Positions 1 through 64,000 of a stretch of 64,000 bases of DNA are shown here, piece by piece. How positions within the stretch are numbered: the first letter of the stretch is position 1; each line of letters starts with the position of its first letter. This DNA is from an uncultured Clostridia bacterium. GTDB taxonomy: Bacteria; Bacillota; Clostridia; Oscillospirales; JAAYOS01. The translations under genes were made by a program, and so were the position numbers. The notes under the pieces are model-generated. The model did no database searches and was not told where the DNA came from. It saw only the letters and a list, made by a program, of their open reading frames with translations. The stretch spans positions 3,892 through 67,891 of the forward strand of contig CALXFK010000043.1 of NCBI GenBank assembly GCA_944387575.1. The letters are read 5' to 3'.

Positions 1-288
1 ATGCTGTATCAAGACGATGACGCGGACGCCCTTCTCGAGTTCTATAACCAGATAGTGGACGAGATGCTCGAGCTGTACGGTCTCCCGCGCCTGGTGCCTG
101 TTGGCGGCGTTGAGCAGCGGGACGGAAGCACTATGCAGTGGGTCGCATGGGAGAACTACGGCGTTGCCCCGTCCGACGCAGATGCGGGGATGTCGCTGGA
201 TGAAGTTGGAAACCAGACGAATGCAGCCGTACGCATAATGGAGTACCAGGACGCCGGCGACTGCGTAGTCGTAATGATTTCGGACTGA
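1..288 (+). CDS. hypothetical protein, 3' end only (gene starts upstream of window)
   Basis: Open frame runs from the window edge to a stop at 288 and is followed by a terminator. I recognise no family signature. Confidence 0.4.
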   Translation: MLYQDDDADALLEFYNQIVDEMLELYGLPRLVPVGGVEQRDGSTMQWVAWENYGVAPSDADAGMSLDEVGNQTNAAVRIMEYQDAGDCVVVMISD

Positions 289-322
289 CGAGGTAGGCGC
301 CGCATGAATAAACACTAAACGC

Positions 323-357
323 GCGCGAGGAGGGGTTCATCCCCTCCTCGCGTTTTC
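323..357 (+). terminator. rho-independent terminator
   Basis: GC-rich hairpin cgcgaggagggg / loop ttca / cccctcctcgcg, followed by tttt. Confidence 0.6.
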
Positions 358-454
358 AGCACAATTACAAAGCGGCGGCGCTTTCCGCAGTCCATCCGGA
401 CAGCGTTTTCGGAAAATAGAAAATCGCTGCGGACACTATGTATCCGCAGCGACG

Positions 455-531
455 TGGCGCGCTTGAAGGGACTCGAACCCCTGACCTACTGGTTCGTAGC
501 CAGTCACTCTATCCAGCTGAGCTACAAGCGC
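455..531 (-). tRNA. tRNA-Arg (anticodon ACG)
   Basis: Reverse complement reads GCGCTTGTAGCTCAGCTGGATAGAGT...CTGGCTACGAACCAG...GGTTCGAGTCCC...GCGCCA. It has a cloverleaf, the T-loop GGTTCGAGTCC and an encoded CCA. Confidence 0.9.
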
Positions 532-624
532 ATTGTGCTTCCCGCAAGCGTTTCCGCTTTCCGAACCGCTTTGTTATATTAGCACAGTGCGCTGGTAAAT
601 GCAAGCCTTTTTTCAAAAAATTTT

Positions 625-900
625 TTAAAACCACGAGTGCCGTTCCTTAGGCGGTCTCGGCTTGAAATTGAAGTCTACGAGGATTATGTCGTCGCCTATG
701 CGGCATATCGCGTCCCACGGTATCACATAGTCGTTGGCGCTGCTTCCGAAAAGCGAGATCCCTGCCTTTCCGGGTACGGTTATCGCGACCACCCTGCCCG
801 ACTCGGTCTCGATTGCCACGTCGGACACAAAGCCGAGCCGCGCGCCGTCCTTTACGTTTATGACCTCCTTGCAGCGAAGCTCAGCTATGCGGCATTCCAT
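625..900 (-). CDS. ylmC: YlmC/YmxH-family PRC-barrel sporulation protein
   Basis: MECRIAELRCKEVINVKDGARLGFVSDV...IPWDAI matches the YlmC/YmxH pattern. The ATG at 900 has a GAGGTGG RBS, so the first 5 residues of the ORF-track start are probably not translated. Confidence 0.75.
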   Translation of the reverse strand: MECRIAELRCKEVINVKDGARLGFVSDVAIETESGRVVAITVPGKAGISLFGSSANDYVIPWDAICRIGDDIILVDFNFKPRPPKERHSWF

Positions 901-939
901 CTTACCACCTCGCAAGATAATATGCGCAGCGCGCGCCGT

Positions 940-2151
940 CTATTCCTGTTTCTTCACATATGGCGTACTGCGCAGGTCCTCCCCCGCCCGCCGGAGCGCG
1001 GCATTCGGATACCCGAGCGCATAGAGGTCGCACGCGAGGCTCTCCGTCTCCGCGAGCCGAGCCGCAGCGGGACCGAGCTTCAGCGCGGCTGACGGCTTTG
1101 TCACGACCGGCAGCGACGCCGTTTTCCGCATACCGGCGAGAAGCCCGCGCCCCACCCGGTTCATCGCGAGCACGCGGATGTACTGCACGCCCGCCGCCGC
1201 GACCCGCTCCTCAATGCCGAGATACGCCGACATAACTATCCGCCGTATCCGCGCCATGCTGTACCGCCTTGTTTTGGCGGCGGCGCACACGTCCTCCACG
1301 CAGCCGGCTGAGCGCGCCGCCGCATACAGCCGCGCCTCCAGACCCTCGCTTATGTCGGGGAGTTTTGCGAAGTCGTCCGCCCGCATCCGCCGGAGCTGGG
1401 ACATAATCGCCTGTTCAAGCGAGCCGGCGCTCACCGCGCCCGCGCCGCGCCCGGTCTCCGCCGTGTACACCTCCCATGCGCCGCGCGGGACGAACCTCGC
1501 CGCGTCCCCGCCCTCCGCAAGCATCTTTCTCACCGCCGATGCGGACGCATCGCCGCCGCAAACCCCACCGTCGTGCCGCGCACCGGTTCGGAGCACGGTG
1601 AACGGCTGAATCGCGCAGTTCTGCTCACGCAGCGCGCGGATATACTCAAGCGCAAGAATATTGTTTGGCTGCGCGAGAAGCTCGGCGCACTCGCCGCCCG
1701 CGCTCCGCTTCGCCGCCTGAGTGCGCGCCGCCGCGTAGCCCATGCCGCATGAAAGCGCATCCCTCACCGCCTCGTCGAATCCGGGCGCGAGGAGCGCGTC
1801 TGCGGCGGCGCACAGCCTTTCGACGTCTCCGCACTCGCTTCCGAAGCTCAGCGCGTCCACCACACCGGTCGCCGCGAGAAGCCGCACGCTCTCGTCCGCA
1901 AACCGCTGCGCCCGGCTCATTGAAAACGGGGTTTGCAGCTCTATGACGAGATCCGCCCCGCCCTCGGCACGCACCGCAGCCTCCGCCCGCGCGAGCTTCG
2001 AAAACGCGGCGGGCTCTCCCCGCTGCACAAAATCCCCCGACATGCACACAACCACCGCGCAGTCGCCGAACGCCGCGCGGGTCGCCGCTATGTGGCGCAG
2101 GTGACCCAGGTGCAGCGGATTGTATTCGGCAACTATTCCAACGGCTCTCAC
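940..2151 (-). CDS. tmcAL: UPF0348/YlbM-type nucleotidyltransferase (tRNA(Met) cytidine acetate ligase TmcAL family)
   Basis: N-terminus GIVAEYNPLHLGHLRHI carries the HxGH nucleotidyltransferase motif. Length is about 400 aa, with a GTG start behind GAGGAA. Confidence 0.7.
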   Translation of the reverse strand: MRAVGIVAEYNPLHLGHLRHIAATRAAFGDCAVVVCMSGDFVQRGEPAAFSKLARAEAAVRAEGGADLVIELQTPFSMSRAQRFADESVRLLAATGVVDALSFGSECGDVERLCAAADALLAPGFDEAVRDALSCGMGYAAARTQAAKRSAGGECAELLAQPNNILALEYIRALREQNCAIQPFTVLRTGARHDGGVCGGDASASAVRKMLAEGGDAARFVPRGAWEVYTAETGRGAGAVSAGSLEQAIMSQLRRMRADDFAKLPDISEGLEARLYAAARSAGCVEDVCAAAKTRRYSMARIRRIVMSAYLGIEERVAAAGVQYIRVLAMNRVGRGLLAGMRKTASLPVVTKPSAALKLGPAAARLAETESLACDLYALGYPNAALRRAGEDLRSTPYVKKQE

Positions 2152-2222
2152 TTGCGGTTCCTCGCTTCCTGTCGATGCAGATAAAAAATGTGATATTAAC
2201 GGATAAAATGTTGTATTTTGGG

Positions 2223-2251
2223 TTGCACTAACGACCGACTTGTAGTAATAT
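2223..2251 (+). promoter_or_regulatory. candidate sigma-A promoter of ackA
   Basis: TTGCAC - 17 nt - TAATAT, about 60 nt upstream of the ackA start. Confidence 0.35.
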
Positions 2252-2310
2252 AATTAGATGTTGCTATTATATATGTAACTTCCGGAGATTGCAAGTCTGC
2301 GGACGAAAGG

Positions 2311-3510
2311 ATGGTTATTTTGAAAATACTGGTCATAAACGCCGGGAGCTCCTCGCTCAAGTATCAGCTCTTCGACACCGAACAGCACCTTGTGCTCGCA
2401 AAGGGTGTTTGTGAGCGCATCGGCATCGATGGCGGTCACATCAAGCACACCCCGACCGGAAAGCCCGCAATGGAGGAGGACAACGCGATGGCTACCCACG
2501 CGGACGCCATCCGCCGGGTAATCGAACTTCTCACCTCCACCGTCATAAGCTCGATGCACGAGATAGACGCAGTCGGTCACCGGGTGCTGCACGGCGGCGC
2601 CGAGTTCTCCGGTTCGGTTCTTGTCAACGACGACGTCAAGGCTGCCATACGCCGCTGCTTCCCGCTCGGACCGCTTCACAACCCCGCGAACCTCACCGGC
2701 ATCCTCGCGTGCGAAGAGGCGATGGGCAACATCCCGCAGGTCGCGGTGTTCGACACTGCGTTCCACCAGACCATGCCGGACTACGCATACATGTACGCTA
2801 TCCCGTACGAGTACTATGAGAAGTACAAGATCCGCCGCTACGGCTTCCACGGCACCTCTCACCGCTATGTCTCCGCAAAGGCGGCTGAGTTCCTCGGAAA
2901 AGACCCCTCCGAGCTCAAGATAATCACCTGCCACCTCGGCAACGGATCGTCAATATGCGCGGTCGACGGCGGAAAGTGCGTCGACACCTCGATGGGACTT
3001 ACGCCTCTTGAGGGGCTTCCGATGGGCACCCGCTCCGGTGTTCTCGACCCCGCCATTCTCGAGACGGTCATGAAAAACGAGAATATAACCGACATTTCCG
3101 ACATGCTCAACATCCTCAACAAGAAGTCGGGCGTGCTCGGCATCAGCGGCATCTCGAGCGACTTCCGAGACCTCATTGCCGCAAAGCAGGATGGCAACGA
3201 GCGCGCTGCGCTCGCGCTCAAGTGCTTCACCTATTCGATAAAGAAGTACATAGGCGCATACGCCGCCGCCATGGGCGGAGTTGACGCGGTCGTATTCACC
3301 GCCGGCGTTGGCGAGAACAATGCAACCCTCCGCGCCGAAGCGGTCGAGGGGCTCGAGTTCATGGGAATCGCCATAGACGAGGCGAAGAACAACACTCGCG
3401 GCACCGTCGACGTCACAGCTAACGGCGCAAAGGTGCGCACCCTTGTCATCCCGACCGACGAGGAGTTTGTCATCGCTTCGGACACCGAGGAGATAGTCCG
3501 CGCACTGTAA
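2311..3510 (+). CDS. ackA: acetate kinase
   Basis: ILVINAGSSSLKYQLF N-terminal motif, FHGTSHRYV, and a 399 aa length typical of AckA. Confidence 0.95.
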   Translation: MVILKILVINAGSSSLKYQLFDTEQHLVLAKGVCERIGIDGGHIKHTPTGKPAMEEDNAMATHADAIRRVIELLTSTVISSMHEIDAVGHRVLHGGAEFSGSVLVNDDVKAAIRRCFPLGPLHNPANLTGILACEEAMGNIPQVAVFDTAFHQTMPDYAYMYAIPYEYYEKYKIRRYGFHGTSHRYVSAKAAEFLGKDPSELKIITCHLGNGSSICAVDGGKCVDTSMGLTPLEGLPMGTRSGVLDPAILETVMKNENITDISDMLNILNKKSGVLGISGISSDFRDLIAAKQDGNERAALALKCFTYSIKKYIGAYAAAMGGVDAVVFTAGVGENNATLRAEAVEGLEFMGIAIDEAKNNTRGTVDVTANGAKVRTLVIPTDEEFVIASDTEEIVRAL

Positions 3511-3526
3511 GCAATCACGTTACAAC

Positions 3527-3561
3527 GCAAAACCCGGCGAGCTTTGCTCGCCGGGTTTTGC
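3527..3561. terminator. bidirectional intrinsic terminator between convergent genes
   Basis: Hairpin gcaaaacccggcgagc / tttg / ctcgccgggttttgc, with A/T runs built into both arms. Confidence 0.7.
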
Positions 3562-3577
3562 GTTGCTCGCCGGATTT

Positions 3578-4768
3578 TTACACAGCCACAACTTCAGAAC
3601 TGACGTTTTCGGACCAGCTCAACTGCTCAACGCAGCACCGTCCCCTGCCGTTCTCCTTTGCTCGGTACAGTATCCGGTCCGTTTCGGAATACAACTGATG
3701 ATATGTACATTTTGGCATATCACATATAGTGACACCGACGCTGCAGCCAACATTCACCGGTCTGTCCTCCCATGTGATCTCATCCATATACTTGACGAGA
3801 TCCTGGCGAAGTGCGTACGCCCGCTCCTCCGTTATAGCGTGGTTATAAATGACGGCAAATTCGTCGCCACCGACCCTACCCAGCATATCAGCATCCGAAA
3901 ACGCTCTTCGGATGGCTTCACTGGTCTCGGTCAGCACGTGGTCGCCACAGGGGTGACCATAGCTGTCATTGATCTTTTTGAACTCATCCATGTCCAGCAA
4001 AAAAAGAGTGATCCCGTTCGATTTCCCTGTTTGTATAACGCCTTCGAGTATCTGCTCAACGCGGTACTCCACCGCAGTCTTATTGAGCAGACCTGTCAGC
4101 GGATCCAATTGTACCAGCTCATGCAATCTTGCGTTCATTTGGAGTATCTGCTTCTGCTGTTTGAGCGTTATTGACGTGTGATGCGCATACGTCATCGACA
4201 CTGAAAATGCCACCACAAATGTGATAGTCATGTTCAGACGGTCTCCCCCGCTAAGCCTCGGCGCCATTATCAGCCAAAACAGCACATACCCGACTACAGA
4301 CTGTAGCACACAGTACCAGGGCGGCTGCTGGATAAACAGTGCCAGTGCAAGCAATGCGGTAGTAATCACGGCGACCCCTGCGTTCGGGTCACGATAAAGA
4401 TCATACGAGTTGAGACCCATATGCCACAAAAGCATCAAATCTGTAGCAGTATACTGTACTATCACCCGGATTTTCGGCGTTGCCCGTTTCAGCCAGACCT
4501 GCAATACCAGCCACAGCACCGCGACGGCTATAAGAGCGCAGTACATCGAAAAATAAATTCGGTTATTGAGCGTGGAAAGACCAGATGCCGACATGAACAG
4601 CACTCGGAAAATATTGAAAAGTTCTATCACAAAGATAATTATACAAATTATCCGCATCGAGAAATCATTCTTCTGTGCCGCTTCTTCCATAAACTCTTGA
4701 CGTATGTATTCGGGGATCTTAAGCCAATTCAAAACTTTACTTTCGAATAAATTTGTATTTTTAGTCAT
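3578..4768 (-). CDS. membrane-bound diguanylate cyclase (multi-TM N-terminus + GGDEF)
   Basis: Hydrophobic N-terminal half, then LDPLTGLLNK...FKKINDSYGHPCGD...GRVGGDEFAVIY with an intact GGDEF. The ATG at 4768 is the likely start. Confidence 0.8.
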   Translation of the reverse strand: MTKNTNLFESKVLNWLKIPEYIRQEFMEEAAQKNDFSMRIICIIIFVIELFNIFRVLFMSASGLSTLNNRIYFSMYCALIAVAVLWLVLQVWLKRATPKIRVIVQYTATDLMLLWHMGLNSYDLYRDPNAGVAVITTALLALALFIQQPPWYCVLQSVVGYVLFWLIMAPRLSGGDRLNMTITFVVAFSVSMTYAHHTSITLKQQKQILQMNARLHELVQLDPLTGLLNKTAVEYRVEQILEGVIQTGKSNGITLFLLDMDEFKKINDSYGHPCGDHVLTETSEAIRRAFSDADMLGRVGGDEFAVIYNHAITEERAYALRQDLVKYMDEITWEDRPVNVGCSVGVTICDMPKCTYHQLYSETDRILYRAKENGRGRCCVEQLSWSENVSSEVVAV

Positions 4769-5077
4769 AGCCGCCAATTCCTTTTCTGTATTGTAGACGT
4801 ATACAAATTCTAAAAATGTCATATTTCAGCCAAAACCAACACAGATCCCGGACTAAAGTTTAATGGGACCCGTCAGGTAAATGATATATCCATTTTAGCA
4901 CACATTTTTATCGAAAACTGACGTTGCGCTAAATTCGTATGACTTTGCACAGATTTTGCGTAGACGACTTCCTCGCCACGTGGTTACGTCGGTCGTGTCC
5001 ACGCAACCACATGGCGCGTACTCCGGACCTAGCATACAGTGTGAGGTCCGGCGAGCAAAGCCTGCCGGACCTCTTTA

Positions 5078-6430
5078 TCACATCAGAAATGCACGCGCAA
5101 GGCTGAAATAAATCAGCAGCGTGACTCCGTCCACTATAGTTGTTATCATCGGACCTGCCATAAGCGCCGGGTCGAGGTGTACCACCCTCGCGAATATCGG
5201 AAGCGTGCATCCGATAGCCTTTGCGAATATCACCGCGCACAGCATCGATACGCTCACGATAAGGAATGTTTCGTACCCTCCCTCCGACACAAGCATCATA
5301 CGTAAGAAGTTGACCGCCGCAAGTAGGGTTCCGCAGAGAAGCGCCACCCGAAGTTCCTTGAACAGCACCCGAAAATAGTCCCTGACACGTATCTCGCCCA
5401 GTGCAAGACCACGTATTATCAGCGTCGAAGTCTGGTTACCGGCGTTCCCTCCGGTGTCCATCAGCATAGGTATGCACGCCGTAAGACCCGCCACCGCCGC
5501 AAGCATATTTTCAAACCCGGTTATTATCTTTCCGGTGAATGTGGCAGAGACCATAAGTATCATCAACCACACTATCCTGTTTCTCGCAAGCGTGAACACG
5601 CCGGTCTTGAGGTATGTGTCCTCTGCCGGCTGAAGCAGCGCCATCTTTTCGAAGTCCTCGGTGTTCTCGTCCTCGATTATGTCAACTATATCGTCTATCG
5701 TGATTATTCCGACGAGCCGATTTTCCCTGTCCACGACCGGGACCGCAAGCAGGTCGTATTTACGCGCGATGTCGGCGACCGCCTCCTGATCCTCGAGCGT
5801 CCCGACGCTTATAACTTGCCGGTCATCGTCCATCAGGTCGCGCACCGGGCTTGAATCCTGCGCAAGCAGAAGTCTCCGCAGCGGAAGAACACCCTCGAGG
5901 TGGCGTTGGCTGTCGATGACGTAGCAGTTATAAATAGTCTCCTTGTCCACGCCGTGATGCCGTATAAATGAGATTGCGTCCCCCGCAGTGACGGTGTCGT
6001 GCAGCTCGACCATTTCGTTTGTCATGACGCTTCCCGCAGAGTTTTCGGGGTATTCAAGAAAACGGTTTATGTCCGCGCGCGTCTCCGGGCTTGCAACCGA
6101 GAGCACGCGGCGCACGATATTCGCCGGGACTTCCTCGAGGAAATCGACCGCGTCGTCGGTGTACATCTCCTCTACCAGATAGTGCAGCTCGCTTTCGCTT
6201 ATCGCCTGGACTATCTGCGTCTGCGACTCGGTGTCGAGATACGCAAACACCTCCGCCGCAATGTCCTTGGGCAGAATGCGGAATACCAGCAACACATGCC
6301 GGTCCTCTATTTCGGAGATGAACTCCGCAATATCAACAATGTTCAGCTCCACGAGCTCATCTTTCAGCTCTTTGAGCTTTCCCGCCTCTATCAGCTCTTC
6401 ATACCGCTCAAAAGCAAGCTTCTTTTCCAT
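5078..6430 (-). CDS. mgtE: magnesium transporter MgtE
   Basis: 450 aa. N-domain plus tandem CBS region (LAVPVVD...LVGIITIDDIVD) plus a C-terminal TM domain (PMLMDTGGNAGNQ). Confidence 0.95.
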   Translation of the reverse strand: MEKKLAFERYEELIEAGKLKELKDELVELNIVDIAEFISEIEDRHVLLVFRILPKDIAAEVFAYLDTESQTQIVQAISESELHYLVEEMYTDDAVDFLEEVPANIVRRVLSVASPETRADINRFLEYPENSAGSVMTNEMVELHDTVTAGDAISFIRHHGVDKETIYNCYVIDSQRHLEGVLPLRRLLLAQDSSPVRDLMDDDRQVISVGTLEDQEAVADIARKYDLLAVPVVDRENRLVGIITIDDIVDIIEDENTEDFEKMALLQPAEDTYLKTGVFTLARNRIVWLMILMVSATFTGKIITGFENMLAAVAGLTACIPMLMDTGGNAGNQTSTLIIRGLALGEIRVRDYFRVLFKELRVALLCGTLLAAVNFLRMMLVSEGGYETFLIVSVSMLCAVIFAKAIGCTLPIFARVVHLDPALMAGPMITTIVDGVTLLIYFSLARAFLM

Positions 6431-6460
6431 GCCGCACCTCCTGAAATTTCCGGGGACATG

Positions 6461-6490
6461 AAAAAAGGCGCACGCAGACGCCGCGCACCC
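6461..6490 (-). terminator. leader (attenuator) terminator immediately upstream of the mgtE RBS
   Basis: Minus-strand RNA reads GGUGCGCG-GCGUCUG-CGUGCGCC followed by UUUUUU. It lies about 25 nt before the AGGAGG RBS of mgtE. Confidence 0.65.
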
Positions 6491-6730
6491 GTTGCCTCAC
6501 AGGAGCGCCGCGCTTTGCGCTGCACCCGATGTTATCGCCGCAGGAGCGGACCTCCACCAGCACGAACCGCCGGCTTACAATCCGATTGCAGCCAGCTTAT
6601 CCGCACAGTGAACCCTCTTCAGTTGTCCCGCCAATAGTATGACAGCGTGTCCCTGATTCGTATGCTTTCCAACGCTCGATCTACTGTCGCCCGATTCCAA
6701 AGAAGATTCACCACCCGTCAAACTGATTTG
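6461..6730 (-). promoter_or_regulatory. long structured mgtE 5' leader; candidate M-box (ykoK) Mg2+ riboswitch
   Basis: About 300 nt leader between the predicted promoter and mgtE, ending in a terminator. Partial resemblance to M-box core strings: GGGACAACUG vs GGGUCAACAG, GUGC..GCAAAGC vs GUGCxAAAGC, GUAAGCC vs UUAAGGC. Not confirmable by eye. Confidence 0.4.
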
Positions 6731-6761
6731 CGCTTTGCTGCGCATATTCTGAACCGTTTAC

Positions 6762-6790
6762 AGCATACTCCCCCCACGCCTCATAGTCAA
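6762..6790 (-). promoter_or_regulatory. candidate sigma-A promoter of the mgtE leader
   Basis: Minus strand reads TTGACT - 17 nt - TATGCT. Confidence 0.45.
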
Positions 6791-6924
6791 GTCGGCAAGC
6801 TAACCAATTTATCCGGAAATCATGCCTGCCAAACGGCATTTTCCACGCTGGACATGAAGTTCCGAATTTGTTATACTGTAATTTATAATTGGTTTTGTGA
6901 GGAAAAGTTTGGGAGGGGTAGTAT

Positions 6925-8412
6925 ATGACGTCGCGCATAGGGTTTGATAATGCTAAATATTTGAAATTGCAGTCCGAACACATAAAGGAACGAATACAGC
7001 ATTTCGGAGGAAAGCTGTACCTCGAATTCGGAGGAAAACTGTTTGACGATTTTCATGCCTCCCGTGTGCTTCCGGGATTCATCCCGGACAGCAAGATACG
7101 CATGCTTCTCCAGCTTCGTGAGCAGGCGGAGATAGTCGTTGCAGTAAATGCAGATGACATCGAGAAGAGCAAGGTCCGCGGTGACCTCGGAATTACATAC
7201 GACGCGGACACGCTCCGGCTTATCGATGCATTCCGGAATTTCGACCTGTATGTCGGAAGCGTGGTTCTCACACAGTTTGCCGGGCAGACTGCCGCCGCCG
7301 CATTCCAGCGCCGGCTCGAGGCTCTCGGTATCAAGGTCTACCGCCACTATGTAATAGAAGGGTATCCGTATGATGTTGCGCACATAGTGAGCGACGAGGG
7401 GTATGGGCTCAACGAGTATATAGAGACGACCCGTCCGCTCATCGTGGTCACCGCACCCGGACCGGGCAGCGGAAAGATGGCAACCTGCCTCTCGCAGCTC
7501 TATCACGAGCATCTGCGTGGGATTTCGGCGGGATATGCGAAATACGAGACCTTCCCCATCTGGAACATCCCGCTGCGGCATCCGGTCAACCTCGCATACG
7601 AGGCAGCGACTGCCGACCTCAATGACATAAATATGATCGACCCGTTCCATCTCGAGGCATATGGAAAGACTGCGGTCAATTACAACAGAGACGTTGAGAT
7701 ATTCCCAGTCCTCAAAACGATATTCGAGCGGATACTCGGCGAATGTCCTTACAAATCGCCGACCGACATGGGTGTAAACATGGCGGGATATGCGATAGTT
7801 GACGACGAGGTGTGCAGCCAAGCCGCCAAAGGTGAGATAATCCGCCGCTACTACAAGGAAATGTGCCGCCAGCGCCGTGGTCTTTCTAACGGCAGCGAGG
7901 TGGACAAGATAGAGATACTCATGAAGGAGCTGAACCTCTCAGCGGCTGACCGCCCGGTGGTCGGTGCGGCGCTCGCGGTCGCGGAACGGACAGGTCAGCC
8001 CGCAGCCGCAATCGAGCTCACCGATGGCAGAGTGCTTACCGGAAAGACGTCGACGCTGCTCGGTGCGTCCTCTGCAATGCTTCTTAACGCGCTCAAGGAG
8101 CTCGCCGGTATTCCTGACGAGGTCAACCTTATTACCCCGGAAATAATCGGACCGGTCCAGGAACTGAAGGTGAGCTATCTCGGCGGTCACAATCCCCGCC
8201 TCCACACCGACGAGGTGCTGGTGGCACTCTCCATAACCGCCGCCACCGAGACGTATGCCCGCCGCGCGATGGCACAGCTCAAAAACCTGCGCGACTGCGA
8301 AGTACACTCCACCGTCATACTTTCCGAGGTCGACGAGAACACATTCCGCAAACTCGGCGTGAACCTCACCTGCGAGCCGCGCTACCAGACAAAAAAACTG
8401 TACCACAAGTAA
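6925..8412 (+). CDS. DUF1846 (UPF0371) family protein
   Basis: N-terminus [20 protein letters not shown]...[18 protein letters not shown] is characteristic of DUF1846. 495 aa, with a GGAGGGG RBS. Confidence 0.85.
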
Positions 8413-8420
8413 ACGAACTA

Positions 8421-8448
8421 AAGCGCCACCGGTTTCCCGGTGGCGCTT
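8421..8448. terminator. bidirectional intrinsic terminator
   Basis: Perfect 12-bp hairpin aagcgccaccgg / tttc / ccggtggcgctt between convergent genes. Confidence 0.7.
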
Positions 8449-8459
8449 GAATTTACAAT

Positions 8460-9107
8460 TTAAAACTGTGCAGTCTCGGAACTGCGAACGGCGGCAAGAA
8501 ACTCTGGCGGCGCTTCCGTAAATTTTATTCTTGCGTACGCCTCGGGCTCCATCTTCTCGCGCAAATATGACAGTGCACGCCGCAGGTCGTTGCTTCTGTA
8601 CCCGACCGCTTCGTCGGTGAGAAACTTGAATCCGAAATCACTGTACAGCTTTATGGCACGGTAACTCCCCGGCTGGGTGTGCAGATACACCGGGTAATCC
8701 CCCTCCGAAATCAAACCCATTACGTAGGACAGGAGCGCGCGTCCAAGCCCCCGCCCCTCCAGTTCCTTTCGCACCTTAAACCAGTGTATCGTGGTCACGC
8801 TGTCATATGCTCTCCACGCAAAGCAGGTTCCGACCGGTCGGTCCTCCCGGTCACAGATAAACAGGCACCTATCCCAGAACTCGGCTTCCCTCTCCCGATA
8901 GACGTTCTCGAAATACAGCTCCATGTATGAGCGGTACTTCCGCCTGTCCTCCTCGTTGTCAAACGGGAAACGGTACCACAGCTCAAGCTCGTCCGGTCGA
9001 CAATTGCGTATTGCGTAACCGTCCGGTATACCAGCCAGCGCAGCTCGCTCGAGCCGCGCACACATCATAAACAGGTTACAGTCCTCCACCCTGTCCACCA
9101 TTCCCAT
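8460..9107 (-). CDS. GNAT-family N-acetyltransferase
   Basis: VRKELEGRGLGRALLSYVM is an acetyl-CoA-binding R/Q-x-x-G-x-G/A motif. Size is about 215 aa. Confidence 0.7.
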   Translation of the reverse strand: MGMVDRVEDCNLFMMCARLERAALAGIPDGYAIRNCRPDELELWYRFPFDNEEDRRKYRSYMELYFENVYREREAEFWDRCLFICDREDRPVGTCFAWRAYDSVTTIHWFKVRKELEGRGLGRALLSYVMGLISEGDYPVYLHTQPGSYRAIKLYSDFGFKFLTDEAVGYRSNDLRRALSYLREKMEPEAYARIKFTEAPPEFLAAVRSSETAQF

Positions 9108-9133
9108 ATTCTCCTCACCCCCAAAATCAACTT

Positions 9134-9168
9134 CGCCGCCCCCGCTATACGTAGGGGCGGCGTTTTTT
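9134..9168. terminator. intrinsic terminator hairpin downstream of the LTA-synthase-like gene
   Basis: Hairpin cgccgcccc / loop / ggggcggcg flanked by A- and T-runs. Confidence 0.55.
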
Positions 9169-9170
9169 CA

Positions 9171-10931
9171 CTAGTCAAGTGCCAGATCTACCGGGATATA
9201 TTTCTCCTCGCCTCCGTATATGTACCGGTCTCCGCACATAAGGTCGTACTCAATGAGCCGCATGACCTCAGAATAGTCCTCATCGTCCGAAAGACGCTGA
9301 TGGACCTTGGTCATTACGCCATTTGCAAATCCCGCATGCTCAAGCACTACCGCCGAGAGCTGATACGAATTCAGATCCCTGCCCTGCTCCGGCTCGGCGT
9401 AGTTGGTCCAGATAACATACTCGGTCGTAAACTCGTTGCCCTTAGTTAGATCCTCCGCCGTAAGCGACAAATCCGGCATGTGATCCCCAAACATGACCAG
9501 CATCACCGGCTCGTCATAGCTTTCAAGATACTCCACAAGTTCACCAAGGAACATATCCGTCTCGTAAAGCTGGTTTACATAATATTCAACGCTTGCCAAT
9601 TGTTCAGGGTCCTCGATACCGCTTACCGTTACATGGCGTTCGTATTCTATCGGTTCGGTTGGATATTTTCCGTGTTCCTGGACGCTTATGCCGTAGACGA
9701 AGTCACGCCCGTCGCTCTCGCTCAGCACCCGTTTGATCTCGTCGAGCAGAGCGATGTCGCGTGCCCAGCCAAGTTCGTTGTATTCAACGTTTTCCATCTG
9801 TTCAAGCGCGGTAAACTCCTCAAATCCCAGGTTTCCGAACACCGTCTCACGCGCGTAGAAATCGCGCTCGAAATTGTGGATGACCGACGCGCGGTATCCG
9901 CGCTCACGGAGGTTGTACGCGATGCTCTCGCAGGTGTCTGAGCGGAGGTATGTGTTGTACGGGTATTCGCCCGGAGCGAAGTAGTCGAGGCTCATTCCGG
10001 TGAGAACCTCGAACTCGGTGCTTATTGTGCCTCCGTCCGCCGTCGGCACCGTCAGCATACCGCTTTCATACTCCTCCCGAAGCTTTGAGAACACCGGGAC
10101 GGGGTCGGTCGAATATTCGGCGCCCTTGATATTCTTGGCGTCAAAAAAGCTTTCGAGCTGTAGCATAATTATGTTTGGGGAATCGACCGCGCACGGTGTC
10201 GCCGCGTCGTCGTTCTCTATGTCGATGCGCTCCGCAAATGCGGCTATGCCCTCCTCCGAATAGTCCTCCGGGCGACGTATGCCCTTGTTGAAGAGGCTCA
10301 TCGAGAAGCTGTACGGGAATCCGTATTTGTCGTAACCCTCAACGAGGTTCGGAGAAATGTTGACGTCGCGCAATCCCGTAAACAGCGTAACCGCGATTAT
10401 CACGGCGCTCACACCTATCCCGAGAGCCGCCGAAAGGTAATCCGGCTCGGATTTGGGCAGGCGTTTGAACATGAATATGCTTCCGACCACTACTGCGACC
10501 GCAAGCAGAACAATGCCCATTATTTGCCACACCGAGAAATAGAGCGGCATTATTACGATGGTTTCAGGCACAAGTAGAATGTCCGACGCCGCAAACGGAA
10601 GCGTTCGCGAGGTGAGAATAACACAGTTTACCACCCCGAGTGCCACCCATATAAACCCCGTGATTATGGCAACGAACAGGCTACGCCTGAAGAATACCGA
10701 TATACAAAGCGTAGCGAATATGATGAGCGCATTGAACAGGAACATCGCGGGCGAGTTCCACAGGAAGCTGCACGCATCCACAAACGAAAACCGGCTCAGC
10801 ACCTCTATGAAAAATTCAATTATAACCGAGATGGCAGCAAGCACAGAAAACCGCACCAGAGTTTTCTGAATACCGAATTTTCGACCTGAAGATGTTTCAA
10901 TCTCGCGCTTATGTAGTTTAATTGTATCCAT
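9171..10931 (-). CDS. LTA synthase / sulfatase-family membrane protein (phosphoglycerol-transferase-like)
   Basis: Five-TM N-terminal region, then an extracellular sulfatase fold (NIIMLQLESFFD..., MFGDHMP). The start at MDTIKLHK (10931) is preferred over the ORF-track start at 11015. Confidence 0.8.
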   Translation of the reverse strand: MDTIKLHKREIETSSGRKFGIQKTLVRFSVLAAISVIIEFFIEVLSRFSFVDACSFLWNSPAMFLFNALIIFATLCISVFFRRSLFVAIITGFIWVALGVVNCVILTSRTLPFAASDILLVPETIVIMPLYFSVWQIMGIVLLAVAVVVGSIFMFKRLPKSEPDYLSAALGIGVSAVIIAVTLFTGLRDVNISPNLVEGYDKYGFPYSFSMSLFNKGIRRPEDYSEEGIAAFAERIDIENDDAATPCAVDSPNIIMLQLESFFDAKNIKGAEYSTDPVPVFSKLREEYESGMLTVPTADGGTISTEFEVLTGMSLDYFAPGEYPYNTYLRSDTCESIAYNLRERGYRASVIHNFERDFYARETVFGNLGFEEFTALEQMENVEYNELGWARDIALLDEIKRVLSESDGRDFVYGISVQEHGKYPTEPIEYERHVTVSGIEDPEQLASVEYYVNQLYETDMFLGELVEYLESYDEPVMLVMFGDHMPDLSLTAEDLTKGNEFTTEYVIWTNYAEPEQGRDLNSYQLSAVVLEHAGFANGVMTKVHQRLSDDEDYSEVMRLIEYDLMCGDRYIYGGEEKYIPVDLALD

Positions 10932-11116
10932 AGACAAAACACTCTCAAAAACAAAATCTAAGCTATTATACACTCGAACCTTAAAACATTCTATAAACAA
11001 ATAATAAAAAAACACGTAATTCTAATGCTAATTTTTGTAGGTCATAGCAGCAAAGTCGTGAACCTTCCGGTTCACGGCTCCAACTGATCATAGTTCAGTA
11101 TGTTTTACGACAGGCA

Positions 11117-11590
11117 TCATTGAGAAAACGCATTTTTAAATGCACTCATGATCATGTCACGGTCAAACGGTTTATATACGAATCCCTTTGCGCCAATATT
11201 GTTTGCCTCTTTTATCGCGTCGTCGTACGCAAGAGAGGAAACCATTATTATCTTTGCATCCGGGTTTGCTGACATGATCAGGCGTGCCGTGTCCAGACCA
11301 TCCATGCCTGGCATTATATTAAAGTACTCGGTTGCTGCGTCCTCAACATCCTGTTGTGTCACCTGCTCGGTGTGCAGCACCTTTCTTGCAAGGCGATTAA
11401 ACATCGCAGTGTCCGCAAATAATATCAGAGCATCATCATAACTGCCCTCAAAGGTTGTGTGAACAGTACAGATATCATTTGAAAGTGATGAATCCTGCTC
11501 ATATAGCTGTATCCCAGCGAAACAGCTAGTAATATCCCGCATCGATCTGTTCAATACATTCTCCAACTCACTTTGCACAACCATACTCAC
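11117..11590 (-). CDS. chimeric ORF: CheX-like N-terminal half fused to the C-terminal half of a CheY-type receiver
   Basis: Residues ~40-92 (TVHTTFEGSYDDALILFADTAMFNRLARKVL...DVEDAATEYFNI) follow the CheX pattern, including D-x3-E-x2-N. From NIMPGMDG onward the protein reads as CheY beta3-alpha5 (AKIIMVSS...GAKGFVYKPF). Confidence 0.6.
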   Translation of the reverse strand: MSMVVQSELENVLNRSMRDITSCFAGIQLYEQDSSLSNDICTVHTTFEGSYDDALILFADTAMFNRLARKVLHTEQVTQQDVEDAATEYFNIMPGMDGLDTARLIMSANPDAKIIMVSSLAYDDAIKEANNIGAKGFVYKPFDRDMIMSAFKNAFSQ

Positions 11591-11610
11591 AATTCCACCT
11601 TCCCTCTACC

Positions 11611-12580
11611 TCAGATTTGACCGACAAACCCGTCCACAACCCCGATATTACAGTTCTGTTCCACACTAGAAATGCGTAGTGAGTCATGCCCTATCGTCAC
11701 TGTTGTACCTGGGTATGCCGTGGCACATCGTAAGCGGCAATCGCCATCATATGGAAGCATATTAGCCAAATCCTTGTCAAATATTTCTATTTTCATCTTG
11801 GCTACATATTGATTTAGGCGAAGTTTTGATAATTTTGCCTCAACCGATGGGTCATCACCAAGCCGTTGAAGTCCTTCAATTTTGCGCTGTATTTCTTCTA
11901 TCTCCTTGAGTATCTGCCTGCGCTCCGCCTCTTCACATGGCAGTCCCCCTATAACTATGAGTGTTTGGCGTTCAGCCTTTGATCCAACCGTATTTGCGAA
12001 AACCTCGCGAGACGCGCACAAATTACCGCCGATTACCGCGCAATGACGGGACGCCACATGCTATCGTAAACAGACGAAAATATCTCTGTTCGCATTCGGA
12101 TATTCGCTTGAGCAACTCCCAATCAACACCTGAGGTCACTCCGCGCACTACAAAAAGCTGCTGTAACTGCGTAAGCGTAAGTTCCTTTCCACCGCCAACC
12201 GACGGCAGAAAAAACAACCACGCTGCCATCTCGTCCGATGATACAAATATAAAAGCCTCTTCATCCAGCCGTTTTGGTTGAGCGCCTTTATCCCCGGTCA
12301 GTATTCCTCCCAATTCGCGCATTCTTCTCCACGCCGCACCGGTGAGCAATATTTGCAACCGCTCTATTTCTGCTGAGAGATTACCAACTGGCGGTGTTAC
12401 GTGGATACCTACTTCATCGACCGGGTCCAAATCTATCGAGAGTTCGTTACCCTCCTCACCCAGCCAGAGGTTTCGAAGTATACACAATTCATGGGTAGGC
12501 GGAAACTGAATACTATGTTTTTTGTATCGCTGTTCTCCTCCCCAGCTTTCCATTTGCCGCAATACGCCGCAATTTCCCAT
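11611..12580 (-). pseudogene. FapA/DUF342-family gene split into two overlapping frames (N-part 12023-12580, C-part 11611-12057)
   Basis: The N-ORF carries the DUF342 N-domain (IFVSSDEMAAWLFFLPSVGGGKELT...GVTSGVDWELL). The C-ORF carries the end of the beta-helix, a coiled coil and the C-terminus (IGGNLCASREVFANTVGS...LIVIG...TVTIG). The frames differ and overlap by 35 nt, and the total is well short of typical DUF342 length. Confidence 0.6.
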
Positions 12581-12723
12581 ACCTACTTTTTATATCGTCC
12601 AAAACACCATTAAATTAACAGTTTAAACAACGAGATATTAAAAATTTTTATTCGCTTTGTAGTTTTTGATTACATGCAGAATATGTAGAAAGTAATTCAC
12701 ACTCAACTCCTTTTTTGAAAAGG

Positions 12724-12752
12724 CAAAAAAACACCAGCCGTAAGGCTGGTGT
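12724..12752 (-). terminator. terminator of the tRNA operon
   Basis: Minus strand reads ACACCAGCC-UUAC-GGCUGGUGU followed by UUUUUUU. Confidence 0.7.
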
Positions 12753-12826
12753 TGGAGGCGCCACCCGGAATCGAACCGGGGATCAAGGCTTTGCAGGCCC
12801 GCGCCTTACCGCTTGGCTATGGCGCC
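12753..12826 (-). tRNA. tRNA-Cys (GCA)
   Basis: RC reads GGCGCCATAGCCAAGCGGTAAGGC...CTGCAAA...GGTTCGATTCCGGGTGGCGCCTCCA, with discriminator U and an encoded CCA. Confidence 0.9.
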
Positions 12827-12877
12827 ACATCACACTATATACTATTCAATCAAAGATGGGAATATGCTATCCGGTAA

Positions 12878-12907
12878 GTTTGGCATGCGCATCAGCGCAT
12901 GCCAAAC
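12878..12907 (-). other. perfect 13-bp stem-loop in the tRNA-Phe/tRNA-Cys spacer
   Basis: gtttggcatgcgc / atca / gcgcatgccaaac. No clear U-run follows on the transcribed strand. Confidence 0.5.
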
Positions 12908-12911
12908 CTGA

Positions 12912-12987
12912 TGGTGCCTCCGGGCGGAATCGAACCACCGACACGGGGATTTTCAGTCCCCTGCTCTACCTACTGAGCTACAGAGGC
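12912..12987 (-). tRNA. tRNA-Phe (GAA)
   Basis: RC reads GCCTCTGTAGCTCAGTAGGTAGAGC AGGGGACTGAAAATCCCC ...GGTTCGATTCCGCCCGGAGGCACCA. Confidence 0.9.
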
Positions 12988-12992
12988 AAATA

Positions 12993-13070
12993 TGGCGACC
13001 CGGATGGGGCTCGAACCCACGACCTCTAGCGTGACAGGCTAGCGTTCTAAACCGACTGAACTACCGGGCC
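12993..13070 (-). tRNA. tRNA-Asp (GTC)
   Basis: RC reads GGCCCGGTAGTTCAGTCGGTTTAGAAC GCTAGCCTGTCACGCTAGA ...GGTTCGAGCCCCATCCGGGTCGCCA. Confidence 0.9.
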
Positions 13071-13076
13071 ATAACC

Positions 13077-13152
13077 TGGTGGGAACAACAGGGCTCGAAC
13101 CTGTGACCCCATGCTTGTAAGGCATGTGCTCTCCCAGCTGAGCTATGCTCCC
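13077..13152 (-). tRNA. tRNA-Val (TAC)
   Basis: RC reads GGGAGCATAGCTCAGCTGGGAGAGC ACATGCCTTACAAGCATG ...GGTTCGAGCCCTGTTGTTCCCACCA. Confidence 0.9.
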
Positions 13153-13203
13153 ATATCCCATAAGAACACTTTGTCGAAGACGCTGTGCCGTGAGACGTTT
13201 GCT

Positions 13204-13232
13204 ATTATATCTAACCCGAGGCGACTTGTCAA
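13204..13232 (-). promoter_or_regulatory. consensus sigma-A promoter of the tRNA Val-Asp-Phe-Cys operon
   Basis: Minus strand reads TTGACA - 17 nt - TATAAT (both hexamers perfect), preceded by an AT-rich UP-like tract. It lies about 50 nt upstream of tRNA-Val. Confidence 0.65.
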
Positions 13233-13295
13233 CACTTATTTTTCAATAATCCAAAATTTTTCCCTCGCCCCCCAAATCCTGCCGCCCACATCTTG

Positions 13296-13802
13296 CTATC
13301 CGAGCAGTATCGCAAGCGCCGCCCCGCCGCAGATGCCGAGCGTAACGTACACCCGTCCCATTGCCCTGTTCTGCTCGTGCGCCGCGCGGTATATCCCCTC
13401 CAGGCGCTCTGTGAGCTCGTCAAACGCATCTTTCTGCTCCTGCTGGTCGTACCTGCCTATCACCGGTGCAAGCGCGTACAGAGCCTCCAGAGCCTCACCA
13501 CGCAGATTCCCGCTGCTGAGCGCCTCCCTCCAGCAGTCAGGCGCGTTCTCATATCCGCGCTCCGCCCCAAGCCGCTCAAACTTAGCAAGAAACGCGCAGG
13601 ACGGAAATTCCGCACGTACTCGGCTCACCGCCGCAGGCAACGGACTGAGCCTGCCGCAAATTTCCCTACGCAGCGCAGCTGCGACCCCTTTAGCCTCGAG
13701 TATTCTCCGCACCGCCGCAGACTTCTCCCACGCCGCAGATACCCCTAAAAACAGACCGGTCGCAGAAACAATCGCTCCCCCGAGTATACTTACCGTCACC
13801 AT
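13296..13802 (-). CDS. spoIIIAB: stage III sporulation protein AB
   Basis: 168 aa with N- and C-terminal TM segments. It sits immediately after, and overlaps, spoIIIAA. The central helical region (LPAAV...CW..AL...L..E...AL..LA..IG.YD) is typical of SpoIIIAB. Confidence 0.8.
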   Translation of the reverse strand: MVTVSILGGAIVSATGLFLGVSAAWEKSAAVRRILEAKGVAAALRREICGRLSPLPAAVSRVRAEFPSCAFLAKFERLGAERGYENAPDCWREALSSGNLRGEALEALYALAPVIGRYDQQEQKDAFDELTERLEGIYRAAHEQNRAMGRVYVTLGICGGAALAILLG

Positions 13803-14701
13803 GAACCCTCCTCAAGTAGATAGCGCCGCCGCCCATCCGCGCGCCGCTCTATGACAACACGGCGTTCAAATATGCGCTCTATCCCCTCGTGCCCTCGCCT
13901 TCTGCGCAGTTCTCCGGTACACGAGGCGTGGATAGTCGCATACAGCGCGACCCCACAGTATGCGATCTTCTCCGCCGCTGCAATGTCAGCCGGGTCGGTT
14001 ATCTCGTCCATCGCAATCACCGCCGGGGACATGGTGCGCAGAAGCATCAGCGCCCCCTCCGCCTTTGGTGCGCCGCAGAGTACGTCGGTCTGTCCTCCAA
14101 GGTCAAATGACGGCGTGTTTGGGTCGTCCCCCCAACCAGAGATCTCCTTGCGTTCGTCTGCGACTCCCACGCGCAGTCCACCCTCAGATATAAGCCGCAC
14201 CAGGTCACGAAGAAGCGAAGTCTTGCCAACTCCAGGTGGCGCAATTATCAAAGTCGAACGCAGAAGTCCTCCCGAGACAAATCGTTTGTAAAGCTCTGTC
14301 CCTATACCCTTGAGTTCCTTTGAAATTCGCACCGAGACCGATGTAAAGCTCCGCATTCCACATATCTGCCCGTTTTCAACTATCGCGGTTCCACACACCC
14401 CTACTCGGTGTCCACCCGGCGCGGTGACAAAACCACGGGCGATGCTGTCGCTCACACTGTGCAGTGAGCCCTGCGCCGCCCGTGCAACCGTATCCAGGAT
14501 ATCGTCCTGTGAAGCTCCACGCTGTAAAGATATTTCCTTTCCGGCGATCACCGCCGACAAACCGAATACCACCCGCAGGCGGAGTTCTTCCACGGCAGAT
14601 TTCTGTTCAGTTGAAAGTGCGCGTGCTGCCGCCCTGAACTTTGTGGGAAGCAGCATTACAGCCTGTTCAAATCTTGTTTCGAGGTCACACATTGAAAGCA
14701 C
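13796..14701 (-). CDS. spoIIIAA: stage III sporulation protein AA (AAA-type ATPase)
   Basis: Walker A IIAPPGVGKTSLLRDL, Walker B VIAMDEI, about 300 aa, followed by spoIIIAB. Confidence 0.85.
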   Translation of the reverse strand: MLSMCDLETRFEQAVMLLPTKFRAAARALSTEQKSAVEELRLRVVFGLSAVIAGKEISLQRGASQDDILDTVARAAQGSLHSVSDSIARGFVTAPGGHRVGVCGTAIVENGQICGMRSFTSVSVRISKELKGIGTELYKRFVSGGLLRSTLIIAPPGVGKTSLLRDLVRLISEGGLRVGVADERKEISGWGDDPNTPSFDLGGQTDVLCGAPKAEGALMLLRTMSPAVIAMDEITDPADIAAAEKIAYCGVALYATIHASCTGELRRRRGHEGIERIFERRVVIERRADGRRRYLLEEGSW

Positions 14702-14749
14702 GTCCTTTCAATGTCATGTATACGCGCTTTGCCCACCGGAAATACCTGC

Positions 14750-16738
<1,989 letters not shown>

Positions 16739-16774
16739 TCAACTTCTCCGATTTTCTGACCGGGACATCGCGCA

Positions 16775-17554
16775 TCACTGCGGTTCGGTGTACTCACCGC
16801 TGCCGTCCAGGTCGAAGTTTCCGTATATGTCCATTCCTGACTGACCAGTGTCCTCGAGGTAGGTGTACGATCCCGGGACCTTACCCACGATTATCGTCTC
16901 CGCAACCCCCACCGAGGTACTGACCTCGGTATCAGCCGAGAATCCGGGCAACAGCGCCCCGATGTTCACCGTGACTTTGAGCATCAGGCGGTGTTTTGTC
17001 TGATTTATTCCCGAGGTCAGCATTACGCTCTCGAACTCGGTGTCCACCGTCCCTACCGGGACGAGGATGACCGGTATATCGGGACCGCGTCCGCTGAACA
17101 GTTCGCTTGGAAACAGGTTTCCTAGCGGTATCGAGAGCTCGGAGCTGTCAAGCGAGTTTATCCGCTCTATTACAAGACCAGAAACCTCGGCTTTCAGCCG
17201 GTTTATTGCGACCATGTTGGTTCGGAGGGCGGAGACATTTCCGGTCGCGTCGGTGTCGAGCGACACGAGGTCATCGTACTCGGTCCCTTCTCCCGCCACC
17301 ACTTCGTCTATTACATCGTTTATGATAGTTCCCGCGAGATAATTTATCCGTGCGACCGCGAGACTTTCTGTGACCTCCTTTAGGTTGTTTGCGGCTATGT
17401 AAACGAGCACACCGGCTGCCGCTGCCACGAGCGCCAGTTTGAACAGCAGTGCGTGTCTTCTGCCGGACGACGGTCGGGACGCGCGGGGATTTACCCGCTT
17501 TCTCCGCCTTCCAAGCACCATCCTGCGTCTTATCCACACCCGCAGACTGACCAT
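16775..17554 (-). CDS. yunB: sporulation protein YunB
   Basis: Pattern ...IINDVIDEV...LVSLDTDATGNVSALRTNMVAINRLKAEV...IPLG...G...PV...GTV is typical of YunB. The ATG at 17554 sits behind GGAGG, and the ORF-track N-extension is unlikely. Confidence 0.8.
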   Translation of the reverse strand: MVSLRVWIRRRMVLGRRRKRVNPRASRPSSGRRHALLFKLALVAAAAGVLVYIAANNLKEVTESLAVARINYLAGTIINDVIDEVVAGEGTEYDDLVSLDTDATGNVSALRTNMVAINRLKAEVSGLVIERINSLDSSELSIPLGNLFPSELFSGRGPDIPVILVPVGTVDTEFESVMLTSGINQTKHRLMLKVTVNIGALLPGFSADTEVSTSVGVAETIIVGKVPGSYTYLEDTGQSGMDIYGNFDLDGSGEYTEPQ

Positions 17555-17664
17555 TGGCACGCCTCCAAACGGGAGTTTAGCACTAATAATATGCCCGAGT
17601 GCATGAGTATATTCCATGCATATCGTGCCAATATAATAAAAATTCTGTATGGAGGAGCCACGAA

Positions 17665-18342
17665 ATGCAGACGGCATTTTTCCGTTCGATAATATTGTAT
17701 ATCGTTGTTGTGATAGTGATGCGGCTTATGGGCAAGCGCCAGCTAGGTGAACTTGAACCGAGCGAGTTTGCAGTCACGGTGATGATAAGCGAGCTTGCCA
17801 CTATCCCGATGCAGGACTCGGACATTCCCCTGCTTCACGGAATCATCCCGATACTTGCAATAATAAGTCTTGAATTTATAATGACGTTTTTGTCGCTTAA
17901 AAGCATCCGTTTCCGCACCTTTTCCTGTGGAAAACCGAGCATACTCATACGCGAGGGAACCATCGACCAGAAGGAACTCAAACGTGTACGCATATCGATA
18001 GATGAGCTTATGAGCGCACTTAGAAATAAGAACGCGACCGATATCTCAAAGATAAGGTACGCAATACTTGAGCCAGGCGGGCAGCTCAGCGTCATAAACT
18101 ACGAGGACTCGAGCCCTGTCACCCCCAAAATGCTCGACCTGTACCCCAACGAAGCAGGTATTCCATTTACGTTGATAAGCGACGGGAATTTTATTGAGAG
18201 CAACCTCGAGCGGCGCGGTGTCGACCGAGATTGGGTCAAGCACTGGTTGAGGCGCCATGGCAAACCCGAGCCGGGCAAAATTTTTCTTCTCACGCTCGAC
18301 GATGCCGGAAACGTCTTTTGTGTGGAAAGGAACACCAAATGA
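17665..18342 (+). CDS. DUF421 (YetF-like) membrane protein
   Basis: MRLMGKRQLGELEPSEFAVTVMIS motif plus the C-terminal soluble domain (ILIREGTIDQKELKRVRISIDELMSALR). RBS is GGAGGAG. Confidence 0.8.
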   Translation: MQTAFFRSIILYIVVVIVMRLMGKRQLGELEPSEFAVTVMISELATIPMQDSDIPLLHGIIPILAIISLEFIMTFLSLKSIRFRTFSCGKPSILIREGTIDQKELKRVRISIDELMSALRNKNATDISKIRYAILEPGGQLSVINYEDSSPVTPKMLDLYPNEAGIPFTLISDGNFIESNLERRGVDRDWVKHWLRRHGKPEPGKIFLLTLDDAGNVFCVERNTK

Positions 18343-18734
18343 AGTACTTTATAGCGGGAATAATCATTCTCTGTCTTGTCCTCGTACTTTGTACGCTGAA
18401 TCAGCGACTCGAAACAAACTGGCTCACCGAAATACAGTTGCTTCTGGAGGAGACACGACGCAGCATCGTCATCGATGACCGGGATGCGGCACTCTCGCTC
18501 GTCGAAACCGCAAACGACCTCTGGCAGAAACGGAGTGAGTACTTCTCTACCGTGCTCGTCTGCGACCACGTAAACGAGCTGAACCATACACTTTCGCTCG
18601 CGCTCGACTCGCTTTACAGAGGAAGCGACAGCGCTGCGGACTCGGTCACGCAGGCACTGTCGCTCGTTGAAACGATTATTTCAGGCGAACAGCTCTCGCT
18701 GAAGAACATCCTCGCTATTTCGTGCCGTCGCTAA
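18339..18734 (+). CDS. DUF4363-family protein
   Basis: Small N-terminally anchored helical protein whose start overlaps the DUF421 stop (ATGA). This is the usual DUF421/DUF4363 pairing. Confidence 0.7.
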   Translation: MKYFIAGIIILCLVLVLCTLNQRLETNWLTEIQLLLEETRRSIVIDDRDAALSLVETANDLWQKRSEYFSTVLVCDHVNELNHTLSLALDSLYRGSDSAADSVTQALSLVETIISGEQLSLKNILAISCRR

Positions 18735-19647
18735 GCAGCTCCTTGACCGAGGTGGCAAGCCCGGCTATTCCCTGGATCTCTGACGGAATGATTATCTTGG
18801 TAGCCTTACCGTCCGCAATAGTCGTGAACGCCTCGAGCGCCTTGAGCTTTATCACCTGCTCACCGGGAGCGGACTCGTTGAGCAGTTTGAGCGAGTCGGC
18901 GAGCGCCTGGTTGACCTTGAGTATTGCCTGTGCCTCGCCCTCCGCCTCGAGGATCTGCTGTTCCTTTTTAGCTTCGGCGCGCAGTATCGCGGACTCCTTC
19001 TCGCCCTCGGCGACAAGTATCGCGGACTTCTTCTCGCCCTCGGCACGCAGTATCGACTCGCGGCGCTCGCGCTCCGCCTTCATCTGTTTCTCCATCGCGT
19101 CTTGTATCTCGCGCGGAGGCATAATATTCTTCAGCTCGACACGGTTGACGCGGATACCCCATGGGTCGGTCGCGACGTCGAGGATAGTGCGCATTTTGGT
19201 GTTGATGATGTCACGCGAAGTGAGCGTCTGGTCGAGCTCGAGCTCGCCGATAATATTACGCAGAGTAGTAGCGGTAAGGTTCTCGATGGCGCTCATCGGC
19301 TGCTCGACACCATACGTATACAGCTTCGGGTCGGTGATCTCGAAGTAGACGACCGTGTCTATCTGCATGGTGACGTTGTCCTTGGTTATGACCGGCTGGG
19401 GCGGGAAATCGACTATCTGCTCCTTGAGCGAGACCCGCTTCGCAATCCTTTCAAAGAACGGCACCTTGACATGGAAGCCGACCCCCCACACCGCGTGGAA
19501 AGCACCGAGTCGCTCCATTACATACGCCTGCGACTGCTTGACTATTACGATATTTGACGCAAGGATTATTATAACGATAAGAACTATTGCGGCGACCGCG
19601 ATTGCACCCCCGGTCAACGACGCTACTAACGGTATAAACATATTCAT
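18715..19647 (-). CDS. SPFH/Band-7 (stomatin-like) protein
   Basis: N-terminal TM, SPFH core (VKQSQAYVMERLG...DNV...D.VVYF.I.DP) and a C-terminal AEGE-rich repeat region. Confidence 0.9.
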   Translation of the reverse strand: MNMFIPLVASLTGGAIAVAAIVLIVIIILASNIVIVKQSQAYVMERLGAFHAVWGVGFHVKVPFFERIAKRVSLKEQIVDFPPQPVITKDNVTMQIDTVVYFEITDPKLYTYGVEQPMSAIENLTATTLRNIIGELELDQTLTSRDIINTKMRTILDVATDPWGIRVNRVELKNIMPPREIQDAMEKQMKAERERRESILRAEGEKKSAILVAEGEKESAILRAEAKKEQQILEAEGEAQAILKVNQALADSLKLLNESAPGEQVIKLKALEAFTTIADGKATKIIIPSEIQGIAGLATSVKELLSDGTK

Positions 19648-19684
19648 CTCCCTTTCTGCCTTATCATACTCGGAACGGCGGGAC

Positions 19685-20122
19685 TTAGCCCCCGATCTCC
19701 TCCACGACAGCCTTGACCCCTTCGATATTCACAACACGCACCTTCGCACCCGCCTGCGCAGGCTCGTTTGTCGCGGTGCGCGCACTCCAAACGTTTCCCC
19801 CGACCAGTACCTGACCGCGGTTCTTGAGGTTGTCTATCTCTTCTGTCACAACTCCTGTCTGCCCGATCATCCGGTCTGCGTTCGTCGCCTGTTTTTTCTG
19901 GTTGATACTGCGGATCGCTATCGGACGGGTCGCGATGAGCAGTGCGAGGCTGACCACAAGGCAAAGCGCTATCTGCAACCACAGCGGCGCCCCGAAGAGA
20001 GCACTCACAAGAGCCACTAGTGAACCGCCGGCGAACCATATCGAAACGAGGACTCCCGGCGTCATTGCTTCACCTATCATGAACAGCACCATTAGACCTA
20101 TCCATATCCATATCATTGGCAC
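19685..20122 (-). CDS. NfeD-family membrane protein
   Basis: Three TM segments plus a C-terminal OB-fold (GQTGVV...G.V.V.G..W.A). It lies upstream of the SPFH gene, the classic NfeD-stomatin pair. Confidence 0.8.
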   Translation of the reverse strand: MPMIWIWIGLMVLFMIGEAMTPGVLVSIWFAGGSLVALVSALFGAPLWLQIALCLVVSLALLIATRPIAIRSINQKKQATNADRMIGQTGVVTEEIDNLKNRGQVLVGGNVWSARTATNEPAQAGAKVRVVNIEGVKAVVEEIGG

Positions 20123-20192
20123 GACCCCCTTTCAAGGTAAGTATATCATCCGCCCTTCCTCTTGTAAAGCGTTTTATCGGTGCAAAACACAC

Positions 20193-20221
20193 TTGAAACC
20201 TCTGCGGAGCGGTGATATACT
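20193..20221 (+). promoter_or_regulatory. candidate sigma-A promoter of the CDF transporter gene
   Basis: TTGAAA - 17 nt - TATACT, with TGA just upstream of the -10 (extended -10-like). Confidence 0.5.
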
Positions 20222-20310
20222 TTATAAACATATGTGTATGTTTTATGTTTATATGTTGTGTGCCATGCGTCCCATGCAGTGCACACCGGCATTTTATTGG
20301 AGGAAATACA

Positions 20311-21477
20311 ATGGTCACCCTGCTCGCGCGGCTCTTCATCCGAAACTGGAACAATACCGCAGACCCGGCTGTACGACGTGCATACGGCACTCTTTGCAGC
20401 GTATTCGGAATATTTCTAAACATCCTGCTCTCCGCCGGGAAATTTGTCGTCGGTGCGGCGAGCGGCTCGGTCGCCATCACGGCGGACGCCGCAAACAACC
20501 TCTCCGACGCAGGCTCTTCACTCATCACTCTTGCCGGGTTCTTCTTCGCGGGAAGGCAGGCAGACGATGAGCACCCGTTCGGTCACGGTCGGGCGGAGTA
20601 CATATCCGGGCTTGCTGTGTCGGCAGTGATACTTATTATGGGCTTTGACCTTGCAAAGACGTCTTTTTCAAAGATCCTTCATCCGTCACCGGTGGACACC
20701 GGATGGGCGTCTTTCGTGGTGCTCGGCGCATCCATCCTCGTAAAGCTGTACATGTTTTTCTACAACCGGAAGATAGGTCGAAAGATAGACTCTGGCGCAA
20801 TGCGTGCCACCGCACTCGACAGTTTCAGCGACGTGGCTGCAACCTCGGTCGTACTGCTATCCGCCGCCGTATCCGCTATCTTTAAACTGAATATAGACGG
20901 CTGGTGCGGTGCGGCGGTCTCACTTTTCATCTGCTACTCCGGCATAAACGCCGCACGGGACACGCTGAGCCCACTGCTCGGCAGCGCTCCCGACCCGGAG
21001 TTCGTGCGCCAGGTGGAGGAGATAGTGCTCGCACACCCCGAGATAAGTGGGATACACGACCTCATCGTCCACGACTATGGTCCGGGTCGCCGTATAATCT
21101 CGCTGCACGGTGAGGTGGACGGCAGGGGCGATATCTATGTGCTGCACGGTGTGATAGACGCAATAGAGATCGAGCTCGCCCGAAAGTTACACTGCGAGGC
21201 GGTCATACACATGGACCCGGTCGCGGTGGAGGACGAGCGTACCGTGAAACTGCGCAGCATGTGCCTTGAACTTGCGCAGCAGATAGACCCAAGGATAGCC
21301 ATCCACGACTTCCGTATAGTGCCGAGCGGCGAAGTGACCAATCTCGTCTTTGACGCGGTCGTGCCGAAGGGATTCAAGCTCCGCGACGACGAGACGCGGC
21401 GGCGCATCGTTGATGCGGTACAACATGAGCTCGAGGGATGCCGCGCTGTGGTGAAGATCGACCGGTCATACATATAG
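20311..21477 (+). CDS. cation diffusion facilitator (CDF) family transporter
   Basis: SVAITADAANNLSDAGSS (TM2 metal site), HPFGHGRAEY, TM5 D..SD and a C-terminal cytoplasmic domain. The ATG at 20311 sits behind GGAGGAAA. Confidence 0.9.
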   Translation: MVTLLARLFIRNWNNTADPAVRRAYGTLCSVFGIFLNILLSAGKFVVGAASGSVAITADAANNLSDAGSSLITLAGFFFAGRQADDEHPFGHGRAEYISGLAVSAVILIMGFDLAKTSFSKILHPSPVDTGWASFVVLGASILVKLYMFFYNRKIGRKIDSGAMRATALDSFSDVAATSVVLLSAAVSAIFKLNIDGWCGAAVSLFICYSGINAARDTLSPLLGSAPDPEFVRQVEEIVLAHPEISGIHDLIVHDYGPGRRIISLHGEVDGRGDIYVLHGVIDAIEIELARKLHCEAVIHMDPVAVEDERTVKLRSMCLELAQQIDPRIAIHDFRIVPSGEVTNLVFDAVVPKGFKLRDDETRRRIVDAVQHELEGCRAVVKIDRSYI

Positions 21478-21522
21478 TTTAAAGCCGGCATGTGCGCCGA
21501 AGAAATACGGCAGGACACAGAA

Positions 21523-21550
21523 CGCCCCGCGAACCAGAGTTCGCGGGGCG
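21523..21550. terminator. bidirectional terminator between the CDF gene and rplS
   Basis: Hairpin cgccccgcgaac / caga / gttcgcggggcg. Confidence 0.7.
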
Positions 21551-21572
21551 CACCATTTTGAGAATTTTAAGC

Positions 21573-21914
21573 TTAGATGTCCTCTTTGACCTTTGCGCGC
21601 TTACCAACGCGACCACGCAGGTAGTAGAGCTTGGCACGGCGCACTTTGCCCTTCCGGACAAGAGTGATGTCCGCGATATTCGGGGAATGGACCGGGAAAA
21701 CCTTCTCCACGCCGACACCGTACGAAAGACGGCGGACGGTGATGGTCTCGGATATACCGCCATGCTTACGGGCGATGATCGTACCCTCGAACACCTGGAT
21801 CCTCTCACGATTGCCTTCCTTTATCTTGACATGAACGCGAACGGTGTCGCCGATGTTCATGACCGGAAGCTCGCTCTTCATGTACTGCTTGCTGAGAGCG
21901 TTTACGAGATCCAT
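21573..21914 (-). CDS. rplS: 50S ribosomal protein L19
   Basis: 113 aa. ...[36 protein letters not shown]... is unmistakably L19. Confidence 0.97.
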
Positions 21915-21993
21915 AGTCGAAATCCTCCTCTCTTTTCAGACGTTCGTGCCGCAAGAGTAAATAGGGGCGGCAGAGGACCGTCCATTGTCACGC
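21915..21993 (-). promoter_or_regulatory. rplS 5' leader (possible L19 autoregulatory leader)
   Basis: About 80 nt GC-rich leader between a strong promoter and the rplS RBS. L19 leaders are known in Firmicutes, but I cannot verify the fold by eye. Confidence 0.3.
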
Positions 21994-21999
21994 CAGAAG

Positions 22000-22028
22000 A
22001 TTATATCATCTCCTGGTGAAAAATGCAA
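22000..22028 (-). promoter_or_regulatory. sigma-A promoter of rplS
   Basis: Minus strand reads TTGCAT - 17 nt - TATAAT. Confidence 0.6.
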
Positions 22029-22040
22029 GTCCTTTTTTAA

Positions 22041-23336
22041 TTATTTTCCCGAGATCGTCACTCCGTCGAACGCCGCCCAGGGCAGGACGCTCTGTCCGTC
22101 GCACGCGGTCTCGCGCGAGACCGCAGCAAGGCTCTGCATGAGCTCAACAAGGTTGCCGCTTATCATCGTCTCGCTCACCGCGTCGGTTATCTTTCCGTTC
22201 TCAATGAGGAAGCTGTTCTTCGCAACGCCGCTGAAATCGCCGTTCTGCGCCGGATCCCCGCCGCTGAAACGGTCGATTATAAGCCCGCGTCCGATGCCTG
22301 AAACAATCTCCTCGAGGCTCTTCTCGCCCGGCTTCACCCAGAGGTTCATGCTCTGGTTCGCCGCGCGTGCAAAGCCGGTCTTGAGCGAGGCGTAGTCCCC
22401 GATGGCGAAACCCTTCAGCACGCCGTCCTTGATATAGTCCATGTTCTCGCTTACAAAACCGCCGCTGAACCGCTCGCCGCAGACTATACGCGGGTCGAGC
22501 GGAATAGTGGACACGCAGAGACCCTCCGAAGCCACCTGCTCTCCTATGCGGTTCTTCCACGGACTCGTGCCGTCGATTATGACGCTGTCCGACATAAAGT
22601 TTCCAATGATAGAGCTGAGAAAACCGGCAAGGCAGCCGGGCGTGAATATGACGCGCCCCACCATCTTATCCCCGAACGACCGGGTAGCCAGCGACTTGAC
22701 CGCTCCCTCCAGCGTGTTGCGATGAAGGTCCATATCTATGATGCGGCGGTCAAGGTCATACATACTCGCACCGAACCCGCAGAACGACGACGAACGTTCC
22801 CCATCGTGTGCTGAGAACATCGCCTCTATGCCGTACTCCCCGCCAATCGAATTGAACACCGTCCCGTTCGTGTTCATGTACAGGCTCTCCTCGTGGTCGA
22901 ACTGAGCGATGACCTGCTCGAGCATGATGAGCGGATAATCTTTTCGCACATCCTCGATATACTCGCGCATACGGTCGTAGAGAAGCGCGGTATCCGGCTG
23001 CTGCGGACCGTCCTCGAAACTGTGCTCGCCGACGCCGGGCGCGATACGCTCCGCCGAATCCGGCTTTCCGCTCTTCGCGGCAGCAATGCAGTTCTCTATG
23101 GCGGCGTCTATCGACTCGCGGTCGAGACGGTTTATCGCGGCATTGCCCTTGCGCCCGCCGACGATTGCCTTCATCGACAGACCGCTGTTGAACAGAGTGC
23201 GCATGAGGCTGAACTCGCCGCCGTCTATGTTGAGCTCGTCGGTCGAACCCTGCGAAACCCCGACCGAGGCGCCCTCCGCACCGCTCTTCATCAGTTTGTC
23301 AAGTGTATATTCGGCTATTTCACGCTTATTCATCAA
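22041..23336 (-). CDS. pmbA: TldD/PmbA-family metallopeptidase (PmbA-like subunit)
   Basis: 431 aa, downstream of a TldD paralog. C-terminal motifs (GGDP.NGDFSG.A...FLIENGKI) are typical of the family. Confidence 0.85.
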   Translation of the reverse strand: MMNKREIAEYTLDKLMKSGAEGASVGVSQGSTDELNIDGGEFSLMRTLFNSGLSMKAIVGGRKGNAAINRLDRESIDAAIENCIAAAKSGKPDSAERIAPGVGEHSFEDGPQQPDTALLYDRMREYIEDVRKDYPLIMLEQVIAQFDHEESLYMNTNGTVFNSIGGEYGIEAMFSAHDGERSSSFCGFGASMYDLDRRIIDMDLHRNTLEGAVKSLATRSFGDKMVGRVIFTPGCLAGFLSSIIGNFMSDSVIIDGTSPWKNRIGEQVASEGLCVSTIPLDPRIVCGERFSGGFVSENMDYIKDGVLKGFAIGDYASLKTGFARAANQSMNLWVKPGEKSLEEIVSGIGRGLIIDRFSGGDPAQNGDFSGVAKNSFLIENGKITDAVSETMISGNLVELMQSLAAVSRETACDGQSVLPWAAFDGVTISGK

Positions 23337-23370
23337 AACAGACCCCTTTCTGATAAAGATAACGCGGGCA

Positions 23371-24753
23371 TCAGCGTCCGCCTATATTCACACGGCACTT
23401 GATAGCCGGACCGCCCATACCAACCGGCATCGGCTGCTTCTTGCCGCAGAAACCGGAGGAAAGCCAGACATTGTCGTCCGAGAGCATGTCCACCGTCTTG
23501 AGCATGTCGAACGCGACGCCGGATATAGTCGTATCGCGTATAGCGCGACCTATCTTGCCGTGTTTTATCTCGTAGCCGAGGTTTATTCCGAACATGAACT
23601 CGCCGGTCGTGTCCGCCTGACCGTTGCCGGTCTCGACGAGGTAGTACCCGTCGTCTATCGCGGCTATCATGTCCTCGAGCTTCGACTTTCCGGGGATTAT
23701 TCCTGTGTTGCGCATACGTATCAGAGGTTCGTCACTGAACAGGTAGGCGCGCGCGTTACCGTGCGGGGTCATGCCGAACCGCTCCGCGCTCTCGCGGTTG
23801 TTCATGTACCCGGTGAGTATTCCATCCTTTATCAACACCTCATCGGACGCGGGGGTCCCCTCGTCGTCCACGTACACCGGCAGTGGCGCGGGAGACCCGT
23901 CGTGCAGGGTGTTCGCGAAGTCCACCATCGTCACAAGCTCGCTTGCGACCTGCCGCCCGAGCATCGGTCCCGCGACCGAGCCGCCGAGCACGAGGTCGGC
24001 TTCCACCGTGTGACCGACAGCCTCATGTGCGAGCATACCTGCGAGGTTCGGGTGCATGACCACGTCCTTCACCCCCGCGTCGGCGTACACGCCGTCTGCC
24101 TTCTGCATTAGGCGGGTGTAAAGAGCGTCGACCTTCTCGTCTAACGCTGCGGGATCCTTGAAAATGTCGGTAAACCAGCCCCTGCCCCCCATGACCTCGT
24201 ACAGCTCGACCGTCCCGCCGAGCTTATCCGGCACGGTCAGTGTAACATATATATAGCTGCGCGGCATGAGCGAATAGCTGTCAAACCCGTCCGCCACCAC
24301 GAGGAGCTTTTCCATCGAGTCGGAGCTTGCGACCACGCGCCGCGACACAAGCCCGGGATACCGCTCGGCTATCCTCGCGTCGAGCGCGCGCACAAATTCC
24401 ACATAGTGACGCTGCTCCACATCATTGACGTCCAGCTTCATACGGTACTCGCCGCGCTCGACCGACGGAAACGCCTTCTCGCCCTTACCGACGCGGCTAT
24501 CCATAAAGACCGCGTTCCGTTCTGCTGCCTCAAGGACGTTGCGCACATTTTCGTCGGTGTAGTCGGCGCCGGACGCGAACCCGTACACGCCATTCTTGTA
24601 CACGCGGGCAGAAACTCCGCCGACGTCGGTGCGCGAGTTGGCTACTATCTCCCCGGCAAGGACGGCAACCCTGCGCGAGGTGTTCTGCTGCGCGCGAAGC
24701 TCTGTATGAAGGCTGAATCCACCCCTGTACTGCGATATAATGTCTTTTAACAT
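23371..24753 (-). CDS. tldD: TldD-family metallopeptidase
   Basis: HEAVGHTVEAD metal-binding motif and GNGQADTTGEFMFG. 460 aa. Confidence 0.85.
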   Translation of the reverse strand: MLKDIISQYRGGFSLHTELRAQQNTSRRVAVLAGEIVANSRTDVGGVSARVYKNGVYGFASGADYTDENVRNVLEAAERNAVFMDSRVGKGEKAFPSVERGEYRMKLDVNDVEQRHYVEFVRALDARIAERYPGLVSRRVVASSDSMEKLLVVADGFDSYSLMPRSYIYVTLTVPDKLGGTVELYEVMGGRGWFTDIFKDPAALDEKVDALYTRLMQKADGVYADAGVKDVVMHPNLAGMLAHEAVGHTVEADLVLGGSVAGPMLGRQVASELVTMVDFANTLHDGSPAPLPVYVDDEGTPASDEVLIKDGILTGYMNNRESAERFGMTPHGNARAYLFSDEPLIRMRNTGIIPGKSKLEDMIAAIDDGYYLVETGNGQADTTGEFMFGINLGYEIKHGKIGRAIRDTTISGVAFDMLKTVDMLSDDNVWLSSGFCGKKQPMPVGMGGPAIKCRVNIGGR

Positions 24754-24773
24754 TCTACCATGTCCTTTCTGTT

Positions 24774-25703
24774 TTATCTGTTGTCCGCGCTTTTGAACCC
24801 GCGCCCGACAACTTCCCTTGCATTTGTGAGGATCATGAACGAGTCCGGGTCCGCCGCTGCGACGACCCTCTTCAGAGCGAGCGACTCATGGCTGCGCACC
24901 GCGCAGAGCAGCGTCGTGCGCTCCTTTCCGGAGAACATGCCCTGCGAGTCCATCGCAGTCACCCCGCGACCTAGCCCATCGAATATCGCCTCCGCGACTA
25001 CCTCCGGCTTGTTTGTGACTATGAACGCAGCCGACGAGCTATCCATACCACCGAGTATCGCGTCGAGCGCATAGCTCGCTATCGCCTGACGCACCACCGA
25101 ATAGAGCACTATCTCAAGGACATCCGACACCGTCCCGTTCGAATAGAAATAGCTCGCCGCGAGTATGACCACCGCGTTGCACGCAAGCTGCGCGCCGCCC
25201 ACGCTCCGCCCGGTGCGGAAGTTTATGAGCTTGGACACGATGTCGGTGCCGCCGGTGGTGCCGCCGCGTGAGAATATCAGTCCCATCGAGATACCGATGA
25301 CCGCGCCACCAAACATCGCCGAGAGCAGCTTGTCCCCCTCGTACACCGGCACGAACAACATGAATACATCGGTCAGCACCGAGCTCAGCAGCATACAGTA
25401 CGCACTGCGCACCACGAATCGCCGCCCGAGCGTCCGCCAGCTAAGAAGAAACAGCGGGACGTTGAGCACGATGGTCATGACGCCTATCGGCAGCCCGAAC
25501 AGATGGTTGAGCACCATCGCGATACCCGATATACCACCTACCGGCACCCCGGACGGGATGAGAAACATCACCATGCTCAGTGCGTACAGCGCCGACCCTC
25601 CGGTCATTACCGCCAAGTCGCGCGCGACCGCCCCCATCGTCTCTGGTATCAAACCGCTCGGACGGCGGGCGGGCGCATTGTTGTCGTTCCTATTTTCGCT
25701 CAC
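24774..25703 (-). CDS. YitT-family membrane protein (DUF2179 C-terminal domain)
   Basis: Multi-TM YitT core (GG.SG.A) and a C-terminal DUF2179-like domain. GTG at 25703 sits behind AGGAGGG and overlaps the upstream stop (GTGA). Confidence 0.8.
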   Translation of the reverse strand: MSENRNDNNAPARRPSGLIPETMGAVARDLAVMTGGSALYALSMVMFLIPSGVPVGGISGIAMVLNHLFGLPIGVMTIVLNVPLFLLSWRTLGRRFVVRSAYCMLLSSVLTDVFMLFVPVYEGDKLLSAMFGGAVIGISMGLIFSRGGTTGGTDIVSKLINFRTGRSVGGAQLACNAVVILAASYFYSNGTVSDVLEIVLYSVVRQAIASYALDAILGGMDSSSAAFIVTNKPEVVAEAIFDGLGRGVTAMDSQGMFSGKERTTLLCAVRSHESLALKRVVAAADPDSFMILTNAREVVGRGFKSADNR

Positions 25704-26107
25704 TTCGCACCCTCCTGACACGCTATTTCAAAGAGCTCCTCCAGCCGCTCGCGCCTGCCGAGCAGCCACAGCGCCCCGAACAACGCCTCAAGCCCGGTCG
25801 CGGCGTGGTAGTCGGCGTGACTTGCGTGGCGCGGAACGGTACCGGTATGCGCATTTCTGCCCCGCATGAAGAATTCACGCTCCTCCTCGTCGAGGAATGG
25901 CAGCACCCTCGCCGCAGAGACCGCCTGAGCCTCTGCGCTGACGTAGCCGAGGACCCGGCGGTGCTGAACGGCATTCGTAAGCGTGCCCGATGCGCAGATC
26001 TTCGTGCGCACCATCAGCTCAAACACGCCGTCGCCCACATGTGCAAGCGCAAGCGCATTCTTCGCCAACACCTCCCGCCGCTCAAACGACGGTGAAAGCA
26101 GTTCCAT
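25700..26107 (-). CDS. mrnC: Mini-ribonuclease 3
   Basis: LALAHVGDGVFELMVR RNase III signature in a protein of about 135 aa lacking a dsRBD. Confidence 0.8.
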   Translation of the reverse strand: MELLSPSFERREVLAKNALALAHVGDGVFELMVRTKICASGTLTNAVQHRRVLGYVSAEAQAVSAARVLPFLDEEEREFFMRGRNAHTGTVPRHASHADYHAATGLEALFGALWLLGRRERLEELFEIACQEGAK

Positions 26108-26127
26108 CACTCCACCCCTCTCATAAC

Positions 26128-28569
26128 TCACCGTCTCGTCATAAATTGCGATGCGGTGTTCAACATCATATGCTTGCGCCCTGCGCTTTCGAACTCTATC
26201 TCAAGCAGCGCATCTCCGCTGGTCTCCTTGACCGAAATGACCTCTCCGAGACCGAATGTCTTGTGCTCGACGACATCCCCCTCGTGCAGCGAGAGCCGGT
26301 TTGTCTTTTTCGCGCCCTGCGAGTACGCCTGCGGACGATAGCGGTACCGCTGCTGCTGGGGGCGACCTCCGCCGTCACGGCTCCCACGGCTGCCTCCGCC
26401 GCTCTCCGCAAACTCCCAGGTGCGCGCAGCGCGCCGCTGCGCGGCGAGCTGCTCGCTTTCCACCCGCTCCACGCAGTCCTCCGGGAGCTCGGCGAGAAAC
26501 CGACTCGGCGAGTTGTAGCTTGTGCGTCCGTATAACATGCGGCTGCGCGCATGTGTGAGCCACAGCCGCTTCCTTGCGCGTGTGATTCCGACATAGCACA
26601 GCCGCCGCTCCTCCTCGAGCTCCTCCTTGAAGCCAAGCGAGCGGTTGCCTGGAAACAGCTCGTCCTCCATGCCGCAGATGAACACGTTCGGGAACTCAAG
26701 ACCCTTTGCACTGTGCAGCGTCATCATTACGACGCGGTCGTCCTGCTCGTCGTACCTCTCAAGGTCGGTAAACAGCGACACCTCCTCGAGAAATCCGCCG
26801 AGCGTCGGCTCGTCGGTCTGCTCGCAGTACCGCACGATGTTCGACTTCAGCTCAAGCACGTTGTCTATGCGGTCCTGCGCCTTCGGGTCGCTTTCGAGCT
26901 TCGCCTCGTACATGCGCAGGTAGCCGGTTCTGTCGAGAAACTCGTCGTAGAACTCGTCGAGCGGGCGTTCCTCCGCTATCTGCGCAAGCTGTTCGATAAG
27001 CGCGGCGAACGCGCGCAGCCTCGCCGCCGCCCGGCTGAGTTCCGGGAACTCCGCCGCCCGCCTTATGACCTCAAAACAGGTTGTCCCGTTTGCCCGCGCA
27101 ATATCCTCGACGGCGGCGGTCGTAGTCCCGCCGATGCCGCGCGCGGGCACATTTATTATACGCATGAGACGCAGGTCGTCCGCGTGGTTGTGCACCGCCC
27201 ATAGATACGCGGTGACGTCCTTTATCTCCTGAGTGCCGAAGAACGGAGTGCCCCCGACAATGTGGTACGGGATCCCGCTGCGTATGAACACATCCTCGAT
27301 CCGGTTCGACTGCGCGTTCATCCGGTAGAGCACCGCGAAGTCGCGCAAGTTCCCGCCTGCGCGCACCCCGTCGAGAACTTTCTGCGCGATATACGCCGCC
27401 TCGTCCGAGTCATCGTACGCCGCATAGACCGTGACCGGGTCCCCGTCCCCGTTCGCAGTCCAGAGTTCCTTGCCTTTACGACCCGAGTTGTGCTCGATTA
27501 CATGGTTTGCGGCGCGGAGGATGTTTCCGGTCGAGCGGTAGTTCTGCTCAAGCTTTATGACCCGCGCCTGCGGGTGCCTTGCCGCCTGGTCGAAGGTGAG
27601 AATGTTCTCCACCGTCGCCCCGCGGAAGCGGTATATCGACTGGTCATCGTCCCCCACCACGCATATATTCTCGTATCCGCCCGCAATGAGTCGCGCAAAC
27701 TTGTCCTGAATGCCGTTCGTGTCCTGATACTCGTCGATGAGCACATACCTGAACTTGCGCTGGTAGTACTCAAGTATGTCCGGATTTGACTCGAGCAGCA
27801 CGACCGCAAGCAGTATGAGGTCGTCGAAGTCGAGCGCGTTTGCACCGCGCATCCTCCGCTCGTACTCCGCATATGCGCGCGCTATCGTCGCGGCGCGCCC
27901 GGCATCCGGCTCGAGACCGGAGCTGATGTACCCCGACGCGAATACCTCCGAGCTCTTCGCCTCGCTTATCTTGTGCAGCAGCGAGCGCGCGGAAAAAAGC
28001 CTCTCGTCCAGCCGAAGCGACGAGATTATGTCCTTCATCACCCGCTCGCAGTCGCTCGTGTCGTATATCGCAAAGCCGCGCTGGTAGCCGAGCCGCTCGA
28101 TGTCCCTTCGCAGAATGCGCACGCACGCCGAGTGGAAGGTGGATGCCCAGATGTCGTCCGCAGCGCCGCCGAGCATCCGCGAAAGGCGCTCTTTCAGCTC
28201 CCCCGCCGCCTTATTTGTAAAGGTTATCGCGATGACGCTCCACGGTGGAGCCGGGTCGAGCGCACACAGCTTCTCCGCAGCTTCCCGCTCGTCCTCGTTC
28301 GGGCACGAGCAGAACCGCTCGAGAAACTCCACCTCGCTTTCGCCGACAAACGGCGGAATCTCGTCGGAGTCGCTTGCGCGACCGTATTTGACTATATTCG
28401 CGACCCGGTTGACAAGAACGGTCGTCTTTCCGCTGCCCGCGCCCGCGAGCACCAGCAGCGGACCCTCGGTGGCAAACACCGCCTCGAGCTGCATCCCGTT
28501 CAGCCCTCGAAAGTCGGACGCTATTATCTCCCTTCGTGCGATGAGAAACCTCTTCTCAAGCGAACTCAT
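26128..28569 (-). CDS. pcrA: ATP-dependent DNA helicase PcrA (UvrD family)
   Basis: Walker A AGAGSGKT, motifs DEYQDTN, VGDDDQSIY, TLHSAKGLEF, YVGITRA, plus a C-terminal Tudor-like tail. 813 aa. Confidence 0.93.
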   Translation of the reverse strand: MSSLEKRFLIARREIIASDFRGLNGMQLEAVFATEGPLLVLAGAGSGKTTVLVNRVANIVKYGRASDSDEIPPFVGESEVEFLERFCSCPNEDEREAAEKLCALDPAPPWSVIAITFTNKAAGELKERLSRMLGGAADDIWASTFHSACVRILRRDIERLGYQRGFAIYDTSDCERVMKDIISSLRLDERLFSARSLLHKISEAKSSEVFASGYISSGLEPDAGRAATIARAYAEYERRMRGANALDFDDLILLAVVLLESNPDILEYYQRKFRYVLIDEYQDTNGIQDKFARLIAGGYENICVVGDDDQSIYRFRGATVENILTFDQAARHPQARVIKLEQNYRSTGNILRAANHVIEHNSGRKGKELWTANGDGDPVTVYAAYDDSDEAAYIAQKVLDGVRAGGNLRDFAVLYRMNAQSNRIEDVFIRSGIPYHIVGGTPFFGTQEIKDVTAYLWAVHNHADDLRLMRIINVPARGIGGTTTAAVEDIARANGTTCFEVIRRAAEFPELSRAAARLRAFAALIEQLAQIAEERPLDEFYDEFLDRTGYLRMYEAKLESDPKAQDRIDNVLELKSNIVRYCEQTDEPTLGGFLEEVSLFTDLERYDEQDDRVVMMTLHSAKGLEFPNVFICGMEDELFPGNRSLGFKEELEEERRLCYVGITRARKRLWLTHARSRMLYGRTSYNSPSRFLAELPEDCVERVESEQLAAQRRAARTWEFAESGGGSRGSRDGGGRPQQQRYRYRPQAYSQGAKKTNRLSLHEGDVVEHKTFGLGEVISVKETSGDALLEIEFESAGRKHMMLNTASQFMTRR

Positions 28570-28688
28570 GTTCCCTCCGATAACCAGATATCATACTTCA
28601 AGTGCCGCGCATCCCGCGCGTAGTCACACACTGCCATTATACAATAACACCCGGCGCACTTCAATCTCTCACGCCCAGATATTTTCGC

Positions 28689-28717
28689 TTGACAAAATCC
28701 GCCGCGTGTGATATAAG
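28689..28717 (+). promoter_or_regulatory. candidate sigma-A promoter of the valS T-box leader
   Basis: TTGACA - 17 nt - TATAAG. Confidence 0.5.
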
Positions 28718-28719
28718 GT

Positions 28720-29040
28720 ATCTTTAGTAGAAGAATGATAAAGGCTCTGACGGGGAGGAGTACGCTCTCGCGCCGCATTTTCAGAGACAGGACGGGTGGT
28801 GCAAGTCCTGAGCGGCGGTTGCGGAAGGTCGCCCCCGAGCCGGCGCGCTGAACTCCGGCTTCCTCGCGTAGGCGCGCACGGGTTCTCCCGTTACAGGGAT
28901 GTGGCATGCGTATTTGCGCGCGTCATGATGAGAGCGTGGGGAGGAAAGCCCCACGAATTGCAGGTGGTACCGCGGATAAGCCGTCCGTCCTGGAAAACCG
29001 TGCCGATGGCACGTGTTTCAGGGCGGATTTATTTTTTTGC
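28720..29040 (+). promoter_or_regulatory. T-box leader (tRNA-Val responsive) with terminator/antiterminator
   Basis: Conserved T-box AATTGCAGGTGGTACCGCGG (about 28955-28975), AGAGA/AGTA stem I elements, and a candidate specifier GUC in GGAAGGUCG (28828-28830). The terminator helix is followed by ATTTATTTTTTT (to 29038). Confidence 0.85.
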
Positions 29041-29074
29041 AGCAATTGTGCAGAACTATGAGGAGGTTATTTCA

Positions 29075-31699
29075 ATGTCAACAGAGTTGTCCAAAACTTA
29101 CGAGCCGCAGAGCGTCGAAAAACGCATTTACGGAATGTGGAAGGACAGCGGCTGCTTCACCGCGAAGCGCGACCCTGATAAAAAACCGTTCACCATCGTC
29201 ATCCCCCCGCCGAACGTCACCGGTCAGCTCCACATGGGGCATGCGCTCGACGAGACCTGGCAGGATGCGCTGATACGTTACAAGCGTATGCGCGGTTTCT
29301 CCGCGCTCTGGGTCCCCGGCACCGACCATGCGGGCATTGCAACCCAGATCAAGGTTGAGGAGCATCTCCGCAACACCGAGGGCAAGACCCGCTACGACTA
29401 CGGGCGCGAGGCGTTCACCGAGATAGTGTGGGACTGGAAGCGCCGCTACGAGGGGCGCATTTTGGAGCAGCTCCAGAGCCTCGGTTCGAGCTGCGACTGG
29501 ACCCGTCTCCGCTTTACCATGGACGAGGGGCTTTCTCGCGCGGTGCGCGAGGTGTTCGTCAACCTCTATGAGAAGGGTCTCATATATAAAGGAAACCGTA
29601 TAATCAACTGGTGCCCGCACTGCCGCACCGCGCTGAGCGACGCGGAGGTCGAATATTCCGACCAGGCGGGTCACTTCTGGCACATCCGCTACCCGGTCGA
29701 CGGTTCGGACGAATATGTGATAATCGCGACCACCCGCCCCGAGACGATGCTCGGCGACACTGCGGTCGCGGTCAACCCGGACGACGAGCGGTACGCCCAC
29801 CTTGTCGGCAAGACGCTTATCCTGCCGCTCGTCGGGCGCCGCATACCGGTCATTGCCGACGAGTACGTCGAGAAGGACTTCGGTACCGGCTGCGTCAAGA
29901 TAACCCCCTGCCACGACCCCAACGACTTTGAGGTCGGCAAGCGTCACGGACTCGAGGAGATACTCGTGCTCGACGAGGACGCGAAGATAAACGCTAACGG
30001 CGGCATATACGAGGGTCTCGACCGCTATGAGGCGCGCCGCCGCATAGTCGAGGACCTCGAAAAGGGCGGCTACCTCGTCAAGGTCGAGGACTACAACCAC
30101 AGCGTCGGCGAGTGCTACCGCTGCGGCTGCACGGTCGAGCCGATAACCTCGGCGCAGTGGTTTGTGAAAATGGCTCCGCTCGCCGAGCCGGCTGTTGAGG
30201 CTGTCAAAAACGGTTCGATAAAGTACGTTCCTGAGCGCTTCACCCGCACCTACCTCAACTGGATGGACGGTATGCGCGACTGGTGCATCTCCCGCCAACT
30301 CTGGTGGGGTCACCGCATCCCCGCGTTCTACTGCGACGACTGCGGCGAGATGACGGTGAGCCGCGAGGATGTCCACGTCTGCCCGAAGTGCGGCTCGACG
30401 AACATCAGGCACGAGGAGGACGTGCTCGACACCTGGTTCAGCTCGGCGCTCTGGCCGTTCAGCACGCTCGGATGGCCGGACGACACCGAGGACCTGCGCT
30501 ACTTCTTCCCTACCGACGTCCTTGTCACCGGATATGACATAATCGGCTTCTGGGTGAGCCGCATGATATTCTCGAGCCTTGAGCAGATGAAGAAGCCCCC
30601 GTTCCACACCGTGGTCATACACGGGCTTGTGCGCGACTCGCAGGGGCGGAAGATGTCGAAGTCACTCGGCAATGGCGTAGACCCTATGGAGGTCATAGCA
30701 GAGTTCGGCGCAGACGCACTGCGAACTGCTCTACTCATGGGCAACAGCCCCGGAGCAGACATGCGCTTCACCGACGAAAAGGTGAGCTCGATGCGCAATT
30801 TCGCAAACAAACTCTGGAACGCGAGCCGCTTCGTGCTCATGAACCTCAACGTCACCGACGACACCCTGCCCGCTTCGCTCACCGCGGAGGACAAGTGGGT
30901 TCTCTCCAAGTTCAATTCGCTTGTTGCCGAGACCACCGCAAACATCGAGAAGTACGAGCTCGGTCTCGCGCTTCAGAAGATATACGACTTCACCTGGGAC
31001 GTGTACTGCGACTGGTACATCGAACTCACAAAGCCGCGTCTCAACGCCGGCGGGCAAGCCGGAGAGGGTGCGCAGCGCGTGCTGATGTACGTGCTCGGCG
31101 GGATACTCCGCCTGCTCCACCCGTTCATGCCGTTCATCACAGAGGAGATCTGGCAGCACCTCCCCTCCCGCAGCTCGATGCTCATAACGAGCGAGTGGCC
31201 GCAGTACGAGGATGCGCTCAGCTTCCCGGGCGAGGAATCCGAGGTTGAGATAGTCATGGACGCGATACGCGCAGTGCGTGCGCGCCGCGCCGAGATGAAC
31301 GTGCCCCCCTCACGCAAGGCGCACCTCACGGTGCTCACCGACCACCGCGGGATATTCGAGGAGATGAATGAGCTCATAAAGAAGCTTGCCTATGCAAGCG
31401 AACTCGAACTCGTCTCCGCCGCCCCCGCCGAGCTCTCGGCGTACACCGCAGCCACCACCCCGGCGGTTCAGGTGTTCATGCCGACCGGCGACCTTGTGGA
31501 CATCGCGCGCGAGCGCGAGCGTCTCAACCGCGAGCTCGCAAAGGCTCGCAAGGAACTCGAGAGCCTTGAAAAGAAGCTCTCGAATCCCGGATTTGTCAAC
31601 AAAGCACCCGCAAATGTCGTCGCCGCCGAACGCGAGCGCGCGACCTCCCTCTCGGCTCTGACCGAGAAACTTACGAGCAATCTTGCGGCGCTCGGATGA
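29075..31699 (+). CDS. valS: valine--tRNA ligase
   Basis: HMGH ([14 protein letters not shown]) and KMSKS motifs and a C-terminal coiled coil. The true start MSTELSK sits behind GAGGAGG; the ORF-track N-extension covers the T-box leader. Confidence 0.97.
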
Positions 31700-31723
31700 G
31701 CTCCGCAGAATGGGGATGTAAAA

Positions 31724-33016
31724 ATGAACTACGAACAGGCACTCGACTATATTCACGGCATCAAGCGTTTTTCCACTAAGCCGGGGCTTCAGCGCATACT
31801 GAACCTCCTGCACGACATGGGCGACCCGCAGCGCAGCATGAACTATGTCCACGTCGCGGGCACCAATGGCAAGGGCAGTACCGTAGCCATGTGCGCATCG
31901 GTCATGCGTCACGCCGGTTACCGCACCGGCGAGTTCATCTCGCCGTTCCTCGAGCGGTTCAACGAGCGTATGCAGATAAACGGTGAACCTATCCCGGACG
32001 ACAAGCTCGTCGAGCTCACCGAGTACACAAAAAAGCTCGCGGACGGCATGCTCGAGCGCGGTCTTGCGCATCCTACCGAGTTCGAGATAGTCACCGCAAT
32101 GGCGTTCAAGTACTGGGAGCAGAGCGGTTGCGACCTCGTTTCGCTCGAGGTCGGCATGGGTGGACGCTTGGACGCGACAAACGTCATCGACCCGCCGGCT
32201 GCCGCGATAATCGCCACCATCGCCTATGACCACTGCCACTACCTCGGCGATACGCTGACCGAAATAGCCTATGAGAAGTGCGGCATTGTCAAGCCCGGAA
32301 GCCCGGTCATATGCTACGCCGAGCAGCCGGAGGAGGCGCGCATAGTCATAGAGCGCATCTGCCGTGAACGGGGCGCGGAGTTCATCATCCCCGACATGTC
32401 CGCCCTCGAAATACTCGATTCCGGTCTCTATGGCACCCATTTCCGCTACTCTGGTCTGGAGACCACCGTGCCGCTCATGGGCAGGCACCAGGTCATCAAC
32501 GCGCTAAGCGTCATCGAAGCCATGCGGGCGATGGCGCGCCGCGGGTACCATATAACCGACGAGGACATCGCTCTCGGCATCCGGAATACCGAGTGGGTCG
32601 GGCGGCTCGAGCAGATACACAGCGACCCGGACTGCATAATAGACGCCGCGCACAACCCGGAGGCGGTGCGTGCTCTCTCTGCCGCCATCGAGACTCTGCT
32701 TTCCGATCGGAAGATAATAACCGTCATGGGCATGCTCGCCGACAAGGATTATGAGTTCTGCATCCCCGAGATTGCCAAGCGCAGTAGCATGGTCATCACC
32801 ACCACCCCAACCTCAGGCAGAGCCCTCCCCGCTTCCGAGAGCGCCGAGGTCGCACGCGCATCCTGCGCGGCGGTCGAGGCGGTAGACGACATATGCGAGG
32901 CGGTAGACCGCGCCTTCGAGCTTGCGAAAAAGGGCGGCGAGACAGTGCTAATCTGCGGCTCGCTCTACGTCATCGGAGTAGCCAAGACGTACATACGTGA
33001 ACGGTACGGCAGGTAA
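31724..33016 (+). CDS. folC: bifunctional folylpolyglutamate synthase / dihydrofolate synthase
   Basis: P-loop HVAGTNGKGST, Mur-ligase fold, and valS-folC synteny as in Bacillus. Confidence 0.9.
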   Translation: MNYEQALDYIHGIKRFSTKPGLQRILNLLHDMGDPQRSMNYVHVAGTNGKGSTVAMCASVMRHAGYRTGEFISPFLERFNERMQINGEPIPDDKLVELTEYTKKLADGMLERGLAHPTEFEIVTAMAFKYWEQSGCDLVSLEVGMGGRLDATNVIDPPAAAIIATIAYDHCHYLGDTLTEIAYEKCGIVKPGSPVICYAEQPEEARIVIERICRERGAEFIIPDMSALEILDSGLYGTHFRYSGLETTVPLMGRHQVINALSVIEAMRAMARRGYHITDEDIALGIRNTEWVGRLEQIHSDPDCIIDAAHNPEAVRALSAAIETLLSDRKIITVMGMLADKDYEFCIPEIAKRSSMVITTTPTSGRALPASESAEVARASCAAVEAVDDICEAVDRAFELAKKGGETVLICGSLYVIGVAKTYIRERYGR

Positions 33017-33062
33017 CGTCTACGCCTACGTTCGACAATTTGCGCCGTCGGCGCATGGTAAA

Positions 33063-33103
33063 ATATGACCGATACCCGGACAGGGTGTCGGTCATATTTT
33101 TTT
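33063..33103 (+). terminator. folC terminator
   Basis: Hairpin atatgaccgatac...gtgtcggtcatat followed by ttttttt. Confidence 0.65.
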
Positions 33104-33147
33104 GCGAAAGCCGGTATATTTTGTCGTTTACCGGGAAGGATAAGAAA

Positions 33148-33438
33148 ATGAACATTGATATTCAGAGAACAGACGACTCCCTCGTCATCAAGCTCTCCGG
33201 CGACCTCGACCACCACGCCGCCGGAAAAGTTTTTGAGAGCTTTACCGCGCTTCCCGAGGCACTCCCCCGCCGCTGCACCCTCGACCTTGGCGGTGTGACA
33301 TTTATGGACAGTTCAGGTATCGCTGTCGTGCTCGGACTGAGGCGCAGGCTCTCGTACATAGGCGCAGAGCTCTCAGTGGTAAACGCCCCGGCACAGGCTA
33401 TGCGCGTATTCCGCGCGGCAGGAATGAAAGAAATATAA
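33148..33438 (+). CDS. spoIIAA: anti-sigma-F factor antagonist SpoIIAA (STAS)
   Basis: 96 aa STAS protein (LSGDLDHH...DL..V.FMDSSGI.V) heading the spoIIA operon. Confidence 0.85.
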   Translation: MNIDIQRTDDSLVIKLSGDLDHHAAGKVFESFTALPEALPRRCTLDLGGVTFMDSSGIAVVLGLRRRLSYIGAELSVVNAPAQAMRVFRAAGMKEI

Positions 33439-33457
33439 CAGGAGGCTACATAAGAAC

Positions 33458-33889
33458 ATGCGACCGACAAACGAATTGACGCTGCTGCTGCCTAGCAGGT
33501 CGGCAAACGAGAGCATTGCGCGGGTCTGCGTCGCCGGATTCGCCGCCCAGCTCGACCCCACCCTCGAGGAACTCGGCGACATAAAGACGGTGGTGAGCGA
33601 AGCGGTCACGAACTGTATCGTCCACGCCTATCCCGATACAATAGGCGAAATAAAGATACGCTGCCGCACCTTTGCAAACGGCGTTCTCGAAATCGTCATA
33701 AGCGACCGCGGAATCGGTATCCCCGACATCGAAAAGGCGCGTGAACCGATGTTCACGACCGGAGGCGAGGAACGAAGCGGCATGGGCTTTACCATTATGG
33801 AGAGCTTTTCGGACAGTTGTATCGTCCGCCACCGCGCCGGGGGCGGTACGGTCGTCAAGCTCTCGAAGCGGATAGAACCGCGCACCTGA
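33458..33889 (+). CDS. spoIIAB: anti-sigma-F factor SpoIIAB (serine kinase)
   Basis: HATPase_c motifs (AVTNCIVHAY, DRGIGI, GMGFTIME). 143 aa. Confidence 0.9.
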   Translation: MRPTNELTLLLPSRSANESIARVCVAGFAAQLDPTLEELGDIKTVVSEAVTNCIVHAYPDTIGEIKIRCRTFANGVLEIVISDRGIGIPDIEKAREPMFTTGGEERSGMGFTIMESFSDSCIVRHRAGGGTVVKLSKRIEPRT

Positions 33890-34596
33890 TGGGCGCCGGT
33901 TATGCACATGAACTGCTCCGCGCTGCTCGCGACGGGGACAGCGAGGCTCAGGCGCGGCTCATCGAGGAGAACTCCGGGCTGATATGGGGCATCGCCCGGC
34001 GCTTCTTCGGGCGCGGCGTCGAGGCGGACGACCTCTATCAGCTGGGATGTATCGGTTTTCTGAAGGCGATCGCGGGGTACGACGAAAGCTTCGGAACGCA
34101 GTTTTCCACCTATGCCGTGCCTAAAATTGCGGGCGAGATCCGCCGCTTTCTCCGTGACGACGGACCGGTCAAGGTGAGCCGCACCCTCAAGGAGCGCGCC
34201 TACGCCGTCCACCGCTCGCGTGAACGTCTCCTAAAAGAGCTCGACCGCGAACCCCGCCTGAGCGAAATATCCGCCGACACCGGACTTTCCCCCGAGGAGA
34301 TTGCAGAGTGCGAACGCGCCGTCGAACAGCCCGACTCTCTCCAGCGCAGCGGAGAGACCGGTCTCGCACTCGAAGGAACCGTCGGAGTGGACGGGTTTGA
34401 GGACGCGGTCATCGACTCGGTCGCACTTCGCCAGGCAATCTCGGGTCTCGAGCAGCGGGAGCAGCAGTTAGTCCGGCTCCGCTATTTCCACAACCTCACC
34501 CAGCAGGCGACCGCGCAGCTCCTAGGTATCTCGCAGGTGCAGGTCTCAAGGATAGAAAAACGAATACTCACGCGGCTCCGCGAGGTCATTCTGTAA
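33889..34596 (+). CDS. sigF: RNA polymerase sporulation sigma factor SigF
   Basis: Sigma-70 regions 2-4 (DLYQLGCIGFLKAI..YD..FG..FSTYAVP.I.GEIRRFLRDD). The start overlaps the spoIIAB stop (TGATG). Confidence 0.9.
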   Translation: MGAGYAHELLRAARDGDSEAQARLIEENSGLIWGIARRFFGRGVEADDLYQLGCIGFLKAIAGYDESFGTQFSTYAVPKIAGEIRRFLRDDGPVKVSRTLKERAYAVHRSRERLLKELDREPRLSEISADTGLSPEEIAECERAVEQPDSLQRSGETGLALEGTVGVDGFEDAVIDSVALRQAISGLEQREQQLVRLRYFHNLTQQATAQLLGISQVQVSRIEKRILTRLREVIL

Positions 34597-34703
34597 AGCC
34601 GGTGCAAGAAAATTTTTCCGAAACTACTTTTTTCGCGCTTTTTCGACATTCCACCCGTGCTAATATCTTCTCATCCGAACAGCTAAACTACACATTTTTC
34701 CCT

Positions 34704-34747
34704 TGTGCCGCAAAGCCACTACACAGCTCTGCGGCACACTTTTTTTG
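34704..34747 (+). terminator. terminator of the spoIIA operon
   Basis: tgtgccgc ... gcggcaca followed by ctttttttg. Confidence 0.6.
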
Positions 34748-34769
34748 TACGTTCAGTGGGTCAAAGCTC

Positions 34770-34798
34770 TGGACAAGATGCATAATATCTGATATAAT
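34770..34798 (+). promoter_or_regulatory. candidate sigma-A promoter of smpB
   Basis: TGGACA - 17 nt - TATAAT. Confidence 0.5.
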
Positions 34799-34835
34799 AG
34801 TCTGACTTCACGAAGGGAATGAGAGGGGCGTTTTG

Positions 34836-35297
34836 ATGGCTGAAAAGAATAAAACTATCGCGACCAACCGCAAAGCGTTCCACGACTATTTCATCGAGGA
34901 GCGTTTCGAGGCAGGCATCGAACTGTACGGCACCGAAGTGAAGTCACTCCGACTCGGCGCAGTCAACCTCAAGGATTCGTACTGTATCGTAAAGAAAGGT
35001 GAACTTTTCCTCTGCGGAGCGCATATAAGCCCGTACGAAAAGGGTAACATTTTTAATCGCGACCCGGTTCGTACCCGCCGCCTGCTCATGCACCGCCGCG
35101 AGATAATGCGGCTCGATGCCCGCGTCCAGCGCGACGGATTCACGCTCGTCCCACTCTCCCTCTATTTCAAGGGTCCGCGGGTCAAGGTCGAGCTTGCGCT
35201 CGCAAAGGGTAAAAAACTGCACGACAAGCGCGATTCCGCAAAAGAAAAAGAGGCTGCGCGCGAAATTGACCGAGCTTTAAAGGAGAGATTGAAATAA
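34836..35297 (+). CDS. smpB: SsrA-binding protein
   Basis: [30 protein letters not shown] is the SmpB signature. tmRNA lies about 700 nt downstream. Confidence 0.95.
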
Positions 35298-35314
35298 AAA
35301 AGACAGTACTCTTT

Positions 35315-35950
35315 TTGATCACCATGCTGCTGTTCACGGCGGCATTCGGCTGCTCGAGCGGCAGCCCGCAAAGCTCCCCCTCCGGCGACGAGTCGGCAAC
35401 AAATTCAGATAAGGAGAACAGTGAAATGAGCAATCCGATAGTCACCATCGAAATGGAAAACGGCGGCATCATCACCATCGAGCTCTACCCCGACATAGCA
35501 CCGAACACCGTAAACAACTTCATATCCCTCGTTGAAGACGGGTTCTACGACGGGCTCATCTTCCACCGTGTCATTCCCGGCTTCATGATCCAGGGTGGAT
35601 GCCCGAAGGGTACCGGTACCGGCAACCCCGGTTACTCCATTAAGGGCGAGTTCTCCTCCAACGGATTTGAAAACAGCCTTGAGCACACTCGCGGTGTCAT
35701 CTCGATGGCGCGTTCGATGGATAAGGACTCCGCCGGAAGCCAGTTCTTTATAATGGTGGACACCGCCGAGCACCTCGACGGAGAGTACGCCGCTTTCGGT
35801 AAGGTCACCGACGGTATGGACGTCGTCGACGAAATTGTAAACACCAAGCGCAACATGAACGACAAGCCGATAACTGACCAGCGCATGAAGACGGTCACGG
35901 TCGACACTTTCGGCGTCGATTATCCCGACCCTGAAACTATCGGGCGTTAA
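35315..35950 (+). CDS. cyclophilin-type peptidyl-prolyl isomerase, probable lipoprotein
   Basis: FHRVIPGFMIQGG, GSQFFI and a lipobox LFTAAFGC|SSG. The true start is uncertain (see findings). Confidence 0.9.
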   Translation: MITMLLFTAAFGCSSGSPQSSPSGDESATNSDKENSEMSNPIVTIEMENGGIITIELYPDIAPNTVNNFISLVEDGFYDGLIFHRVIPGFMIQGGCPKGTGTGNPGYSIKGEFSSNGFENSLEHTRGVISMARSMDKDSAGSQFFIMVDTAEHLDGEYAAFGKVTDGMDVVDEIVNTKRNMNDKPITDQRMKTVTVDTFGVDYPDPETIGR

Positions 35951-36002
35951 TTACGTCTAATGTAACTGGAGACCCTCCTGGCGGCTTTTTGCCGCCAAAT
36001 AT

Positions 36003-36347
36003 GGGGGCGTACCGGTTTCGACGGGGATGCAGAGGCTGGATAAGCGGGTCGTGGCGTCCTCCACGTAAAAAGGGCAACCTTATAAATTAAGCAACGATAC
36101 TGAACTTGCTTACGCAGCCTAATTAGGCTGCCGTCCGCCCCGAAGGACCACGAGCGGGATACGGGCGTCGTTTAGTGGTGAACGTGCGTGCGCAAAGCTT
36201 TGAGCGCACACATGAATTATGAAGCTACCTCTCTTTTAAGCCAGCCGTCAGGCGTCTGAGAGAGGGAATTTAAACCGACGGCTGCACCCGGAGAAAGTCC
36301 TGTCGAAGCGTTTTCGGACAGGGGTTCGACTCCCCTCGCCTCCACCA
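36003..36347 (+). ncRNA. ssrA: tmRNA (ssrA)
   Basis: 5' GGGGGCGTACCGGTTTCGACGGGG and 3' GGACAGGGGTTCGACTCCCCTCGCCTCCACCA form the tRNA-like domain. The internal tag frame AAC GAT ACT GAA CTT GCT TAC GCA GCC TAA (36093-36122) encodes NDTELAYAA*. Confidence 0.92.
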
Positions 36348-36349
36348 TA

Positions 36350-36388
36350 ACGGAGCAAGCGTTTGTCGCTTGCTCCGTTTTATTTTTG
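36350..36388 (+). terminator. ssrA terminator
   Basis: acggagcaagcg / tttgt / cgcttgctccgt followed by tttatttttg. Confidence 0.75.
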
Positions 36389-36405
36389 TAATTGTATAGC
36401 GAAGA

Positions 36406-36432
36406 CCCCGATGCAGGCTGCCTGCATCGGGG
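36406..36432. terminator. 12-bp hairpin downstream of the second GGDEF*/EAL gene
   Basis: ccccgatgcagg / ctg / cctgcatcgggg. U-runs are weak on both strands. Confidence 0.45.
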
Positions 36433-36518
36433 CACATTATTTACTTCTCTCGGCGAAGCTTCATCCTCCGTCTCCCGGCACTACATATGTGTATCCGAAA
36501 ATCCGAAAAAACTGCACC

Positions 36519-38783
36519 TTACACACCCTGTTCGAAGTTCATGTATTTGCGGCTGAACTCCGCAGCGGCAATAGGCCTGTCATAGAAATAGCCCTGTACA
36601 AAATCGAAGTTCAGTCTCTTGACAAAATCTCTGTCCTCCTGCGTCTCAACGCCCTCTGCAACCGTTGCAATGCCGAACTTTTTGGCAAAAACCACGACCT
36701 GTTCCACTATTGCCTGCCGTTTGACGAGTTCTTCCTCTGAAACCTTGCGCAGAAAACCACGATCCAGTTTCAGCTCGTCGATGTCAAGCTGGTAGAACAT
36801 ATTCAGCGAGGAGTATCCACTGCCGAAGTCGTCCATAGAAATGCGGAACCCTTTTTCATGAAGCGCCTCTATCTGTTTGTTTATCTGCTCAAAATTTTCG
36901 GTGGCAACGCTCTCCAGTATCTCGAGCGTGATAAGAGATGGGGGCACATGATACTTTGCAAGTATCTGAGAGACATTCTCCGGGTAATTGAGGTCGGAGA
37001 ACAGCAGTTTGGACTGATTTATAGATATTGGAGCTGGAGTTATTCCAACATCCATCCACATCCTTATCTGCTTGCAGACCCTCTCCACCATATACATGTC
37101 GAGTTTCAGACAGAATCCGTTTTTCTCAAAGAGCGGTATGAACTCACCCGGCATACGGAAAGAACCGTCCGGATTCTGCCATCTCACAAGAGCTTCCGCG
37201 CCTACGAGCGCATCCGTCTTTAAATTGAACTTAGGCTGAAGGAACAGCTTGAACTCTTTGTTTTGCAGCGCCGCATACATATGACTCTCTATACTATTTT
37301 TACGGCGCACTTCGTCGTGAAGCACATGGTTGTAAAACGCGATACTCTTCTGGTGAGAGTTCTGGATACTCTGCATTGCAAGCAGTGCCCGTTCCCTGTC
37401 CCCGCAAATCGCTATACCGCAATAGGTAGACAGTTCATAGCTGTACTCCCCATAATCCAGGCTCACCCGGCTGATATGGTCTATTATCTTCTGCATACGC
37501 TTTTGAACCAGTTGCTCATCGTTGTCAAGCAGCAGTATATAAAACAGGTCCGCCGTATCTCGGCAAAAGAACTCCCCCGTCTTTAGCATTCCCTCGATCA
37601 TCTCTTTAAGGTAACACAGCACCTTGTCTCCGCGATCTTGCCCAAACAGGTCGTTTATACCCTTGAAATTGTGCACATTCATCGCGACAGTGCTGTAATT
37701 CTTATGCTGACTGGATATTTCATTGAAACGCTGATTGAATCGGATAGTGTTTTCCGCACCTGTCACCTGGTCCTGATACGCTATTCGAATGAGTGCTCTC
37801 ACCGCTTTGCGGAACTGCCTGTACCCCGCATAAAGCAGCCCGTTGACCACGAGCAGCACAAGCAGCACCACCACTCCGGTTATCACCAGGACGCCGCCAA
37901 GCGCCAAATGTGCCCCCCACACAGTGTTGGCACAGAACAAATACCAACCGTTCATCCCAAGCGGCTCCAGATAATAGTGGCACCTCGTTCCCTCGTACCT
38001 GAATTCTCCGAGCACACTCTCCTGCTTGCTCAGCGCTAACCGGGTCTGCTCCTTAGTCTTTTCAGTCAGGTATGAACCGTCATATATTGTGTTCACGTCC
38101 TCCTTTATAAGGGTGTTCTGCGAGCGCACCAAGATCCTGCCCTCGCTGTTTATCAGGTTTATATAACCCGCCCCACCCATTACCGCTTTTCCGTTTGCAA
38201 TGTCGGTAAATATCTCAAGGGTATCGCTCGCCGCCAGTGCACCGACCACCTTGCCATTCTGATAGACCGGGACGGCATAAACGAACAGTTTTTCTCCATA
38301 AACGTCGCTACCAAACATTTTAGAGATGCCGTTATTTCCCTCGAAAGCCATTTCGATCACATCTATGGCGTAAGGATCGCAGTCCTCCAGCGTGATCTCG
38401 GACCTGTTTCCATATGTCGCCGTACTCATGACTCCGTGACCGTCTTTCCAGATATAGAGCATACTGATAAAATCGTTTGCCGAATTGGTAGCCGTGAGGC
38501 TCTGCTCCAACTGATCTTTGTCATTTGCGATGGAACTCACCTCGTATGCCTTTGCGAAGGTAGTCAGTATTTGTATGTTCTTGTCTATCTGTTTGAGTAT
38601 ACGTTCTTTATACTCCTGCGTCTCTATACGCATCTGTTCGTGCGCTGACTCATGAACCGCCTGCATCACATACTGCAAAAGGAACACGCCGACCAGGCAC
38701 AGCACCAAACAACTGACAACAGTTATAACAGTTATGCGTATCAGTTGTTTTCTTAATTTTTTCTCGTCCATCCCTAAATCCAC
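36519..38783 (-). CDS. sensor protein: TM - extracytoplasmic Cache-like domain - TM - degenerate GGDEF - EAL phosphodiesterase
   Basis: The GGDEF-fold region has ...FCRDTADLFYILL in place of RxGGDEF. EAL motifs are intact (EALVRW, INQS, LEILES, DDFGSGYSSL, KLDRGF, AEGVETQED, QGYFY). Confidence 0.85.
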   Translation of the reverse strand: MDLGMDEKKLRKQLIRITVITVVSCLVLCLVGVFLLQYVMQAVHESAHEQMRIETQEYKERILKQIDKNIQILTTFAKAYEVSSIANDKDQLEQSLTATNSANDFISMLYIWKDGHGVMSTATYGNRSEITLEDCDPYAIDVIEMAFEGNNGISKMFGSDVYGEKLFVYAVPVYQNGKVVGALAASDTLEIFTDIANGKAVMGGAGYINLINSEGRILVRSQNTLIKEDVNTIYDGSYLTEKTKEQTRLALSKQESVLGEFRYEGTRCHYYLEPLGMNGWYLFCANTVWGAHLALGGVLVITGVVVLLVLLVVNGLLYAGYRQFRKAVRALIRIAYQDQVTGAENTIRFNQRFNEISSQHKNYSTVAMNVHNFKGINDLFGQDRGDKVLCYLKEMIEGMLKTGEFFCRDTADLFYILLLDNDEQLVQKRMQKIIDHISRVSLDYGEYSYELSTYCGIAICGDRERALLAMQSIQNSHQKSIAFYNHVLHDEVRRKNSIESHMYAALQNKEFKLFLQPKFNLKTDALVGAEALVRWQNPDGSFRMPGEFIPLFEKNGFCLKLDMYMVERVCKQIRMWMDVGITPAPISINQSKLLFSDLNYPENVSQILAKYHVPPSLITLEILESVATENFEQINKQIEALHEKGFRISMDDFGSGYSSLNMFYQLDIDELKLDRGFLRKVSEEELVKRQAIVEQVVVFAKKFGIATVAEGVETQEDRDFVKRLNFDFVQGYFYDRPIAAAEFSRKYMNFEQGV

Positions 38784-38985
38784 ATTCCTCTCTGCTGCCT
38801 TCCGACCATCCTCCTAGGTCGTGATGGGATAACCGCAACTACCCATCCGCCCCCTCCCATATCACCCAGCATACTTACCAAGTTTCAATATACAGCATTA
38901 CACCAGCAAAATACAACAGTGAAATCTTAAAAATTTTGTATTTTTAGCTGTTAAACTACGAAATTCTGCACGATCAAGCGACCAA

Positions 38986-40824
38986 TCAGGTATTGCCGCT
39001 GGCAGACGCTCCCGCAGCCTCGTGCTGTGACAGTATCTTACGCTTGACCTCCCAGCGCGGCATTGGATGGTAAAACCGAAAACCCTGTATTACATCACAG
39101 TTTATCTTCTGCAATGCCTCTACCTGGCTGTCCTCCTCAACACCCTCTGCAAGGATTGTCATGTTGAGCTCATGACCAACCTGTATCATCCCCTTAAGCA
39201 CCGACATGCCGCTCGGGGTCATCATATGGTCGATGAGACTTTTCCCCAGTTTAATGCCGTTGATGGAGTATTTCTGCAAATCGTAAAAGGAAGTAAACCC
39301 CTCTCCGAAGTCGTCAAGGACCACCTGGACACCGTATTCTTGCAGCAAAGTGACGTTCTTCTGTATCTGCAGAACGTTTTCCACGTCCACACTTTCGGTG
39401 ATCTCCATTATGAGCAACTCTCTCGGAAAGGTATATCTGTTGATTATATTCTTTACATTTTTTACAAATTCGGGAGCAACAAATGTCTCCCGCGAGAAAT
39501 TGCACGAGATAAAGAAGGTGTCCACATTCTCATGCAGCAGTTCTTCCAAGAACCCGCACACCTCCTCCAGACAGTAGTAGTCGAGGCGGCTTATAGACTT
39601 TTCCCTCTCCATCAACGGAACGAACTCGCCCGATAGCAGCACGCCCCTCTGCGGATGGTTCCACCGCGACAGTGCCTCTCCCCCGACAACATCAAACGTA
39701 TGGGCATCTACATAGAACTGGAGATACAACTGGAACTCATGCTTCGAAAACGCATCGTCTATACTCGCCTGCAACAATTTTTCCTGCTGGATCCGCTCCA
39801 TCATTTCATTAGAGCACAGCACGTAGTCCTTCGCAGTCCGCTGAGCTTCATATGCACCTTGCAAGGCGTAGAACAGCATCTCGTTAAGATCCCAGTCCTG
39901 CTTTTTCAGCGGGTACACGCCCACATATATATCCACTTCAAGCAATTTCCAGCACTGCTCCGCATATTGGCGCACCCGCTCAAGGACAGGTTTAAGCCAC
40001 TCCTCCGTTCCGAGCGTACCGCTGGTAAACCGGAGCATCGCAAACCCTCGTTCGGAAACCCGGGCGAGGATATCGGTATCAGCCGCGTTCTCACGCAGGA
40101 ACGATGCACATTTCGAAACGAATTCGTCGGTCTCCTTTCCCCCGATAATCCGCCTGAGGTGATCGGTGTCCACATAGAAATAGAGAAGCTGATACAGCAC
40201 CTTGTTCTTATCGTTTACATACTGCCTGTAATACCGCTGAAACTGTTCCCCGTTTCCAAGTCCGGTGACCTCGTCTGTGTGTGCCTCGAGCCACAAGTTC
40301 CGCAGCCGTTTCCTGAAAGCGCGGACGAGCAGCGCTATCGTGCAGCCGAGCAGTACGACGACAAGCGCGAGCGATGCAATGACAAGGTGCAGGCTGTGCT
40401 CGTTATTTGGCGCGTCTCCGGCAGAGAGCAGCGCCCCGGTTATTTTCCCGGCGGGCAGAGAGGACAGAAAACCGGTCAGTTCCGCTCTGAATGTATCCGG
40501 GGTGGCGTCGGTAAAGTACAGGTAATATACCTGCTCCTCCCCTCCCATCGACGCGGTGAACAGAACGACCGAGCCGTCGTTTTCCGGAATCCTGTCGCCC
40601 TGCGCGTACCCGGACAGGAGGTCCACCTGATTGTTTACCGCGTAATCGGCACGATGGTCATCGCCGTCGGTTCCGTAATAAACGATGTCGTACCCGCTCT
40701 GCTCGGAAAATTCGCGCAGCAGCTGTGGGATGACCCCCTCGAACGTCTGCGTATCCCGGTCAAAATACTCCAGCGGGTACCCGTCCGGGTTTCCGGCGAC
40801 ATATATCAGAGTTTTCTGATTCAC
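38986..40824 (-). CDS. periplasmic-binding-like domain - TM - degenerate GGDEF - EAL phosphodiesterase
   Basis: N-terminus IYVAGNPDGYPLEYFD... resembles a type-3 solute-binding domain. The GGDEF site reads ARVSERGFAMLRF. EAL motifs are present (EALSRW, CNFS, MEITES, DDFGEGFTSF, AEGVEED, QGFRF). The GTG start lies 3 nt after the upstream stop. Confidence 0.8.
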   Translation of the reverse strand: MNQKTLIYVAGNPDGYPLEYFDRDTQTFEGVIPQLLREFSEQSGYDIVYYGTDGDDHRADYAVNNQVDLLSGYAQGDRIPENDGSVVLFTASMGGEEQVYYLYFTDATPDTFRAELTGFLSSLPAGKITGALLSAGDAPNNEHSLHLVIASLALVVVLLGCTIALLVRAFRKRLRNLWLEAHTDEVTGLGNGEQFQRYYRQYVNDKNKVLYQLLYFYVDTDHLRRIIGGKETDEFVSKCASFLRENAADTDILARVSERGFAMLRFTSGTLGTEEWLKPVLERVRQYAEQCWKLLEVDIYVGVYPLKKQDWDLNEMLFYALQGAYEAQRTAKDYVLCSNEMMERIQQEKLLQASIDDAFSKHEFQLYLQFYVDAHTFDVVGGEALSRWNHPQRGVLLSGEFVPLMEREKSISRLDYYCLEEVCGFLEELLHENVDTFFISCNFSRETFVAPEFVKNVKNIINRYTFPRELLIMEITESVDVENVLQIQKNVTLLQEYGVQVVLDDFGEGFTSFYDLQKYSINGIKLGKSLIDHMMTPSGMSVLKGMIQVGHELNMTILAEGVEEDSQVEALQKINCDVIQGFRFYHPMPRWEVKRKILSQHEAAGASASGNT

Positions 40825-40827
40825 GGT

Positions 40828-41340
40828 CTATTCCTCAGCCTCGTCTTTCCGTTCAAAAAGACCCATATTGCGGCGCGGACCGGTTGCCTCCACCGTTTCC
40901 ACCTGACGCGCAAAATCCTGCACCTGCCTGTTCATCCCGGAAACCATCTCTTCAAACACGTCATGCAGCGCTTTTATCTTGCCGCTGTACTGCTCGAGTT
41001 CCATGTATTTCGCGGATAGCTCCGCCTCCCACTCCTCTCTCTCCTTCTTCGCCTTAGCCTGCGCCTCCTGACGCACTGCTTCGGCGGAGCGGGTCGCTTC
41101 CATCATTGTGGAAGCAATGGTCATCTGCGCCGCTTTGTGCTTTTCAAGCTGCTCCTGTGCGCTCTGCAACTTAGCCTCCAGGTCGGCTATCCGCGCGCGG
41201 TACTGCTCCTCCGCCCTTTGATTTTCCGACACTTTCTCCGCCATCTTAGTAGCAAACTCATTTTCGATATAGCTGATATATTCGTAAACGCTCGTCTTTT
41301 TATATCCGAATAGCCCCTTTTTTATCTGATCCAACTGCAT
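40828..41340 (-). CDS. DivIVA-domain coiled-coil protein
   Basis: N-terminus LDQIKKGLFGYKKTSVYEYISYIE resembles the DivIVA/GpsB lipid-binding head, followed by a long heptad-rich helix. ATG sits behind GGAGG. Confidence 0.6.
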   Translation of the reverse strand: MQLDQIKKGLFGYKKTSVYEYISYIENEFATKMAEKVSENQRAEEQYRARIADLEAKLQSAQEQLEKHKAAQMTIASTMMEATRSAEAVRQEAQAKAKKEREEWEAELSAKYMELEQYSGKIKALHDVFEEMVSGMNRQVQDFARQVETVEATGPRRNMGLFERKDEAEE

Positions 41341-41370
41341 ATACAAACCTCCATTTTGAACTGTTGACCG

Positions 41371-42774
41371 TTATTTGAACTGTATTTGTTTTCGCTCGAT
41401 GCGACCCCAGGAGTGTTTCTTTTTCTTGTATCCGAATAGTGCCGTGGTCCGTATCCACGCAAGTATCATTCTCAGACAGGATACCTCGACCAAACATAGC
41501 ACAATCGCTTTGACAAAGTCGGAAAATGTTAGCTTCATATCAATCGTATGTACCCGGGCAAAGAAAGCTGTGAGCGACAGTATCGCGGAATATACAACGT
41601 ATGTCACGTAAAACAGGATCATGAACGGCACGTTGATGAGGTCGACCCAGAACGCGAGCGCCACCGTCAGGATGCCAAACACCTCAATGTACGGCGACAG
41701 CAGCTCATATATCAGGAAATACAGGTAGGACACCATCCCGACAAGTCCGTACTTGTGGTTTATGAACATGCGCCTGTGCATCACCATGCTCTGGAACAGC
41801 CCTATGTGCCAACGTCTGCGCTGCTTGCAGAGGTCTTTCATCTTCTCCGGCACCTGTGTCCAGCAGACCGCATCGGTGGCGTATCGTATGCGGTACGGTA
41901 TCCCGTTTTCACGGCAGTAGGCATGCATCTTGACAACAAGTTCCATGTCCTCCCCCATCGTCGAGGCGTCGTACCCACCGGCGTCTATTACCACATTCTT
42001 CTTGAAGAGTCCAAATGCGCCCGAAATTATAATGCTTCCGTTGAACCGGTCGAACAGTATGCGCGCGGCAAGAAACGACCGATCATATTCCAGGACCTGC
42101 ATGCTCGGTATTATCTTTTTCGGCATGTGGTACGAGACCACCCTGCCGTTCTTTATCTCGGCTCCGTTGCATGGGCGGACTACACCTCCAACCGCCACCA
42201 CGCGACTATCCTCTAGCACTGGTCGCACTATCTTTTCAAGCGAGTCGTACTGCAACACCGAGTCCGCGTCCATACAGATGAAGTACGGGTATTTGGATGC
42301 GTTTATCCCCATGTTCAGCGCGTCCGCCTTTCCGCCGTTCTTCTTGCGGATGAGCGTTATCGGTACCTTCCACTCGTAGCTCTCGTAGACTGCCTCCTCC
42401 GGCTGGCAGGGCACCTTCCTCTGTATTGGACGGCTTATCGCCTTCATGTTGAACGCCTCACACACCACTTTTGAGGTATTGTCCTTCGAACCGTCGTCCA
42501 CTATCACTATCTCGTACAGCTTGTACTCAAGCGCAAGCAATGACCGGATGCTCGCCTCTATCGTCACTTCCTCGTTATATGCCGGAACCACTATCGTGAC
42601 CGGAACATAGTACTCGCCCAGGAGTTCGCTTTTCAGTCTGTTTCTTCTCTTCATCTGGTAGAGCATAGACGACCCCACCGTCACCGCAAGAAACAGAAAG
42701 CTCGCATACCCTATCATGTACAGTATGAAGAAAACGCCTACATACTCAAAGAACTGCTTATATGCGTCCATCAC
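41371..42774 (-). CDS. processive family-2 glycosyltransferase (IcaA/PgaC/cellulose-synthase-like)
   Basis: VPAYNEE, VDDGSKDNT, CMDADS (DxD), GAFGLFKK and QRRRWHIG (QxxRW), with N- and C-terminal TM helices. Confidence 0.85.
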   Translation of the reverse strand: MMDAYKQFFEYVGVFFILYMIGYASFLFLAVTVGSSMLYQMKRRNRLKSELLGEYYVPVTIVVPAYNEEVTIEASIRSLLALEYKLYEIVIVDDGSKDNTSKVVCEAFNMKAISRPIQRKVPCQPEEAVYESYEWKVPITLIRKKNGGKADALNMGINASKYPYFICMDADSVLQYDSLEKIVRPVLEDSRVVAVGGVVRPCNGAEIKNGRVVSYHMPKKIIPSMQVLEYDRSFLAARILFDRFNGSIIISGAFGLFKKNVVIDAGGYDASTMGEDMELVVKMHAYCRENGIPYRIRYATDAVCWTQVPEKMKDLCKQRRRWHIGLFQSMVMHRRMFINHKYGLVGMVSYLYFLIYELLSPYIEVFGILTVALAFWVDLINVPFMILFYVTYVVYSAILSLTAFFARVHTIDMKLTFSDFVKAIVLCLVEVSCLRMILAWIRTTALFGYKKKKHSWGRIERKQIQFK

Positions 42775-42780
42775 GGCGCA

Positions 42781-43887
42781 CTACACCTCCGCACTCTGCA
42801 GCTTGCGAGACTCAAGCCGATACATCATCATTTCCCGCGCATAGCGGTCATTGCCCGCCGTTATATCTAAAATATCGCTGTAATCCACATTGTGGTGCTC
42901 GAGGCTCTGAGATGCAGAGTACCTGACGTACCAGTTCCCACTGTGCAGCGCCTCCTTCAGTGCGTCCACGACCTCCTGACCCGGATACGACGCAAGCGAG
43001 GACGCTGCCACCGTCGCATACTCCCACCTGCTCATGTCGCCGTCTAACACAAACCCAATCAGGTCATCCCGCGCCGGTCCATAGTAGTACTTCCCAAGAT
43101 ACCTTATCGCCGATAATCGCAGCTCGATATTCTCCGCGCGGTCGGTCATTATCGCGTACATCTCCTCCTTATAGTCGCCCGAACAGAAACGGATATAGTT
43201 CAATATCGCGAGCTTCATATGGTTCGAAAAACCAGAAAACTCTGACCACAACTGCGATATCAACTGCCCGTGATCCCCAGAATACGAGAGCAGACCCTCG
43301 GTTATCAGCTTATTGTGCATAAACACGTTTCCGTCGTCCGCAATTTTTATGGCGCGAACGACGTACTCCGGATTTGCCATGTGATAGAGCACCTTCAGCG
43401 CATTGAACCGGCAGTATAGATTCTCCTTTCGCACGTATTCGAGCAGGATATCCTGGAGCGAATCGACCGGCATCTGCCTACCCGCAGTATAGTTTGAGAG
43501 AAAATATGTAAAGTACCCCGCCTTGTCGTTTGCCTTATCGCGGTACACGAGCGCAAGATAGAGTATCGCCGGGCGTATCTGCCGAAGATATGTCTCCGCC
43601 AGCTCCGACTTTCCGGCGTCCCCCTCGTTTATTACCATATGAAACGCCATAAGATCGTTCACATGGCACAGCTTACGGCGCAGTACCGCGGCATGGCGCG
43701 GATCTATTTCACCGCTTCTGCGTATCTCGCTCAGCTGGAGCATCACCATCCGCTCAAATTTCTCCCGCCGCCGCTTCATACGCGGGACACTCCATTTTAG
43801 CATCATATTGTAGACGAAATTGAACATTATCATGCTCACGCACACTGCGCCATAGACGTATATCATCACCTCTATGTTCATCCACAA
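42781..43887 (-). CDS. membrane-anchored HEAT/ARM-like repeat protein, function unknown
   Basis: One N-terminal TM, then all-helical repeats. The C-terminus ALKEALHSGNWYVRYSASQSL is a HEAT-type repeat. Confidence 0.5.
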   Translation of the reverse strand: MWMNIEVMIYVYGAVCVSMIMFNFVYNMMLKWSVPRMKRRREKFERMVMLQLSEIRRSGEIDPRHAAVLRRKLCHVNDLMAFHMVINEGDAGKSELAETYLRQIRPAILYLALVYRDKANDKAGYFTYFLSNYTAGRQMPVDSLQDILLEYVRKENLYCRFNALKVLYHMANPEYVVRAIKIADDGNVFMHNKLITEGLLSYSGDHGQLISQLWSEFSGFSNHMKLAILNYIRFCSGDYKEEMYAIMTDRAENIELRLSAIRYLGKYYYGPARDDLIGFVLDGDMSRWEYATVAASSLASYPGQEVVDALKEALHSGNWYVRYSASQSLEHHNVDYSDILDITAGNDRYAREMMMYRLESRKLQSAEV

Positions 43888-43918
43888 CGCTCCTTTCAGC
43901 AGGCGGCATACTCACTTT

Positions 43919-46180
43919 TCAGTGTTCCCGCCAGTACTCCTGCAGGATAAAATACGACTCTTTCAGCCGCTCATGATAGCTTACCTGCTTACCCCAGCCG
44001 TCAAGACCGAACCCGAACATCTCTATCCGCTCCCCGCTCCCCGCGCGGGCGTCCCCTTCGACCGCTACTCCGACAAACATCTCGTCTATATGTATATACT
44101 CAACGCCGTAGTTTTCATAGTAATCGTCGTGTATCATCATCTCGGACGGGTTCGCAAAGTTCAAAAGCTGCCAGGGCAACCTTATCTCGATGAAGTCACC
44201 CGAGAAAATGAAGTCGGCAAGCGAATTGAAGTCCTCCGAATCCGGGTTTGCATTTCCGTAGGTGAACAGCCCTGTCTCATAAGTCTCCGCCGACGCAAGC
44301 CAGTTTCCGGTTATGAGCGGGGTCGCTGTTTGCAGCATCATGCGTATCTCCTTGAACACCAGGGTATCCGCATCCACGGTATCGAGAAACGGATCCATAT
44401 CGTGCGTCTCGTGATAGAACATGGCGCGCAGCACCTCATACCGCTCCTGGACAAGAATGCGGCTGTTCTCCTTGCCGTCTATGACTATCAGGAAGTCGCT
44501 CGCCCGCTCAAACGAGATGCCGTAGTTCTCGCAGTATGTGCTCCCGGTCTTGGGGGTGGTGTCTATCGGGATGTAAATTACATCCTCGTCCGGCGAAAAG
44601 TTCTCCTTCTCCACAAGGAAATATATGAACTTCTCATCGTACTTCATCGAGACGGTCAAGCCTTCCTCCTCGACCACGACATCCTCCGGCTCCCACTCTG
44701 AAGTATCTCCGTCCACGTAACAGACGCTCTCCTCGTCGCCCGGGTCAAACGTGAGCAGCCCGAAATACTGCTCGTTTGTCTGGTAGTCGCTCCAGTAGGG
44801 AGTGTTGTCCAGGTCAACCGCGTGCATAGTGTTCCAGGTGCGCTTGAACCACTCGTCCTGCCACGTGAAAACGCAGCTTCCCGCACACCCGGCAGCCATG
44901 ATTTCCTCGTAACACTCGATTATCGCCCGCCCCTGCTCATCCTCGGTCATATGCCCCTGGTTCCGACCGGTGTTGTAGTCGCGCTGAGCCATTCCCCGAC
45001 CGGTGGACACCCCATACTCGGATATGACCACCGGGACGGTGTGGTAGTTTGTAAGCGCCTTCAGATAGGTGTAGTAGGTATTCACCCTGCCGCTCCCGTC
45101 CAGATAGTCCGCGTCCTCCCCGCCCGGCAGATACTGCGTTATCAGGTTCTCGGGCGGCACTATCTCGTAGACGTCGTACGCCTCGCCGACGTCCGCTATG
45201 TTGTCCGGCAGGTCGCGGTTCAAATACATATACGTGAGATAGTCCGGGTAATACGGATAGACGTGATACGACGCAAAGTGTCCGGACAGGAAGGCGTCGG
45301 TGGTCTTTATATGCTCGACGTCCACCTTTGCGCACTTCATGAAAAAGCGGGTTATATCGCTTTGATAATCGAACGGATCGGTGGTGGGCCAGTTTGAAAA
45401 CGCCACAAGCCTCTGCTCCTTGTACCGCTCAGTCTCGTACTCTATTATTTTGTCCCCCACCTCGCAAAGCATCGCCTCAAACGGCGACGCATCCTCGGTC
45501 GTATACATGTACTCGCCCTGATACGAGTTGCGCTCCGGGTACTTGTTATTCGTGTACGTGACGGTCACATCCTCCCATTCTACCCCGAGGATATAACCTA
45601 TCACCCAGTCGGACACGTCCTTTCTGTACCTCCCCGAACCGACCCCGTACCCGAGGTTCAGATTTTTCTTGCCGTGAAGAATGTCCACCACCGTCCGGCA
45701 GTCGTCGAGCAGGGTCTGTCGAAAGTCGTCGTCATAGGCGTCGCGGTGCGAGTTCTGTACATAGTCGTTCACCCAGACCCCGTGAATTAGCCAGAGCGGC
45801 TCCTCCCCCGTGGCTTCCCGCTCGGTATTGTACTCATAAAATGCGTTGTAAAAGTCGTCCTGGAGAATAGTATACACCCGGAGAGTGTTCGCACCGAGCT
45901 CCTGTATCCACCCAAACCACCGTAGATAGGTCGCCCGGTCGATAGCATAGTCGGTCGCCCACTCCCCCGGGATCCCAACCCCCATGTTGACTCCGCGTAT
46001 CTCAAACGGCTTATAGACACCGTCGCGCTCCATGTATATCGTGTCCGCATCGGTATTCATGAAGGTGGTCACCGGCGCGTCCGGGTCGAGGTCAACATAG
46101 ATGCCAAGACGGTAATACGCAACGTTCCATGCGACAAAGAGCAGCACCAATATGCACACCACTATGATAAACTTTTTCAT
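43919..46180 (-). CDS. N-terminally anchored extracytoplasmic protein with a TIM-barrel glycoside-hydrolase-like domain plus C-terminal beta-rich domain
   Basis: Signal-anchor MKKFIIVVCILVLLFVAW. GANTLRVY, FSNWPTTDP and VISEYGVSTG resemble clan GH-A strands 4 and 7. Family not identified. Confidence 0.5.
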   Translation of the reverse strand: MKKFIIVVCILVLLFVAWNVAYYRLGIYVDLDPDAPVTTFMNTDADTIYMERDGVYKPFEIRGVNMGVGIPGEWATDYAIDRATYLRWFGWIQELGANTLRVYTILQDDFYNAFYEYNTEREATGEEPLWLIHGVWVNDYVQNSHRDAYDDDFRQTLLDDCRTVVDILHGKKNLNLGYGVGSGRYRKDVSDWVIGYILGVEWEDVTVTYTNNKYPERNSYQGEYMYTTEDASPFEAMLCEVGDKIIEYETERYKEQRLVAFSNWPTTDPFDYQSDITRFFMKCAKVDVEHIKTTDAFLSGHFASYHVYPYYPDYLTYMYLNRDLPDNIADVGEAYDVYEIVPPENLITQYLPGGEDADYLDGSGRVNTYYTYLKALTNYHTVPVVISEYGVSTGRGMAQRDYNTGRNQGHMTEDEQGRAIIECYEEIMAAGCAGSCVFTWQDEWFKRTWNTMHAVDLDNTPYWSDYQTNEQYFGLLTFDPGDEESVCYVDGDTSEWEPEDVVVEEEGLTVSMKYDEKFIYFLVEKENFSPDEDVIYIPIDTTPKTGSTYCENYGISFERASDFLIVIDGKENSRILVQERYEVLRAMFYHETHDMDPFLDTVDADTLVFKEIRMMLQTATPLITGNWLASAETYETGLFTYGNANPDSEDFNSLADFIFSGDFIEIRLPWQLLNFANPSEMMIHDDYYENYGVEYIHIDEMFVGVAVEGDARAGSGERIEMFGFGLDGWGKQVSYHERLKESYFILQEYWREH

Positions 46181-46198
46181 GGCACTGTTCTCCTTACT

Positions 46199-47671
46199 TT
46201 AGTGGTTGAATTTCTTGTTCTTCGACTCGTGACTGTACTGAAGCAGTATCTCGATATGTTCATCCATCCAGTCGCCCCGGTCATGGATGAAATCCTTCAA
46301 CTGGTCGACCGCATCATCGAAGTCCTCCGGGTTGCGCTCGGACGGCGACAGCGCCAGAAACTCATCAAACGTATATCCCCAAACCTCAAAATTCCGCTCT
46401 ATTGCAGGTCCCAGATACTCGATCACCTCGTCTATATATCCGAGCAGGTACTCCTCGCTCAGATAGCTGCGCCTCAGCTCGCGGTACTCGCTTATGATGC
46501 GCTTGACAAAGTATTCGTCCTTCATCAGCATGTAGTACCACACCGCCTGCTGCATCTCAAAGTGATGTGGCTCGACGGTCGTCTTTTCATAGTTGTTGCA
46601 TGCCGAGTTGAAGTCCCATATCACCATGTTGTACTTTCCGCGGATGTCCTTGTACAGATACGTTGAAAGCCACCCGGCGTCGTAGTTCGTAGTAAACTCG
46701 TTTATTATGAAGTACTCGACAAACGACCCGACGTCGATATCGAGGTAATAGCCATAGTCGTCGGTGTCGTAATCGTAGGAGTAGAGGCTCTTCTCAAAGT
46801 CGGAGAAATCCTGCTCAATCGCGTCCGCCATCTCCGCGGTCAGCGAACCCGAACGCGGATACTGTATGTTAAGTTTCTGGAGGTTTCTAATGGCGTGGTT
46901 GGTAAAGGTCATTATGTTCTTTAGCTCCGTACCGCTGCCGCGGTCCAGACGTATAACATACCCCGTACTCACCGTGCCGTCTATCGGCTCGCTTACGTTG
47001 ACGCGGCAGTCGTCTCCGTTCGTTATCGTCTCGGTCATCACGTAAAGCCCCTGGTACTCGCCATTAAGAATGACCTCGCAGAACCGGACATTCGGCGCAT
47101 AATCCATTATCTCGCCCGCAATGTTGTACCACATGTAGTTGCGTATGAGCGACTTGTCAAGGTACGGACCGTGCAGCGCCCACTCGTAGTGCGGGTCCAT
47201 ACCCATCATCTCCTCGCTGCGGTACTCACCATTCTTGCCGGTCAGCCGGAGCAGATAGCTCTTTTTGTCGAAAAACCGAGAGGAATTCCCGCGTATACGG
47301 ATAACGATGTCACTCTCAAGGTCGGGCTCGTCGGACGGATGGTGGTTATGTGCATCGTCGCTCATCACCGACATCTTCGCGCTCACCATCTCCTCGCCGG
47401 TTTCGGTCGTGGTATATCCTATCGCATGGTTGTTCTCATCGACGATAGGCTCGCCCGGCATCTCCACTCCGCCGGTGTCTATAACTACGAGCGGAAGATG
47501 TGTGCACAGCTCGCTCCGGTCACAGCTGCACCCCTCGTCAGGCTGGCGTGCAACAAGGTGTTGGTGTATACGGTTGGTCGGGTTTTCGCTGTCAATCGCG
47601 GTGGCGGTAAATACCCCGGCAAGCATTATCACAGCCAGCACAACGCCCGCTATGCGATACTTCACACACAC
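46199..47671 (-). CDS. cotH: CotH kinase-family protein (secreted/anchored)
   Basis: RIRGNSSRFFDKKSY.LRL, YMWYNIAGEIM.YAPN..F.EV.LNGEY.GLY and WDFN are CotH signatures. N-terminal signal/anchor. Confidence 0.85.
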   Translation of the reverse strand: MCVKYRIAGVVLAVIMLAGVFTATAIDSENPTNRIHQHLVARQPDEGCSCDRSELCTHLPLVVIDTGGVEMPGEPIVDENNHAIGYTTTETGEEMVSAKMSVMSDDAHNHHPSDEPDLESDIVIRIRGNSSRFFDKKSYLLRLTGKNGEYRSEEMMGMDPHYEWALHGPYLDKSLIRNYMWYNIAGEIMDYAPNVRFCEVILNGEYQGLYVMTETITNGDDCRVNVSEPIDGTVSTGYVIRLDRGSGTELKNIMTFTNHAIRNLQKLNIQYPRSGSLTAEMADAIEQDFSDFEKSLYSYDYDTDDYGYYLDIDVGSFVEYFIINEFTTNYDAGWLSTYLYKDIRGKYNMVIWDFNSACNNYEKTTVEPHHFEMQQAVWYYMLMKDEYFVKRIISEYRELRRSYLSEEYLLGYIDEVIEYLGPAIERNFEVWGYTFDEFLALSPSERNPEDFDDAVDQLKDFIHDRGDWMDEHIEILLQYSHESKNKKFNH

Positions 47672-47695
47672 CGCCTCCTCTCACTTCTCTGTGCG

Positions 47696-48385
47696 TCAAC
47701 TGCTTATCTCGTCGTTCTGCATCACAAGATTGCAGTACTCAATGTTCCCTATATCATAGATCGCGTCGGTTATACTCTTCGAACCGACATTCTTTTTTCT
47801 GCCACTTCTGTCGAGCACCCGTTTACTTATCTCGTAAATAAACTCTGCACTGTTCTCGGTCGTGTTCTTGACGCGGAGGTTTGCCTTGTGGGAAAAATAC
47901 TGGAACATCAGCGCCTCCACCCGCTCCTCGTTTACCCGCGAGGTGCGGAGGATGAGCAGCATCCTGTTGTCGTTCTTTATACGCCCGAAAATCAGCAGCA
48001 GCGCAAACGTAAACGCGCCGCCTATCCCCGCCGTAAGGTAGTCCCCGGCGCCGCAGCATATTCCGGTCACAATCGCCCAGAAGATATACACGGTGTCCCT
48101 CGAATCCTTAATCGCGGTGCGGAAACGGACTATCGAAAGCGCGCCCACCATACCAAGTGAAAGCGCGATATTGTTGCCGATAACTATCATTACGGCGGTA
48201 GTGACGACGGTGAGCGTCATCAGCGATACATTGAATTTCTTACTGTATATGCTCCCCTCGTGCGAGAGCATATAGGAAACGTATATAAAAAAGGAGATCC
48301 CGGTCGCCACGACCATGCGCATAACAATAGTGCTGAGACTGAGCTGCCCCGTACTCTCCAGCAGTTCCAGCAGTATCTCTCTCAT
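47696..48385 (-). CDS. DUF4956 membrane protein
   Basis: GALSIVRFRTAIKDSRDTVYIFWAI signature. The ATG at 48385 sits behind AGGAGGAGG; the ORF-track N-extension is rejected. Confidence 0.8.
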   Translation of the reverse strand: MREILLELLESTGQLSLSTIVMRMVVATGISFFIYVSYMLSHEGSIYSKKFNVSLMTLTVVTTAVMIVIGNNIALSLGMVGALSIVRFRTAIKDSRDTVYIFWAIVTGICCGAGDYLTAGIGGAFTFALLLIFGRIKNDNRMLLILRTSRVNEERVEALMFQYFSHKANLRVKNTTENSAEFIYEISKRVLDRSGRKKNVGSKSITDAIYDIGNIEYCNLVMQNDEISS

Positions 48386-48399
48386 ACAAAGCCTCCTCC

Positions 48400-49095
48400 T
48401 TATAGTGCAAACTTCATACTGGCGCTCCGCGCAAGGCAATACTTGCTTACCGACAATTCGGAGCGATCGGCTGCGTTCACCAGGTTCTTTATGTAACTGA
48501 GCAGGAAACCGTTGTATTTGACCTCCAACACTCCGTTGAACGGGTCGAGCACCGGGTACAGATTCAGGTGCTCTGAAAACAGGTCTGCACAGCACTCGGT
48601 CGCACGTATGTCGCCGTCAAAAGTGATCCTTATCCGGTTCTCCCTAGCAATATACGCACGCCTGCGGTACTCGACTATCGTCTTTGGACGGTAACAGTAC
48701 ATCTGCATCATCCCGTAACACTCCGCCGCAAAAGGGTCGTCATACTTCAGAAGGCTGCCATACCTGCCCTCCGCAAGCCCGGCTGCATCCGCCCTCGATA
48801 TGCGAAGCGAGCGCTTCTTCTGATACGCGCCCTCTTTCTGCTTCATCTCGAGCATCGCGAAATCGTCCGCCGGGTCGTATATCCGCACACGGATCTTCCG
48901 CCGCAGTTCGAGCCCGTCAATTTTCTCCTCATAGTCCCTGTCGTACAAACTGTCAAAATACAGTGAACGTATATTGTAGCCCAATATGCCGTTGTGCGGG
49001 TCGGGTATCATCACCCGGTCAAGTCGGCAGGACAGCTCCTTCATGCCGGAAATAGTCATGAAATATTTCTTCTCCTGTCGGTACACCTCGTTCAA
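48400..49095 (-). CDS. VTC-domain (triphosphate-tunnel, polyphosphate-polymerase-like) protein
   Basis: YRQEKKY (ExK strand 1), RRKIRVRIY, EMKQK, RITFD and LEVKY are alternating charged tunnel strands typical of Vtc4-like TTM domains. The TTG start at 49095 sits behind GGGGGGTGAT. Confidence 0.8.
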   Translation of the reverse strand: MNEVYRQEKKYFMTISGMKELSCRLDRVMIPDPHNGILGYNIRSLYFDSLYDRDYEEKIDGLELRRKIRVRIYDPADDFAMLEMKQKEGAYQKKRSLRISRADAAGLAEGRYGSLLKYDDPFAAECYGMMQMYCYRPKTIVEYRRRAYIARENRIRITFDGDIRATECCADLFSEHLNLYPVLDPFNGVLEVKYNGFLLSYIKNLVNAADRSELSVSKYCLARSASMKFAL

Positions 49096-49121
49096 ATCAT
49101 CACCCCCCGAATACTTCAAAG

Positions 49122-49177
49122 CAAAAAATAAAGCTGCAAAACACGTCACTTTTTAAATGACAGTGATTTTGCAGCTT
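49122..49177 (-). terminator. expression-platform terminator of the c-di-GMP riboswitch
   Basis: Minus-strand RNA reads AAGCUGCAAAA ... UUUUGCAGCUU followed by UAUUUUUU. The 5' arm overlaps the 3' end of the aptamer. Confidence 0.7.
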
Positions 49178-49254
49178 GACGGTCATAACAGTTTTCTGCC
49201 GTAGACTCAGAGCTTTGCGTCATCGTCTTTCAACGATTTTGCCCAAACTTCGAT
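49171..49254 (-). promoter_or_regulatory. c-di-GMP-I (GEMM-I) riboswitch aptamer
   Basis: Minus-strand RNA reads GUUUGGGCAAAAUCGUUGAAAGACGAUGACGCAAAGCUCUGAGUCUACGGCAGAAAACUGUUAUGACCGUCAAGCUGC. It contains GGCAAA, a GAAA-capped helix, the GACGCAAAGC core and a second helix with UA..UAUG receptor-like bulges, as in Vc2. Confidence 0.8.
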
Positions 49255-49294
49255 ATTTAATTTACCTCTAATCGACAACGCTGATTACTGTGTT

Positions 49295-49323
49295 ATCATA
49301 CACCATATGAATCCAAATTTCAA
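49295..49323 (-). promoter_or_regulatory. candidate sigma-A promoter driving the riboswitch/operon
   Basis: Minus strand reads TTGAAA - 17 nt - TATGAT, about 40 nt upstream of the aptamer. Confidence 0.5.
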
Positions 49324-49696
49324 TACGGTCATCAAATACTTTTCACGGCAAATCAATTTTTTACCCTCCGAGCACAACCTCTGTAAACCCGGGGCGAGGC
49401 GTGTATCACGGACTTTTCTTCACTACACGTGTAGCGTTCCCTTCCAGACTCAGACCTTCGTCGTTCTGCATCTTCTCATCTCACCATTACATATCACATA
49501 TTAGGCTATTACACCGCCGGTTAAAAAATAACAAAAATCGGCTTTGACCTTCTAAGCCAAGCAAAAAGCGGAAACGCAAGGACACATTTATATATATATC
49601 CAAAATACATACCTACGTTTTCTCTGATTATAATATTTTTGACCAATAATTTCAAGCCATTTTTCTACCTTATAAAATTTAATTAAAGCACAAAGG

Positions 49697-49725
49697 CTGA
49701 AAGTGTAGACTAATACGTTTATAAT
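49697..49725 (+). promoter_or_regulatory. candidate promoter of the divergent diguanylate cyclase gene
   Basis: CTGAAA - 17 nt - TATAAT in the AT-rich intergenic region. Confidence 0.4.
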
Positions 49726-49821
49726 ATGATATACTGGATAACGTTATTAAAATAGTTATCATAATCATTCTCAATTCTATTTTACCATGCTGAACATGGG
49801 GGCAAAGGAGGCGACGACAAT

Positions 49822-51534
49822 ATGATAGGCTCTGCGGTTTTAGGGTCTTTTCCCAAGCGAGCTGCCTTTGCTTTCGTTCTTGTGATGGTCATGTCTCTGA
49901 TGTTGGCTGCTGTATTTCGCTATGCCACTCCGCTTGACGGTATTCCGGACACGTACCCGAAGTCAATAGACGCCGGCTGGTTCTACGAGGACGACGGCAC
50001 GCTCTGCCCAATTGGCAAGCTGCCCTGCACGCTCGAGCACAACGGCGAAACGTTGTATATGGTCCGTGAGCTCTCTGATCTACCACACGATTCCGACGAT
50101 ATTCTCGCAGTTGAGACACGCTATCAGTCGATCCGGGTCTGGGCAGATGATGAAGTAATATATGAAGCGGCGCAGGGAAAGGAACACGCGCTTAGCACCA
50201 TGTGGCATTTCATCGCGTCCGAGCGGTACGATGGCGCCACGGAGATCCGCATCGAGCTCACTAAATACGACGGCGATCTGGAGTGGTCACTCAACCGCAT
50301 CTTCCAGGACCATCCGGATGCGATAAAGGTGTATCTTCTCGAGGAACACATACCGATCCTGATAGTATGGCTGTGCTGCATGTTGTTTGCGCTTCTGCTG
50401 ATGTTCGGTATTCTTTTCATGGCAGTAAAGAAGGTCGCAGGGATCACGACAGTTATCTCGCTTGCTTCATTTATATTTCTTTCGGGCAGTTGGATACTTT
50501 TCGACTCCAAAATCACCACGATATTTGGGGGGAATTACGCATTTACATACTTTCTCAGCTATGCCGTCTTTTATCTGATGCCTGTTCCACTCCTCTTCTT
50601 TTTCCAGCTCATACTCAATTTGCAGAGCAGGTTGCCGCGAATTCTCACATGGGTCACGGCAATAAACGCTGCGTTCTGGATGCTTATGCACCTGCTCGGC
50701 ATAGTCGATATACGCGATACCGCTGTGTGCGTCCACCTCATCATCATAGCGTTTGTCGTTCTGTTTATAGTCGAATTTTTTAAGAAGAGGACAAAACGGC
50801 TGATTTTCACGTTTTGTGGTATATTTTTGCTGTTTGTCCTGGCGCTTGCATCGATAGTACTGTATTATGCCGGGCTCCTTCCACCGTCCAACAGCGCTAT
50901 ACTGTTTGTCTGGAGTCTGCCAGCACTCATACTCTGCATGGTTATGGACACCGTGCTAATGGTCTATAACATATGGAAGGAACAGCAGTTCAATTCGGTC
51001 TACCGCCAGCTTGCCATCGAGGACAGTATGACCCGTCTTGCCAACCGCAACGCCTACGAGCTTCGGCTGCGCGAACTTGTAAGCGGCGATCCCTGTGAAC
51101 TCAGCTTTGTTCTTTTCGACATCGACCGAATGAAATATATAAACGACACATACGGTCACCACATCGGAGACCAGGTCATCGAGCTTGTAGCGCAGTGTAT
51201 ATTTGACACATTCGGGAACTGCGGCGACTGTTATCGCATAGGCGGCGACGAATTCTGCGTTATAGCGACCAACTGCAACGACATCCCGGGCAGGCTCAAA
51301 CGGTTCGACGAGCTAGTAGCATCGCGCAACGACGCTGAACTTCCTCTGGACGTCTCATACGGATGGGACAAACAGATTTTCAGAAACGGAAAATCGATTT
51401 CACTAAAAGCTATTATCGATCTGAAAACCTCCGCCGATAAGCAGCTCTATCTCCACAAGAACTCAAAAAACTGCGACACCCCTCATCCTGGGCAGTCCGC
51501 GGAAGAGTCAAGCGGCACCGTGCCTCTTCGATGA
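49822..51534 (+). CDS. diguanylate cyclase with extracytoplasmic N-domain and 7TM-type membrane module
   Basis: Signal-anchor, an N-domain of about 130 aa, about 7 TM helices, then MTRLANRNAY...FDIDRMKYINDTYGHHIGD...YRIGGDEFCVI with an intact GGDEF. Confidence 0.85.
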   Translation: MIGSAVLGSFPKRAAFAFVLVMVMSLMLAAVFRYATPLDGIPDTYPKSIDAGWFYEDDGTLCPIGKLPCTLEHNGETLYMVRELSDLPHDSDDILAVETRYQSIRVWADDEVIYEAAQGKEHALSTMWHFIASERYDGATEIRIELTKYDGDLEWSLNRIFQDHPDAIKVYLLEEHIPILIVWLCCMLFALLLMFGILFMAVKKVAGITTVISLASFIFLSGSWILFDSKITTIFGGNYAFTYFLSYAVFYLMPVPLLFFFQLILNLQSRLPRILTWVTAINAAFWMLMHLLGIVDIRDTAVCVHLIIIAFVVLFIVEFFKKRTKRLIFTFCGIFLLFVLALASIVLYYAGLLPPSNSAILFVWSLPALILCMVMDTVLMVYNIWKEQQFNSVYRQLAIEDSMTRLANRNAYELRLRELVSGDPCELSFVLFDIDRMKYINDTYGHHIGDQVIELVAQCIFDTFGNCGDCYRIGGDEFCVIATNCNDIPGRLKRFDELVASRNDAELPLDVSYGWDKQIFRNGKSISLKAIIDLKTSADKQLYLHKNSKNCDTPHPGQSAEESSGTVPLR

Positions 51535-51661
51535 CTCCGTTTTGTCCGGTGCACAGACCTTCTGCAAATAATTATCTATCGCCTGCCGCAACTGAACGGC
51601 AGGCGATATCTAAAAACAAAATATCCGTATCCGTTCATTCCGCAGTTATCCAAAACCATAA

Positions 51662-51688
51662 AAAGGGGGCTACCCCCCCTTTTTTTAT
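51662..51688 (+). terminator. weak terminator-like G5/C7 hairpin with T-run
   Basis: aaagggggctaccccccc followed by ttttttta. An 11-bp hairpin at 51578-51607 lies upstream. Confidence 0.4.
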
Positions 51689-51904
51689 CCCTATCTTTTC
51701 AAAACATACCATTCAGGCGCTATACTTTACTACGCTCTGTTACACTTGCTGCAAATACTTCTTTGTGCCGCAATAGTGAACAGAGTGTCTGCAAGTTGTG
51801 TTAGGGTCGCACCAAAAAATATCACCTCCACACCTATCGTATGAACGCATGGTTACAGAGTGTATTCCCGCTCCTGCCGCGACTTCGATCCGAACTGCAA
51901 CGAC

Positions 51905-52318
51905 TCACTTTTTGCCACTTCCATTTTCATAGAGGACCAATTTCAAATTTTTATCACAGACCGCCAAAAATACGTTTTTAGCGGAGCGAATATGGCGCTG
52001 CTTTAGCTGCTCGTCCAGCCATTTCAGATCCAGTCCCATACGCTTCAGGTTGTCATCAAGAATTCGACCGTCCATTATCATCTCCGTAAACAACAACTCT
52101 TGTTCCGGCGCCAAATCCATGTCATTGGGTGTAGCAGGGCGCTGGCTACTGACAGGGAGGATCGTAGCCATTTCAGCCGCAATTGAGCCAATTGTTATTC
52201 CATTGATATAGTCAAAAAAATCCAACTGTGCAATTTGCTTATGCCCAATAAACTTAGCAACCAGAAAAAGCGCTACAAATGATCCCAATGACGTTAGGCA
52301 AAGTACCAAAAAGTTCAT
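51905..52318 (-). CDS. short DUF421 (YetF-like) domain protein
   Basis: FIGHKQIAQLDFFDYINGITIGSIAA matches the DUF421 N-motif. At 137 aa it is shorter than the paralog at 17665. Confidence 0.65.
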   Translation of the reverse strand: MNFLVLCLTSLGSFVALFLVAKFIGHKQIAQLDFFDYINGITIGSIAAEMATILPVSSQRPATPNDMDLAPEQELLFTEMIMDGRILDDNLKRMGLDLKWLDEQLKQRHIRSAKNVFLAVCDKNLKLVLYENGSGKK

Positions 52319-52461
52319 ACGATATTTTCCCCCCTCTTTAGTTCATATTGTGACCAAACCTCAAACAAGCATACACACCACACCGCAGCCTCCACAGGTG
52401 CAATTCACAAAAATACTGAATACCGCATATTGTATACCAGCAACTGAAAGGAGTATGCGGT

Positions 52462-52908
52462 ATGAAATTCGAGAATTCCGGTCGGTGCAACTGCGCTAAG
52501 CCCAAGACCGATTGCGGTCCCGAGCCGTTTGTTGCAAACATCGCCTGCGCGGCGGGTCAGAATCAAAATTTCAGAACGGCGCTGTGGACCGGGTGCCATT
52601 TACAAATGACCCTTATGTGCATTCCTCCCTGCGGCGACATAGGCGTGGAGATACATCCAGACACAGACCAGTTCATACGTGTGGAGGACGGAAAAGCAGT
52701 CGTTATGATGGGTGACTGTAAAAACCGTCTGGATGCCAAATGCTGCCTGAACACCGGAGACGCAGTCTTTATTCCGAGCGGCACATGGCACAACATCGTC
52801 AACACCGAAAAGTGCCCCCTCAAGCTCTCGTCCATCTACGCGCCGCCCCATCACCCCAGAGGAACCGTTCACCGCACAAAGGCTGACGCCGAAAAGGAGT
52901 CGTATTAA
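52462..52908 (+). CDS. cupin-domain protein
   Basis: PFVANI...NFRTALWTG..LQMTLM.I.P..DIG.E.H...DQF.RVE.G......VFIPSGTWHNI.NT...PLKL.SIYAPP.H is a conserved clostridial cupin family. The N-terminus is Cys-rich. Confidence 0.75.
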   Translation: MKFENSGRCNCAKPKTDCGPEPFVANIACAAGQNQNFRTALWTGCHLQMTLMCIPPCGDIGVEIHPDTDQFIRVEDGKAVVMMGDCKNRLDAKCCLNTGDAVFIPSGTWHNIVNTEKCPLKLSSIYAPPHHPRGTVHRTKADAEKESY

Positions 52909-52995
52909 CACATTACGCGCATTCACCGTCCATATGTCCATATACATGAAACGTCACCGGGTACCGTTATCGGTATCCGGTGACACGATTTCCCG

Positions 52996-53676
52996 CTATC
53001 TCGCAAGCAGCCACGCTATCCCGGCGGCGGTACGCTCCGGAGCATGGGAATAGTGGTTTCCGGGATTCAACTCGAAGGTGGTATCCACCCCCACATCTCT
53101 GTAGAACTCCATTATCGCCTCCGTATCGCGGCGGACATTCCTGAGGACTGGGTTTCGCGTTCTGTCCTCCCTGTCGCCGAGCGAGAAATAGATGTGGTCA
53201 GGTATCTGCTTCGGCTCGTGCGAATGGATGTACTCCCAAAACCCCGGGTACCACAGCGAGCCGGACATGCTTGCCACCCTTGAAAACATGTCGGTCCGAT
53301 AGACCGAGTACACGCAAAACAGCCCCGCAAGCGAGTACCCAGCTATCCCCCGCCACCGCGGCGCGGCGCCGAGATACCCCTCAGCAGTCGGGAGTATCTC
53401 TCCCGTGAGTATCCGCAGATAGTCGTCCGCTCCACCGCTGAACGGCTCCGCCCCCCTGAACACCGCAGGTGCATCCCACGGCGCCATGTCCCGGTTCCAA
53501 TCGAGCCCTCCGACCGAGACCAGCGTGAACGGCTCGCACCCCGCGCCCTCAGCCGCCTCGAGAACCCGCATGCCCTCGTCCGGCGCCGCATTGAGATATA
53601 TCACCGGCGCACCAGCCTCGGCTGATGCAAAGACGGACACGTTTTTCCCGCCTGCGGCAAATGTATAAACCTGCAT
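52996..53676 (-). CDS. alpha/beta-hydrolase (putative esterase family)
   Basis: GYSLAG nucleophile elbow, about 226 aa, esterase-D/IroE-like layout. Confidence 0.7.
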   Translation of the reverse strand: MQVYTFAAGGKNVSVFASAEAGAPVIYLNAAPDEGMRVLEAAEGAGCEPFTLVSVGGLDWNRDMAPWDAPAVFRGAEPFSGGADDYLRILTGEILPTAEGYLGAAPRWRGIAGYSLAGLFCVYSVYRTDMFSRVASMSGSLWYPGFWEYIHSHEPKQIPDHIYFSLGDREDRTRNPVLRNVRRDTEAIMEFYRDVGVDTTFELNPGNHYSHAPERTAAGIAWLLAR

Positions 53677-53830
53677 CGCATGTACGCTCCCCTCCGCTAT
53701 CTCGGTATCATTTTCATTTTACCTTAACGGCACACCTTTCGCAATGCCGTTATGTGATTTCGTCACGGTAACTCCGCCGCGTATCCACTACAATTGGTTC
53801 ACCGATTCAAAGAGGTAAGAGAGGTATCAT

Positions 53831-54034
53831 ATGGCAAAAATACGGCGCAAAGCGTTTGTCGATCGGAAGCACTGTGTGGCATGCGGCTGCTGCGTGAAAG
53901 TATGTCCGATGAACGCGATAGAGATAGTCCGCGGCGTTATTGCTCTGATAAGCGCGGAAAAGTGTGTGGGCTGCGGTAAGTGCGCAAAGGAGTGCCCCGC
54001 AAGCGTCATCGAGATACGGGAGGTGGAGGCATGA
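53831..54034 (+). CDS. 2x[4Fe-4S] ferredoxin-type protein
   Basis: Two CxxCxxCxxxCP motifs (CVACGCCVKVCP and CVGCGKCAKECP) in 67 aa. Confidence 0.85.
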   Translation: MAKIRRKAFVDRKHCVACGCCVKVCPMNAIEIVRGVIALISAEKCVGCGKCAKECPASVIEIREVEA

Positions 54035-54612
54035 AAAAGCGGTGGTACGATTACCTCTGGATAGCCTCGTTGCTGTATCTCCTGCTCGGCTTTTTCAATA
54101 TCCTGTTTGCATGGCTGGGGCTTCTGTGCTTCTTCATACCGCTCATCATCTCGGTCGCCGCCGGGACAAAGAGTTACTGCAACCGCTATTGCGGGCGGGG
54201 TCAACTTTTCGGGCTCATCGGCGGGAGATTCGGTCTTTCCCGGAAAAAGGACGTTCCACGCTGGATGAAGAGCAGTTGGTTCAGGTACGGGTTCCTGATA
54301 TTCTTTTTCGCGATGTTCTTTCTGATGCTCTGGAATACATACCTCGTATTTGCCGGTGCGCGGGAACTTGGGCAGGCGGTCACGCTGCTCTGGACGTTCA
54401 AACTACCCTGGAACTGGGCGTACCACGGCACTCTGTTCCACCCCGGTGTGGCGCAGTTCGCGTTTGGGTTTTACGGCGTCATGCTGACCTCCACCGTCCT
54501 CGGTCTTATCACGATGGTACTCTTCAAGCCGAGAAGCTGGTGCGTATACTGCCCGATGGGGACCATGACCCAGCTCATATGCAAAGCCAAAAATCCAAAG
54601 ATAGAAAAATAG
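54031..54612 (+). CDS. membrane 4Fe-4S-binding protein (NapH/MauN-like fold)
   Basis: Four or five TM helices with CNRYCGRG and CVYCPMG motifs. The start overlaps the ferredoxin stop (ATGA). Confidence 0.65.
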   Translation: MKKRWYDYLWIASLLYLLLGFFNILFAWLGLLCFFIPLIISVAAGTKSYCNRYCGRGQLFGLIGGRFGLSRKKDVPRWMKSSWFRYGFLIFFFAMFFLMLWNTYLVFAGARELGQAVTLLWTFKLPWNWAYHGTLFHPGVAQFAFGFYGVMLTSTVLGLITMVLFKPRSWCVYCPMGTMTQLICKAKNPKIEK

Positions 54613-54669
54613 ATCAAAACACAGAAAAACTCCTGTGAGAACCACATCTCACAGGAGTTTTGATAATAC

Positions 54670-56070
54670 TCAGTTCTGCGGCTGTACACGAGTGAATGCT
54701 TCCTGCGTCTCTTGCTCACCTCGCTCACCGCGTGTACCACGCTCCGCGCGGAGTTCATGTGCATATAGCGCAAGGCAGATCATGCAGAGCAGACCCTCTA
54801 CCACCGGCTGTGCGGCAATGACGCCGGTAAGCCCCCAAAGGCGGTTGAGCACTATGACCGCCGGGATGAACAGCACTGCATTGCGCAGTACGGTTATTAT
54901 GAGCGAGTGGAGCGCCTTGCCCAGCGCCTGGAAATAGCTCGTCACCATGTTGATGACGCCGAGCGTAGCCGCGGAGAGGCACAGTATCTTCAGGAAATCG
55001 TCCGCCTGTTCCATGAGCGCTTCCTCATGCAGGAATACTCCGGCAAGCTGCCTCCCGCAGAGCAGGAACAGGACTGTAAACAGCGTGCCGAGCAGCGTCC
55101 CGTACAGCATGGAAAGCCGCATGGTCGCGTTCATTCGCTTCTTCTGCCCCGCCCCATAGCAGTAACCCACAAGCGGCGTGACCCCCTGCGACAGTCCCAC
55201 AAGCAGCATTATCGGCACCATGTCTATCTTATAGGCGATGCCGTAGGCTGCAACGGCATTCGAGCCGTAGATGGAGATGTAGTTGTTCAGCACTATGTTC
55301 GCCACACTCATCAGCACGGTGATGAGTGCACCGGGTATCCCTATGCTGACAACGCCGCCTACCATTCCCCGGTCCGGTCGGAACTCCCTCGGCGACACCC
55401 GGAAGAGTTCGCTGCCGCGCCGGTTCTGACGCACCATACAGGCGATATAGTACACACTTGAGCAGGCAAAGCCTAGCGACGTGGCTGCTGCCGCGCCGGC
55501 GGCGCCCCAGTTCAGCGGTATAATAAACACATAGTCAAGCACGATATTGACGCAGTTGCCCATTATGAGACCGACCGTGCTCTCACGTATCAGCCCCGCC
55601 GAGCGGAACAGGTGCACAAAACCGTTGGAAAGCATGATGAACGGCGCGCCGAGGAAAATATAGAGGAGATAGTCACGGGTGTACCCGATGTTCTCGGCGT
55701 CCGCACCGGCTACCTGCGCAATCGGCATCACGAACAGAAGCCCCAGCACCATCGTGACAACTCCCGCAATCACCATCGCATAGGTACAGAAATTCATCGT
55801 CTTGCCGGCATACTCCCGCTGTCCACCTCCAAGAAGCCTCGCTATCACGCTGCTGCCGCCCATGCCGAACACGCACGCTATCGACATGATTATCAGCAGT
55901 ATCGGCGCACACAGCGTCACCGCCGCTATCATGGCAGGCTCCCCGGTCAGCGACACAAAAAAAGTGTCCGCAATGTTGTAAATCAGCGTCGTGAGCTGTC
56001 CCAGCATCGCGGGCAGCCCGACCCGTGCGATAGCCTTGGTGAGATTGGATTCCTCAAATACCGATGTCAT
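54670..56070 (-). CDS. MATE-family efflux transporter
   Basis: 12-TM protein with N-terminus GLPAMLGQLTTLIYNIADTFFV typical of MATE. The ATG at 56070 sits behind GGGAGGAAA. Confidence 0.9.
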   Translation of the reverse strand: MTSVFEESNLTKAIARVGLPAMLGQLTTLIYNIADTFFVSLTGEPAMIAAVTLCAPILLIIMSIACVFGMGGSSVIARLLGGGQREYAGKTMNFCTYAMVIAGVVTMVLGLLFVMPIAQVAGADAENIGYTRDYLLYIFLGAPFIMLSNGFVHLFRSAGLIRESTVGLIMGNCVNIVLDYVFIIPLNWGAAGAAAATSLGFACSSVYYIACMVRQNRRGSELFRVSPREFRPDRGMVGGVVSIGIPGALITVLMSVANIVLNNYISIYGSNAVAAYGIAYKIDMVPIMLLVGLSQGVTPLVGYCYGAGQKKRMNATMRLSMLYGTLLGTLFTVLFLLCGRQLAGVFLHEEALMEQADDFLKILCLSAATLGVINMVTSYFQALGKALHSLIITVLRNAVLFIPAVIVLNRLWGLTGVIAAQPVVEGLLCMICLALYAHELRAERGTRGERGEQETQEAFTRVQPQN

Positions 56071-56162
56071 TCTCGTTTCCTCCCTTGCACTCCTTGCAAA
56101 CTCCAGGATTATAGCGTAAAATAAAATAAAGAACCCGGACATATGTCCGGGTGGGAGGCATT

Positions 56163-56810
56163 ATGAAAAAAATTTCTGACCCGCAGGTCATATCGCGCTG
56201 GGTACAAAGGAGCCGGTACCGGGTAGTGCTCGAACAACTGAAGCCGTACCTGTTCCTCATGAGTTACGAAAAGGGGGAGCTTGTTACCTCGCCGCTGCTC
56301 CGGGAGCGGTGGTTCCAGGTGGTGGCGCGTGGGAGTCTCAGCATCTATTTTATCCGGGATGACGGAGGGCGGTATTCACTATCCAGCGGTCGGGCGGACT
56401 ACATTCTCGGCGATATGGAGCTGTTCCTCTCCGGCACCGGCAGCATATACACCGAGGCGGCGGAGCCTCTGCTCTGCATCGCCCTCTCGATAGACCAACA
56501 CCGTGACGCGCTGCTCGAAAACAACCTCTTTTTACAGATGATCTGCATGAGCATGACAGCTAAAATAGAGGCTATCACCGCCCTCGACGCGGCGCCGAGT
56601 TCACTCGCCGACCGCGTTATCTCATACATGCGCTACAAGTGCCAGGACGGCGTGCTCAAAGGTCTTGAGCGTGAATCCTTCCACCTGCATTGCAGCGCAC
56701 GGCAGCTCCAGCGGATACTCAATGAATTTGAAAAACAGGGCAAGGTCGTCAAGATTGGAAAGGGAGCCTACCGCCTGGCGGAGGCAACACCTCAGAGCGA
56801 GGAATGCTGA
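56163..56810 (+). CDS. Crp/Fnr-family transcriptional regulator (putative)
   Basis: N-terminal cNMP-binding-like beta-roll and a C-terminal HTH (SARQLQRILNEFEKQGKV). Divergent from the MATE gene. Confidence 0.6.
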   Translation: MKKISDPQVISRWVQRSRYRVVLEQLKPYLFLMSYEKGELVTSPLLRERWFQVVARGSLSIYFIRDDGGRYSLSSGRADYILGDMELFLSGTGSIYTEAAEPLLCIALSIDQHRDALLENNLFLQMICMSMTAKIEAITALDAAPSSLADRVISYMRYKCQDGVLKGLERESFHLHCSARQLQRILNEFEKQGKVVKIGKGAYRLAEATPQSEEC

Positions 56811-56886
56811 ACTTCCCGGGCGGCGTCCGCAACACGCTCATGCTCTTCCCTGCCGTATTCACGTCTGTGTCTGCGTACACCGGTTT

Positions 56887-57870
56887 TCACGACCGCTTCC
56901 TCAACATATTTTTCAACGCCATGACCGCGCCGAAGAGAACCGCCATGACCGGCCAGATTATCCATGTCGCGCCCCAGCGCCCGGTCATGAAGCTGAGCGC
57001 GAGGTACACGGCGAGCACAAAACACCAGTAAAACGCGACAAACGGTTCGTTTTTCCGGTCCTCCTCCTTCTTCTCGCGCGTGAAGTCGCCCTCTTCCAGC
57101 AGTTTCTGGTAGCTTCCCCAGACGAACGCAGCCCGCACTATCATCCCTACTCCGACCGCGACAAACGCGAAAATACAGGCTGTCGCGCAGCCGGTGAGAA
57201 ACTCATTTTCGGCGGCGGTCGAGAGCATGAGCGGGAGCACGCTTACAATGCAGGCGACAATTCCGATAGTGATAAGCTTTTTATATGCAGGCTCGTACTC
57301 CCCACGTTTGCTTTCAACTATACCTGCGACGCCGTATTCGGTGCGTATCGGTTCTTTTTCCAGGTATTCGTACCGGCTGAGCCGCATACCGGTCAGCACG
57401 ATGAGCGCCACCCCTGCAGCCACCATCAATATCAGCGCGCATATCCCGAGCGAGTACGCCGCCGACCCGGACATTGCAATCTTTCCGTTTTCCGAGGCAG
57501 ACGCGAGCATTATCAGAAGTGCGGGAGATAAGATGCAGAGACTCACACCGTTTGCGAATCTCGACGCAGACGAGCGCACCATATCAAGATATCCATTGGC
57601 TTCCTCCAGCGTGACGGTGCGGACGCCGTCATCAATATCCTGTTCTTCGTTGACGCACCCGCCTTCCGCCGGAGCGTCATCCTTTAGAAGATAGTCGGTG
57701 CTCACGCCGAACAGTTTGCTCATTGCGACTATCCTGTCCAGGTCGGGAAGCGACGACATCGACTCCCACTTCGACACCGATTGCCTTGTCACTCCCAGCC
57801 GCATGGCGAGTTCCTCCTGCGACCACCCCTGTTCCTTGCGCAGTCTGATTATCTTCTCTGCAAGAATCAT
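56887..57870 (-). CDS. XRE-family HTH protein with C-terminal multi-TM domain
   Basis: LRKEQGWSQEELAMRLGVTRQSVSKWE HTH_3 motif followed by about 6 TM helices. Confidence 0.75.
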   Translation of the reverse strand: MILAEKIIRLRKEQGWSQEELAMRLGVTRQSVSKWESMSSLPDLDRIVAMSKLFGVSTDYLLKDDAPAEGGCVNEEQDIDDGVRTVTLEEANGYLDMVRSSASRFANGVSLCILSPALLIMLASASENGKIAMSGSAAYSLGICALILMVAAGVALIVLTGMRLSRYEYLEKEPIRTEYGVAGIVESKRGEYEPAYKKLITIGIVACIVSVLPLMLSTAAENEFLTGCATACIFAFVAVGVGMIVRAAFVWGSYQKLLEEGDFTREKKEEDRKNEPFVAFYWCFVLAVYLALSFMTGRWGATWIIWPVMAVLFGAVMALKNMLRKRS

Positions 57871-58017
57871 AATACGACCCCCGTTTCATTTTTTCTTTCG
57901 CCTGAAAGGTACCACAAATCCCGGTTGCGCGCCACCAACTCTGGTATAAAATCTGTCAACCGGCGGTTGCGGACCCGCATTTTCCGAAAAATCAAAGCGA
58001 AATGGGTAGTTTCACTC

Positions 58018-58428
58018 TCATATCAAAATGCCGTCGCAGTGGTCAATTTCATGCTGGATTATCTGCGCCGTCCAGCCGGAAAACGTCTTTTGCCGCTCCT
58101 GGAACTTCTCGTTCTGCCAGCGCACCTTTATCGTTTTCCACCGTCCAGCCGAGCGGACGCCCTCCAGCGAAAGGCAGCCCTCCTCCGCCTGGTACGGTCC
58201 TGACTTTTTGACTATCTCGGGGTTGAACATCACCATGTACTCCCCGCCGTTGTCAAACGCTATTATCCGCTTGCACACGCCTATCATATTTGCCGCCATC
58301 CCGACGCAGCCGTCCCGGTGGTGCTCGAGCGTCTCGAGCAGGTCACGGGCGGTCTGCAAGTCCTGTTCGGTGGCGCGCTCCGCCTTCATGGCAAGAAACA
58401 TTTTGTCTTTACATATCTCACGTATCAT
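58018..58428 (-). CDS. def: peptide deformylase
   Basis: Motifs GVGMAANMIG, EGCLS and HEIDHCDG. Confidence 0.9.
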   Translation of the reverse strand: MIREICKDKMFLAMKAERATEQDLQTARDLLETLEHHRDGCVGMAANMIGVCKRIIAFDNGGEYMVMFNPEIVKKSGPYQAEEGCLSLEGVRSAGRWKTIKVRWQNEKFQERQKTFSGWTAQIIQHEIDHCDGILI

Positions 58429-58517
58429 CCGTACCTCCGCTTCTGTTTGCGCTTGTCGAACTTCGAAATTTAGGTTATACTTGAAAAAGGATACAACTTT
58501 GTAAAGGGGTGGGCTGG

Positions 58518-58913
58518 ATGCTTGAAGTAGTTGCGGCGCTCATATGGGACGGTGACAGGTTCATGATCTGCCAGCGCCCGGAAAACAAGCCGCGCGCGCT
58601 GCTCTGGGAGTTCGTCGGCGGAAAGGTTGAGCCGGGCGAGACGAAGGAGCAGGCGCTCGTTCGAGAATGCCGTGAGGAGATCGACGTCACGCCTGATGTG
58701 GGGTCGGTATTCATGGACGTTATCCACGAGTATCCCGACGTAACCGTACACCTGACCCTGTTCAACGCAACCGTCCGGGAGGGCGCCGTTAAAAAACTTG
58801 AACACGCCGACATCCGCTGGATAACCGTCTCCGAAATAGATCGGTACGTGTTCTGTCCGGCGGACGAGGAGATACTGAAGCGCCTGAAAGCTGACGCACC
58901 AGGTCGCTTATGA
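58518..58913 (+). CDS. NUDIX hydrolase (MutT/8-oxo-dGTPase-like)
   Basis: Nudix box WEFVGGKVEPGETKEQALVRECREEIDV. Confidence 0.85.
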   Translation: MLEVVAALIWDGDRFMICQRPENKPRALLWEFVGGKVEPGETKEQALVRECREEIDVTPDVGSVFMDVIHEYPDVTVHLTLFNATVREGAVKKLEHADIRWITVSEIDRYVFCPADEEILKRLKADAPGRL

Positions 58914-58944
58914 ATTTTAATTCAAGTACGAACGGAGAATAACC

Positions 58945-59295
58945 ATGCCACGCACCGACGTAACGCAGATGCCCTTTTCCAGGGTATACCCACTTCTCGT
59001 GGCGAAAGCCGGGAAGAAGGGGCGCACCCGCGGGGAGGTGGACGAGGTGACCAGCTGGCTCACCGGATACACCGCGGAGGAACTCGCACAGTTCGAATGC
59101 TCCGACATCACATACGGCGCTTTCTTCCAAAACGCGCCGCATCCGAACCCGAATCGCACGCTCATCACCGGAAAGGTGTGCGGAGTTAAGGTCGAAGAGA
59201 TAGACGACCCGCTTATGCGAGACATCCGCTGCCTCGACAAGCTGGTCGATGAACTCGCAAAGGGAAAACCGATGGAGTGCATACTTCGGAAGTAG
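58945..59295 (+). CDS. DUF2200-family protein
   Basis: FSRVYPLLVAKAGKKGRT..EVDEV..WLTGY is characteristic of DUF2200. 116 aa. Confidence 0.75.
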   Translation: MPRTDVTQMPFSRVYPLLVAKAGKKGRTRGEVDEVTSWLTGYTAEELAQFECSDITYGAFFQNAPHPNPNRTLITGKVCGVKVEEIDDPLMRDIRCLDKLVDELAKGKPMECILRK

Positions 59296-59361
59296 ACGCC
59301 GCGCGCTTCCAGTCCGCAAAATAGTCATGAATACAGCGACCGTCACTGCTTCTGGATACAT

Positions 59362-59943
59362 TCACCCCTGAGCGCGCCGCAAATCGCTATGCTCTTTTAT
59401 GACCTCAGCAATGGTCTCCGCCGCAAGCCGCGACCCCGCCTCGCTCGGATGGACACCGTCGTCGGCATAGAGCTCCTGCGTGTCCGACAGTTCATAAAAA
59501 CGCCGCCCGACATCGGCTATAAGAGCGACGTTTTCGAGCGCTGCCCTGTGGTATGCCTCCAACATTCCGCGTACCATCCATTCGTAGTCCCAGCCTTTGA
59601 CCTTCAGCCTGTCCCCGCCTTTCTTGTAACCCCATGTCGCGTAGAGGATGGGGAGCGCCCCATTCTCCCGTATCTGCTTGCACAGCCGCCGGGCGCTTGA
59701 AAAGAAGCGGTCGGGCGCGGTCACAGGTCCATGGCTCATCTCCTGCAAAACCACAAAGTCCCAGCGCTCCTCCCGCAGCGCAGCCTGCGTAAGCGCACCC
59801 AGCCGGGCGGCGGGGTTCAGGTGTTCGGAGAGCCGCGCACCGCCGCGTGTGTGCTGAACCACCTCCGCCCCGGTCAGCTCTGCGAGCATCCGGGGCATAT
59901 CGTTGTAAAAGGTAAGGCTGTTTCCCAGCATAAGTATCCGCAT
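59362..59943 (-). CDS. SGNH/GDSL-like hydrolase-fold protein
   Basis: N-terminus MRILMLGNSLTFYNDMP (GNS block I) and a C-terminal DGVHPS (block V). ATG sits behind AAGGAG. Confidence 0.6.
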   Translation of the reverse strand: MRILMLGNSLTFYNDMPRMLAELTGAEVVQHTRGGARLSEHLNPAARLGALTQAALREERWDFVVLQEMSHGPVTAPDRFFSSARRLCKQIRENGALPILYATWGYKKGGDRLKVKGWDYEWMVRGMLEAYHRAALENVALIADVGRRFYELSDTQELYADDGVHPSEAGSRLAAETIAEVIKEHSDLRRAQG

Positions 59944-60212
59944 AACAGACGCTCCTTCTTTTCTGGTTGTACCGCAGGTCATCCATCCTTTGAGGTCACT
60001 GCAGCGCCGGGTTCACTCTCAACACCTATAAGCACATCTCCAATGATATGCAGAGAAGTGCGGCGGCTTCATGGAAGCGGTCACGACCAAGCCGTAAACG
60101 GAGCCGCCTCACCCGCCGGAGGAGAGCCGGTATAAGGTGATATCGTTCGAGAGAGTGGGGTAAAAGCAGCGCTTTAAAATATTGTCAATAGAATCAATAA
60201 GTACTAAGGACG

Positions 60213-60413
60213 GTGGGCCGTGTGTATTTTCAAAGACTTAAAGATTTGCGTGAAGATAAAGCCCTGCGGCAGGAGGATGTGGCGGAAATCCTGGGAATCA
60301 GCCAGACCGTTTATTCCCGCTATGAGCGTGGGTGCCAGACCATCCCGGGGCTCCATCTGCTGCAATTGGCGGACTACTACATCGTCCACTTTTGTAAATT
60401 AGGTATGGGTTAG
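60213..60413 (+). CDS. small XRE-family HTH protein, possibly C-terminally truncated
   Basis: LRQEDVAEILGISQTVYSRYERG is an HTH_3 motif. The expected ...LADYY.VS.DYLLG tail is replaced by IVHFCKLGMG*. Confidence 0.55.
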   Translation: MGRVYFQRLKDLREDKALRQEDVAEILGISQTVYSRYERGCQTIPGLHLLQLADYYIVHFCKLGMG

Positions 60414-60502
60414 GAATCTGGCTGTTTCAGCCGCTCGTACTCCCACCACTTTTTACCCCTTGAACCACCGCAAAAAGCACTGTACAAACTGCAAAGCAGA
60501 AC

Positions 60503-60543
60503 AAAAAACACAGAAAACCGCCTGTTCGGGCGGTTTTTCTGTG
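60503..60543 (-). terminator. terminator of tRNA-Pro
   Basis: Minus strand reads CACAGAAAAACCGCC-CGAACA-GGCGGUUUUCUGUG followed by UUUUUU. Confidence 0.7.
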
Positions 60544-60547
60544 AAGG

Positions 60548-60623
60548 TGGTCGGAGTGCGGGGACTCGAACCCCGGGCCTCCTGCTCCCAAAGCAGGCGC
60601 GCTACCAACTGCGCAACACCCCG
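60548..60623 (-). tRNA. tRNA-Pro (TGG)
   Basis: RC reads CGGGGTGTTGCGCAGTTGGTAGCGCG CCTGCTTTGGGAGCAGG ...GGTTCGAGTCCCCGCACTCCGACCA. Confidence 0.9.
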
Positions 60624-60656
60624 ATATCCCCCCGGCGGTCAGCCGGGGCTTATTTT

Positions 60657-61994
60657 TTACTCTTTTACACTCTCTATTGCGGCGACGACATGCGCGCACG
60701 CGCGCTCCACCCGGTCCGCCTCAATACCCTCGACCATCACGCGAACAAGCGCCTCCGTACCGCTCGGGCGGACGAGTATCCGACCCTCGCCGAGCATCGC
60801 CTCCGCCTCCTTCGTTGCCGAGACGACCTCCGGGGCACTCGCAAGCCGATGCTTGACGCTCGCCGGAACCGTAACGTTCCGCAGTATCTGCGGGTACTGC
60901 CTGATCTCGTTGTCAAGCTCGCTAAGCTTCTTCCCGCTCGCCGCGAGCATCCCGAGGAAAAGTACCGCGGTGAGCTGCCCGTCGCCGGTGGTGGTGTAGT
61001 CGAGAAATATCAGATGCCCCGACTGCTCGCCTCCGAGCACGAAACCGCCCTTCCGCATCTCCTCGAGCACGTACCTGTCCCCGACCGGGGCGGCTATTAC
61101 CTTCATCCCGTTCGCCTGGGCGAACTTGTGGAACCCGAGGTTCGACATCACGGTCGCCACTATCGTGTCCCCCGCGAGCCTGCCCCGCCTCATCAGTTCA
61201 CGCCCGACTATCGCCATTATATGGTCGCCGTCAACCGGCTCCCCCCGCTCGTTTACCGCGAGACAGCGGTCGGCATCCCCGTCAAACGCGATACCGACAT
61301 CGTACCCGCCCGCTTTCACCCTCTCTGCGAGCGCCCCAAGATGGGTCGAGCCGCAGTCGAGATTTATATTCACGCCGTTAGGAGCGTCCGATATTATGTC
61401 AACCTGTGCCGCAAAACCGCCGAAGATATCACGTGCGGTGCGGGACGCGGAACCATTTGCGCAGTCGATAAGCACGCGCAGACCGCTCATATCGTTCTCG
61501 GCGCAGGAGCGGACGTGCTCAGAATAGCTTGCGGCGGCGTTCACTTCATGGTATACCCTGCCGATGTCCGCGCCGGTCTTGCCGGGCACGCCGTCGGTTA
61601 TCAGCTTTTCGATGCGGTCCTCCATCTCGTCGGGCAGCTTGTAGCCGTTCGCATCAAATATTTTGATTCCATTGTGTTCAAAGGGGTTATGTGAAGCGGA
61701 GATCATTATACCGGCGTCAGCGCCGAGGCGGACAGTGAGGAAAGCGACCGCCGGGGTAGGCACGACGCCCACGAGAAGCACATCCCCGCCCACCGATGTG
61801 ATACCGGCAGCGAGCGCGCTCTCGAGCATATCCGAAGAAATCCTGGTGTCCTTTCCGATGATTATGCGCGGACGGTGTGACGTGGACTCGGTGAGTACTG
61901 TCGCGGCGGCAGCTCCTGTGCGCAGCGCAAGCGCCGCGTCGAGAAAGTCGCCTGCGACCCCGCGAATACCATCGGTACCGAACAAACGTGCCAT
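60657..61994 (-). CDS. glmM: phosphoglucosamine mutase
   Basis: FGTDGIRG N-terminus, active-site SASHNP and GEQSGH. ATG sits behind GGAGGAG. Confidence 0.95.
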   Translation of the reverse strand: MARLFGTDGIRGVAGDFLDAALALRTGAAAATVLTESTSHRPRIIIGKDTRISSDMLESALAAGITSVGGDVLLVGVVPTPAVAFLTVRLGADAGIMISASHNPFEHNGIKIFDANGYKLPDEMEDRIEKLITDGVPGKTGADIGRVYHEVNAAASYSEHVRSCAENDMSGLRVLIDCANGSASRTARDIFGGFAAQVDIISDAPNGVNINLDCGSTHLGALAERVKAGGYDVGIAFDGDADRCLAVNERGEPVDGDHIMAIVGRELMRRGRLAGDTIVATVMSNLGFHKFAQANGMKVIAAPVGDRYVLEEMRKGGFVLGGEQSGHLIFLDYTTTGDGQLTAVLFLGMLAASGKKLSELDNEIRQYPQILRNVTVPASVKHRLASAPEVVSATKEAEAMLGEGRILVRPSGTEALVRVMVEGIEADRVERACAHVVAAIESVKE

Positions 61995-62075
61995 TTTCTC
62001 CTCCAAAAGCGAAAGTACATTGATACTTTACTGCATAGCGGCAGTAAAGTCAAGAGCAACCTGGTACTTTACTAC

Positions 62076-63143
62076 TCAGATGTCAATTTTCTGCTGCTCG
62101 GGCGGCATCTGTGACTGCCCGGGCTGCACCGCCGTGTACGGCACGCCGAGGTGTTCATACGCCTGCCGTGTTGCCATTCTTCCGCGCGGAGTGCGGTTTA
62201 TAAAGCCGAGCTGAAGCAGATACGGCTCATATACGTCCTCTAGCGTGACCGACTCCTCGCCTATCGTGGCGGCGAGCGTCTCAAGCCCGACCGGACCGCC
62301 GCCGAAGTTGAATATTATACTCTCAAGCATCCGACGGTCGGTTGCATCCAGACCTATTTCGTCCACCTCGAGCATCCCGAGCGCGGCGTCCGCGACCGTC
62401 TTTGTTATGACCCCGTCCGAGCGCACCTGCGCATAGTCGCGCACCCGCCTGAGCAGGCGGTTTGCAATGCGCGGGGTACCGCGCGAACGGCGGGCTATCT
62501 CGAGCGCACCCTCCCGCTCTATCTTGATACCGAGTATCGCCGCCGAGCGCAGCACTATCTGCATGAGCTCCTGCGCCTCATAGAGGTCGAGCCGCAGCAG
62601 TACCCCAAACCGGTCGCGCAGCGGCGCGGAAATCTGACCGGCGCGGGTGGTCGCCCCGATAAGCGTGAAACGCGGCAGGTCGAGCCGTATCGAACGCGCC
62701 GACGGTCCCTTGCCTATTATTATATCGAGCGCGTAATCCTCGAGCGCCGGATAGAGTATCTCCTCGACCGAGCGGTTGAGACGGTGTATCTCGTCGATAA
62801 ATAGCACGTCGTACTGGTTCAGGTTAGTGAGAAGCGCCGCGAGGTCGCCCGCCTTCTCTATCGCCGGACCTGACGTTATGCGTATCTCCGCGCCCATCTC
62901 GTTTGCTATGACCCCGGCAAGCGTGGTCTTTCCGAGACCGGGCGGACCGTACAGGAGGACGTGATCCATCGCGTCCCCTCTCTGCTTTGCCGCCTCTATC
63001 GCGATAGAGAGTTTCTCGCGTGTCTTGTCCTGCCCAATATAGTCTGAAAGCTGCTTTGGGCGCAGCGACTGCTCAAATCCGTCCTCCAGCATCCGCCCCG
63101 CCGAGACGACCCGCTGTTCAGTATCGTCAAACTCAATACTCAT
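62076..63143 (-). CDS. ruvB: Holliday junction branch-migration helicase RuvB
   Basis: LRP..L.DYIGQ, Walker [10 protein letters not shown], Walker B FIDEIHR, and ruvA immediately upstream. Confidence 0.97.
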
Positions 63144-63160
63144 CTACACACCTGCAAACA

Positions 63161-63760
63161 CTAAATCCGTACCAGTTTCTTTAGAGCGAGACGCACGACC
63201 TCCTCGGTGGTGAGGACGCTTGCGTCGATACCGCTGAGCGCAGCAGCTATCTCGCGGCGGTCGTACCCGAGCACCGCAAGCGCGGTCTCCGCCTCCGCCG
63301 CAGATGCCGGCTGCGCCGAAAGCTGCGCCGCCGCGTCATACGACGCGCCCTCAAGCTCGGACTTTGTCATCTTGTCCTTCAGTTCAAGGATTATCCGCTG
63401 CGCTATCTTCTTGCCTATCCCGGGCGCGGAGGTGAGCAGCTTCTCGTCGCCGGTTATCACCGCCATTGCGAGCTGCGACGGGCTCGACCCGGACAGTATC
63501 GAGAGCGCCGCCTTCGGACCGACCCCCGAAATCCCGATGAGCATCCGAAAGCAGTTCAGCTCCTCCTGTGTGAAAAATCCGTAAATATCAAATGCGTCCT
63601 CACGTATCACGACATGCGTGTACAGCCGTGCGCGCGAACCGACATCCAGCTCGCGCAGCGTCATCTGGGAGGTGGCACAGGAGAACCCGACCCCGCCCAC
63701 GTCTATCACCGCGAGCGACTGCTCGATGTGCGCCACTGTGCCGTCAAGATAGTAAAACAT
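63161..63760 (-). CDS. ruvA: Holliday junction DNA-binding protein RuvA
   Basis: MFYYLDG.V, HhH motifs (L..ISGVGPK.AL.IL) and a C-terminal domain III. Confidence 0.93.
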   Translation of the reverse strand: MFYYLDGTVAHIEQSLAVIDVGGVGFSCATSQMTLRELDVGSRARLYTHVVIREDAFDIYGFFTQEELNCFRMLIGISGVGPKAALSILSGSSPSQLAMAVITGDEKLLTSAPGIGKKIAQRIILELKDKMTKSELEGASYDAAAQLSAQPASAAEAETALAVLGYDRREIAAALSGIDASVLTTEEVVRLALKKLVRI

Positions 63761-63774
63761 TCAGAAATCCCCCG

Positions 63775-64000
63775 CTAAATCGCGTTTTCCGCCGCGCCGC
63801 GCGAGTGCGCGTGACAGATGGCGAGCGCAAGCGCATCCGCCGCGTCATCCGGGCGGGCGACCTTCTCAAGGGCGAGTATCCGTCGGGTCATCTCCATGAC
63901 CTGCTTCTTCTCGGCAAGCCCGTAACCGGTGACCGCCTGCTTTACCTGCATCGGCGTATATTCGTACACCGGCACGCCGTACCTGCTGCACTCGAGCAGG
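63775..64000 (-). CDS. ruvC: crossover junction endodeoxyribonuclease RuvC, C-terminal part (gene continues beyond window)
   Basis: ...[15 protein letters not shown]....L.........D.ADALA.AICHA matches the RuvC C-terminus. The frame is open to the window edge. Confidence 0.85.

Follow-up and report, generated by a model that had tools for sequence, protein, structure and literature searches.

A cheX-cheY hybrid reading frame as the very probable remnant of a recent 441-bp deletion in a decaying operon

Within the 64-kb stretch of DNA analyzed here (hereafter the window), one open reading frame joins the beginning of a CheX-type protein to the end of a CheY-type receiver. We consider it very probable that this hybrid is a deletion-made remnant of cheX and cheY, a strain-level pseudogene, present in some strains of a gut Clostridia species, that goes back to the recent loss of 441 bp in a decaying operon. 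The first-pass annotation of this DNA had described an open reading frame that is half CheX and half CheY, and this composition is real, as Pfam assigns residues 1-92 to the N-terminal part of CheX and residues 93-157 to the C-terminal part of CheY. The hybrid is not a member of the CheX family, but a receiver-domain fragment only. The coordinates of the features discussed below are given in Table 1.

Table 1. Remnant genes and deletion junctions at the fapA-cheX-cheY locus (window positions).
Feature	Position	Strand	Details
Chimeric ORF cheX'-'cheY	11117..11590	(-)	157 aa, GTG start; ORF call and Pfam
cheX 5' remnant	11315..11590	(-)	Codons 1-92 of 155; ends at the junction
cheY 3' remnant	11117..11314	(-)	Last 65 codons and stop
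Junction of the 441-bp in-frame deletion	11314..11315	(-)	TTTAATATA / ATGCCAGGC; DNA alignment, same in L004
fapA 5' remnant	12040..12580	(-)	FapA residues ~25-189 of the 552-aa orthologue; frame crosses the junction and stops at 12023
fapA 3' remnant	11611..12039	(-)	FapA residues ~408-549; frame differs from that of the 5' remnant
Junction of the frame-breaking fapA deletion	12039..12040	(-)	~220 codons lost; homology to L001/L002 stops here

The ancestor of the strain carried a fapA-cheX-cheY cassette of the kind that related Oscillospirales have conserved. One deletion of 441 bp, with bluntly joined ends, kept the reading frame by chance (1 in 3), and a separate deletion of ~220 codons broke that of fapA, which lies upstream in the cassette. 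The cassette thus appears to be decaying in this lineage, leaving a cluster of pseudogenes.

The two parts of the hybrid differ in how clearly they are recognized by profile searches. The CheX family (PF13690) is matched by residues 44-95, corresponding to profile positions 4-55 of 94 (E 1.2e-3), and the score of 19.3 bits lies below the gathering score of 27 for this family. The receiver family (Response_reg, PF00072) is matched by residues 93-151, corresponding to profile positions 52-110 of 111 (E 5e-11), with 43.2 bits against a gathering score of 30.2, though with partial coverage of the profile only. Both matches are partial and abut one another, in agreement with the proposal that the sequence switches to CheY right after the asparagine of CheX, and the junction in the DNA (Table 1) lies at this point. 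Searches of NCBIfam and of PDB sequences with the hybrid recovered the receiver half only, from residue 91-93 and aligned to CheY from approximately position 55 onward. The weak (sub-gathering) CheX match was validated independently via an intact protein of 155 aa (P0002), from which residues 1-92 of the hybrid differ at one position. P0002 scores above the CheX gathering score (30.7 bits), as does P0005 (36.9 bits). The search of PDB sequences returned no CheX, T. maritima CheX included, either with the hybrid or with a profile built from 11 intact CheX relatives, and the CheX membership of the parent was consequently established via Pfam and fold comparison. Just 5' of the hybrid reading frame, the Shine-Dalgarno-like sequence GGAAGGTGG is that of cheX itself.

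The parents of the hybrid could be traced in protein and DNA collections. A word-indexed search of a 5.8-billion-protein collection returned 88 matches in two classes, CheX-only or CheY-only. Matches of the CheX class are full-length (155-162 aa) and align with no more than the first 57-69% of the hybrid query, and those of the CheY class are full-length as well, mostly ~120-125 aa, and align with the last ~38-49% only. The only returned match across both halves (P0001) is 99% identical and represents the same allele. The intact 155-aa CheX P0002 reads ...ATEYFNIVCGRIVAGL..., and an intact CheY of 116 aa (P0003) reads ...DIVTMDILMPGMDGLD....

In metagenome contigs that belong to the same species (99.4-99.7% identity), cheX (155 aa) and cheY (116 aa) are separate and intact and occupy this locus. 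Two contigs with intact cheX (L001 and L002) correspond to window positions 12039-11315 in a 725-bp blastn block (99.45%) and diverge beyond it, and positions 255-834 of a contig with intact cheY (L003) correspond to window positions 11314-10735 (99.66%). The L003 match extends past the intergenic region downstream of cheY and into the adjoining gene, of the sulfatase family, which places the intact allele at the same chromosomal locus and not at that of a paralogue. At their ends, L001 and L002 share 57 identical nt with the beginning of L003, and this overlap allowed the intact locus to be reconstructed, the resulting reference being stitched from contigs of different samples. Compared with it, the window lacks exactly 441 nt, namely codons 93-155 of cheX (63 codons), the stop codon, a spacer of 96 nt which contains the ribosome-binding site of cheY, and the first 51 codons of cheY. 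The frame is kept because 441 equals 147 × 3. The junction reads ...GAGTACTTTAATATA / ATGCCAGGCATG... and is blunt, with 0 nt of microhomology and no filler when the longest matching cheX prefix and the longest matching cheY suffix are joined. The deleted DNA was sought elsewhere in the 64-kb window and was not found there.

The deletion is a recent one, and the species is polymorphic for it. A contig from a different sample and a different assembler (L004) contains the identical cheX-cheY junction and is colinear with the window over 3272 bp (99.69%), and intact alleles occur at ~99.5% identity in three other samples. Between the hybrid and each parent there is a single amino-acid difference (R69 versus K in CheX, A121 versus E in CheY), and at both positions the residue in the window is that of the other relatives retrieved. 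One difference per parent fits a very young event and gives no positive sign of relaxed constraint; derived degenerative substitutions are absent from the hybrid. An exact 24-mer of the cheX side of the junction had no match in the genome-contig or metagenome-contig collections.

In the strain with intact cheY, the usual N terminus of the protein (MSKKIMVVDD in relatives) is disrupted at L003 positions 85-104, where ATG AAA AAA CAG TAA is out of frame with a later ATG GTG GTA GAT GAT. As a result of this mismatch, the cheY call begins at MVVDD. The disruption probably goes back to a single-base change in the A-run.

The upstream gene of the operon, fapA, is broken by a second deletion. Relative to its orthologue, the window copy lacks residues ~190-407, and the 553 nt of L001/L002 that lie upstream of the fapA junction (12040/12039) are absent from the whole window. 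An independent contig (L024) is colinear across this junction. The left breakpoint and the size of the deletion are defined relative to orthologues at 40-55% identity only. No unbroken fapA was seen in the same-species contigs covering this gene, of which L002 and L004 span only parts, and protein searches for a full-length FapA of the same species returned only truncated or partial sequences (P0089, P0090).

Two further irregularities were observed in fapA. In L001, which carries intact cheX, a frameshifting gap of ~28 nt relative to orthologues is located at positions ~200-245 (VKPVL...VKFIGDIHIH); it rests on one contig of 1.85-fold coverage. Judged from this gap, inactivation of fapA in the species may predate the larger deletions. 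At L024 positions 95-144, compared with window positions ~12555-12565, ~50 extra nt are found near the start of fapA, with an overlap of 11 nt between the flanking matches, which has the appearance of a polymorphism by a small duplication or insertion.

The separate arrangement of the three genes is widely conserved. All 19 relative loci (L005-L023, Oscillospirales) contain fapA, cheX and cheY as separate, complete genes in the same order, in Neglecta, Flavonifractor, Lawsonibacter, Angelakisella, Acutalibacter, Gemmiger, Allofournierella and several unnamed MAGs, examples being L005 (8312-10957) and L015 (2303-4913). The question raised by the first-pass annotation, whether the fusion is conserved in relatives, is thereby answered in the negative, as only P0001 spans both halves. 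The genes encode FapA of ~500-610 aa, CheX of 155-162 aa and CheY of ~122-125 aa, and the gap between the cheX and cheY matches is ~65-115 nt. FapA of this triad consists of FapA_N and FapA/DUF342 (~550 aa), and the CheX proteins are divergent, with no PDB match by sequence and a clear CheX fold. No other che or fla genes adjoin the triad at the loci with neighbors listed, and the rest of the 64-kb window contains no other chemotaxis or flagellar gene. One carrier of the triad, Angelakisella massiliensis, is motile (PMC5294735). Literature searches on a FapA/CheX/CheY triad and on DUF342 with response regulators returned nothing relevant. The stand-alone triad conserved in many Oscillospirales represents more interesting biology than the hybrid. 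An ancestral fusion from which the separate genes were derived was considered and rejected: all other genera examined have separate genes, and the segment missing from the window contains a stop codon along with a spacer and a ribosome-binding site.

What the deletion removed can be read from a model of the intact parent. The AlphaFold2 (AF2) model of the parent CheX, computed from an alignment of 11 sequences (pLDDT 85.7, pTM 0.82), contains helices at residues 3-25, 61-72 and 79-105, the last of them long, and strands at 29-31, 40-48, 53-60, 115-118, 127-137 and 142-150. Helix 79-105 carries the motif D84-x3-E88-x2-N91. In Foldseek comparisons, this model matches 3HM4, 6VPW, 1SQU/1XKO and chain B of 3HZH with TM scores of 0.67-0.75 at 14-18% identity. 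Residues 1-92 of the hybrid are thus derived from a gene with the fold of the CheX proteins of the CheC/CheX/FliY family (T. maritima 1XKO/1SQU, B. burgdorferi 3HZH). The close likeness to T. maritima CheX described previously was overstated, as even the intact parents are divergent from it, with 16-17% identity in the structural alignment of the parent model.

Relative to this fold, the hybrid retains 92 of 155 residues, i.e., helices 3-25 and 61-72, three strands and the first 14 of the 27 residues of the motif helix, which is cut at residue 92, one residue after the asparagine. The other 13 residues of this helix and strands 115-118, 127-137 and 142-150 (three of the six predicted) are missing, which leaves the CheX fold incomplete. 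The phosphatase motif D-x3-E-x2-N is kept in the hybrid, as had been noted, with D84, E88 and N91 all present. The signature of the CheX active site, D/S-x3-E-x2-N-x22-P, reportedly described by Park et al. in 2004, extends further. The proline at N+23 (P114), invariant in the 11 intact relatives, is deleted from the hybrid, in which the nearest proline is at N+19, and with the proline and the intact helix gone, the complete signature is absent despite the three retained residues. The CheX asparagine together with an acidic residue leads to dephosphorylation when inserted into the active site of phosphorylated CheY (PMC3035606). In the hybrid, the enzyme half and the substrate half are both incomplete.

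On the receiver side, residues 93-157 resemble CheY (T. maritima 1TMY/4QYW; 6ER7), in an alignment that begins at the M-P-G-M-D-G loop and extends to the C terminus. The hybrid keeps alpha3-beta4-alpha4-beta5-alpha5 and lacks beta1-alpha1-beta2-alpha2-beta3; the first-pass annotation was right that this part of CheY, from beta1 to beta3, and the C-terminal half of CheX are missing. Both the Ser/Thr and the Lys of the receiver are present, as S118 (after beta4) and K140 (after beta5) fall in invariant columns of the alignment. The acidic Mg-binding DD pair after beta1 is absent, the parental N terminus MVVDD being deleted, and so is the phospho-acceptor Asp at the end of beta3, the codon of which lies within the deleted 441 bp (T-M-D-I-L-M-P-G in the parent versus Y-F-N-I-M-P-G in the hybrid). 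Without the acceptor Asp and the Mg-binding acidic pocket, the hybrid cannot be phosphorylated and hence cannot act as a phospho-switch. N91 had been placed exactly at the position of this Asp, whereas it is one residue out of register: the spacing from Asn to Pro is 3 in the hybrid (N-I-M-P) and that from Asp to Pro is 4 in the parent CheY (D-I-L-M-P). When the hybrid was aligned by MAFFT with homologues of CheX and CheY, either full-length or trimmed, its halves were misaligned.

Because catalytic and core elements are missing and fapA is broken, the polypeptide, if made, would be expected to be non-functional, and it is probably unstable. As a counterpoint, the reading frame is open and in frame and the ribosome-binding site of cheX is kept, so that translation is possible. 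Chimeric reading frames left by deletions during gene decay are a well-known class. The hybrid resembles them in having intact conspecific parents at the same locus, colinear flanks, a single junction and a disrupted operon neighbor. The only oddity compared with the usual cases is that both breakpoints are located 1-3 residues from two catalytic residues, which we infer to be a coincidence.

Two rival explanations concern the junction itself. An artefact of assembly or sequencing, joining reads of cheX and cheY, might be suspected from the fact that L001 and L002 end, and L003 begins, in the cheX-cheY spacer, as this suggests branching of the assembly graph. The chance of such an error is nevertheless close to negligible. 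L004, from another sample, has the identical junction with 3.3 kb of colinear flank and thereby identifies it as a real, inherited allele; in addition, the fapA junction recurs independently in L024, and the join is exactly in frame with no repeat that could mislead an assembler. The first-pass annotation had offered a recombination scar at a short shared motif (N/D-I-x-x-G) as one possible origin. The scar is genuine, as a deletion between adjacent genes, but the blunt junction speaks against the motif-based mechanism. Recombination or replication slippage at this motif, by which the position at the active sites would have a mechanistic cause, could draw on an ATAT shared by N-I (AAT ATA) and D-I (GAT ATC) a few nt from the breakpoints. 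However, the cheX prefix and the cheY suffix meet with 0 nt of overlap, and the similarity flanking the breakpoints ends at 4 nt. An exchange at ATAT would moreover yield AAT ATC CTT ATG (N-I-L-M), whereas the window reads AAT ATA ATG (N-I-M). We therefore regard this origin as very unlikely.

Other rivals grant the hybrid a role as a protein. That it is functional, its two halves packing into a coherent new fold or the protein interfering with a CheY pathway as a decoy or dominant-negative, appears very unlikely to us. In its favor, the open frame is preceded by a Shine-Dalgarno-like sequence, the hybrid still has E88 and N91 from CheX as well as S118 and K140 from CheY, and two samples at least contain the allele. 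Laboratory-made chimeras in which part of CheY is reused (PDB 2LLE and 3CWO) can reportedly fold, and the CheY segment in them overlaps that of the hybrid (query residues 92-140 were matched). Unlike the hybrid, 2LLE and 3CWO are deliberate CheY/HisF constructs, as the molecule names given by the depositors indicate. Their design reportedly joined beta-alpha units that are structurally compatible, and folding is reported to have been demonstrated, whereas the folds of CheX and CheY are unrelated, and nothing here points to folding of the hybrid. Its AF2 model is of low confidence (pLDDT 55, pTM 0.42), though this comes from a single-sequence run and constitutes weak evidence. The fusion is seen only at ≥99% identity to itself and at none of the 19 relative loci, and conspecific strains hold two intact genes; within the hybrid's own operon the upstream fapA is frame-broken, and the deletion has removed the acceptor Asp and the acidic pocket together with three CheX strands and half of the catalytic helix. 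An in-frame outcome also has a prior of one in three. The idea of a genuinely new fused fold, put forward earlier, finds no support in a fusion confined to its own allele, next to a broken fapA and with low AF2 confidence. A related reading holds that the hybrid is translated from the start signals of cheX and is not inert, its CheX and CheY half-sheets pairing or its alpha4-beta5-alpha5 face binding CheY partners. If true, it would be a natural, strain-polymorphic new protein made from fragments of two unrelated folds, yet we consider this extremely unlikely.

With the deletion-made remnant as the preferred reading, the open reading frame should be annotated as a cheX/cheY deletion remnant and not as a response regulator, and fapA as a pseudogene. 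The locus provides a base-resolved case of strain-level operon decay, in which the ancestral and the deleted alleles are both present in public metagenome assemblies, and it illustrates that chance can place a junction at two active sites in a way that looks designed. Its significance beyond correct annotation is small, as it reflects ordinary gene decay and no new protein design.

Several observations were made elsewhere in the window. Just past the stop codon of the hybrid reading frame, at 11056-11077, the minus strand contains the inverted repeat CGTGAACC-GGAA-GGTTCACG, which was not called by the terminator scan because no T-run follows the repeat. Within 13077-14701, spoIIIAA (13796-14701) and spoIIIAB (13296-13802) are encoded on the (-) strand. 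Directly after spoIIIAB, a perfect sigma-70 consensus promoter (TTGACA-17-TATAAT, 13232-13204) is found, followed by a cluster of tRNA genes for Val, Asp, Phe and Cys (13152-12753). Missing from this position are the usual spoIIIAC-AH genes, which may be another sign of gene loss or rearrangement. Genes for c-di-GMP turnover are located at 3578-4822 and 36519-40824 and encode one GGDEF and two GGDEF-EAL proteins, one of the latter with a dCache sensor. They adjoin a family-2 glycosyltransferase gene (41371-42774), after which a run of same-strand reading frames extends over ~42.8-49.1 kb, and together this region possibly constitutes a c-di-GMP-controlled exopolysaccharide locus.

Follow-up and report, generated by a model that had tools for sequence, protein, structure and literature searches.

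The window analyzed here is a 64,000-nucleotide stretch from an uncultured Clostridia bacterium (contig CALXFK010000043.1). On its minus strand, a c-di-GMP-I riboswitch aptamer is followed, in this order, by genes for a VTC-domain protein, a DUF4956 protein, a CotH-family protein, a glycoside hydrolase (GH)-like protein, a HEAT-repeat protein, a processive GT2 synthase, a coiled-coil protein, and the EAL-domain protein EAL1, and then by the gene for a second EAL-domain protein, EAL2. A diguanylate cyclase gene on the plus strand diverges from this operon. An earlier note, made from the sequence alone, had described the locus as a self-contained c-di-GMP circuit acting as a pulse generator. Its observations were confirmed, and the features lie where it had placed them; its interpretation was partly supported.

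The genes from VTC to EAL1 are tightly packed, with gaps of 3 to 31 nt. The first (48400-49095) encodes a VTC-domain protein of 231 amino acids (Pfam VTC, E = 3.4e-41), with a likely TTG start at 49095; the match begins at residue 24 of the longest ORF. It is followed by a DUF4956/MgtC-like membrane protein of 229 amino acids (47696-48385; DUF4956, E = 8.3e-13), the start of which was inferred from orthologs of 226 to 231 amino acids, and by a CotH-family kinase-like protein of 490 amino acids with a hydrophobic N-terminal anchor (46199-47671; CotH, E = 7.1e-60). The next product, an anchored protein of 753 amino acids (43919-46180), has no sequence match in Pfam, NCBIfam, or PDB. Its AF2 model (pLDDT 59) showed weak Foldseek matches to GH157, GH2, and GH72, and PF03198 is flagged in some orthologs; the protein is tentatively regarded as GH-like, with a TIM barrel and a beta-sandwich. 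The HEAT-repeat protein (42781-43887; 368 amino acids; HEAT_2, E = 1.4e-8) carries an N-terminal transmembrane (TM) segment. The membrane GT2 synthase (41371-42774; 467 amino acids; GT2, E = 1.1e-28) contains a QRRRW motif and is PgaC/IcaA-like but below the equivalog level (TIGR03937, 146.6 bits versus a cut-off of 422). The next gene (40828-41346) encodes a coiled-coil protein of 172 residues that is weakly DivIVA-like: the label given to it earlier corresponds to a Pfam DivIVA score below threshold (20.5 versus 28 bits), and the ortholog in locus L059 reaches 22 bits.

EAL1 (38986-40824, minus strand; Pfam EAL, E = 5.8e-51) comprises a 146-residue N-terminal domain, one TM segment, a degenerate GGDEF domain, and an EAL domain. 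As previously described, its GTG start lies 3 nt past the stop codon (TAG) of the coiled-coil gene, with GAGG about 8 nt upstream. EAL2 (36519-38771, minus strand, with the ORF extending to 38783; Pfam EAL, E = 4.6e-61) is arranged as TM, dCache, TM, degenerate GGDEF, and EAL. The Cache-like sensor attributed to it matches dCache_1 (E = 1.5e-10) but, at 41 bits, falls just short of the Pfam cut-off of 45. With the EAL2 start placed at the conserved ATG at 38771, the gap after EAL1 (38772-38985, minus strand) is 214 nt, close to the 200 nt originally estimated. It is the longest seen, the range in relatives being 16 to 124 nt, and a search of it yielded no recognizable terminator, known RNA family, strong promoter, or significant structure. 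EAL2 may or may not be cotranscribed with the operon.

The GGDEF sites of both EAL proteins are degenerate, as had been noticed (RVSERGF in EAL1; CRDTADLF, with TADLF at the site, in EAL2). The accompanying claim that the EAL motifs are intact holds for the seven metal and catalytic residues, which are kept in both proteins. EAL2 has the complete set of motifs, kept in 8 orthologs, and EAL1 has EALSRW, N442, E474/E477, DDFG, K525, EGVE, and QG, with catalytic residues that are invariant across 121 close homologs. However, the KxD motif of EAL1 reads K-L-G (D527G), and its loop 6 reads DDFGEGFTS, versus DFG(T/A)GYSS. The unusual loop is a feature of the whole EAL1 family; conversely, aspartate occupies position 527 in 118 of 121 family members, and glycine is found only in the window and in an identical database protein (P0001). 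This position, equivalent to D318 of RocR, serves substrate recognition (PMC2952852). Given the substitution and the loop, the activity of the window's EAL1 may therefore be low.

Leader RNA and divergent cyclase

The aptamer (49167-49253, minus strand) scores 74.1 bits against an Rfam gathering score of 35 (E = 1e-12) and has a G at the position equivalent to G20. Covariation among 44 homologs is strong: 95.9% of the alignment cells pair, and 17 of the 22 pairs show compensatory change. An intrinsic terminator (49120-49177, minus strand; hairpin of -24.6 kcal/mol, z = -4.96) forms the expression platform, its 5' arm (49177-49167) lying within the aptamer 3' end and its 3' arm (49141-49131) preceding a U-run. 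The ligand-free minimum free energy fold contains the terminator and lacks the long 3' helix of the aptamer (Rfam pairs 40-50 with 70-81); when the aptamer was forced, the full terminator stem with its 11-bp base was lost (-39.2 versus -45.9 kcal/mol). Terminator and aptamer are mutually exclusive. Because the 5' arm lies inside the aptamer, and because 42 of the 44 class-I leaders have this layout even though the sequences of the arms have turned over, an ON response to high c-di-GMP is predicted, in agreement with the earlier proposal. In two lineages (L034 and L036), a class-II aptamer replaces the class-I aptamer ahead of the same operon; there, read by eye rather than from folding, a complementary arm and a T-run overlap the aptamer 3' end.

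Operon leader and cyclase are separated by a 568-nt intergenic region (49254-49821), in which consensus scans alone picked out a candidate operon promoter (TTGAAA-17-TATGAT, 49323-49295, minus strand), 41 nt 5' of the aptamer. The cyclase (49822-51534, plus strand; Pfam GGDEF, E = 1.1e-19) fits its first description as intact, divergent, and equipped with a 7TM module: the motif YRIGGDEF is present, and an N-terminal anchor and about 140 residues outside the membrane precede seven hydrophobic segments. Distant homologs carry PF07695 (7TMR-DISM_7TM).

Recurrence among relatives

About 80 genomes at species level keep the operon gene order; for the 753-residue protein, 532 relatives were detected. 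Relatives repeatedly show the combination of cyclase, riboswitch, effector genes, and EAL genes, and the layout is found in dozens of gut Clostridia; the locus therefore looks like a reusable, self-resetting signaling cassette and not a one-off. In sister lineages, a codirectional PAS-GGDEF cyclase precedes the riboswitch, giving the order cyclase, switch, effectors, and phosphodiesterase(s). In 11 relatives of the closest clade, the distance from the end of an intact codirectional cyclase to the aptamer is -3 to +60 nt, and a promoter-like site is absent from the 200 nt upstream in 9 of 13 loci with such a cyclase. No remnant of a codirectional cyclase was found in the window's intergenic region. 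In three other organisms, orthologs of the window's cyclase (52 to 59% identity) lie in unrelated contexts, not beside this operon. The case for tying it to the operon here rests on adjacency, with one further hint from locus L064, where a 27%-identical homolog occupies the leading position. The divergent cyclase is a plausible, though unproven, local signal source.

In 58 of 62 loci, riboswitch-less ones among them, EAL1 comes after the synthase, and about 16 EAL1-bearing loci have no detectable riboswitch. As locus counts that ignore kinship, its catalytic residues are intact in 35/35 riboswitch loci versus 8/14 riboswitch-less loci; in the other 6 of these 14, from three lineages, EAL1 is catalytically dead yet retained at full length. 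Far from being an add-on, EAL1 belongs to the core of the cassette. Since it is kept without the riboswitch and even when dead, EAL1 is probably also a receptor or a subunit of the machine; feedback cannot be all that it does and is perhaps not even its chief function. By comparison, EAL2 is clade-specific, a second phosphodiesterase input present in 9 of 54 loci, invariably next after EAL1 and confined to riboswitch loci.

Comparison with known systems

Compared by published description, the effector genes match in order and size the chromosomal locus NELoc-2 associated with necrotic enteritis in Clostridium perfringens (PMC2879425, PMC5964661). The NELoc-2 products comprise VTC (230 to 232 amino acids), a "tubulin/FtsZ" membrane protein (222 to 226), CotH (497), a hypothetical protein (685), HEAT (377), and a GT2 "chitin synthase" (466), versus 231, 229, 490, 753, 368, and 467 in the window; the "tubulin/FtsZ" protein would correspond to DUF4956. 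Unlike the window, NELoc-2 as described has a sigma factor gene at its start and a resolvase gene inside, and the riboswitch, cyclase, and EAL gene are not listed. The same CotH, poly-phosphate-polymerase (VTC), and DUF4956 trio also lies beside the pel operons of Gram-positive bacteria, likewise next to a synthase-dependent exopolysaccharide system; in bifidobacteria, a cyclase/phosphodiesterase gene is added to the set, and in Streptococcus intermedius the CotH-like and membrane-protein genes affect Pel-dependent aggregation (PMC7112168, PMC12345266). However, the trio's partner in the window is a PgaC/IcaA-like GT2 with HEAT and GH-like proteins instead of pelDEA(DA)FG, and control is by riboswitch instead of through PelD. 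Clostridioides difficile shares class-I and class-II c-di-GMP aptamers that govern surface and adhesion genes via transcription termination, but its tested class-I switches are all OFF and its class-II switches ON, whereas the class-I switch of the window is predicted to be ON (PMC6200980).

The closest solved structure to EAL1 is that of Escherichia coli DosP (E = 6.5e-41), which also combines a sensor, a degenerate GGDEF domain, and an EAL domain, active in DosP. In E. coli, dosCP places a cyclase and a phosphodiesterase in one transcription unit. Neither a riboswitch between the genes nor any effector gene is part of this unit, and DosP is soluble with a heme-PAS sensor, whereas EAL1 is a membrane protein. 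EAL proteins that sense c-di-GMP within a specific module include the trigger phosphodiesterases PdeR/YciR and PdeL and the receptors LapD and FimX (PMC3715855, PMC5052742, PMC10211494). The dead EAL1 versions of the three lineages resemble the LapD/FimX type, whereas that of the window keeps its seven catalytic residues.

Working model and alternatives

The locus is probably best explained as an operon for a surface polysaccharide, induced by c-di-GMP and equipped with enzymes that degrade this same signal. With c-di-GMP scarce, the leader would fold the terminator with the aptamer 3' strand as its 5' arm, and transcription would halt before the first gene. With c-di-GMP bound, structure and conservation suggest that the aptamer would keep the shared strand, block the terminator, and let RNA polymerase pass. 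Read-through would yield a NELoc-2-type machine in the membrane and outside the cell (VTC through the coiled-coil protein), and EAL1 would be translated directly after it. EAL1 most likely hydrolyzes c-di-GMP and would thereby supply either a built-in negative feedback, which is plausible, or insulation on a local scale; a further role in coupling c-di-GMP to the machine is probable. EAL2 would provide the second, dCache-sensed input, and the divergent cyclase may be the local supplier.

A possible, if rather unlikely, alternative is that EAL1 is primarily a c-di-GMP-sensing synthase subunit, either a trigger phosphodiesterase or a LapD/FimX-like receptor, with riboswitch feedback as a side effect; its hydrolysis would then serve to sense the signal, or to modulate it locally, so that polymer synthesis is controlled posttranslationally. 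Its near-universal placement behind the GT2 and coiled-coil genes, its persistence without a riboswitch, and the dead full-length versions all point this way, as does the precedent of trigger phosphodiesterases and of local signaling at cellulose synthase (PMC3715855, PMC10211494). In addition, Pfam and NCBIfam profiles detected no PilZ or other known c-di-GMP receptor domain in the non-EAL operon proteins. However, the strict retention of the catalytic heptad in all riboswitch loci fits catalytic feedback, and in L071 and L081/L084 the dead versions lack several residues with an additional function in binding and therefore may not bind c-di-GMP at all.

The literal version of the earlier note, a dedicated, closed pulse generator in which c-di-GMP made by the divergent cyclase opens the riboswitch and the two coexpressed phosphodiesterases then lower the global pool, making matrix expression transient, is unlikely. 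The ON-type leader, the coupling of EAL1 to the operon, the catalytic motifs of both EAL proteins, and the co-occurrence of cyclase, switch, effector, and EAL genes in the closest clade agree with it. So does the absence of an RxxD I-site from the window's cyclase and from 13 of 14 upstream cyclases examined in relatives, so that product inhibition would not limit them. Against it stand the unlinked orthologs of the window's cyclase, the absence from most loci of EAL2 (which possibly has its own promoter), the D527G substitution, and the retention of EAL1 without a riboswitch, even when dead. Nor is the pool closed, the window alone containing another GGDEF gene (3578-4822). Moreover, a pulse is a claim about dynamics that needs a delay and kinetic parameters beyond the reach of sequence; simple homeostatic negative feedback or local insulation fits equally well.

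Finally, it is quite improbable that cyclase and EAL2 are independent sensors of the global pool that happen to lie beside a riboswitch-controlled operon: Clostridia encode many GGDEF/EAL proteins, a cyclase of any kind lies nearby in no more than 16 of the 34 loci for which both flanks were available, and the unlinked cyclase orthologs, the scarcity of EAL2, and the long gap ahead of it agree with coincidence, but the near-universal linkage of EAL1, the abutment of cyclase and aptamer in the 11 closest-clade loci, the leading cyclase homolog of L064, and the strict placement of EAL2 after EAL1 in riboswitch loci only all argue against it.

Layout and putative product of the operon

Nine ORFs lie behind a full-length c-di-GMP-I aptamer (Rfam RF01051; 49167-49253, minus strand) and are encoded on the same strand. 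They specify a VTC-domain protein (Pfam; 48400-49095), a membrane protein of the DUF4956/MgtC-like type (47696-48385), a CotH-family protein anchored at its N terminus (46199-47671), a 753-aa protein, likewise N-terminally anchored, that matched no family in either Pfam or NCBIfam (43919-46180), a HEAT-repeat protein whose N terminus carries a transmembrane (TM) segment (42781-43887), a membrane GT2 glycosyltransferase (41371-42774), a 172-aa coiled-coil protein (40828-41346), and two proteins that combine a degenerate GGDEF domain with an EAL domain, EAL1 (38986-40824) and EAL2 (36519-38783). The TTG at 49095 is the likely start of the VTC gene because, within the longest ORF, the Pfam match opens at residue 24. 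A cyclase gene (49822-51534, plus strand) diverges from the operon across 568 nt.

The genes from VTC to EAL1 are separated by 3 to 31 nt. EAL1 opens with a GTG located 3 nt past the TAG of the coiled-coil gene and preceded by GAGG, and EAL2 follows after 202 nt, counted to its GTG, or after 214 nt, counted to the ATG at 38771 that all orthologs use. The earlier note had described this layout from the sequence, including the close spacing ahead of EAL1 and the gap of about 200 nt behind it, and these points were all borne out. Its "DivIVA-like" family label for the coiled-coil gene was not: the Pfam DivIVA match reaches 20.5 bits against a gathering score of 28, and the product is best called a coiled-coil protein that weakly resembles DivIVA. 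The EAL1-EAL2 gap yielded no Rfam match at E ≤ 1, a fold z score of 0.17 and at most a weak AT-rich hairpin; a regulatory RNA or terminator in this gap was accordingly dropped as a candidate after Rfam, folding and hairpin checks.

The GT2 protein matches Pfam GT2 families and has a QRRRW motif and 1+3 hydrophobic segments, as expected of a processive membrane synthase. Its top NCBIfam match, the PgaC/IcaA equivalog TIGR03937, scores 146.6 bits, far under the cut-off of 422.3; judged by sequence, the protein is a relative of the PNAG synthase and distinct from it. The 753-aa protein shows an alternating strand-helix pattern followed by a beta-rich C-terminal part. Its top Foldseek matches are clan GH-A hydrolases (GH157, GH2 and GH72) with low TM-scores, and because confidence in the AF2 model is low (pLDDT 59), these matches are a hint at most; PF03198 was flagged on a few orthologs, and a PDB sequence-profile search returned nothing. 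A glycan-processing role is thus hinted at for this protein.

The six effector genes agree in domain order and length with those at the core of NELoc-2, a chromosomal locus of Clostridium perfringens linked to necrotic enteritis, when compared by the published table (PMC2879425; PMC5964661). By order and length, the operon therefore contains a NELoc-2-type cassette (VTC, DUF4956, CotH, a ~700-aa protein, HEAT and GT2). The CotH/VTC/DUF4956 trio is known beside Gram-positive pel operons (PMC7112168), and in Streptococcus intermedius, the CotH-like gene and the gene for the membrane protein play a part in Pel-dependent aggregation; in that study, the syntenic trio was not found outside Pel loci (PMC12345266). 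In contrast, the trio accompanies a non-Pel GT2 system here, in about 80 loci, and thus extends beyond Pel loci. "Matrix or surface-polymer operon" appears to be a reasonable label.

To describe the conservation of the cassette, the 753-aa protein was used as the query in a one-genome-per-species pattern scan, which returned 532 relatives; the neighborhoods of the best 80 of these 532 loci (57 to 77% identity) were then analyzed by tblastn with the window proteins. Most of these 80 loci come from metagenome-assembled genomes (MAGs) of Oscillospiraceae, Lachnospiraceae and other Clostridia, and among them the order VTC, DUF4956, CotH, 753-aa protein, HEAT, GT2, (coiled-coil) is essentially invariant. 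The flanking genes vary by species and include ruvC, cdaA and a collagen-like gene, with a tmRNA gene in this position in the window; because the flanks differ between species, the conserved unit is the cassette rather than the location. Insertions were also observed: a Massiliimalia MAG (L001/L025:1088-2530) has a polysaccharide deacetylase gene (PF01522) inserted between VTC and DUF4956, and an insert of ~1.5 kb separates DUF4956 from CotH in four loci (L073, L074, L080 and L086).

Identity and predicted direction of the riboswitch

The aptamer scores 74.1 bits against the RF01051 gathering score of 35, with model positions 1-87 all matched. A covariance model was built from four such aptamers and then rebuilt from 44. 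Class-I aptamers are located directly upstream of VTC in 43 of the 69 non-redundant related loci in which at least 300 nt of upstream sequence is available, and when 21 more loci were scanned with Rfam, two class-II aptamers and no others were added. Across the 44 homologs, 95.9% of the cells in the aptamer helices are paired and 17 of the 22 pairs show double changes, a level reached by 0 of 500 shuffles and compared with 5 to 9 in slid controls, the alignment itself having been fitted to the model. The window aptamer carries G at the equivalent of G20, a ligand-contact position in the Vc2 literature at which A marks cGAMP-type, cGAMP-selective or promiscuous GEMM-I variants. G is found in 35/44 homologs and A in 8/44 (alignment column 11 in L005, L007, L027, L048, L051, L069, L079 and L083).

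A terminator hairpin lies 3' of the aptamer (AAGCUGCAAAA...UUUUGCAGCUU followed by UAUUUUUU; -24.6 kcal/mol, z = -4.96). Its 5' arm (49177-49167) coincides with the final 11 nt of the Rfam match, including the 3' strand of the long aptamer helix, so that terminator and aptamer compete for one strand. The ligand-free minimum free energy structure contains the terminator and lacks the long aptamer helix; when the aptamer pairs are enforced, a truncated hairpin remains, at a cost of 6.7 kcal/mol, which, we infer, nanomolar ligand could pay. Given the terminator arm within the aptamer and the folding results, ligand binding should block termination, and the element is predicted to be an ON switch, as the earlier note had proposed in stating that high c-di-GMP opens it. 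The same layout recurs in 42/44 class-I leaders, where the hairpin opens 6 to 19 nt inside the aptamer (dG ≤ -14.7, U-rich tail), and it is kept although the arm sequences vary (GCUGCAAAA, GACCGCA and others).

At the same operon position, two related loci carry class-II aptamers instead (L034:6851-6935, 68.3 bits; L036:240-322, 57.3 bits), and a complementary arm and T-run can be read by eye over their 3' ends; one class of riboswitch seems to have been exchanged for another at this regulatory site. All tested class-I switches of Clostridioides difficile are OFF switches and all tested class-II switches are ON switches (PMC6200980). The class-I aptamer of the window's operon, in contrast, is predicted to work as an ON switch. 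Long leaders that match no Rfam family were also observed within 300 nt upstream of VTC in L066/L067/L077 and in L081/L084; they are conserved within each group, whose species are perhaps too close for this to be informative.

The EAL proteins and the cyclase

Both EAL proteins have degenerate GGDEF sites, in line with the earlier note: RVSERGF in EAL1 and CRDTADLF in EAL2, with SERGF and TADLF at the A-site, and neither domain has an RxxD motif. The dCache domain between two TM segments of EAL2 likewise agrees with the Cache-like sensor proposed there. The EAL domains were compared with RocR, in which the metal/catalytic heptad comprises E175, N233, E265, E268, D295, K316 and E352 and substrate is recognized by Q161, R179, D296 and D318 (PMC2952852). 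The heptad is complete in EAL1 (E383, N442, E474, E477, D504, K525 and E560) and in EAL2 (motifs EALVRW, N, EILE, DDFG, K and EGVE), and the EAL motifs of EAL2 are identical or conservative across eight orthologs. Among 121 close homologs of EAL1, E383, R387, N442, E474, D504, D505, K525, E563 and Q580 are invariant, whereas E477 is kept in 119 and E560 in 120.

The substrate-recognition residues differ between the two proteins. EAL2 has the R, the D and KLD, that is, all of those mapped; EAL1 has R387 and D505 but G527, at the position that appears by residue spacing to correspond to RocR D318. G527 is confined to the window and one identical database protein, whereas 118/121 homologs have D. 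Loop 6, usually DFG(T/A)GYSS in EAL domains, reads DDFGSGYSS in EAL2 and DDFGEGFTS, invariant within the family, in EAL1. Given G527 and this loop, the window copy of EAL1 may be impaired. Thus, the view of the earlier note that the EAL motifs are intact holds for the heptad of both proteins and must be qualified for EAL1 at the substrate-recognition position and in loop 6. EAL1 is plausibly an active phosphodiesterase; its closest solved relative, Escherichia coli DosP, is active and has a degenerate GGDEF domain like that of EAL1. In EAL1, a 146-residue N-terminal domain, with a weak SBP_bac_3 hint and lacking a signal peptide, precedes one TM segment and the GGDEF-EAL part. The positive residues lie after the TM segment, and if the EAL domain is cytoplasmic, the 146-residue domain would cross the membrane leaderless.

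Among the best 80 of the 532 relatives, 62 loci reach far enough, and in 58 of these an EAL1-type gene follows the effector genes. The four loci without it (L032, L055, L059 and L061) are also without a detectable riboswitch, and Pfam searches of their neighboring ORFs revealed nothing regulatory. EAL2, conversely, follows EAL1 in only 9/54 loci, all from the window's closest clade, where 16 to 124 nt separate the two genes.

For comparison of the catalytic sites, 61 EAL1-type proteins from these loci were aligned and the complete ones scored. The heptad is intact in 35/35 complete proteins from riboswitch-bearing loci, whereas among the 14 assessable loci without a riboswitch, it is intact in 8 and dead in 6 (Fisher's exact p = 2e-4, uncorrected for phylogeny). 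The dead copies have E474Q and K525Q in the L066/L067/L077 lineage, at least five changes in L071, and N442R, E474G, DD to AG or TG, and K525T in the L081/L084 lineage. All occur in loci without a detected riboswitch, and they still measure 599 to 605 aa and occupy the same position after GT2, which argues for a catalysis-independent role of EAL1 in the machine as a receptor, scaffold or regulator. Pfam and NCBIfam searches of the remaining operon proteins detected neither PilZ nor any other known receptor domain for c-di-GMP. In turn, catalysis appears to be kept in every setting where c-di-GMP acts on transcription, which is what a role in feedback or insulation would lead one to expect.

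The divergent cyclase is intact, as the earlier note had it: it matches Pfam GGDEF and TIGR00254 and carries YRIGGDEF (FDIDRMKYINDTYGH), with the preceding R, upstream DID metal residues and guanine-binding NDxxGH residues of an A-site, and it is without an RxxD I-site. Its topology is 1+7: an anchor at the N terminus is followed by ~140 residues outside the membrane and then by seven hydrophobic segments; no Pfam sensor family was matched even at E ≤ 5, and homologs at 22 to 28% identity carry PF07695 (7TMR-DISM_7TM).

The pairing of a cyclase with the operon is supported for the family, and for the window's own gene it is suggested by adjacency. A cyclase is nearby in 16 of the 34 loci with both flanks available. 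In many relatives, the operon has an intact cyclase that differs from the window's: a leading one of ~510 aa, co-directional with the operon, with a GGDEF domain and, in some copies, weak sub-threshold PAS matches; in 11 loci, its stop codon and the start of the aptamer are -3 to +60 nt apart. Other loci instead have a cyclase 1 to 4 kb downstream of EAL1. A sigma-70-like site is absent from the preceding 200 nt in 9/13 leading-cyclase loci, so that the riboswitch there looks like an internal attenuator between leading cyclase and effectors, with cyclase-internal promoters also possible. RxxD is absent from 13/14 upstream cyclases examined in relatives. The leading cyclase of L064 is a full-length homolog of the window's 7TM cyclase (27% identity), and the orthologs of the window's cyclase (52 to 59% identity) occur in three unrelated contexts, none near the operon. 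The 568-nt intergenic region was also checked for traces of a leading cyclase co-directional with the operon; blastx and blastn returned the aptamer alone, and the idea was rejected. Elsewhere in the window, 45 kb from the operon, a 414-aa GGDEF protein (3578-4822, minus strand) resembles the canonical leading cyclase, at 36 to 39% identity in the GGDEF domain and 20 to 28% in the N-terminal part.

Proposed circuit and genomic setting

In the proposed mechanism, c-di-GMP would induce the polymer operon through the leader, and the built-in phosphodiesterase would provide negative feedback or local insulation. From sequence, this is the most likely reading: a c-di-GMP-induced polymer operon with its own phosphodiesterase. 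EAL1 probably doubles as the c-di-GMP-sensing subunit of the machine, and the input modules, EAL2 and the cyclase, vary from lineage to lineage. The "pulse generator" of the earlier note is kept as a hypothesis.

A broader model is put forward only tentatively. It holds that cyclase, ON riboswitch, NELoc-2-type machine and EAL1, with or without EAL2, form a portable module equipped with input, switch, output and reset of its own; that EAL1 is an unrecognized trigger-phosphodiesterase sensing subunit of a new synthase-dependent surface-polymer system; and that it repeatedly decayed to a noncatalytic receptor or scaffold where the riboswitch is absent. The parts are all of known kinds, and any novelty lies in the conserved wiring: the class-I switch is predicted to be ON, sister genomes place it between a cyclase gene and the effectors, and the phosphodiesterase is a fixed end member. 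The literature searched gave no description of this wiring, of its ON-wired class-I switch or of the riboswitch-linked retention of EAL1 catalysis, and no direct precedent for a riboswitch ahead of this operon or for phosphodiesterase feedback driven by a riboswitch. If true, the model would offer a compact natural system for studying how feedback and the insulation of signals work in the c-di-GMP networks of gut Clostridia, and a first regulatory handle on the NELoc-2-type locus linked to the necrotic-enteritis strains of C. perfringens.

In the window, a tmRNA gene (36003-36347, plus strand) is convergent with EAL2, with GC-rich hairpins at 36349-36379 and 36406-36432 in between. The cassette was considered as a genomic island at this gene (ssrA) and rejected as such: the tmRNA 3' end is not duplicated, and there are no flanking direct repeats. 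The G+C content is 0.47 to 0.55 over 36001-52000, which spans cassette and cyclase, versus 0.59 to 0.61 in the flanks at 24-34 kb and 60-64 kb. Finally, a T-box leader, with no relation to the operon, was identified at 28738-28995 on the plus strand (117.9 bits).

Follow-up and report, generated by a model that had tools for sequence, protein, structure and literature searches.

A class-I c-di-GMP riboswitch, predicted to act as a transcriptional ON switch, in front of a conserved eight-gene operon in Clostridia

What signal governs the eight-gene operon that starts with a VTC-domain gene in this uncultured Clostridia bacterium, and in which direction would its leader respond? The leader lies on the minus strand of the 64,000-nucleotide stretch of DNA analysed here (the window), and the RNA sequence that the first-pass annotation had quoted from it, as a class-I c-di-GMP aptamer, was present exactly as written. 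When the whole 64-kb window was searched with cmscan against Rfam 15, the c-di-GMP-I family (RF01051) matched at 49253..49167 (−) over model positions 1–87 of 87, with 74.1 bits (E = 1.1e-12), twice the gathering score of the family (35 bits), and 0 non-canonical pairs were flagged in the alignment. Two weaker matches, both from the clan of RF01051 (CL00126), were outscored by it and superseded; as a negative control, a permissive scan (E up to 10) found no c-di-GMP-II match in 49000–49400. Folded alone, the aptamer reached a minimum free energy (MFE) of −18.6 kcal/mol in a structure nearly identical to the Rfam consensus (−18.3 kcal/mol). The GAAA-capped helix and the receptor-like bulges of the earlier reading were both recovered. 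The first hairpin (49237–49222, −) bears a GAAA tetraloop of the GNRA type at 49231–49228, and the second helix contains a CUACG/UAUGA internal loop resembling a tetraloop receptor of the 11-nt type, the two together giving the two-hairpin architecture, with GNRA tetraloop and receptor, of the class. The conserved blocks GGCAAA and GACGCAAAGC are also present. The bases at the ligand-contact positions are the canonical G, A and C (G49243, A49216 and C49171, model positions 11, 38 and 83); we take these to be the equivalents of G20, A47 and C92 of Vc2, with A47 presumably the intercalating base. In Vc2, G20 makes a Hoogsteen contact to G-alpha of the ligand, and C92 forms a Watson–Crick pair with G-beta (PMC6140456). 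The two-hairpin aptamer, the GNRA tetraloop and its receptor, the two conserved blocks and the G/A/C contacts are all shared with Vc2 of Vibrio cholerae, the prototype of RF01051. To judge from its sequence and fold, the element is a genuine but ordinary class-I (GEMM-I) c-di-GMP riboswitch; the class is a textbook one, and this copy can be found by Rfam-based annotation.

A terminator had also been claimed directly after the aptamer. A hairpin of 21 pairs (−23.9 kcal/mol) was indeed predicted at 49131..49177 (−), followed by UAUUUUUUG; its U-run (UUUAUUUUUUG), read from the sequence, occupies 49122..49132 (−). The 5′ arm, AAGCUGCAAAA (49177–49167, −), overlaps the aptamer on the 3′ side of its second helix; UUUUGCAGCUU (49141–49131, −) makes up the 3′ arm, and the interior folds into a sub-hairpin with the pairings CAC/GUG and GUCAUUU/AAGUGAC. 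The stretch from the aptamer to the start codon thus contains a predicted intrinsic terminator, with a GC-containing stem and a U-run directly after it. A simple terminator scan of 48800–49800 did not call this hairpin, because it is bulged and has more than 20 pairs rather than because it is absent. In the full leader, the MFE structure (−46.0 kcal/mol) includes the whole terminator. Imposing the aptamer fold raised the energy by 7 kcal/mol; freeing the ligand-contact bases as well brought the cost to 13 kcal/mol and left only a truncated hairpin. This penalty is about as large as the binding energy that the published picomolar Kd of Vc2 implies (PMC6140456). In stepwise folds of the growing transcript, the MFE structure was the aptamer for some transcripts of intermediate length and a different pairing for others; the full terminator displaced the second aptamer helix only after its 3′ arm had reached ∼49133.

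The direction of the switch follows from this overlap. The proposal that the 5′ arm of the terminator reuses the AAGCUGC of the aptamer held: seven nucleotides, A77 to C83 (49177–49171), are used by both structures, including the C to which the ligand pairs. Aptamer and terminator thus cannot form together, which in turn argues for the design of a transcriptional ON switch. This predicted logic is kept in all homologous leaders compared, the terminator beginning at the same aptamer nucleotide in 50 of 50. There are precedents. Bc2 of Bacillus thuringiensis, upstream of the cap gene, is a class-I ON switch that promotes transcriptional read-through (PMC6366702); its likeness to the present element lies in class and predicted direction, since Bc2 controls a single collagen-adhesin gene and the element here precedes an eight-gene polysaccharide/CotH/phosphodiesterase operon in gut Clostridia. 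The pilM GEMM-Ib riboswitch of Geobacter metallireducens, which responds to cGAMP, is an ON switch whose terminator sequesters the C that forms the Watson–Crick pair with the ligand (PMC9262584). The mechanism predicted here, with aptamer and terminator excluding each other, is the same, although the pilM element has an A at the position equivalent to G20, senses 3′,3′-cGAMP, belongs to a Gram-negative bacterium and controls a different regulon.

The aptamer might instead be real and work as an OFF switch or at the level of translation, with the hairpin a constitutive attenuator or serving some other role. Direction cannot be safely extrapolated from one c-di-GMP riboswitch to another: the class-I switches of V. 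cholerae, Vc2 among them, do not use transcription termination, whereas a Firmicutes-type intrinsic terminator is predicted here, and in Clostridioides difficile, where Cd1 and the other class-I elements combine the same aptamer class with an intrinsic terminator and also belong to Clostridia, all seven of the seven functional class-I switches are OFF switches (PMC6366702). An OFF design, however, requires that aptamer and terminator coexist and that a separate anti-terminator be formed. Here they share seven nucleotides, the ligand-pairing C among them, in an overlap register identical in 50 of 50 leaders, and no alternative anti-terminator was conserved among the homologous leaders. Translational control is further opposed by the position of the Shine–Dalgarno sequence, at least 14 nt beyond the U-run and outside both folds. 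We therefore regard an OFF or translational switch as very unlikely.

Transcription may start from a candidate sigma-A-type promoter, TTGAAA-N17-TATGAT, at 49295..49323 (−), with 10 of 12 consensus matches (−35 at 49323–49318, −10 at 49300–49295). The site named in the first-pass annotation was found, its −10 ending 41 nt before the aptamer, and would place the transcription start near 49288, ∼35 nt before the aptamer. As a promoter it is a plausible consensus match: the AT-rich spacer held 8 promoter-like sites where 2.7 were expected, and of 49 homologous leaders no more than 23 had a match of at least 9/12 within 200 nt, its distance ranging from −3 to 170 nt. Its position is thus not conserved in relatives, and comparison lends it no support.

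Taken as a whole, we consider it highly probable that the leader is a canonical class-I (GEMM-I) c-di-GMP riboswitch acting as a transcriptional ON switch for the eight-gene operon. Transcription would probably begin ∼35 nt upstream of the aptamer, and the aptamer (49253–49167) would fold first. At low c-di-GMP, UUUUGCAGCUU would invade the second aptamer helix by pairing with its 3′ strand, forming the 21-bp hairpin abutting the U-run, and RNA polymerase would terminate ahead of the VTC start codon. Bound c-di-GMP, if it is the ligand, would pair with C49171 and hold the AAGCU strand and the junction in place; the only hairpin still able to form would be truncated and A–U-closed, at least 5 nt from the U-run, so that the polymerase would read through into the eight genes.

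Of 80 related loci from different Clostridia with the orthologous VTC gene, 49 have the aptamer immediately before that gene, with exactly one RF01051 match per 20-kb locus, in the same place every time. Cultured carriers of both riboswitch and operon include Anaerotignum lactatifermentans DSM 14214 (L004), Pseudoflavonifractor sp. AF19-9AC (L009) and Clostridia bacterium UC5.1-1D10 (L006). The remaining 31 of the 80 orthologous operons have no such element, and the operon can therefore do without it; two such GEMM-I-less leaders (L045 and L056) gave no Rfam match even at E up to 10. Among 52 aptamer sequences, in an alignment that was itself fitted to the model, 16 of 22 pairs showed compensatory changes and 95.7% of cells were paired, a value reached in 0 of 500 shuffles and to be compared with 17–49% paired in slid controls; both helices showed such changes among the homologues. 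The score, the MFE fold and this covariation agree on the aptamer at 49167..49253 (−). In the 50 leaders the interiors of the terminators are not conserved in sequence yet are base-paired, and at the base of the terminator stem 5 of 9 pairs showed compensatory changes, a count biased towards pairing in that the 3′ arm was placed from predicted folds. In four sequences a U81C substitution breaks the aptamer pair and is compensated in the terminator pair.

These data bear on whether the element is instead a decaying, non-functional remnant. About a third (5 of 16) of the c-di-GMP riboswitches predicted in C. difficile are non-functional (PMC6366702), and the 31 orthologous operons that do without the element would fit such a view. 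Against it, the match is full-length with no non-canonical pair, every ligand-contact base is intact, and compensatory substitutions keep both aptamer and terminator across 49 species, which indicates purifying selection. Decay is accordingly a very improbable explanation.

The nature of the ligand deserves separate consideration, since the aptamer could sense another cyclic dinucleotide, for instance 3′,3′-cGAMP as GEMM-Ib aptamers do. GEMM-I and GEMM-Ib have one common fold, and the single change G20A makes Vc2 bispecific (PMC6140456); three of the orthologous leaders (L003, L013 and L080) carry an A at the equivalent position. The present aptamer, in contrast, has G49243 there, as do more than 90% of the homologues (46 sequences, in none of which C83 or A38 varies), and for wild-type Vc2, which has G20, binding of cGAMP takes ∼10 µM as against picomolar c-di-GMP (PMC6140456). 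The locus is also surrounded by GGDEF and EAL genes, which again speaks for c-di-GMP. We attach only a very slight probability to a ligand other than c-di-GMP. A chance resemblance arising in an AT-rich intergenic region is effectively refuted by the E-value of 1e-12 over the whole window, the covariation among homologues and the single match per 20-kb locus at a fixed place.

The first-pass annotation had described the downstream genes as a VTC/DUF4956/CotH/GT2 operon. All four domains were recovered with Pfam; the operon proved larger, with eight genes rather than four, and ends in a probable phosphodiesterase. Gene 1 (48400..49095, −) encodes a 231-aa VTC-domain protein (PF09359, E = 3e-38), polyphosphate-polymerase-like and of the triphosphate-tunnel type. 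It has a TTG start at 49095, preceded by a Shine–Dalgarno sequence (GGGGGGUG, 49108–49101, −); its homologues are 231 aa long with invariant N-terminal residues N2, E3 and V4, and the closest relative among the species representatives scanned, 79% identical, is in an uncultured Clostridia MAG. Gene 2 (47696..48385, −) encodes a 229-aa DUF4956 membrane protein (PF16316) and is also called on the source contig, while gene 3 (46199..47671, −) encodes a 490-aa CotH-family, kinase-like protein (PF08757, E = 7e-60) whose N terminus carries a signal sequence or membrane anchor. The 753-aa product of gene 4 (43919..46180, −), with an N-terminal TM helix, matched nothing in Pfam, NCBIfam or the PDB sequences; GH72 (PF03198) is present in a few of its homologues. 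Its AlphaFold model, of medium confidence (pLDDT 67.6), predicts a (beta/alpha)8 glycoside-hydrolase-like domain and a beta-sandwich, with GH157, GH2, GH5 and GH72 as the best PDB fold matches (E = 1e-8, TM 0.28/0.39), and on this fold-level assignment gene 4 is predicted to belong to GH-A. Gene 5 (42781..43887, −) encodes a 368-aa HEAT-repeat protein (PF13646) with an N-terminal TM helix.

Gene 6 (41371..42774, −) encodes a 467-aa, membrane-embedded, processive family-2 glycosyltransferase with a QRRRW motif (Pfam GT2 families and Chitin_synth_2); BcsA and chitin synthase are among its sequence matches in the PDB. The top NCBIfam match was PgaC_IcaA, below cut-off: at 146.6 bits against a cut-off of 422, the protein was rejected as an equivalog of the PgaC/IcaA poly-beta-1,6-GlcNAc synthase (TIGR03937), and by these similarities it is a related, PgaC/BcsA-like processive GT2. 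Gene 7 (40828..41346, −), found in most, not all, orthologous operons, encodes a 172-aa coiled-coil protein whose weak resemblance to DivIVA (E = 5e-4) falls short of the Pfam cut-off. Three nucleotides after it begins gene 8 (38986..40824, −), which encodes a protein with a degenerate GGDEF domain (SERGF; E = 1e-8) and an EAL domain (E = 6e-51, both Pfam); the EAL motifs EALSR, N, EITES, DDFG, K, EGVE and QG are present in the translation, and the product is a probable c-di-GMP phosphodiesterase. The eight genes are probably co-transcribed: the intergenic gaps are 3–31 nt, each gene is preceded by a Shine–Dalgarno sequence, and no convincing internal terminator was found within the unit. At least 80 species, from Clostridia and Paenibacillus, have the operon, with its gene order kept in essentially all loci long enough to display it. 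A divergent GGDEF gene was rejected as part of the system, as it is not conserved beside the operon in relatives.

Genes 1–6 correspond, in domain order and sizes only (Pfam results against Table 4 of PMC2879425), to NELoc-2, a necrotic-enteritis-associated locus of Clostridium perfringens (Lepp et al. 2010, PMC2879425), which encodes a VTC protein (230 aa), a membrane protein annotated as tubulin/FtsZ (222), a CotH protein (497), a hypothetical protein (685), a HEAT protein (377) and a GT2 ‘chitin synthase’ (466). In NELoc-2, by contrast, the VTC/membrane-protein pair is present twice, around a resolvase, and an EAL gene is not listed; no riboswitch or c-di-GMP link is reported for it. A second likeness is to the Gram-positive pel operons, in which a CotH/polyphosphate polymerase/DUF4956/DUF4832 accessory cassette is contiguous with pelDEADAFG, the DUF4832 gene being replaced in bifidobacteria by a diguanylate cyclase/phosphodiesterase gene (Whitfield et al. 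2020, PMC7112168). CotH, the VTC-type polyphosphate polymerase and DUF4956 are thus shared, and in both cases are attached to what is, or here resembles, a synthase-dependent exopolysaccharide operon. Membership in the Gram-positive Pel system was nevertheless ruled out: the operon has no pelD/E/A/F/G and no DUF4832, even at E up to 10, its synthase is a GT2 and not PelF (GT4), and the cassette stands at the front of the operon, behind the riboswitch. In the literature searched, no c-di-GMP riboswitch was connected with CotH, VTC or polyphosphate polymerase; the CotH matches in PMC4448311 concern the 5′ UTR of B. subtilis cotH and are unrelated.

By its gene content the operon resembles a synthase-dependent exopolysaccharide machine and may make a polymer: the GT2 synthase, the GH-like protein and a HEAT scaffold would be the exopolysaccharide parts, joined to the VTC/DUF4956/CotH cassette. 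High c-di-GMP would then induce a surface-polymer system together with an EAL enzyme that lowers c-di-GMP; since the probable phosphodiesterase is the last gene of the induced operon, a negative feedback is proposed. More tentatively, the riboswitch might mark a c-di-GMP-induced, uncharacterised matrix system, widespread in gut Clostridia, NELoc-2-homologous, phosphate-supplying and self-limiting. The cytoplasmic VTC polymerase, DUF4956 and the surface-exposed CotH kinase would supply or transfer phosphate to exopolysaccharide or matrix proteins, the co-encoded GT2 synthase would make the polysaccharide, and the EAL phosphodiesterase of the operon would limit its own induction. With all its parts taken jointly, we hold this reading to be unlikely; if true, it would give the first regulatory handle on a NELoc-2-type locus and link it to c-di-GMP.

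The prediction is that high c-di-GMP switches on a conserved eight-gene operon of uncharacterised function; its counterpart in C. perfringens is the necrotic-enteritis-associated NELoc-2. An ON switch of class I in Clostridia would contrast with the class-I switches characterised in C. difficile, every one of which is OFF, and it would place a phosphodiesterase inside its own regulon. It would also provide a first regulatory clue for the operon, and by tying the VTC/DUF4956/CotH cassette to a second-messenger signal it may help to reveal the role of that cassette.

The RNA quoted in the first-pass annotation, which had proposed a class-I c-di-GMP riboswitch with its own terminator in front of a VTC/DUF4956/CotH/GT2 operon, is present, exactly as quoted, within 49260-49120 on the minus strand. 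When the whole window was searched against Rfam 15, the c-di-GMP-I (GEMM-I) family RF01051 matched 49253..49167 (-) over model positions 1-87 of 87, with a score of 74.1 bits (gathering score, 35 bits), an E-value of 1.1e-12 and zero non-canonical pairs flagged, which bears out the class assignment. With permissive settings, 49000-49400 gave no match to c-di-GMP-II, the negative control proposed in the annotation; two further families of clan CL00126 overlapped the aptamer but scored below RF01051. The isolated aptamer had a minimum free energy (MFE) structure of -18.6 kcal/mol, essentially that of the Rfam consensus (-18.3 kcal/mol); its first hairpin (AUCGUU-GAAA-GACGAU) bears a GNRA tetraloop, and its second helix a CUACG/UAUGA internal loop of the 11-nt tetraloop-receptor type. 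The riboswitch class is well known, and automated Rfam annotation would pick up the copy in the window. The window also contains a tmRNA gene at 36003-36347 (+) (RF00023, 169.5 bits) with two strong terminator-like hairpins behind it (36349-36379 and 36406-36432), a GC-rich (64%) T-box leader at 28738-28995 (+) (RF00230, 117.9 bits), and six tRNA genes, four clustered at 12756-13152 (-) and two at 60551-60623 (-) and 458-531 (-).

Directly 3′ of the aptamer lies a hairpin (49177-49131, minus strand) of 21 pairs and -23.9 kcal/mol, followed by UAUUUUUUG, in agreement with the intrinsic terminator proposed earlier. It was missed by a simple terminator scan because of its length and bulges, which was treated as a limit of the scanner. 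The psbA 3′UTR family RF04352 scored 28.8 bits at 49125-49180 (+), below its gathering score of 56.8, and was rejected as a generic long-hairpin artefact on the reverse complement of the terminator. The 5′ arm, AAGCUGCAAAA, begins with the final five nucleotides of the second aptamer helix's 3′ strand, continues with the junction G and the ligand-pairing C, and finishes with four more A residues; the arm had been said to reuse the AAGCUGC closing the aptamer's second helix, and indeed the five helix nucleotides, the junction G and the ligand-pairing C are common to both folds. The MFE structure of the whole leader (-46.0 kcal/mol) had the full terminator formed and the aptamer helix open at its base. 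Imposing the aptamer fold in this context cost 7 kcal/mol, and imposing it with the ligand-contact bases unpaired cost 13 kcal/mol, similar in magnitude to the binding energy that corresponds to the picomolar Kd reported for Vc2, the Vibrio cholerae prototype (PMC6140456). With the aptamer formed and its contact bases free, only a shortened, A-U-closed hairpin was left, with GCAGC between it and the U-run, which is not terminator geometry. Stepwise folding of the growing transcript gave a mixed picture: the aptamer was the MFE structure at ends 49150 and 49136, alternative pairings were favoured at other lengths, and the second aptamer helix was displaced by the full terminator only after the 3′ arm reached ~49133.

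The aptamer and terminator folds are mutually exclusive, which supports a transcriptional ON switch of classic design: the ligand-stabilised aptamer would preclude the terminator, and read-through would follow, the ligand thus acting by antitermination. The opposite polarity, or control at the level of translation, is very unlikely given the nucleotides common to aptamer and terminator and the lack of a conserved alternative anti-terminator. For the ON switch there are precedents in the cGAMP riboswitch pilM, in which the ligand-pairing C is likewise sequestered in the terminator (PMC9262584), and in Bc2, a class-I switch of B. thuringiensis shown experimentally to act by read-through (PMC6366702).

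Conservation was assessed in 80 loci retrieved with a profile of VTC homologues, on contigs representing one genome per species; nearly all are from Clostridia (e.g. Anaerotignum, Flavonifractor, Pseudoflavonifractor, Massiliimalia and Acutalibacter), and one is from Paenibacillus. A covariance model built from the aptamers and run on these loci gave exactly one match per locus; in 49 of the 80 the aptamer immediately preceded the VTC gene on its coding strand, and in two more it lay on the opposite strand. Among 52 aptamers, in an alignment fitted to the model and hence somewhat favouring the structure, standard pairs filled 95.7% of cells and 16 of the 22 pairs had changed on both sides; shuffled and slid controls fell far below the observed pairing. 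A terminator hairpin (-16 to -45 kcal/mol), each followed by a U-run, was present in all 50 coding-strand leaders, the window counted. In 44 leaders its 5′ arm had the window's starting point within the aptamer, and in four it began one nucleotide later; in the remaining two the predicted fold began 3 or 4 nt further upstream. The terminator interiors were unrelated in sequence with their pairing kept, and compensatory changes occurred in 5/9 base pairs at the foot, the 3′ arms being located from predicted folds. The terminal aptamer pair is broken by U81C in four sequences, where an A-to-G change in the terminator arm matches it, which argues that the terminator pairing itself is under selection. 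That the element is a non-functional relic is scarcely probable, both folds being under purifying selection; the ON-switch reading of the annotation is supported by two exclusive folds that are each conserved and covarying.

GEMM-I was absent from 31 orthologous operons. Some of these (L045 9829-9990 and the same region of L052; L056 ~4400-4590 and the same region of L066) have a strong promoter, a ~120-nt leader and a terminator ahead of VTC; the L045 and L056 leaders matched nothing in Rfam at E-values up to 10, and such leaders are candidate cis-regulatory elements of the same operon. L045 (9584-9470, minus strand) and L052 (9619-9533, minus strand) also carry a GEMM-I aptamer pointing the other way, with the same kind of overlapping terminator, before genes for a 267-aa protein and for a membrane protein of 843 aa that contains an HD-GYP-like domain (HDIGK...HHENFDGSGY), possibly a further instance of a c-di-GMP phosphodiesterase under a c-di-GMP ON switch.

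As to the ligand, G49243, A49216 and C49171 (RF01051 model positions 11, 38 and 83) are taken here to be the equivalents of Vc2 G20, A47 and C92, A47 presumably being the intercalating nucleotide. In Vc2, G20 makes a Hoogsteen contact to one ligand guanine and C92 a Watson-Crick pair to the other; in GEMM-Ib RNAs, which sense cGAMP, position 20 is A (PMC6140456). Judged by sequence, G/A/C is the canonical c-di-GMP signature, and the window aptamer would be expected to bind c-di-GMP; with G at the specificity position, cGAMP as the ligand is highly improbable. Three orthologous aptamers (L003 1641-1729, L013 4903-4992 and L080 3915-4000) have A at the G20-equivalent position, the substitution by which Vc2 becomes bispecific, recognising both c-di-GMP and cGAMP (PMC6140456), and may be altered-specificity variants in Clostridia. 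Chance resemblance has a negligible probability against an E-value of 1e-12 and covariation in homologues.

The promoter claimed upstream, TTGAAA-N17-TATGAT, is present at 49323-49295 with 10/12 consensus matches, but a comparable site occurs in only 23 of 49 homologous leaders, at very variable distances, and the AT-rich spacer holds 8 promoter-like sites (2.7 expected); the predicted transcription start near 49288, which would leave ~35 nt ahead of the aptamer, is no more than a reasonable guess. The VTC coding sequence most likely starts at TTG 49095, behind GGGGGGUG; VTC homologues are 231 aa long, with N2, E3 and V4 invariant.

The VTC, DUF4956, CotH and GT2 domains of the annotated operon were confirmed by Pfam, but the unit is larger than stated. 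Eight minus-strand genes, separated by 3-31 nt and each with its own Shine-Dalgarno sequence, encode a VTC-domain protein (49095-48400), a DUF4956 membrane protein (48385-47696), a CotH-family protein (47671-46199), a 753-aa membrane-anchored protein (46180-43919), a HEAT-repeat protein (43887-42781), a GT2 synthase (42774-41371), a 172-aa coiled-coil protein (41346-40828) and a GGDEF-EAL protein (40824-38986). No convincing internal terminator was found within the unit, and co-transcription would extend through gene 8. The GT2 protein, a processive membrane synthase, has QRRRW and best matches PgaC/IcaA (below the equivalog cut-off), BcsA and chitin synthases. The conserved gene 4 protein had no Pfam, NCBIfam or PDB sequence match; its model (pLDDT 67.6, medium confidence) gave fold-level matches to clan GH-A TIM-barrel glycoside hydrolases (GH157, GH2, GH5 and GH72; E 1e-8, low TM-scores), which suggests a membrane-anchored GH-A-type TIM barrel plus beta-sandwich. 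Its homologues number >4000 in a metagenome protein set, a few with PF03198 (GH72). The gene order, with the coiled-coil gene optional, was kept in essentially all long-enough loci, with or without the riboswitch. An extra gene lies between VTC and DUF4956 in L014 (10747-12189) and L026 (between ~1100 and 2560); the L014 product is an Fn3-like protein of 480 aa that includes a CE4 polysaccharide-deacetylase-like domain (TIDDG motif), which hints that the polymer contains N-acetylated sugars. The operon resembles a synthase-dependent exopolysaccharide system joined to a VTC/DUF4956/CotH cassette, and its function would lie in polysaccharide production.

The order of the first six genes, with the same sizes, is listed for NELoc-2, a chromosomal locus of necrotic-enteritis strains of C. 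perfringens; the counterpart of the DUF4956 protein bears the annotation 'tubulin/FtsZ' there, and that of the GT2 protein 'chitin synthase' (PMC2879425). The literature on NELoc-2 (including PMC2879425) reports no riboswitch there, and none was found that links c-di-GMP riboswitches to CotH, VTC or polyphosphate polymerase. Gram-positive pel operons are also known to carry the CotH/polyphosphate-polymerase/DUF4956 cassette, as an accessory module (PMC7112168); the window operon lacks pel genes and DUF4832, so a Pel locus is ruled out.

The gene 8 product, which combines a degenerate GGDEF motif (SERGF) with intact EAL catalytic motifs, is probably a c-di-GMP phosphodiesterase. High c-di-GMP would then induce the operon together with its own phosphodiesterase, giving negative feedback. 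The divergent upstream gene (49822-51534, plus strand) codes for a probable diguanylate cyclase, a multi-pass membrane protein of 570 aa whose GGDEF motif (RIGGDEF) is intact, and 202 nt downstream of the operon, in a gap with no clear terminator, begins a gene (38783-36519, minus strand) for a dCache protein with degenerate GGDEF and intact EAL, a probable second phosphodiesterase. These surroundings fit a c-di-GMP module; neither flanking gene is conserved with the operon in relatives.

The finding of the first-pass annotation is thus correct and its interpretation supported. What stands out is that a class-I switch in Clostridia should have ON polarity and that a probable phosphodiesterase lies inside the regulon of a c-di-GMP switch; the riboswitch provides a regulatory clue for a widespread, uncharacterised NELoc-2-type operon with a VTC/DUF4956/CotH cassette.
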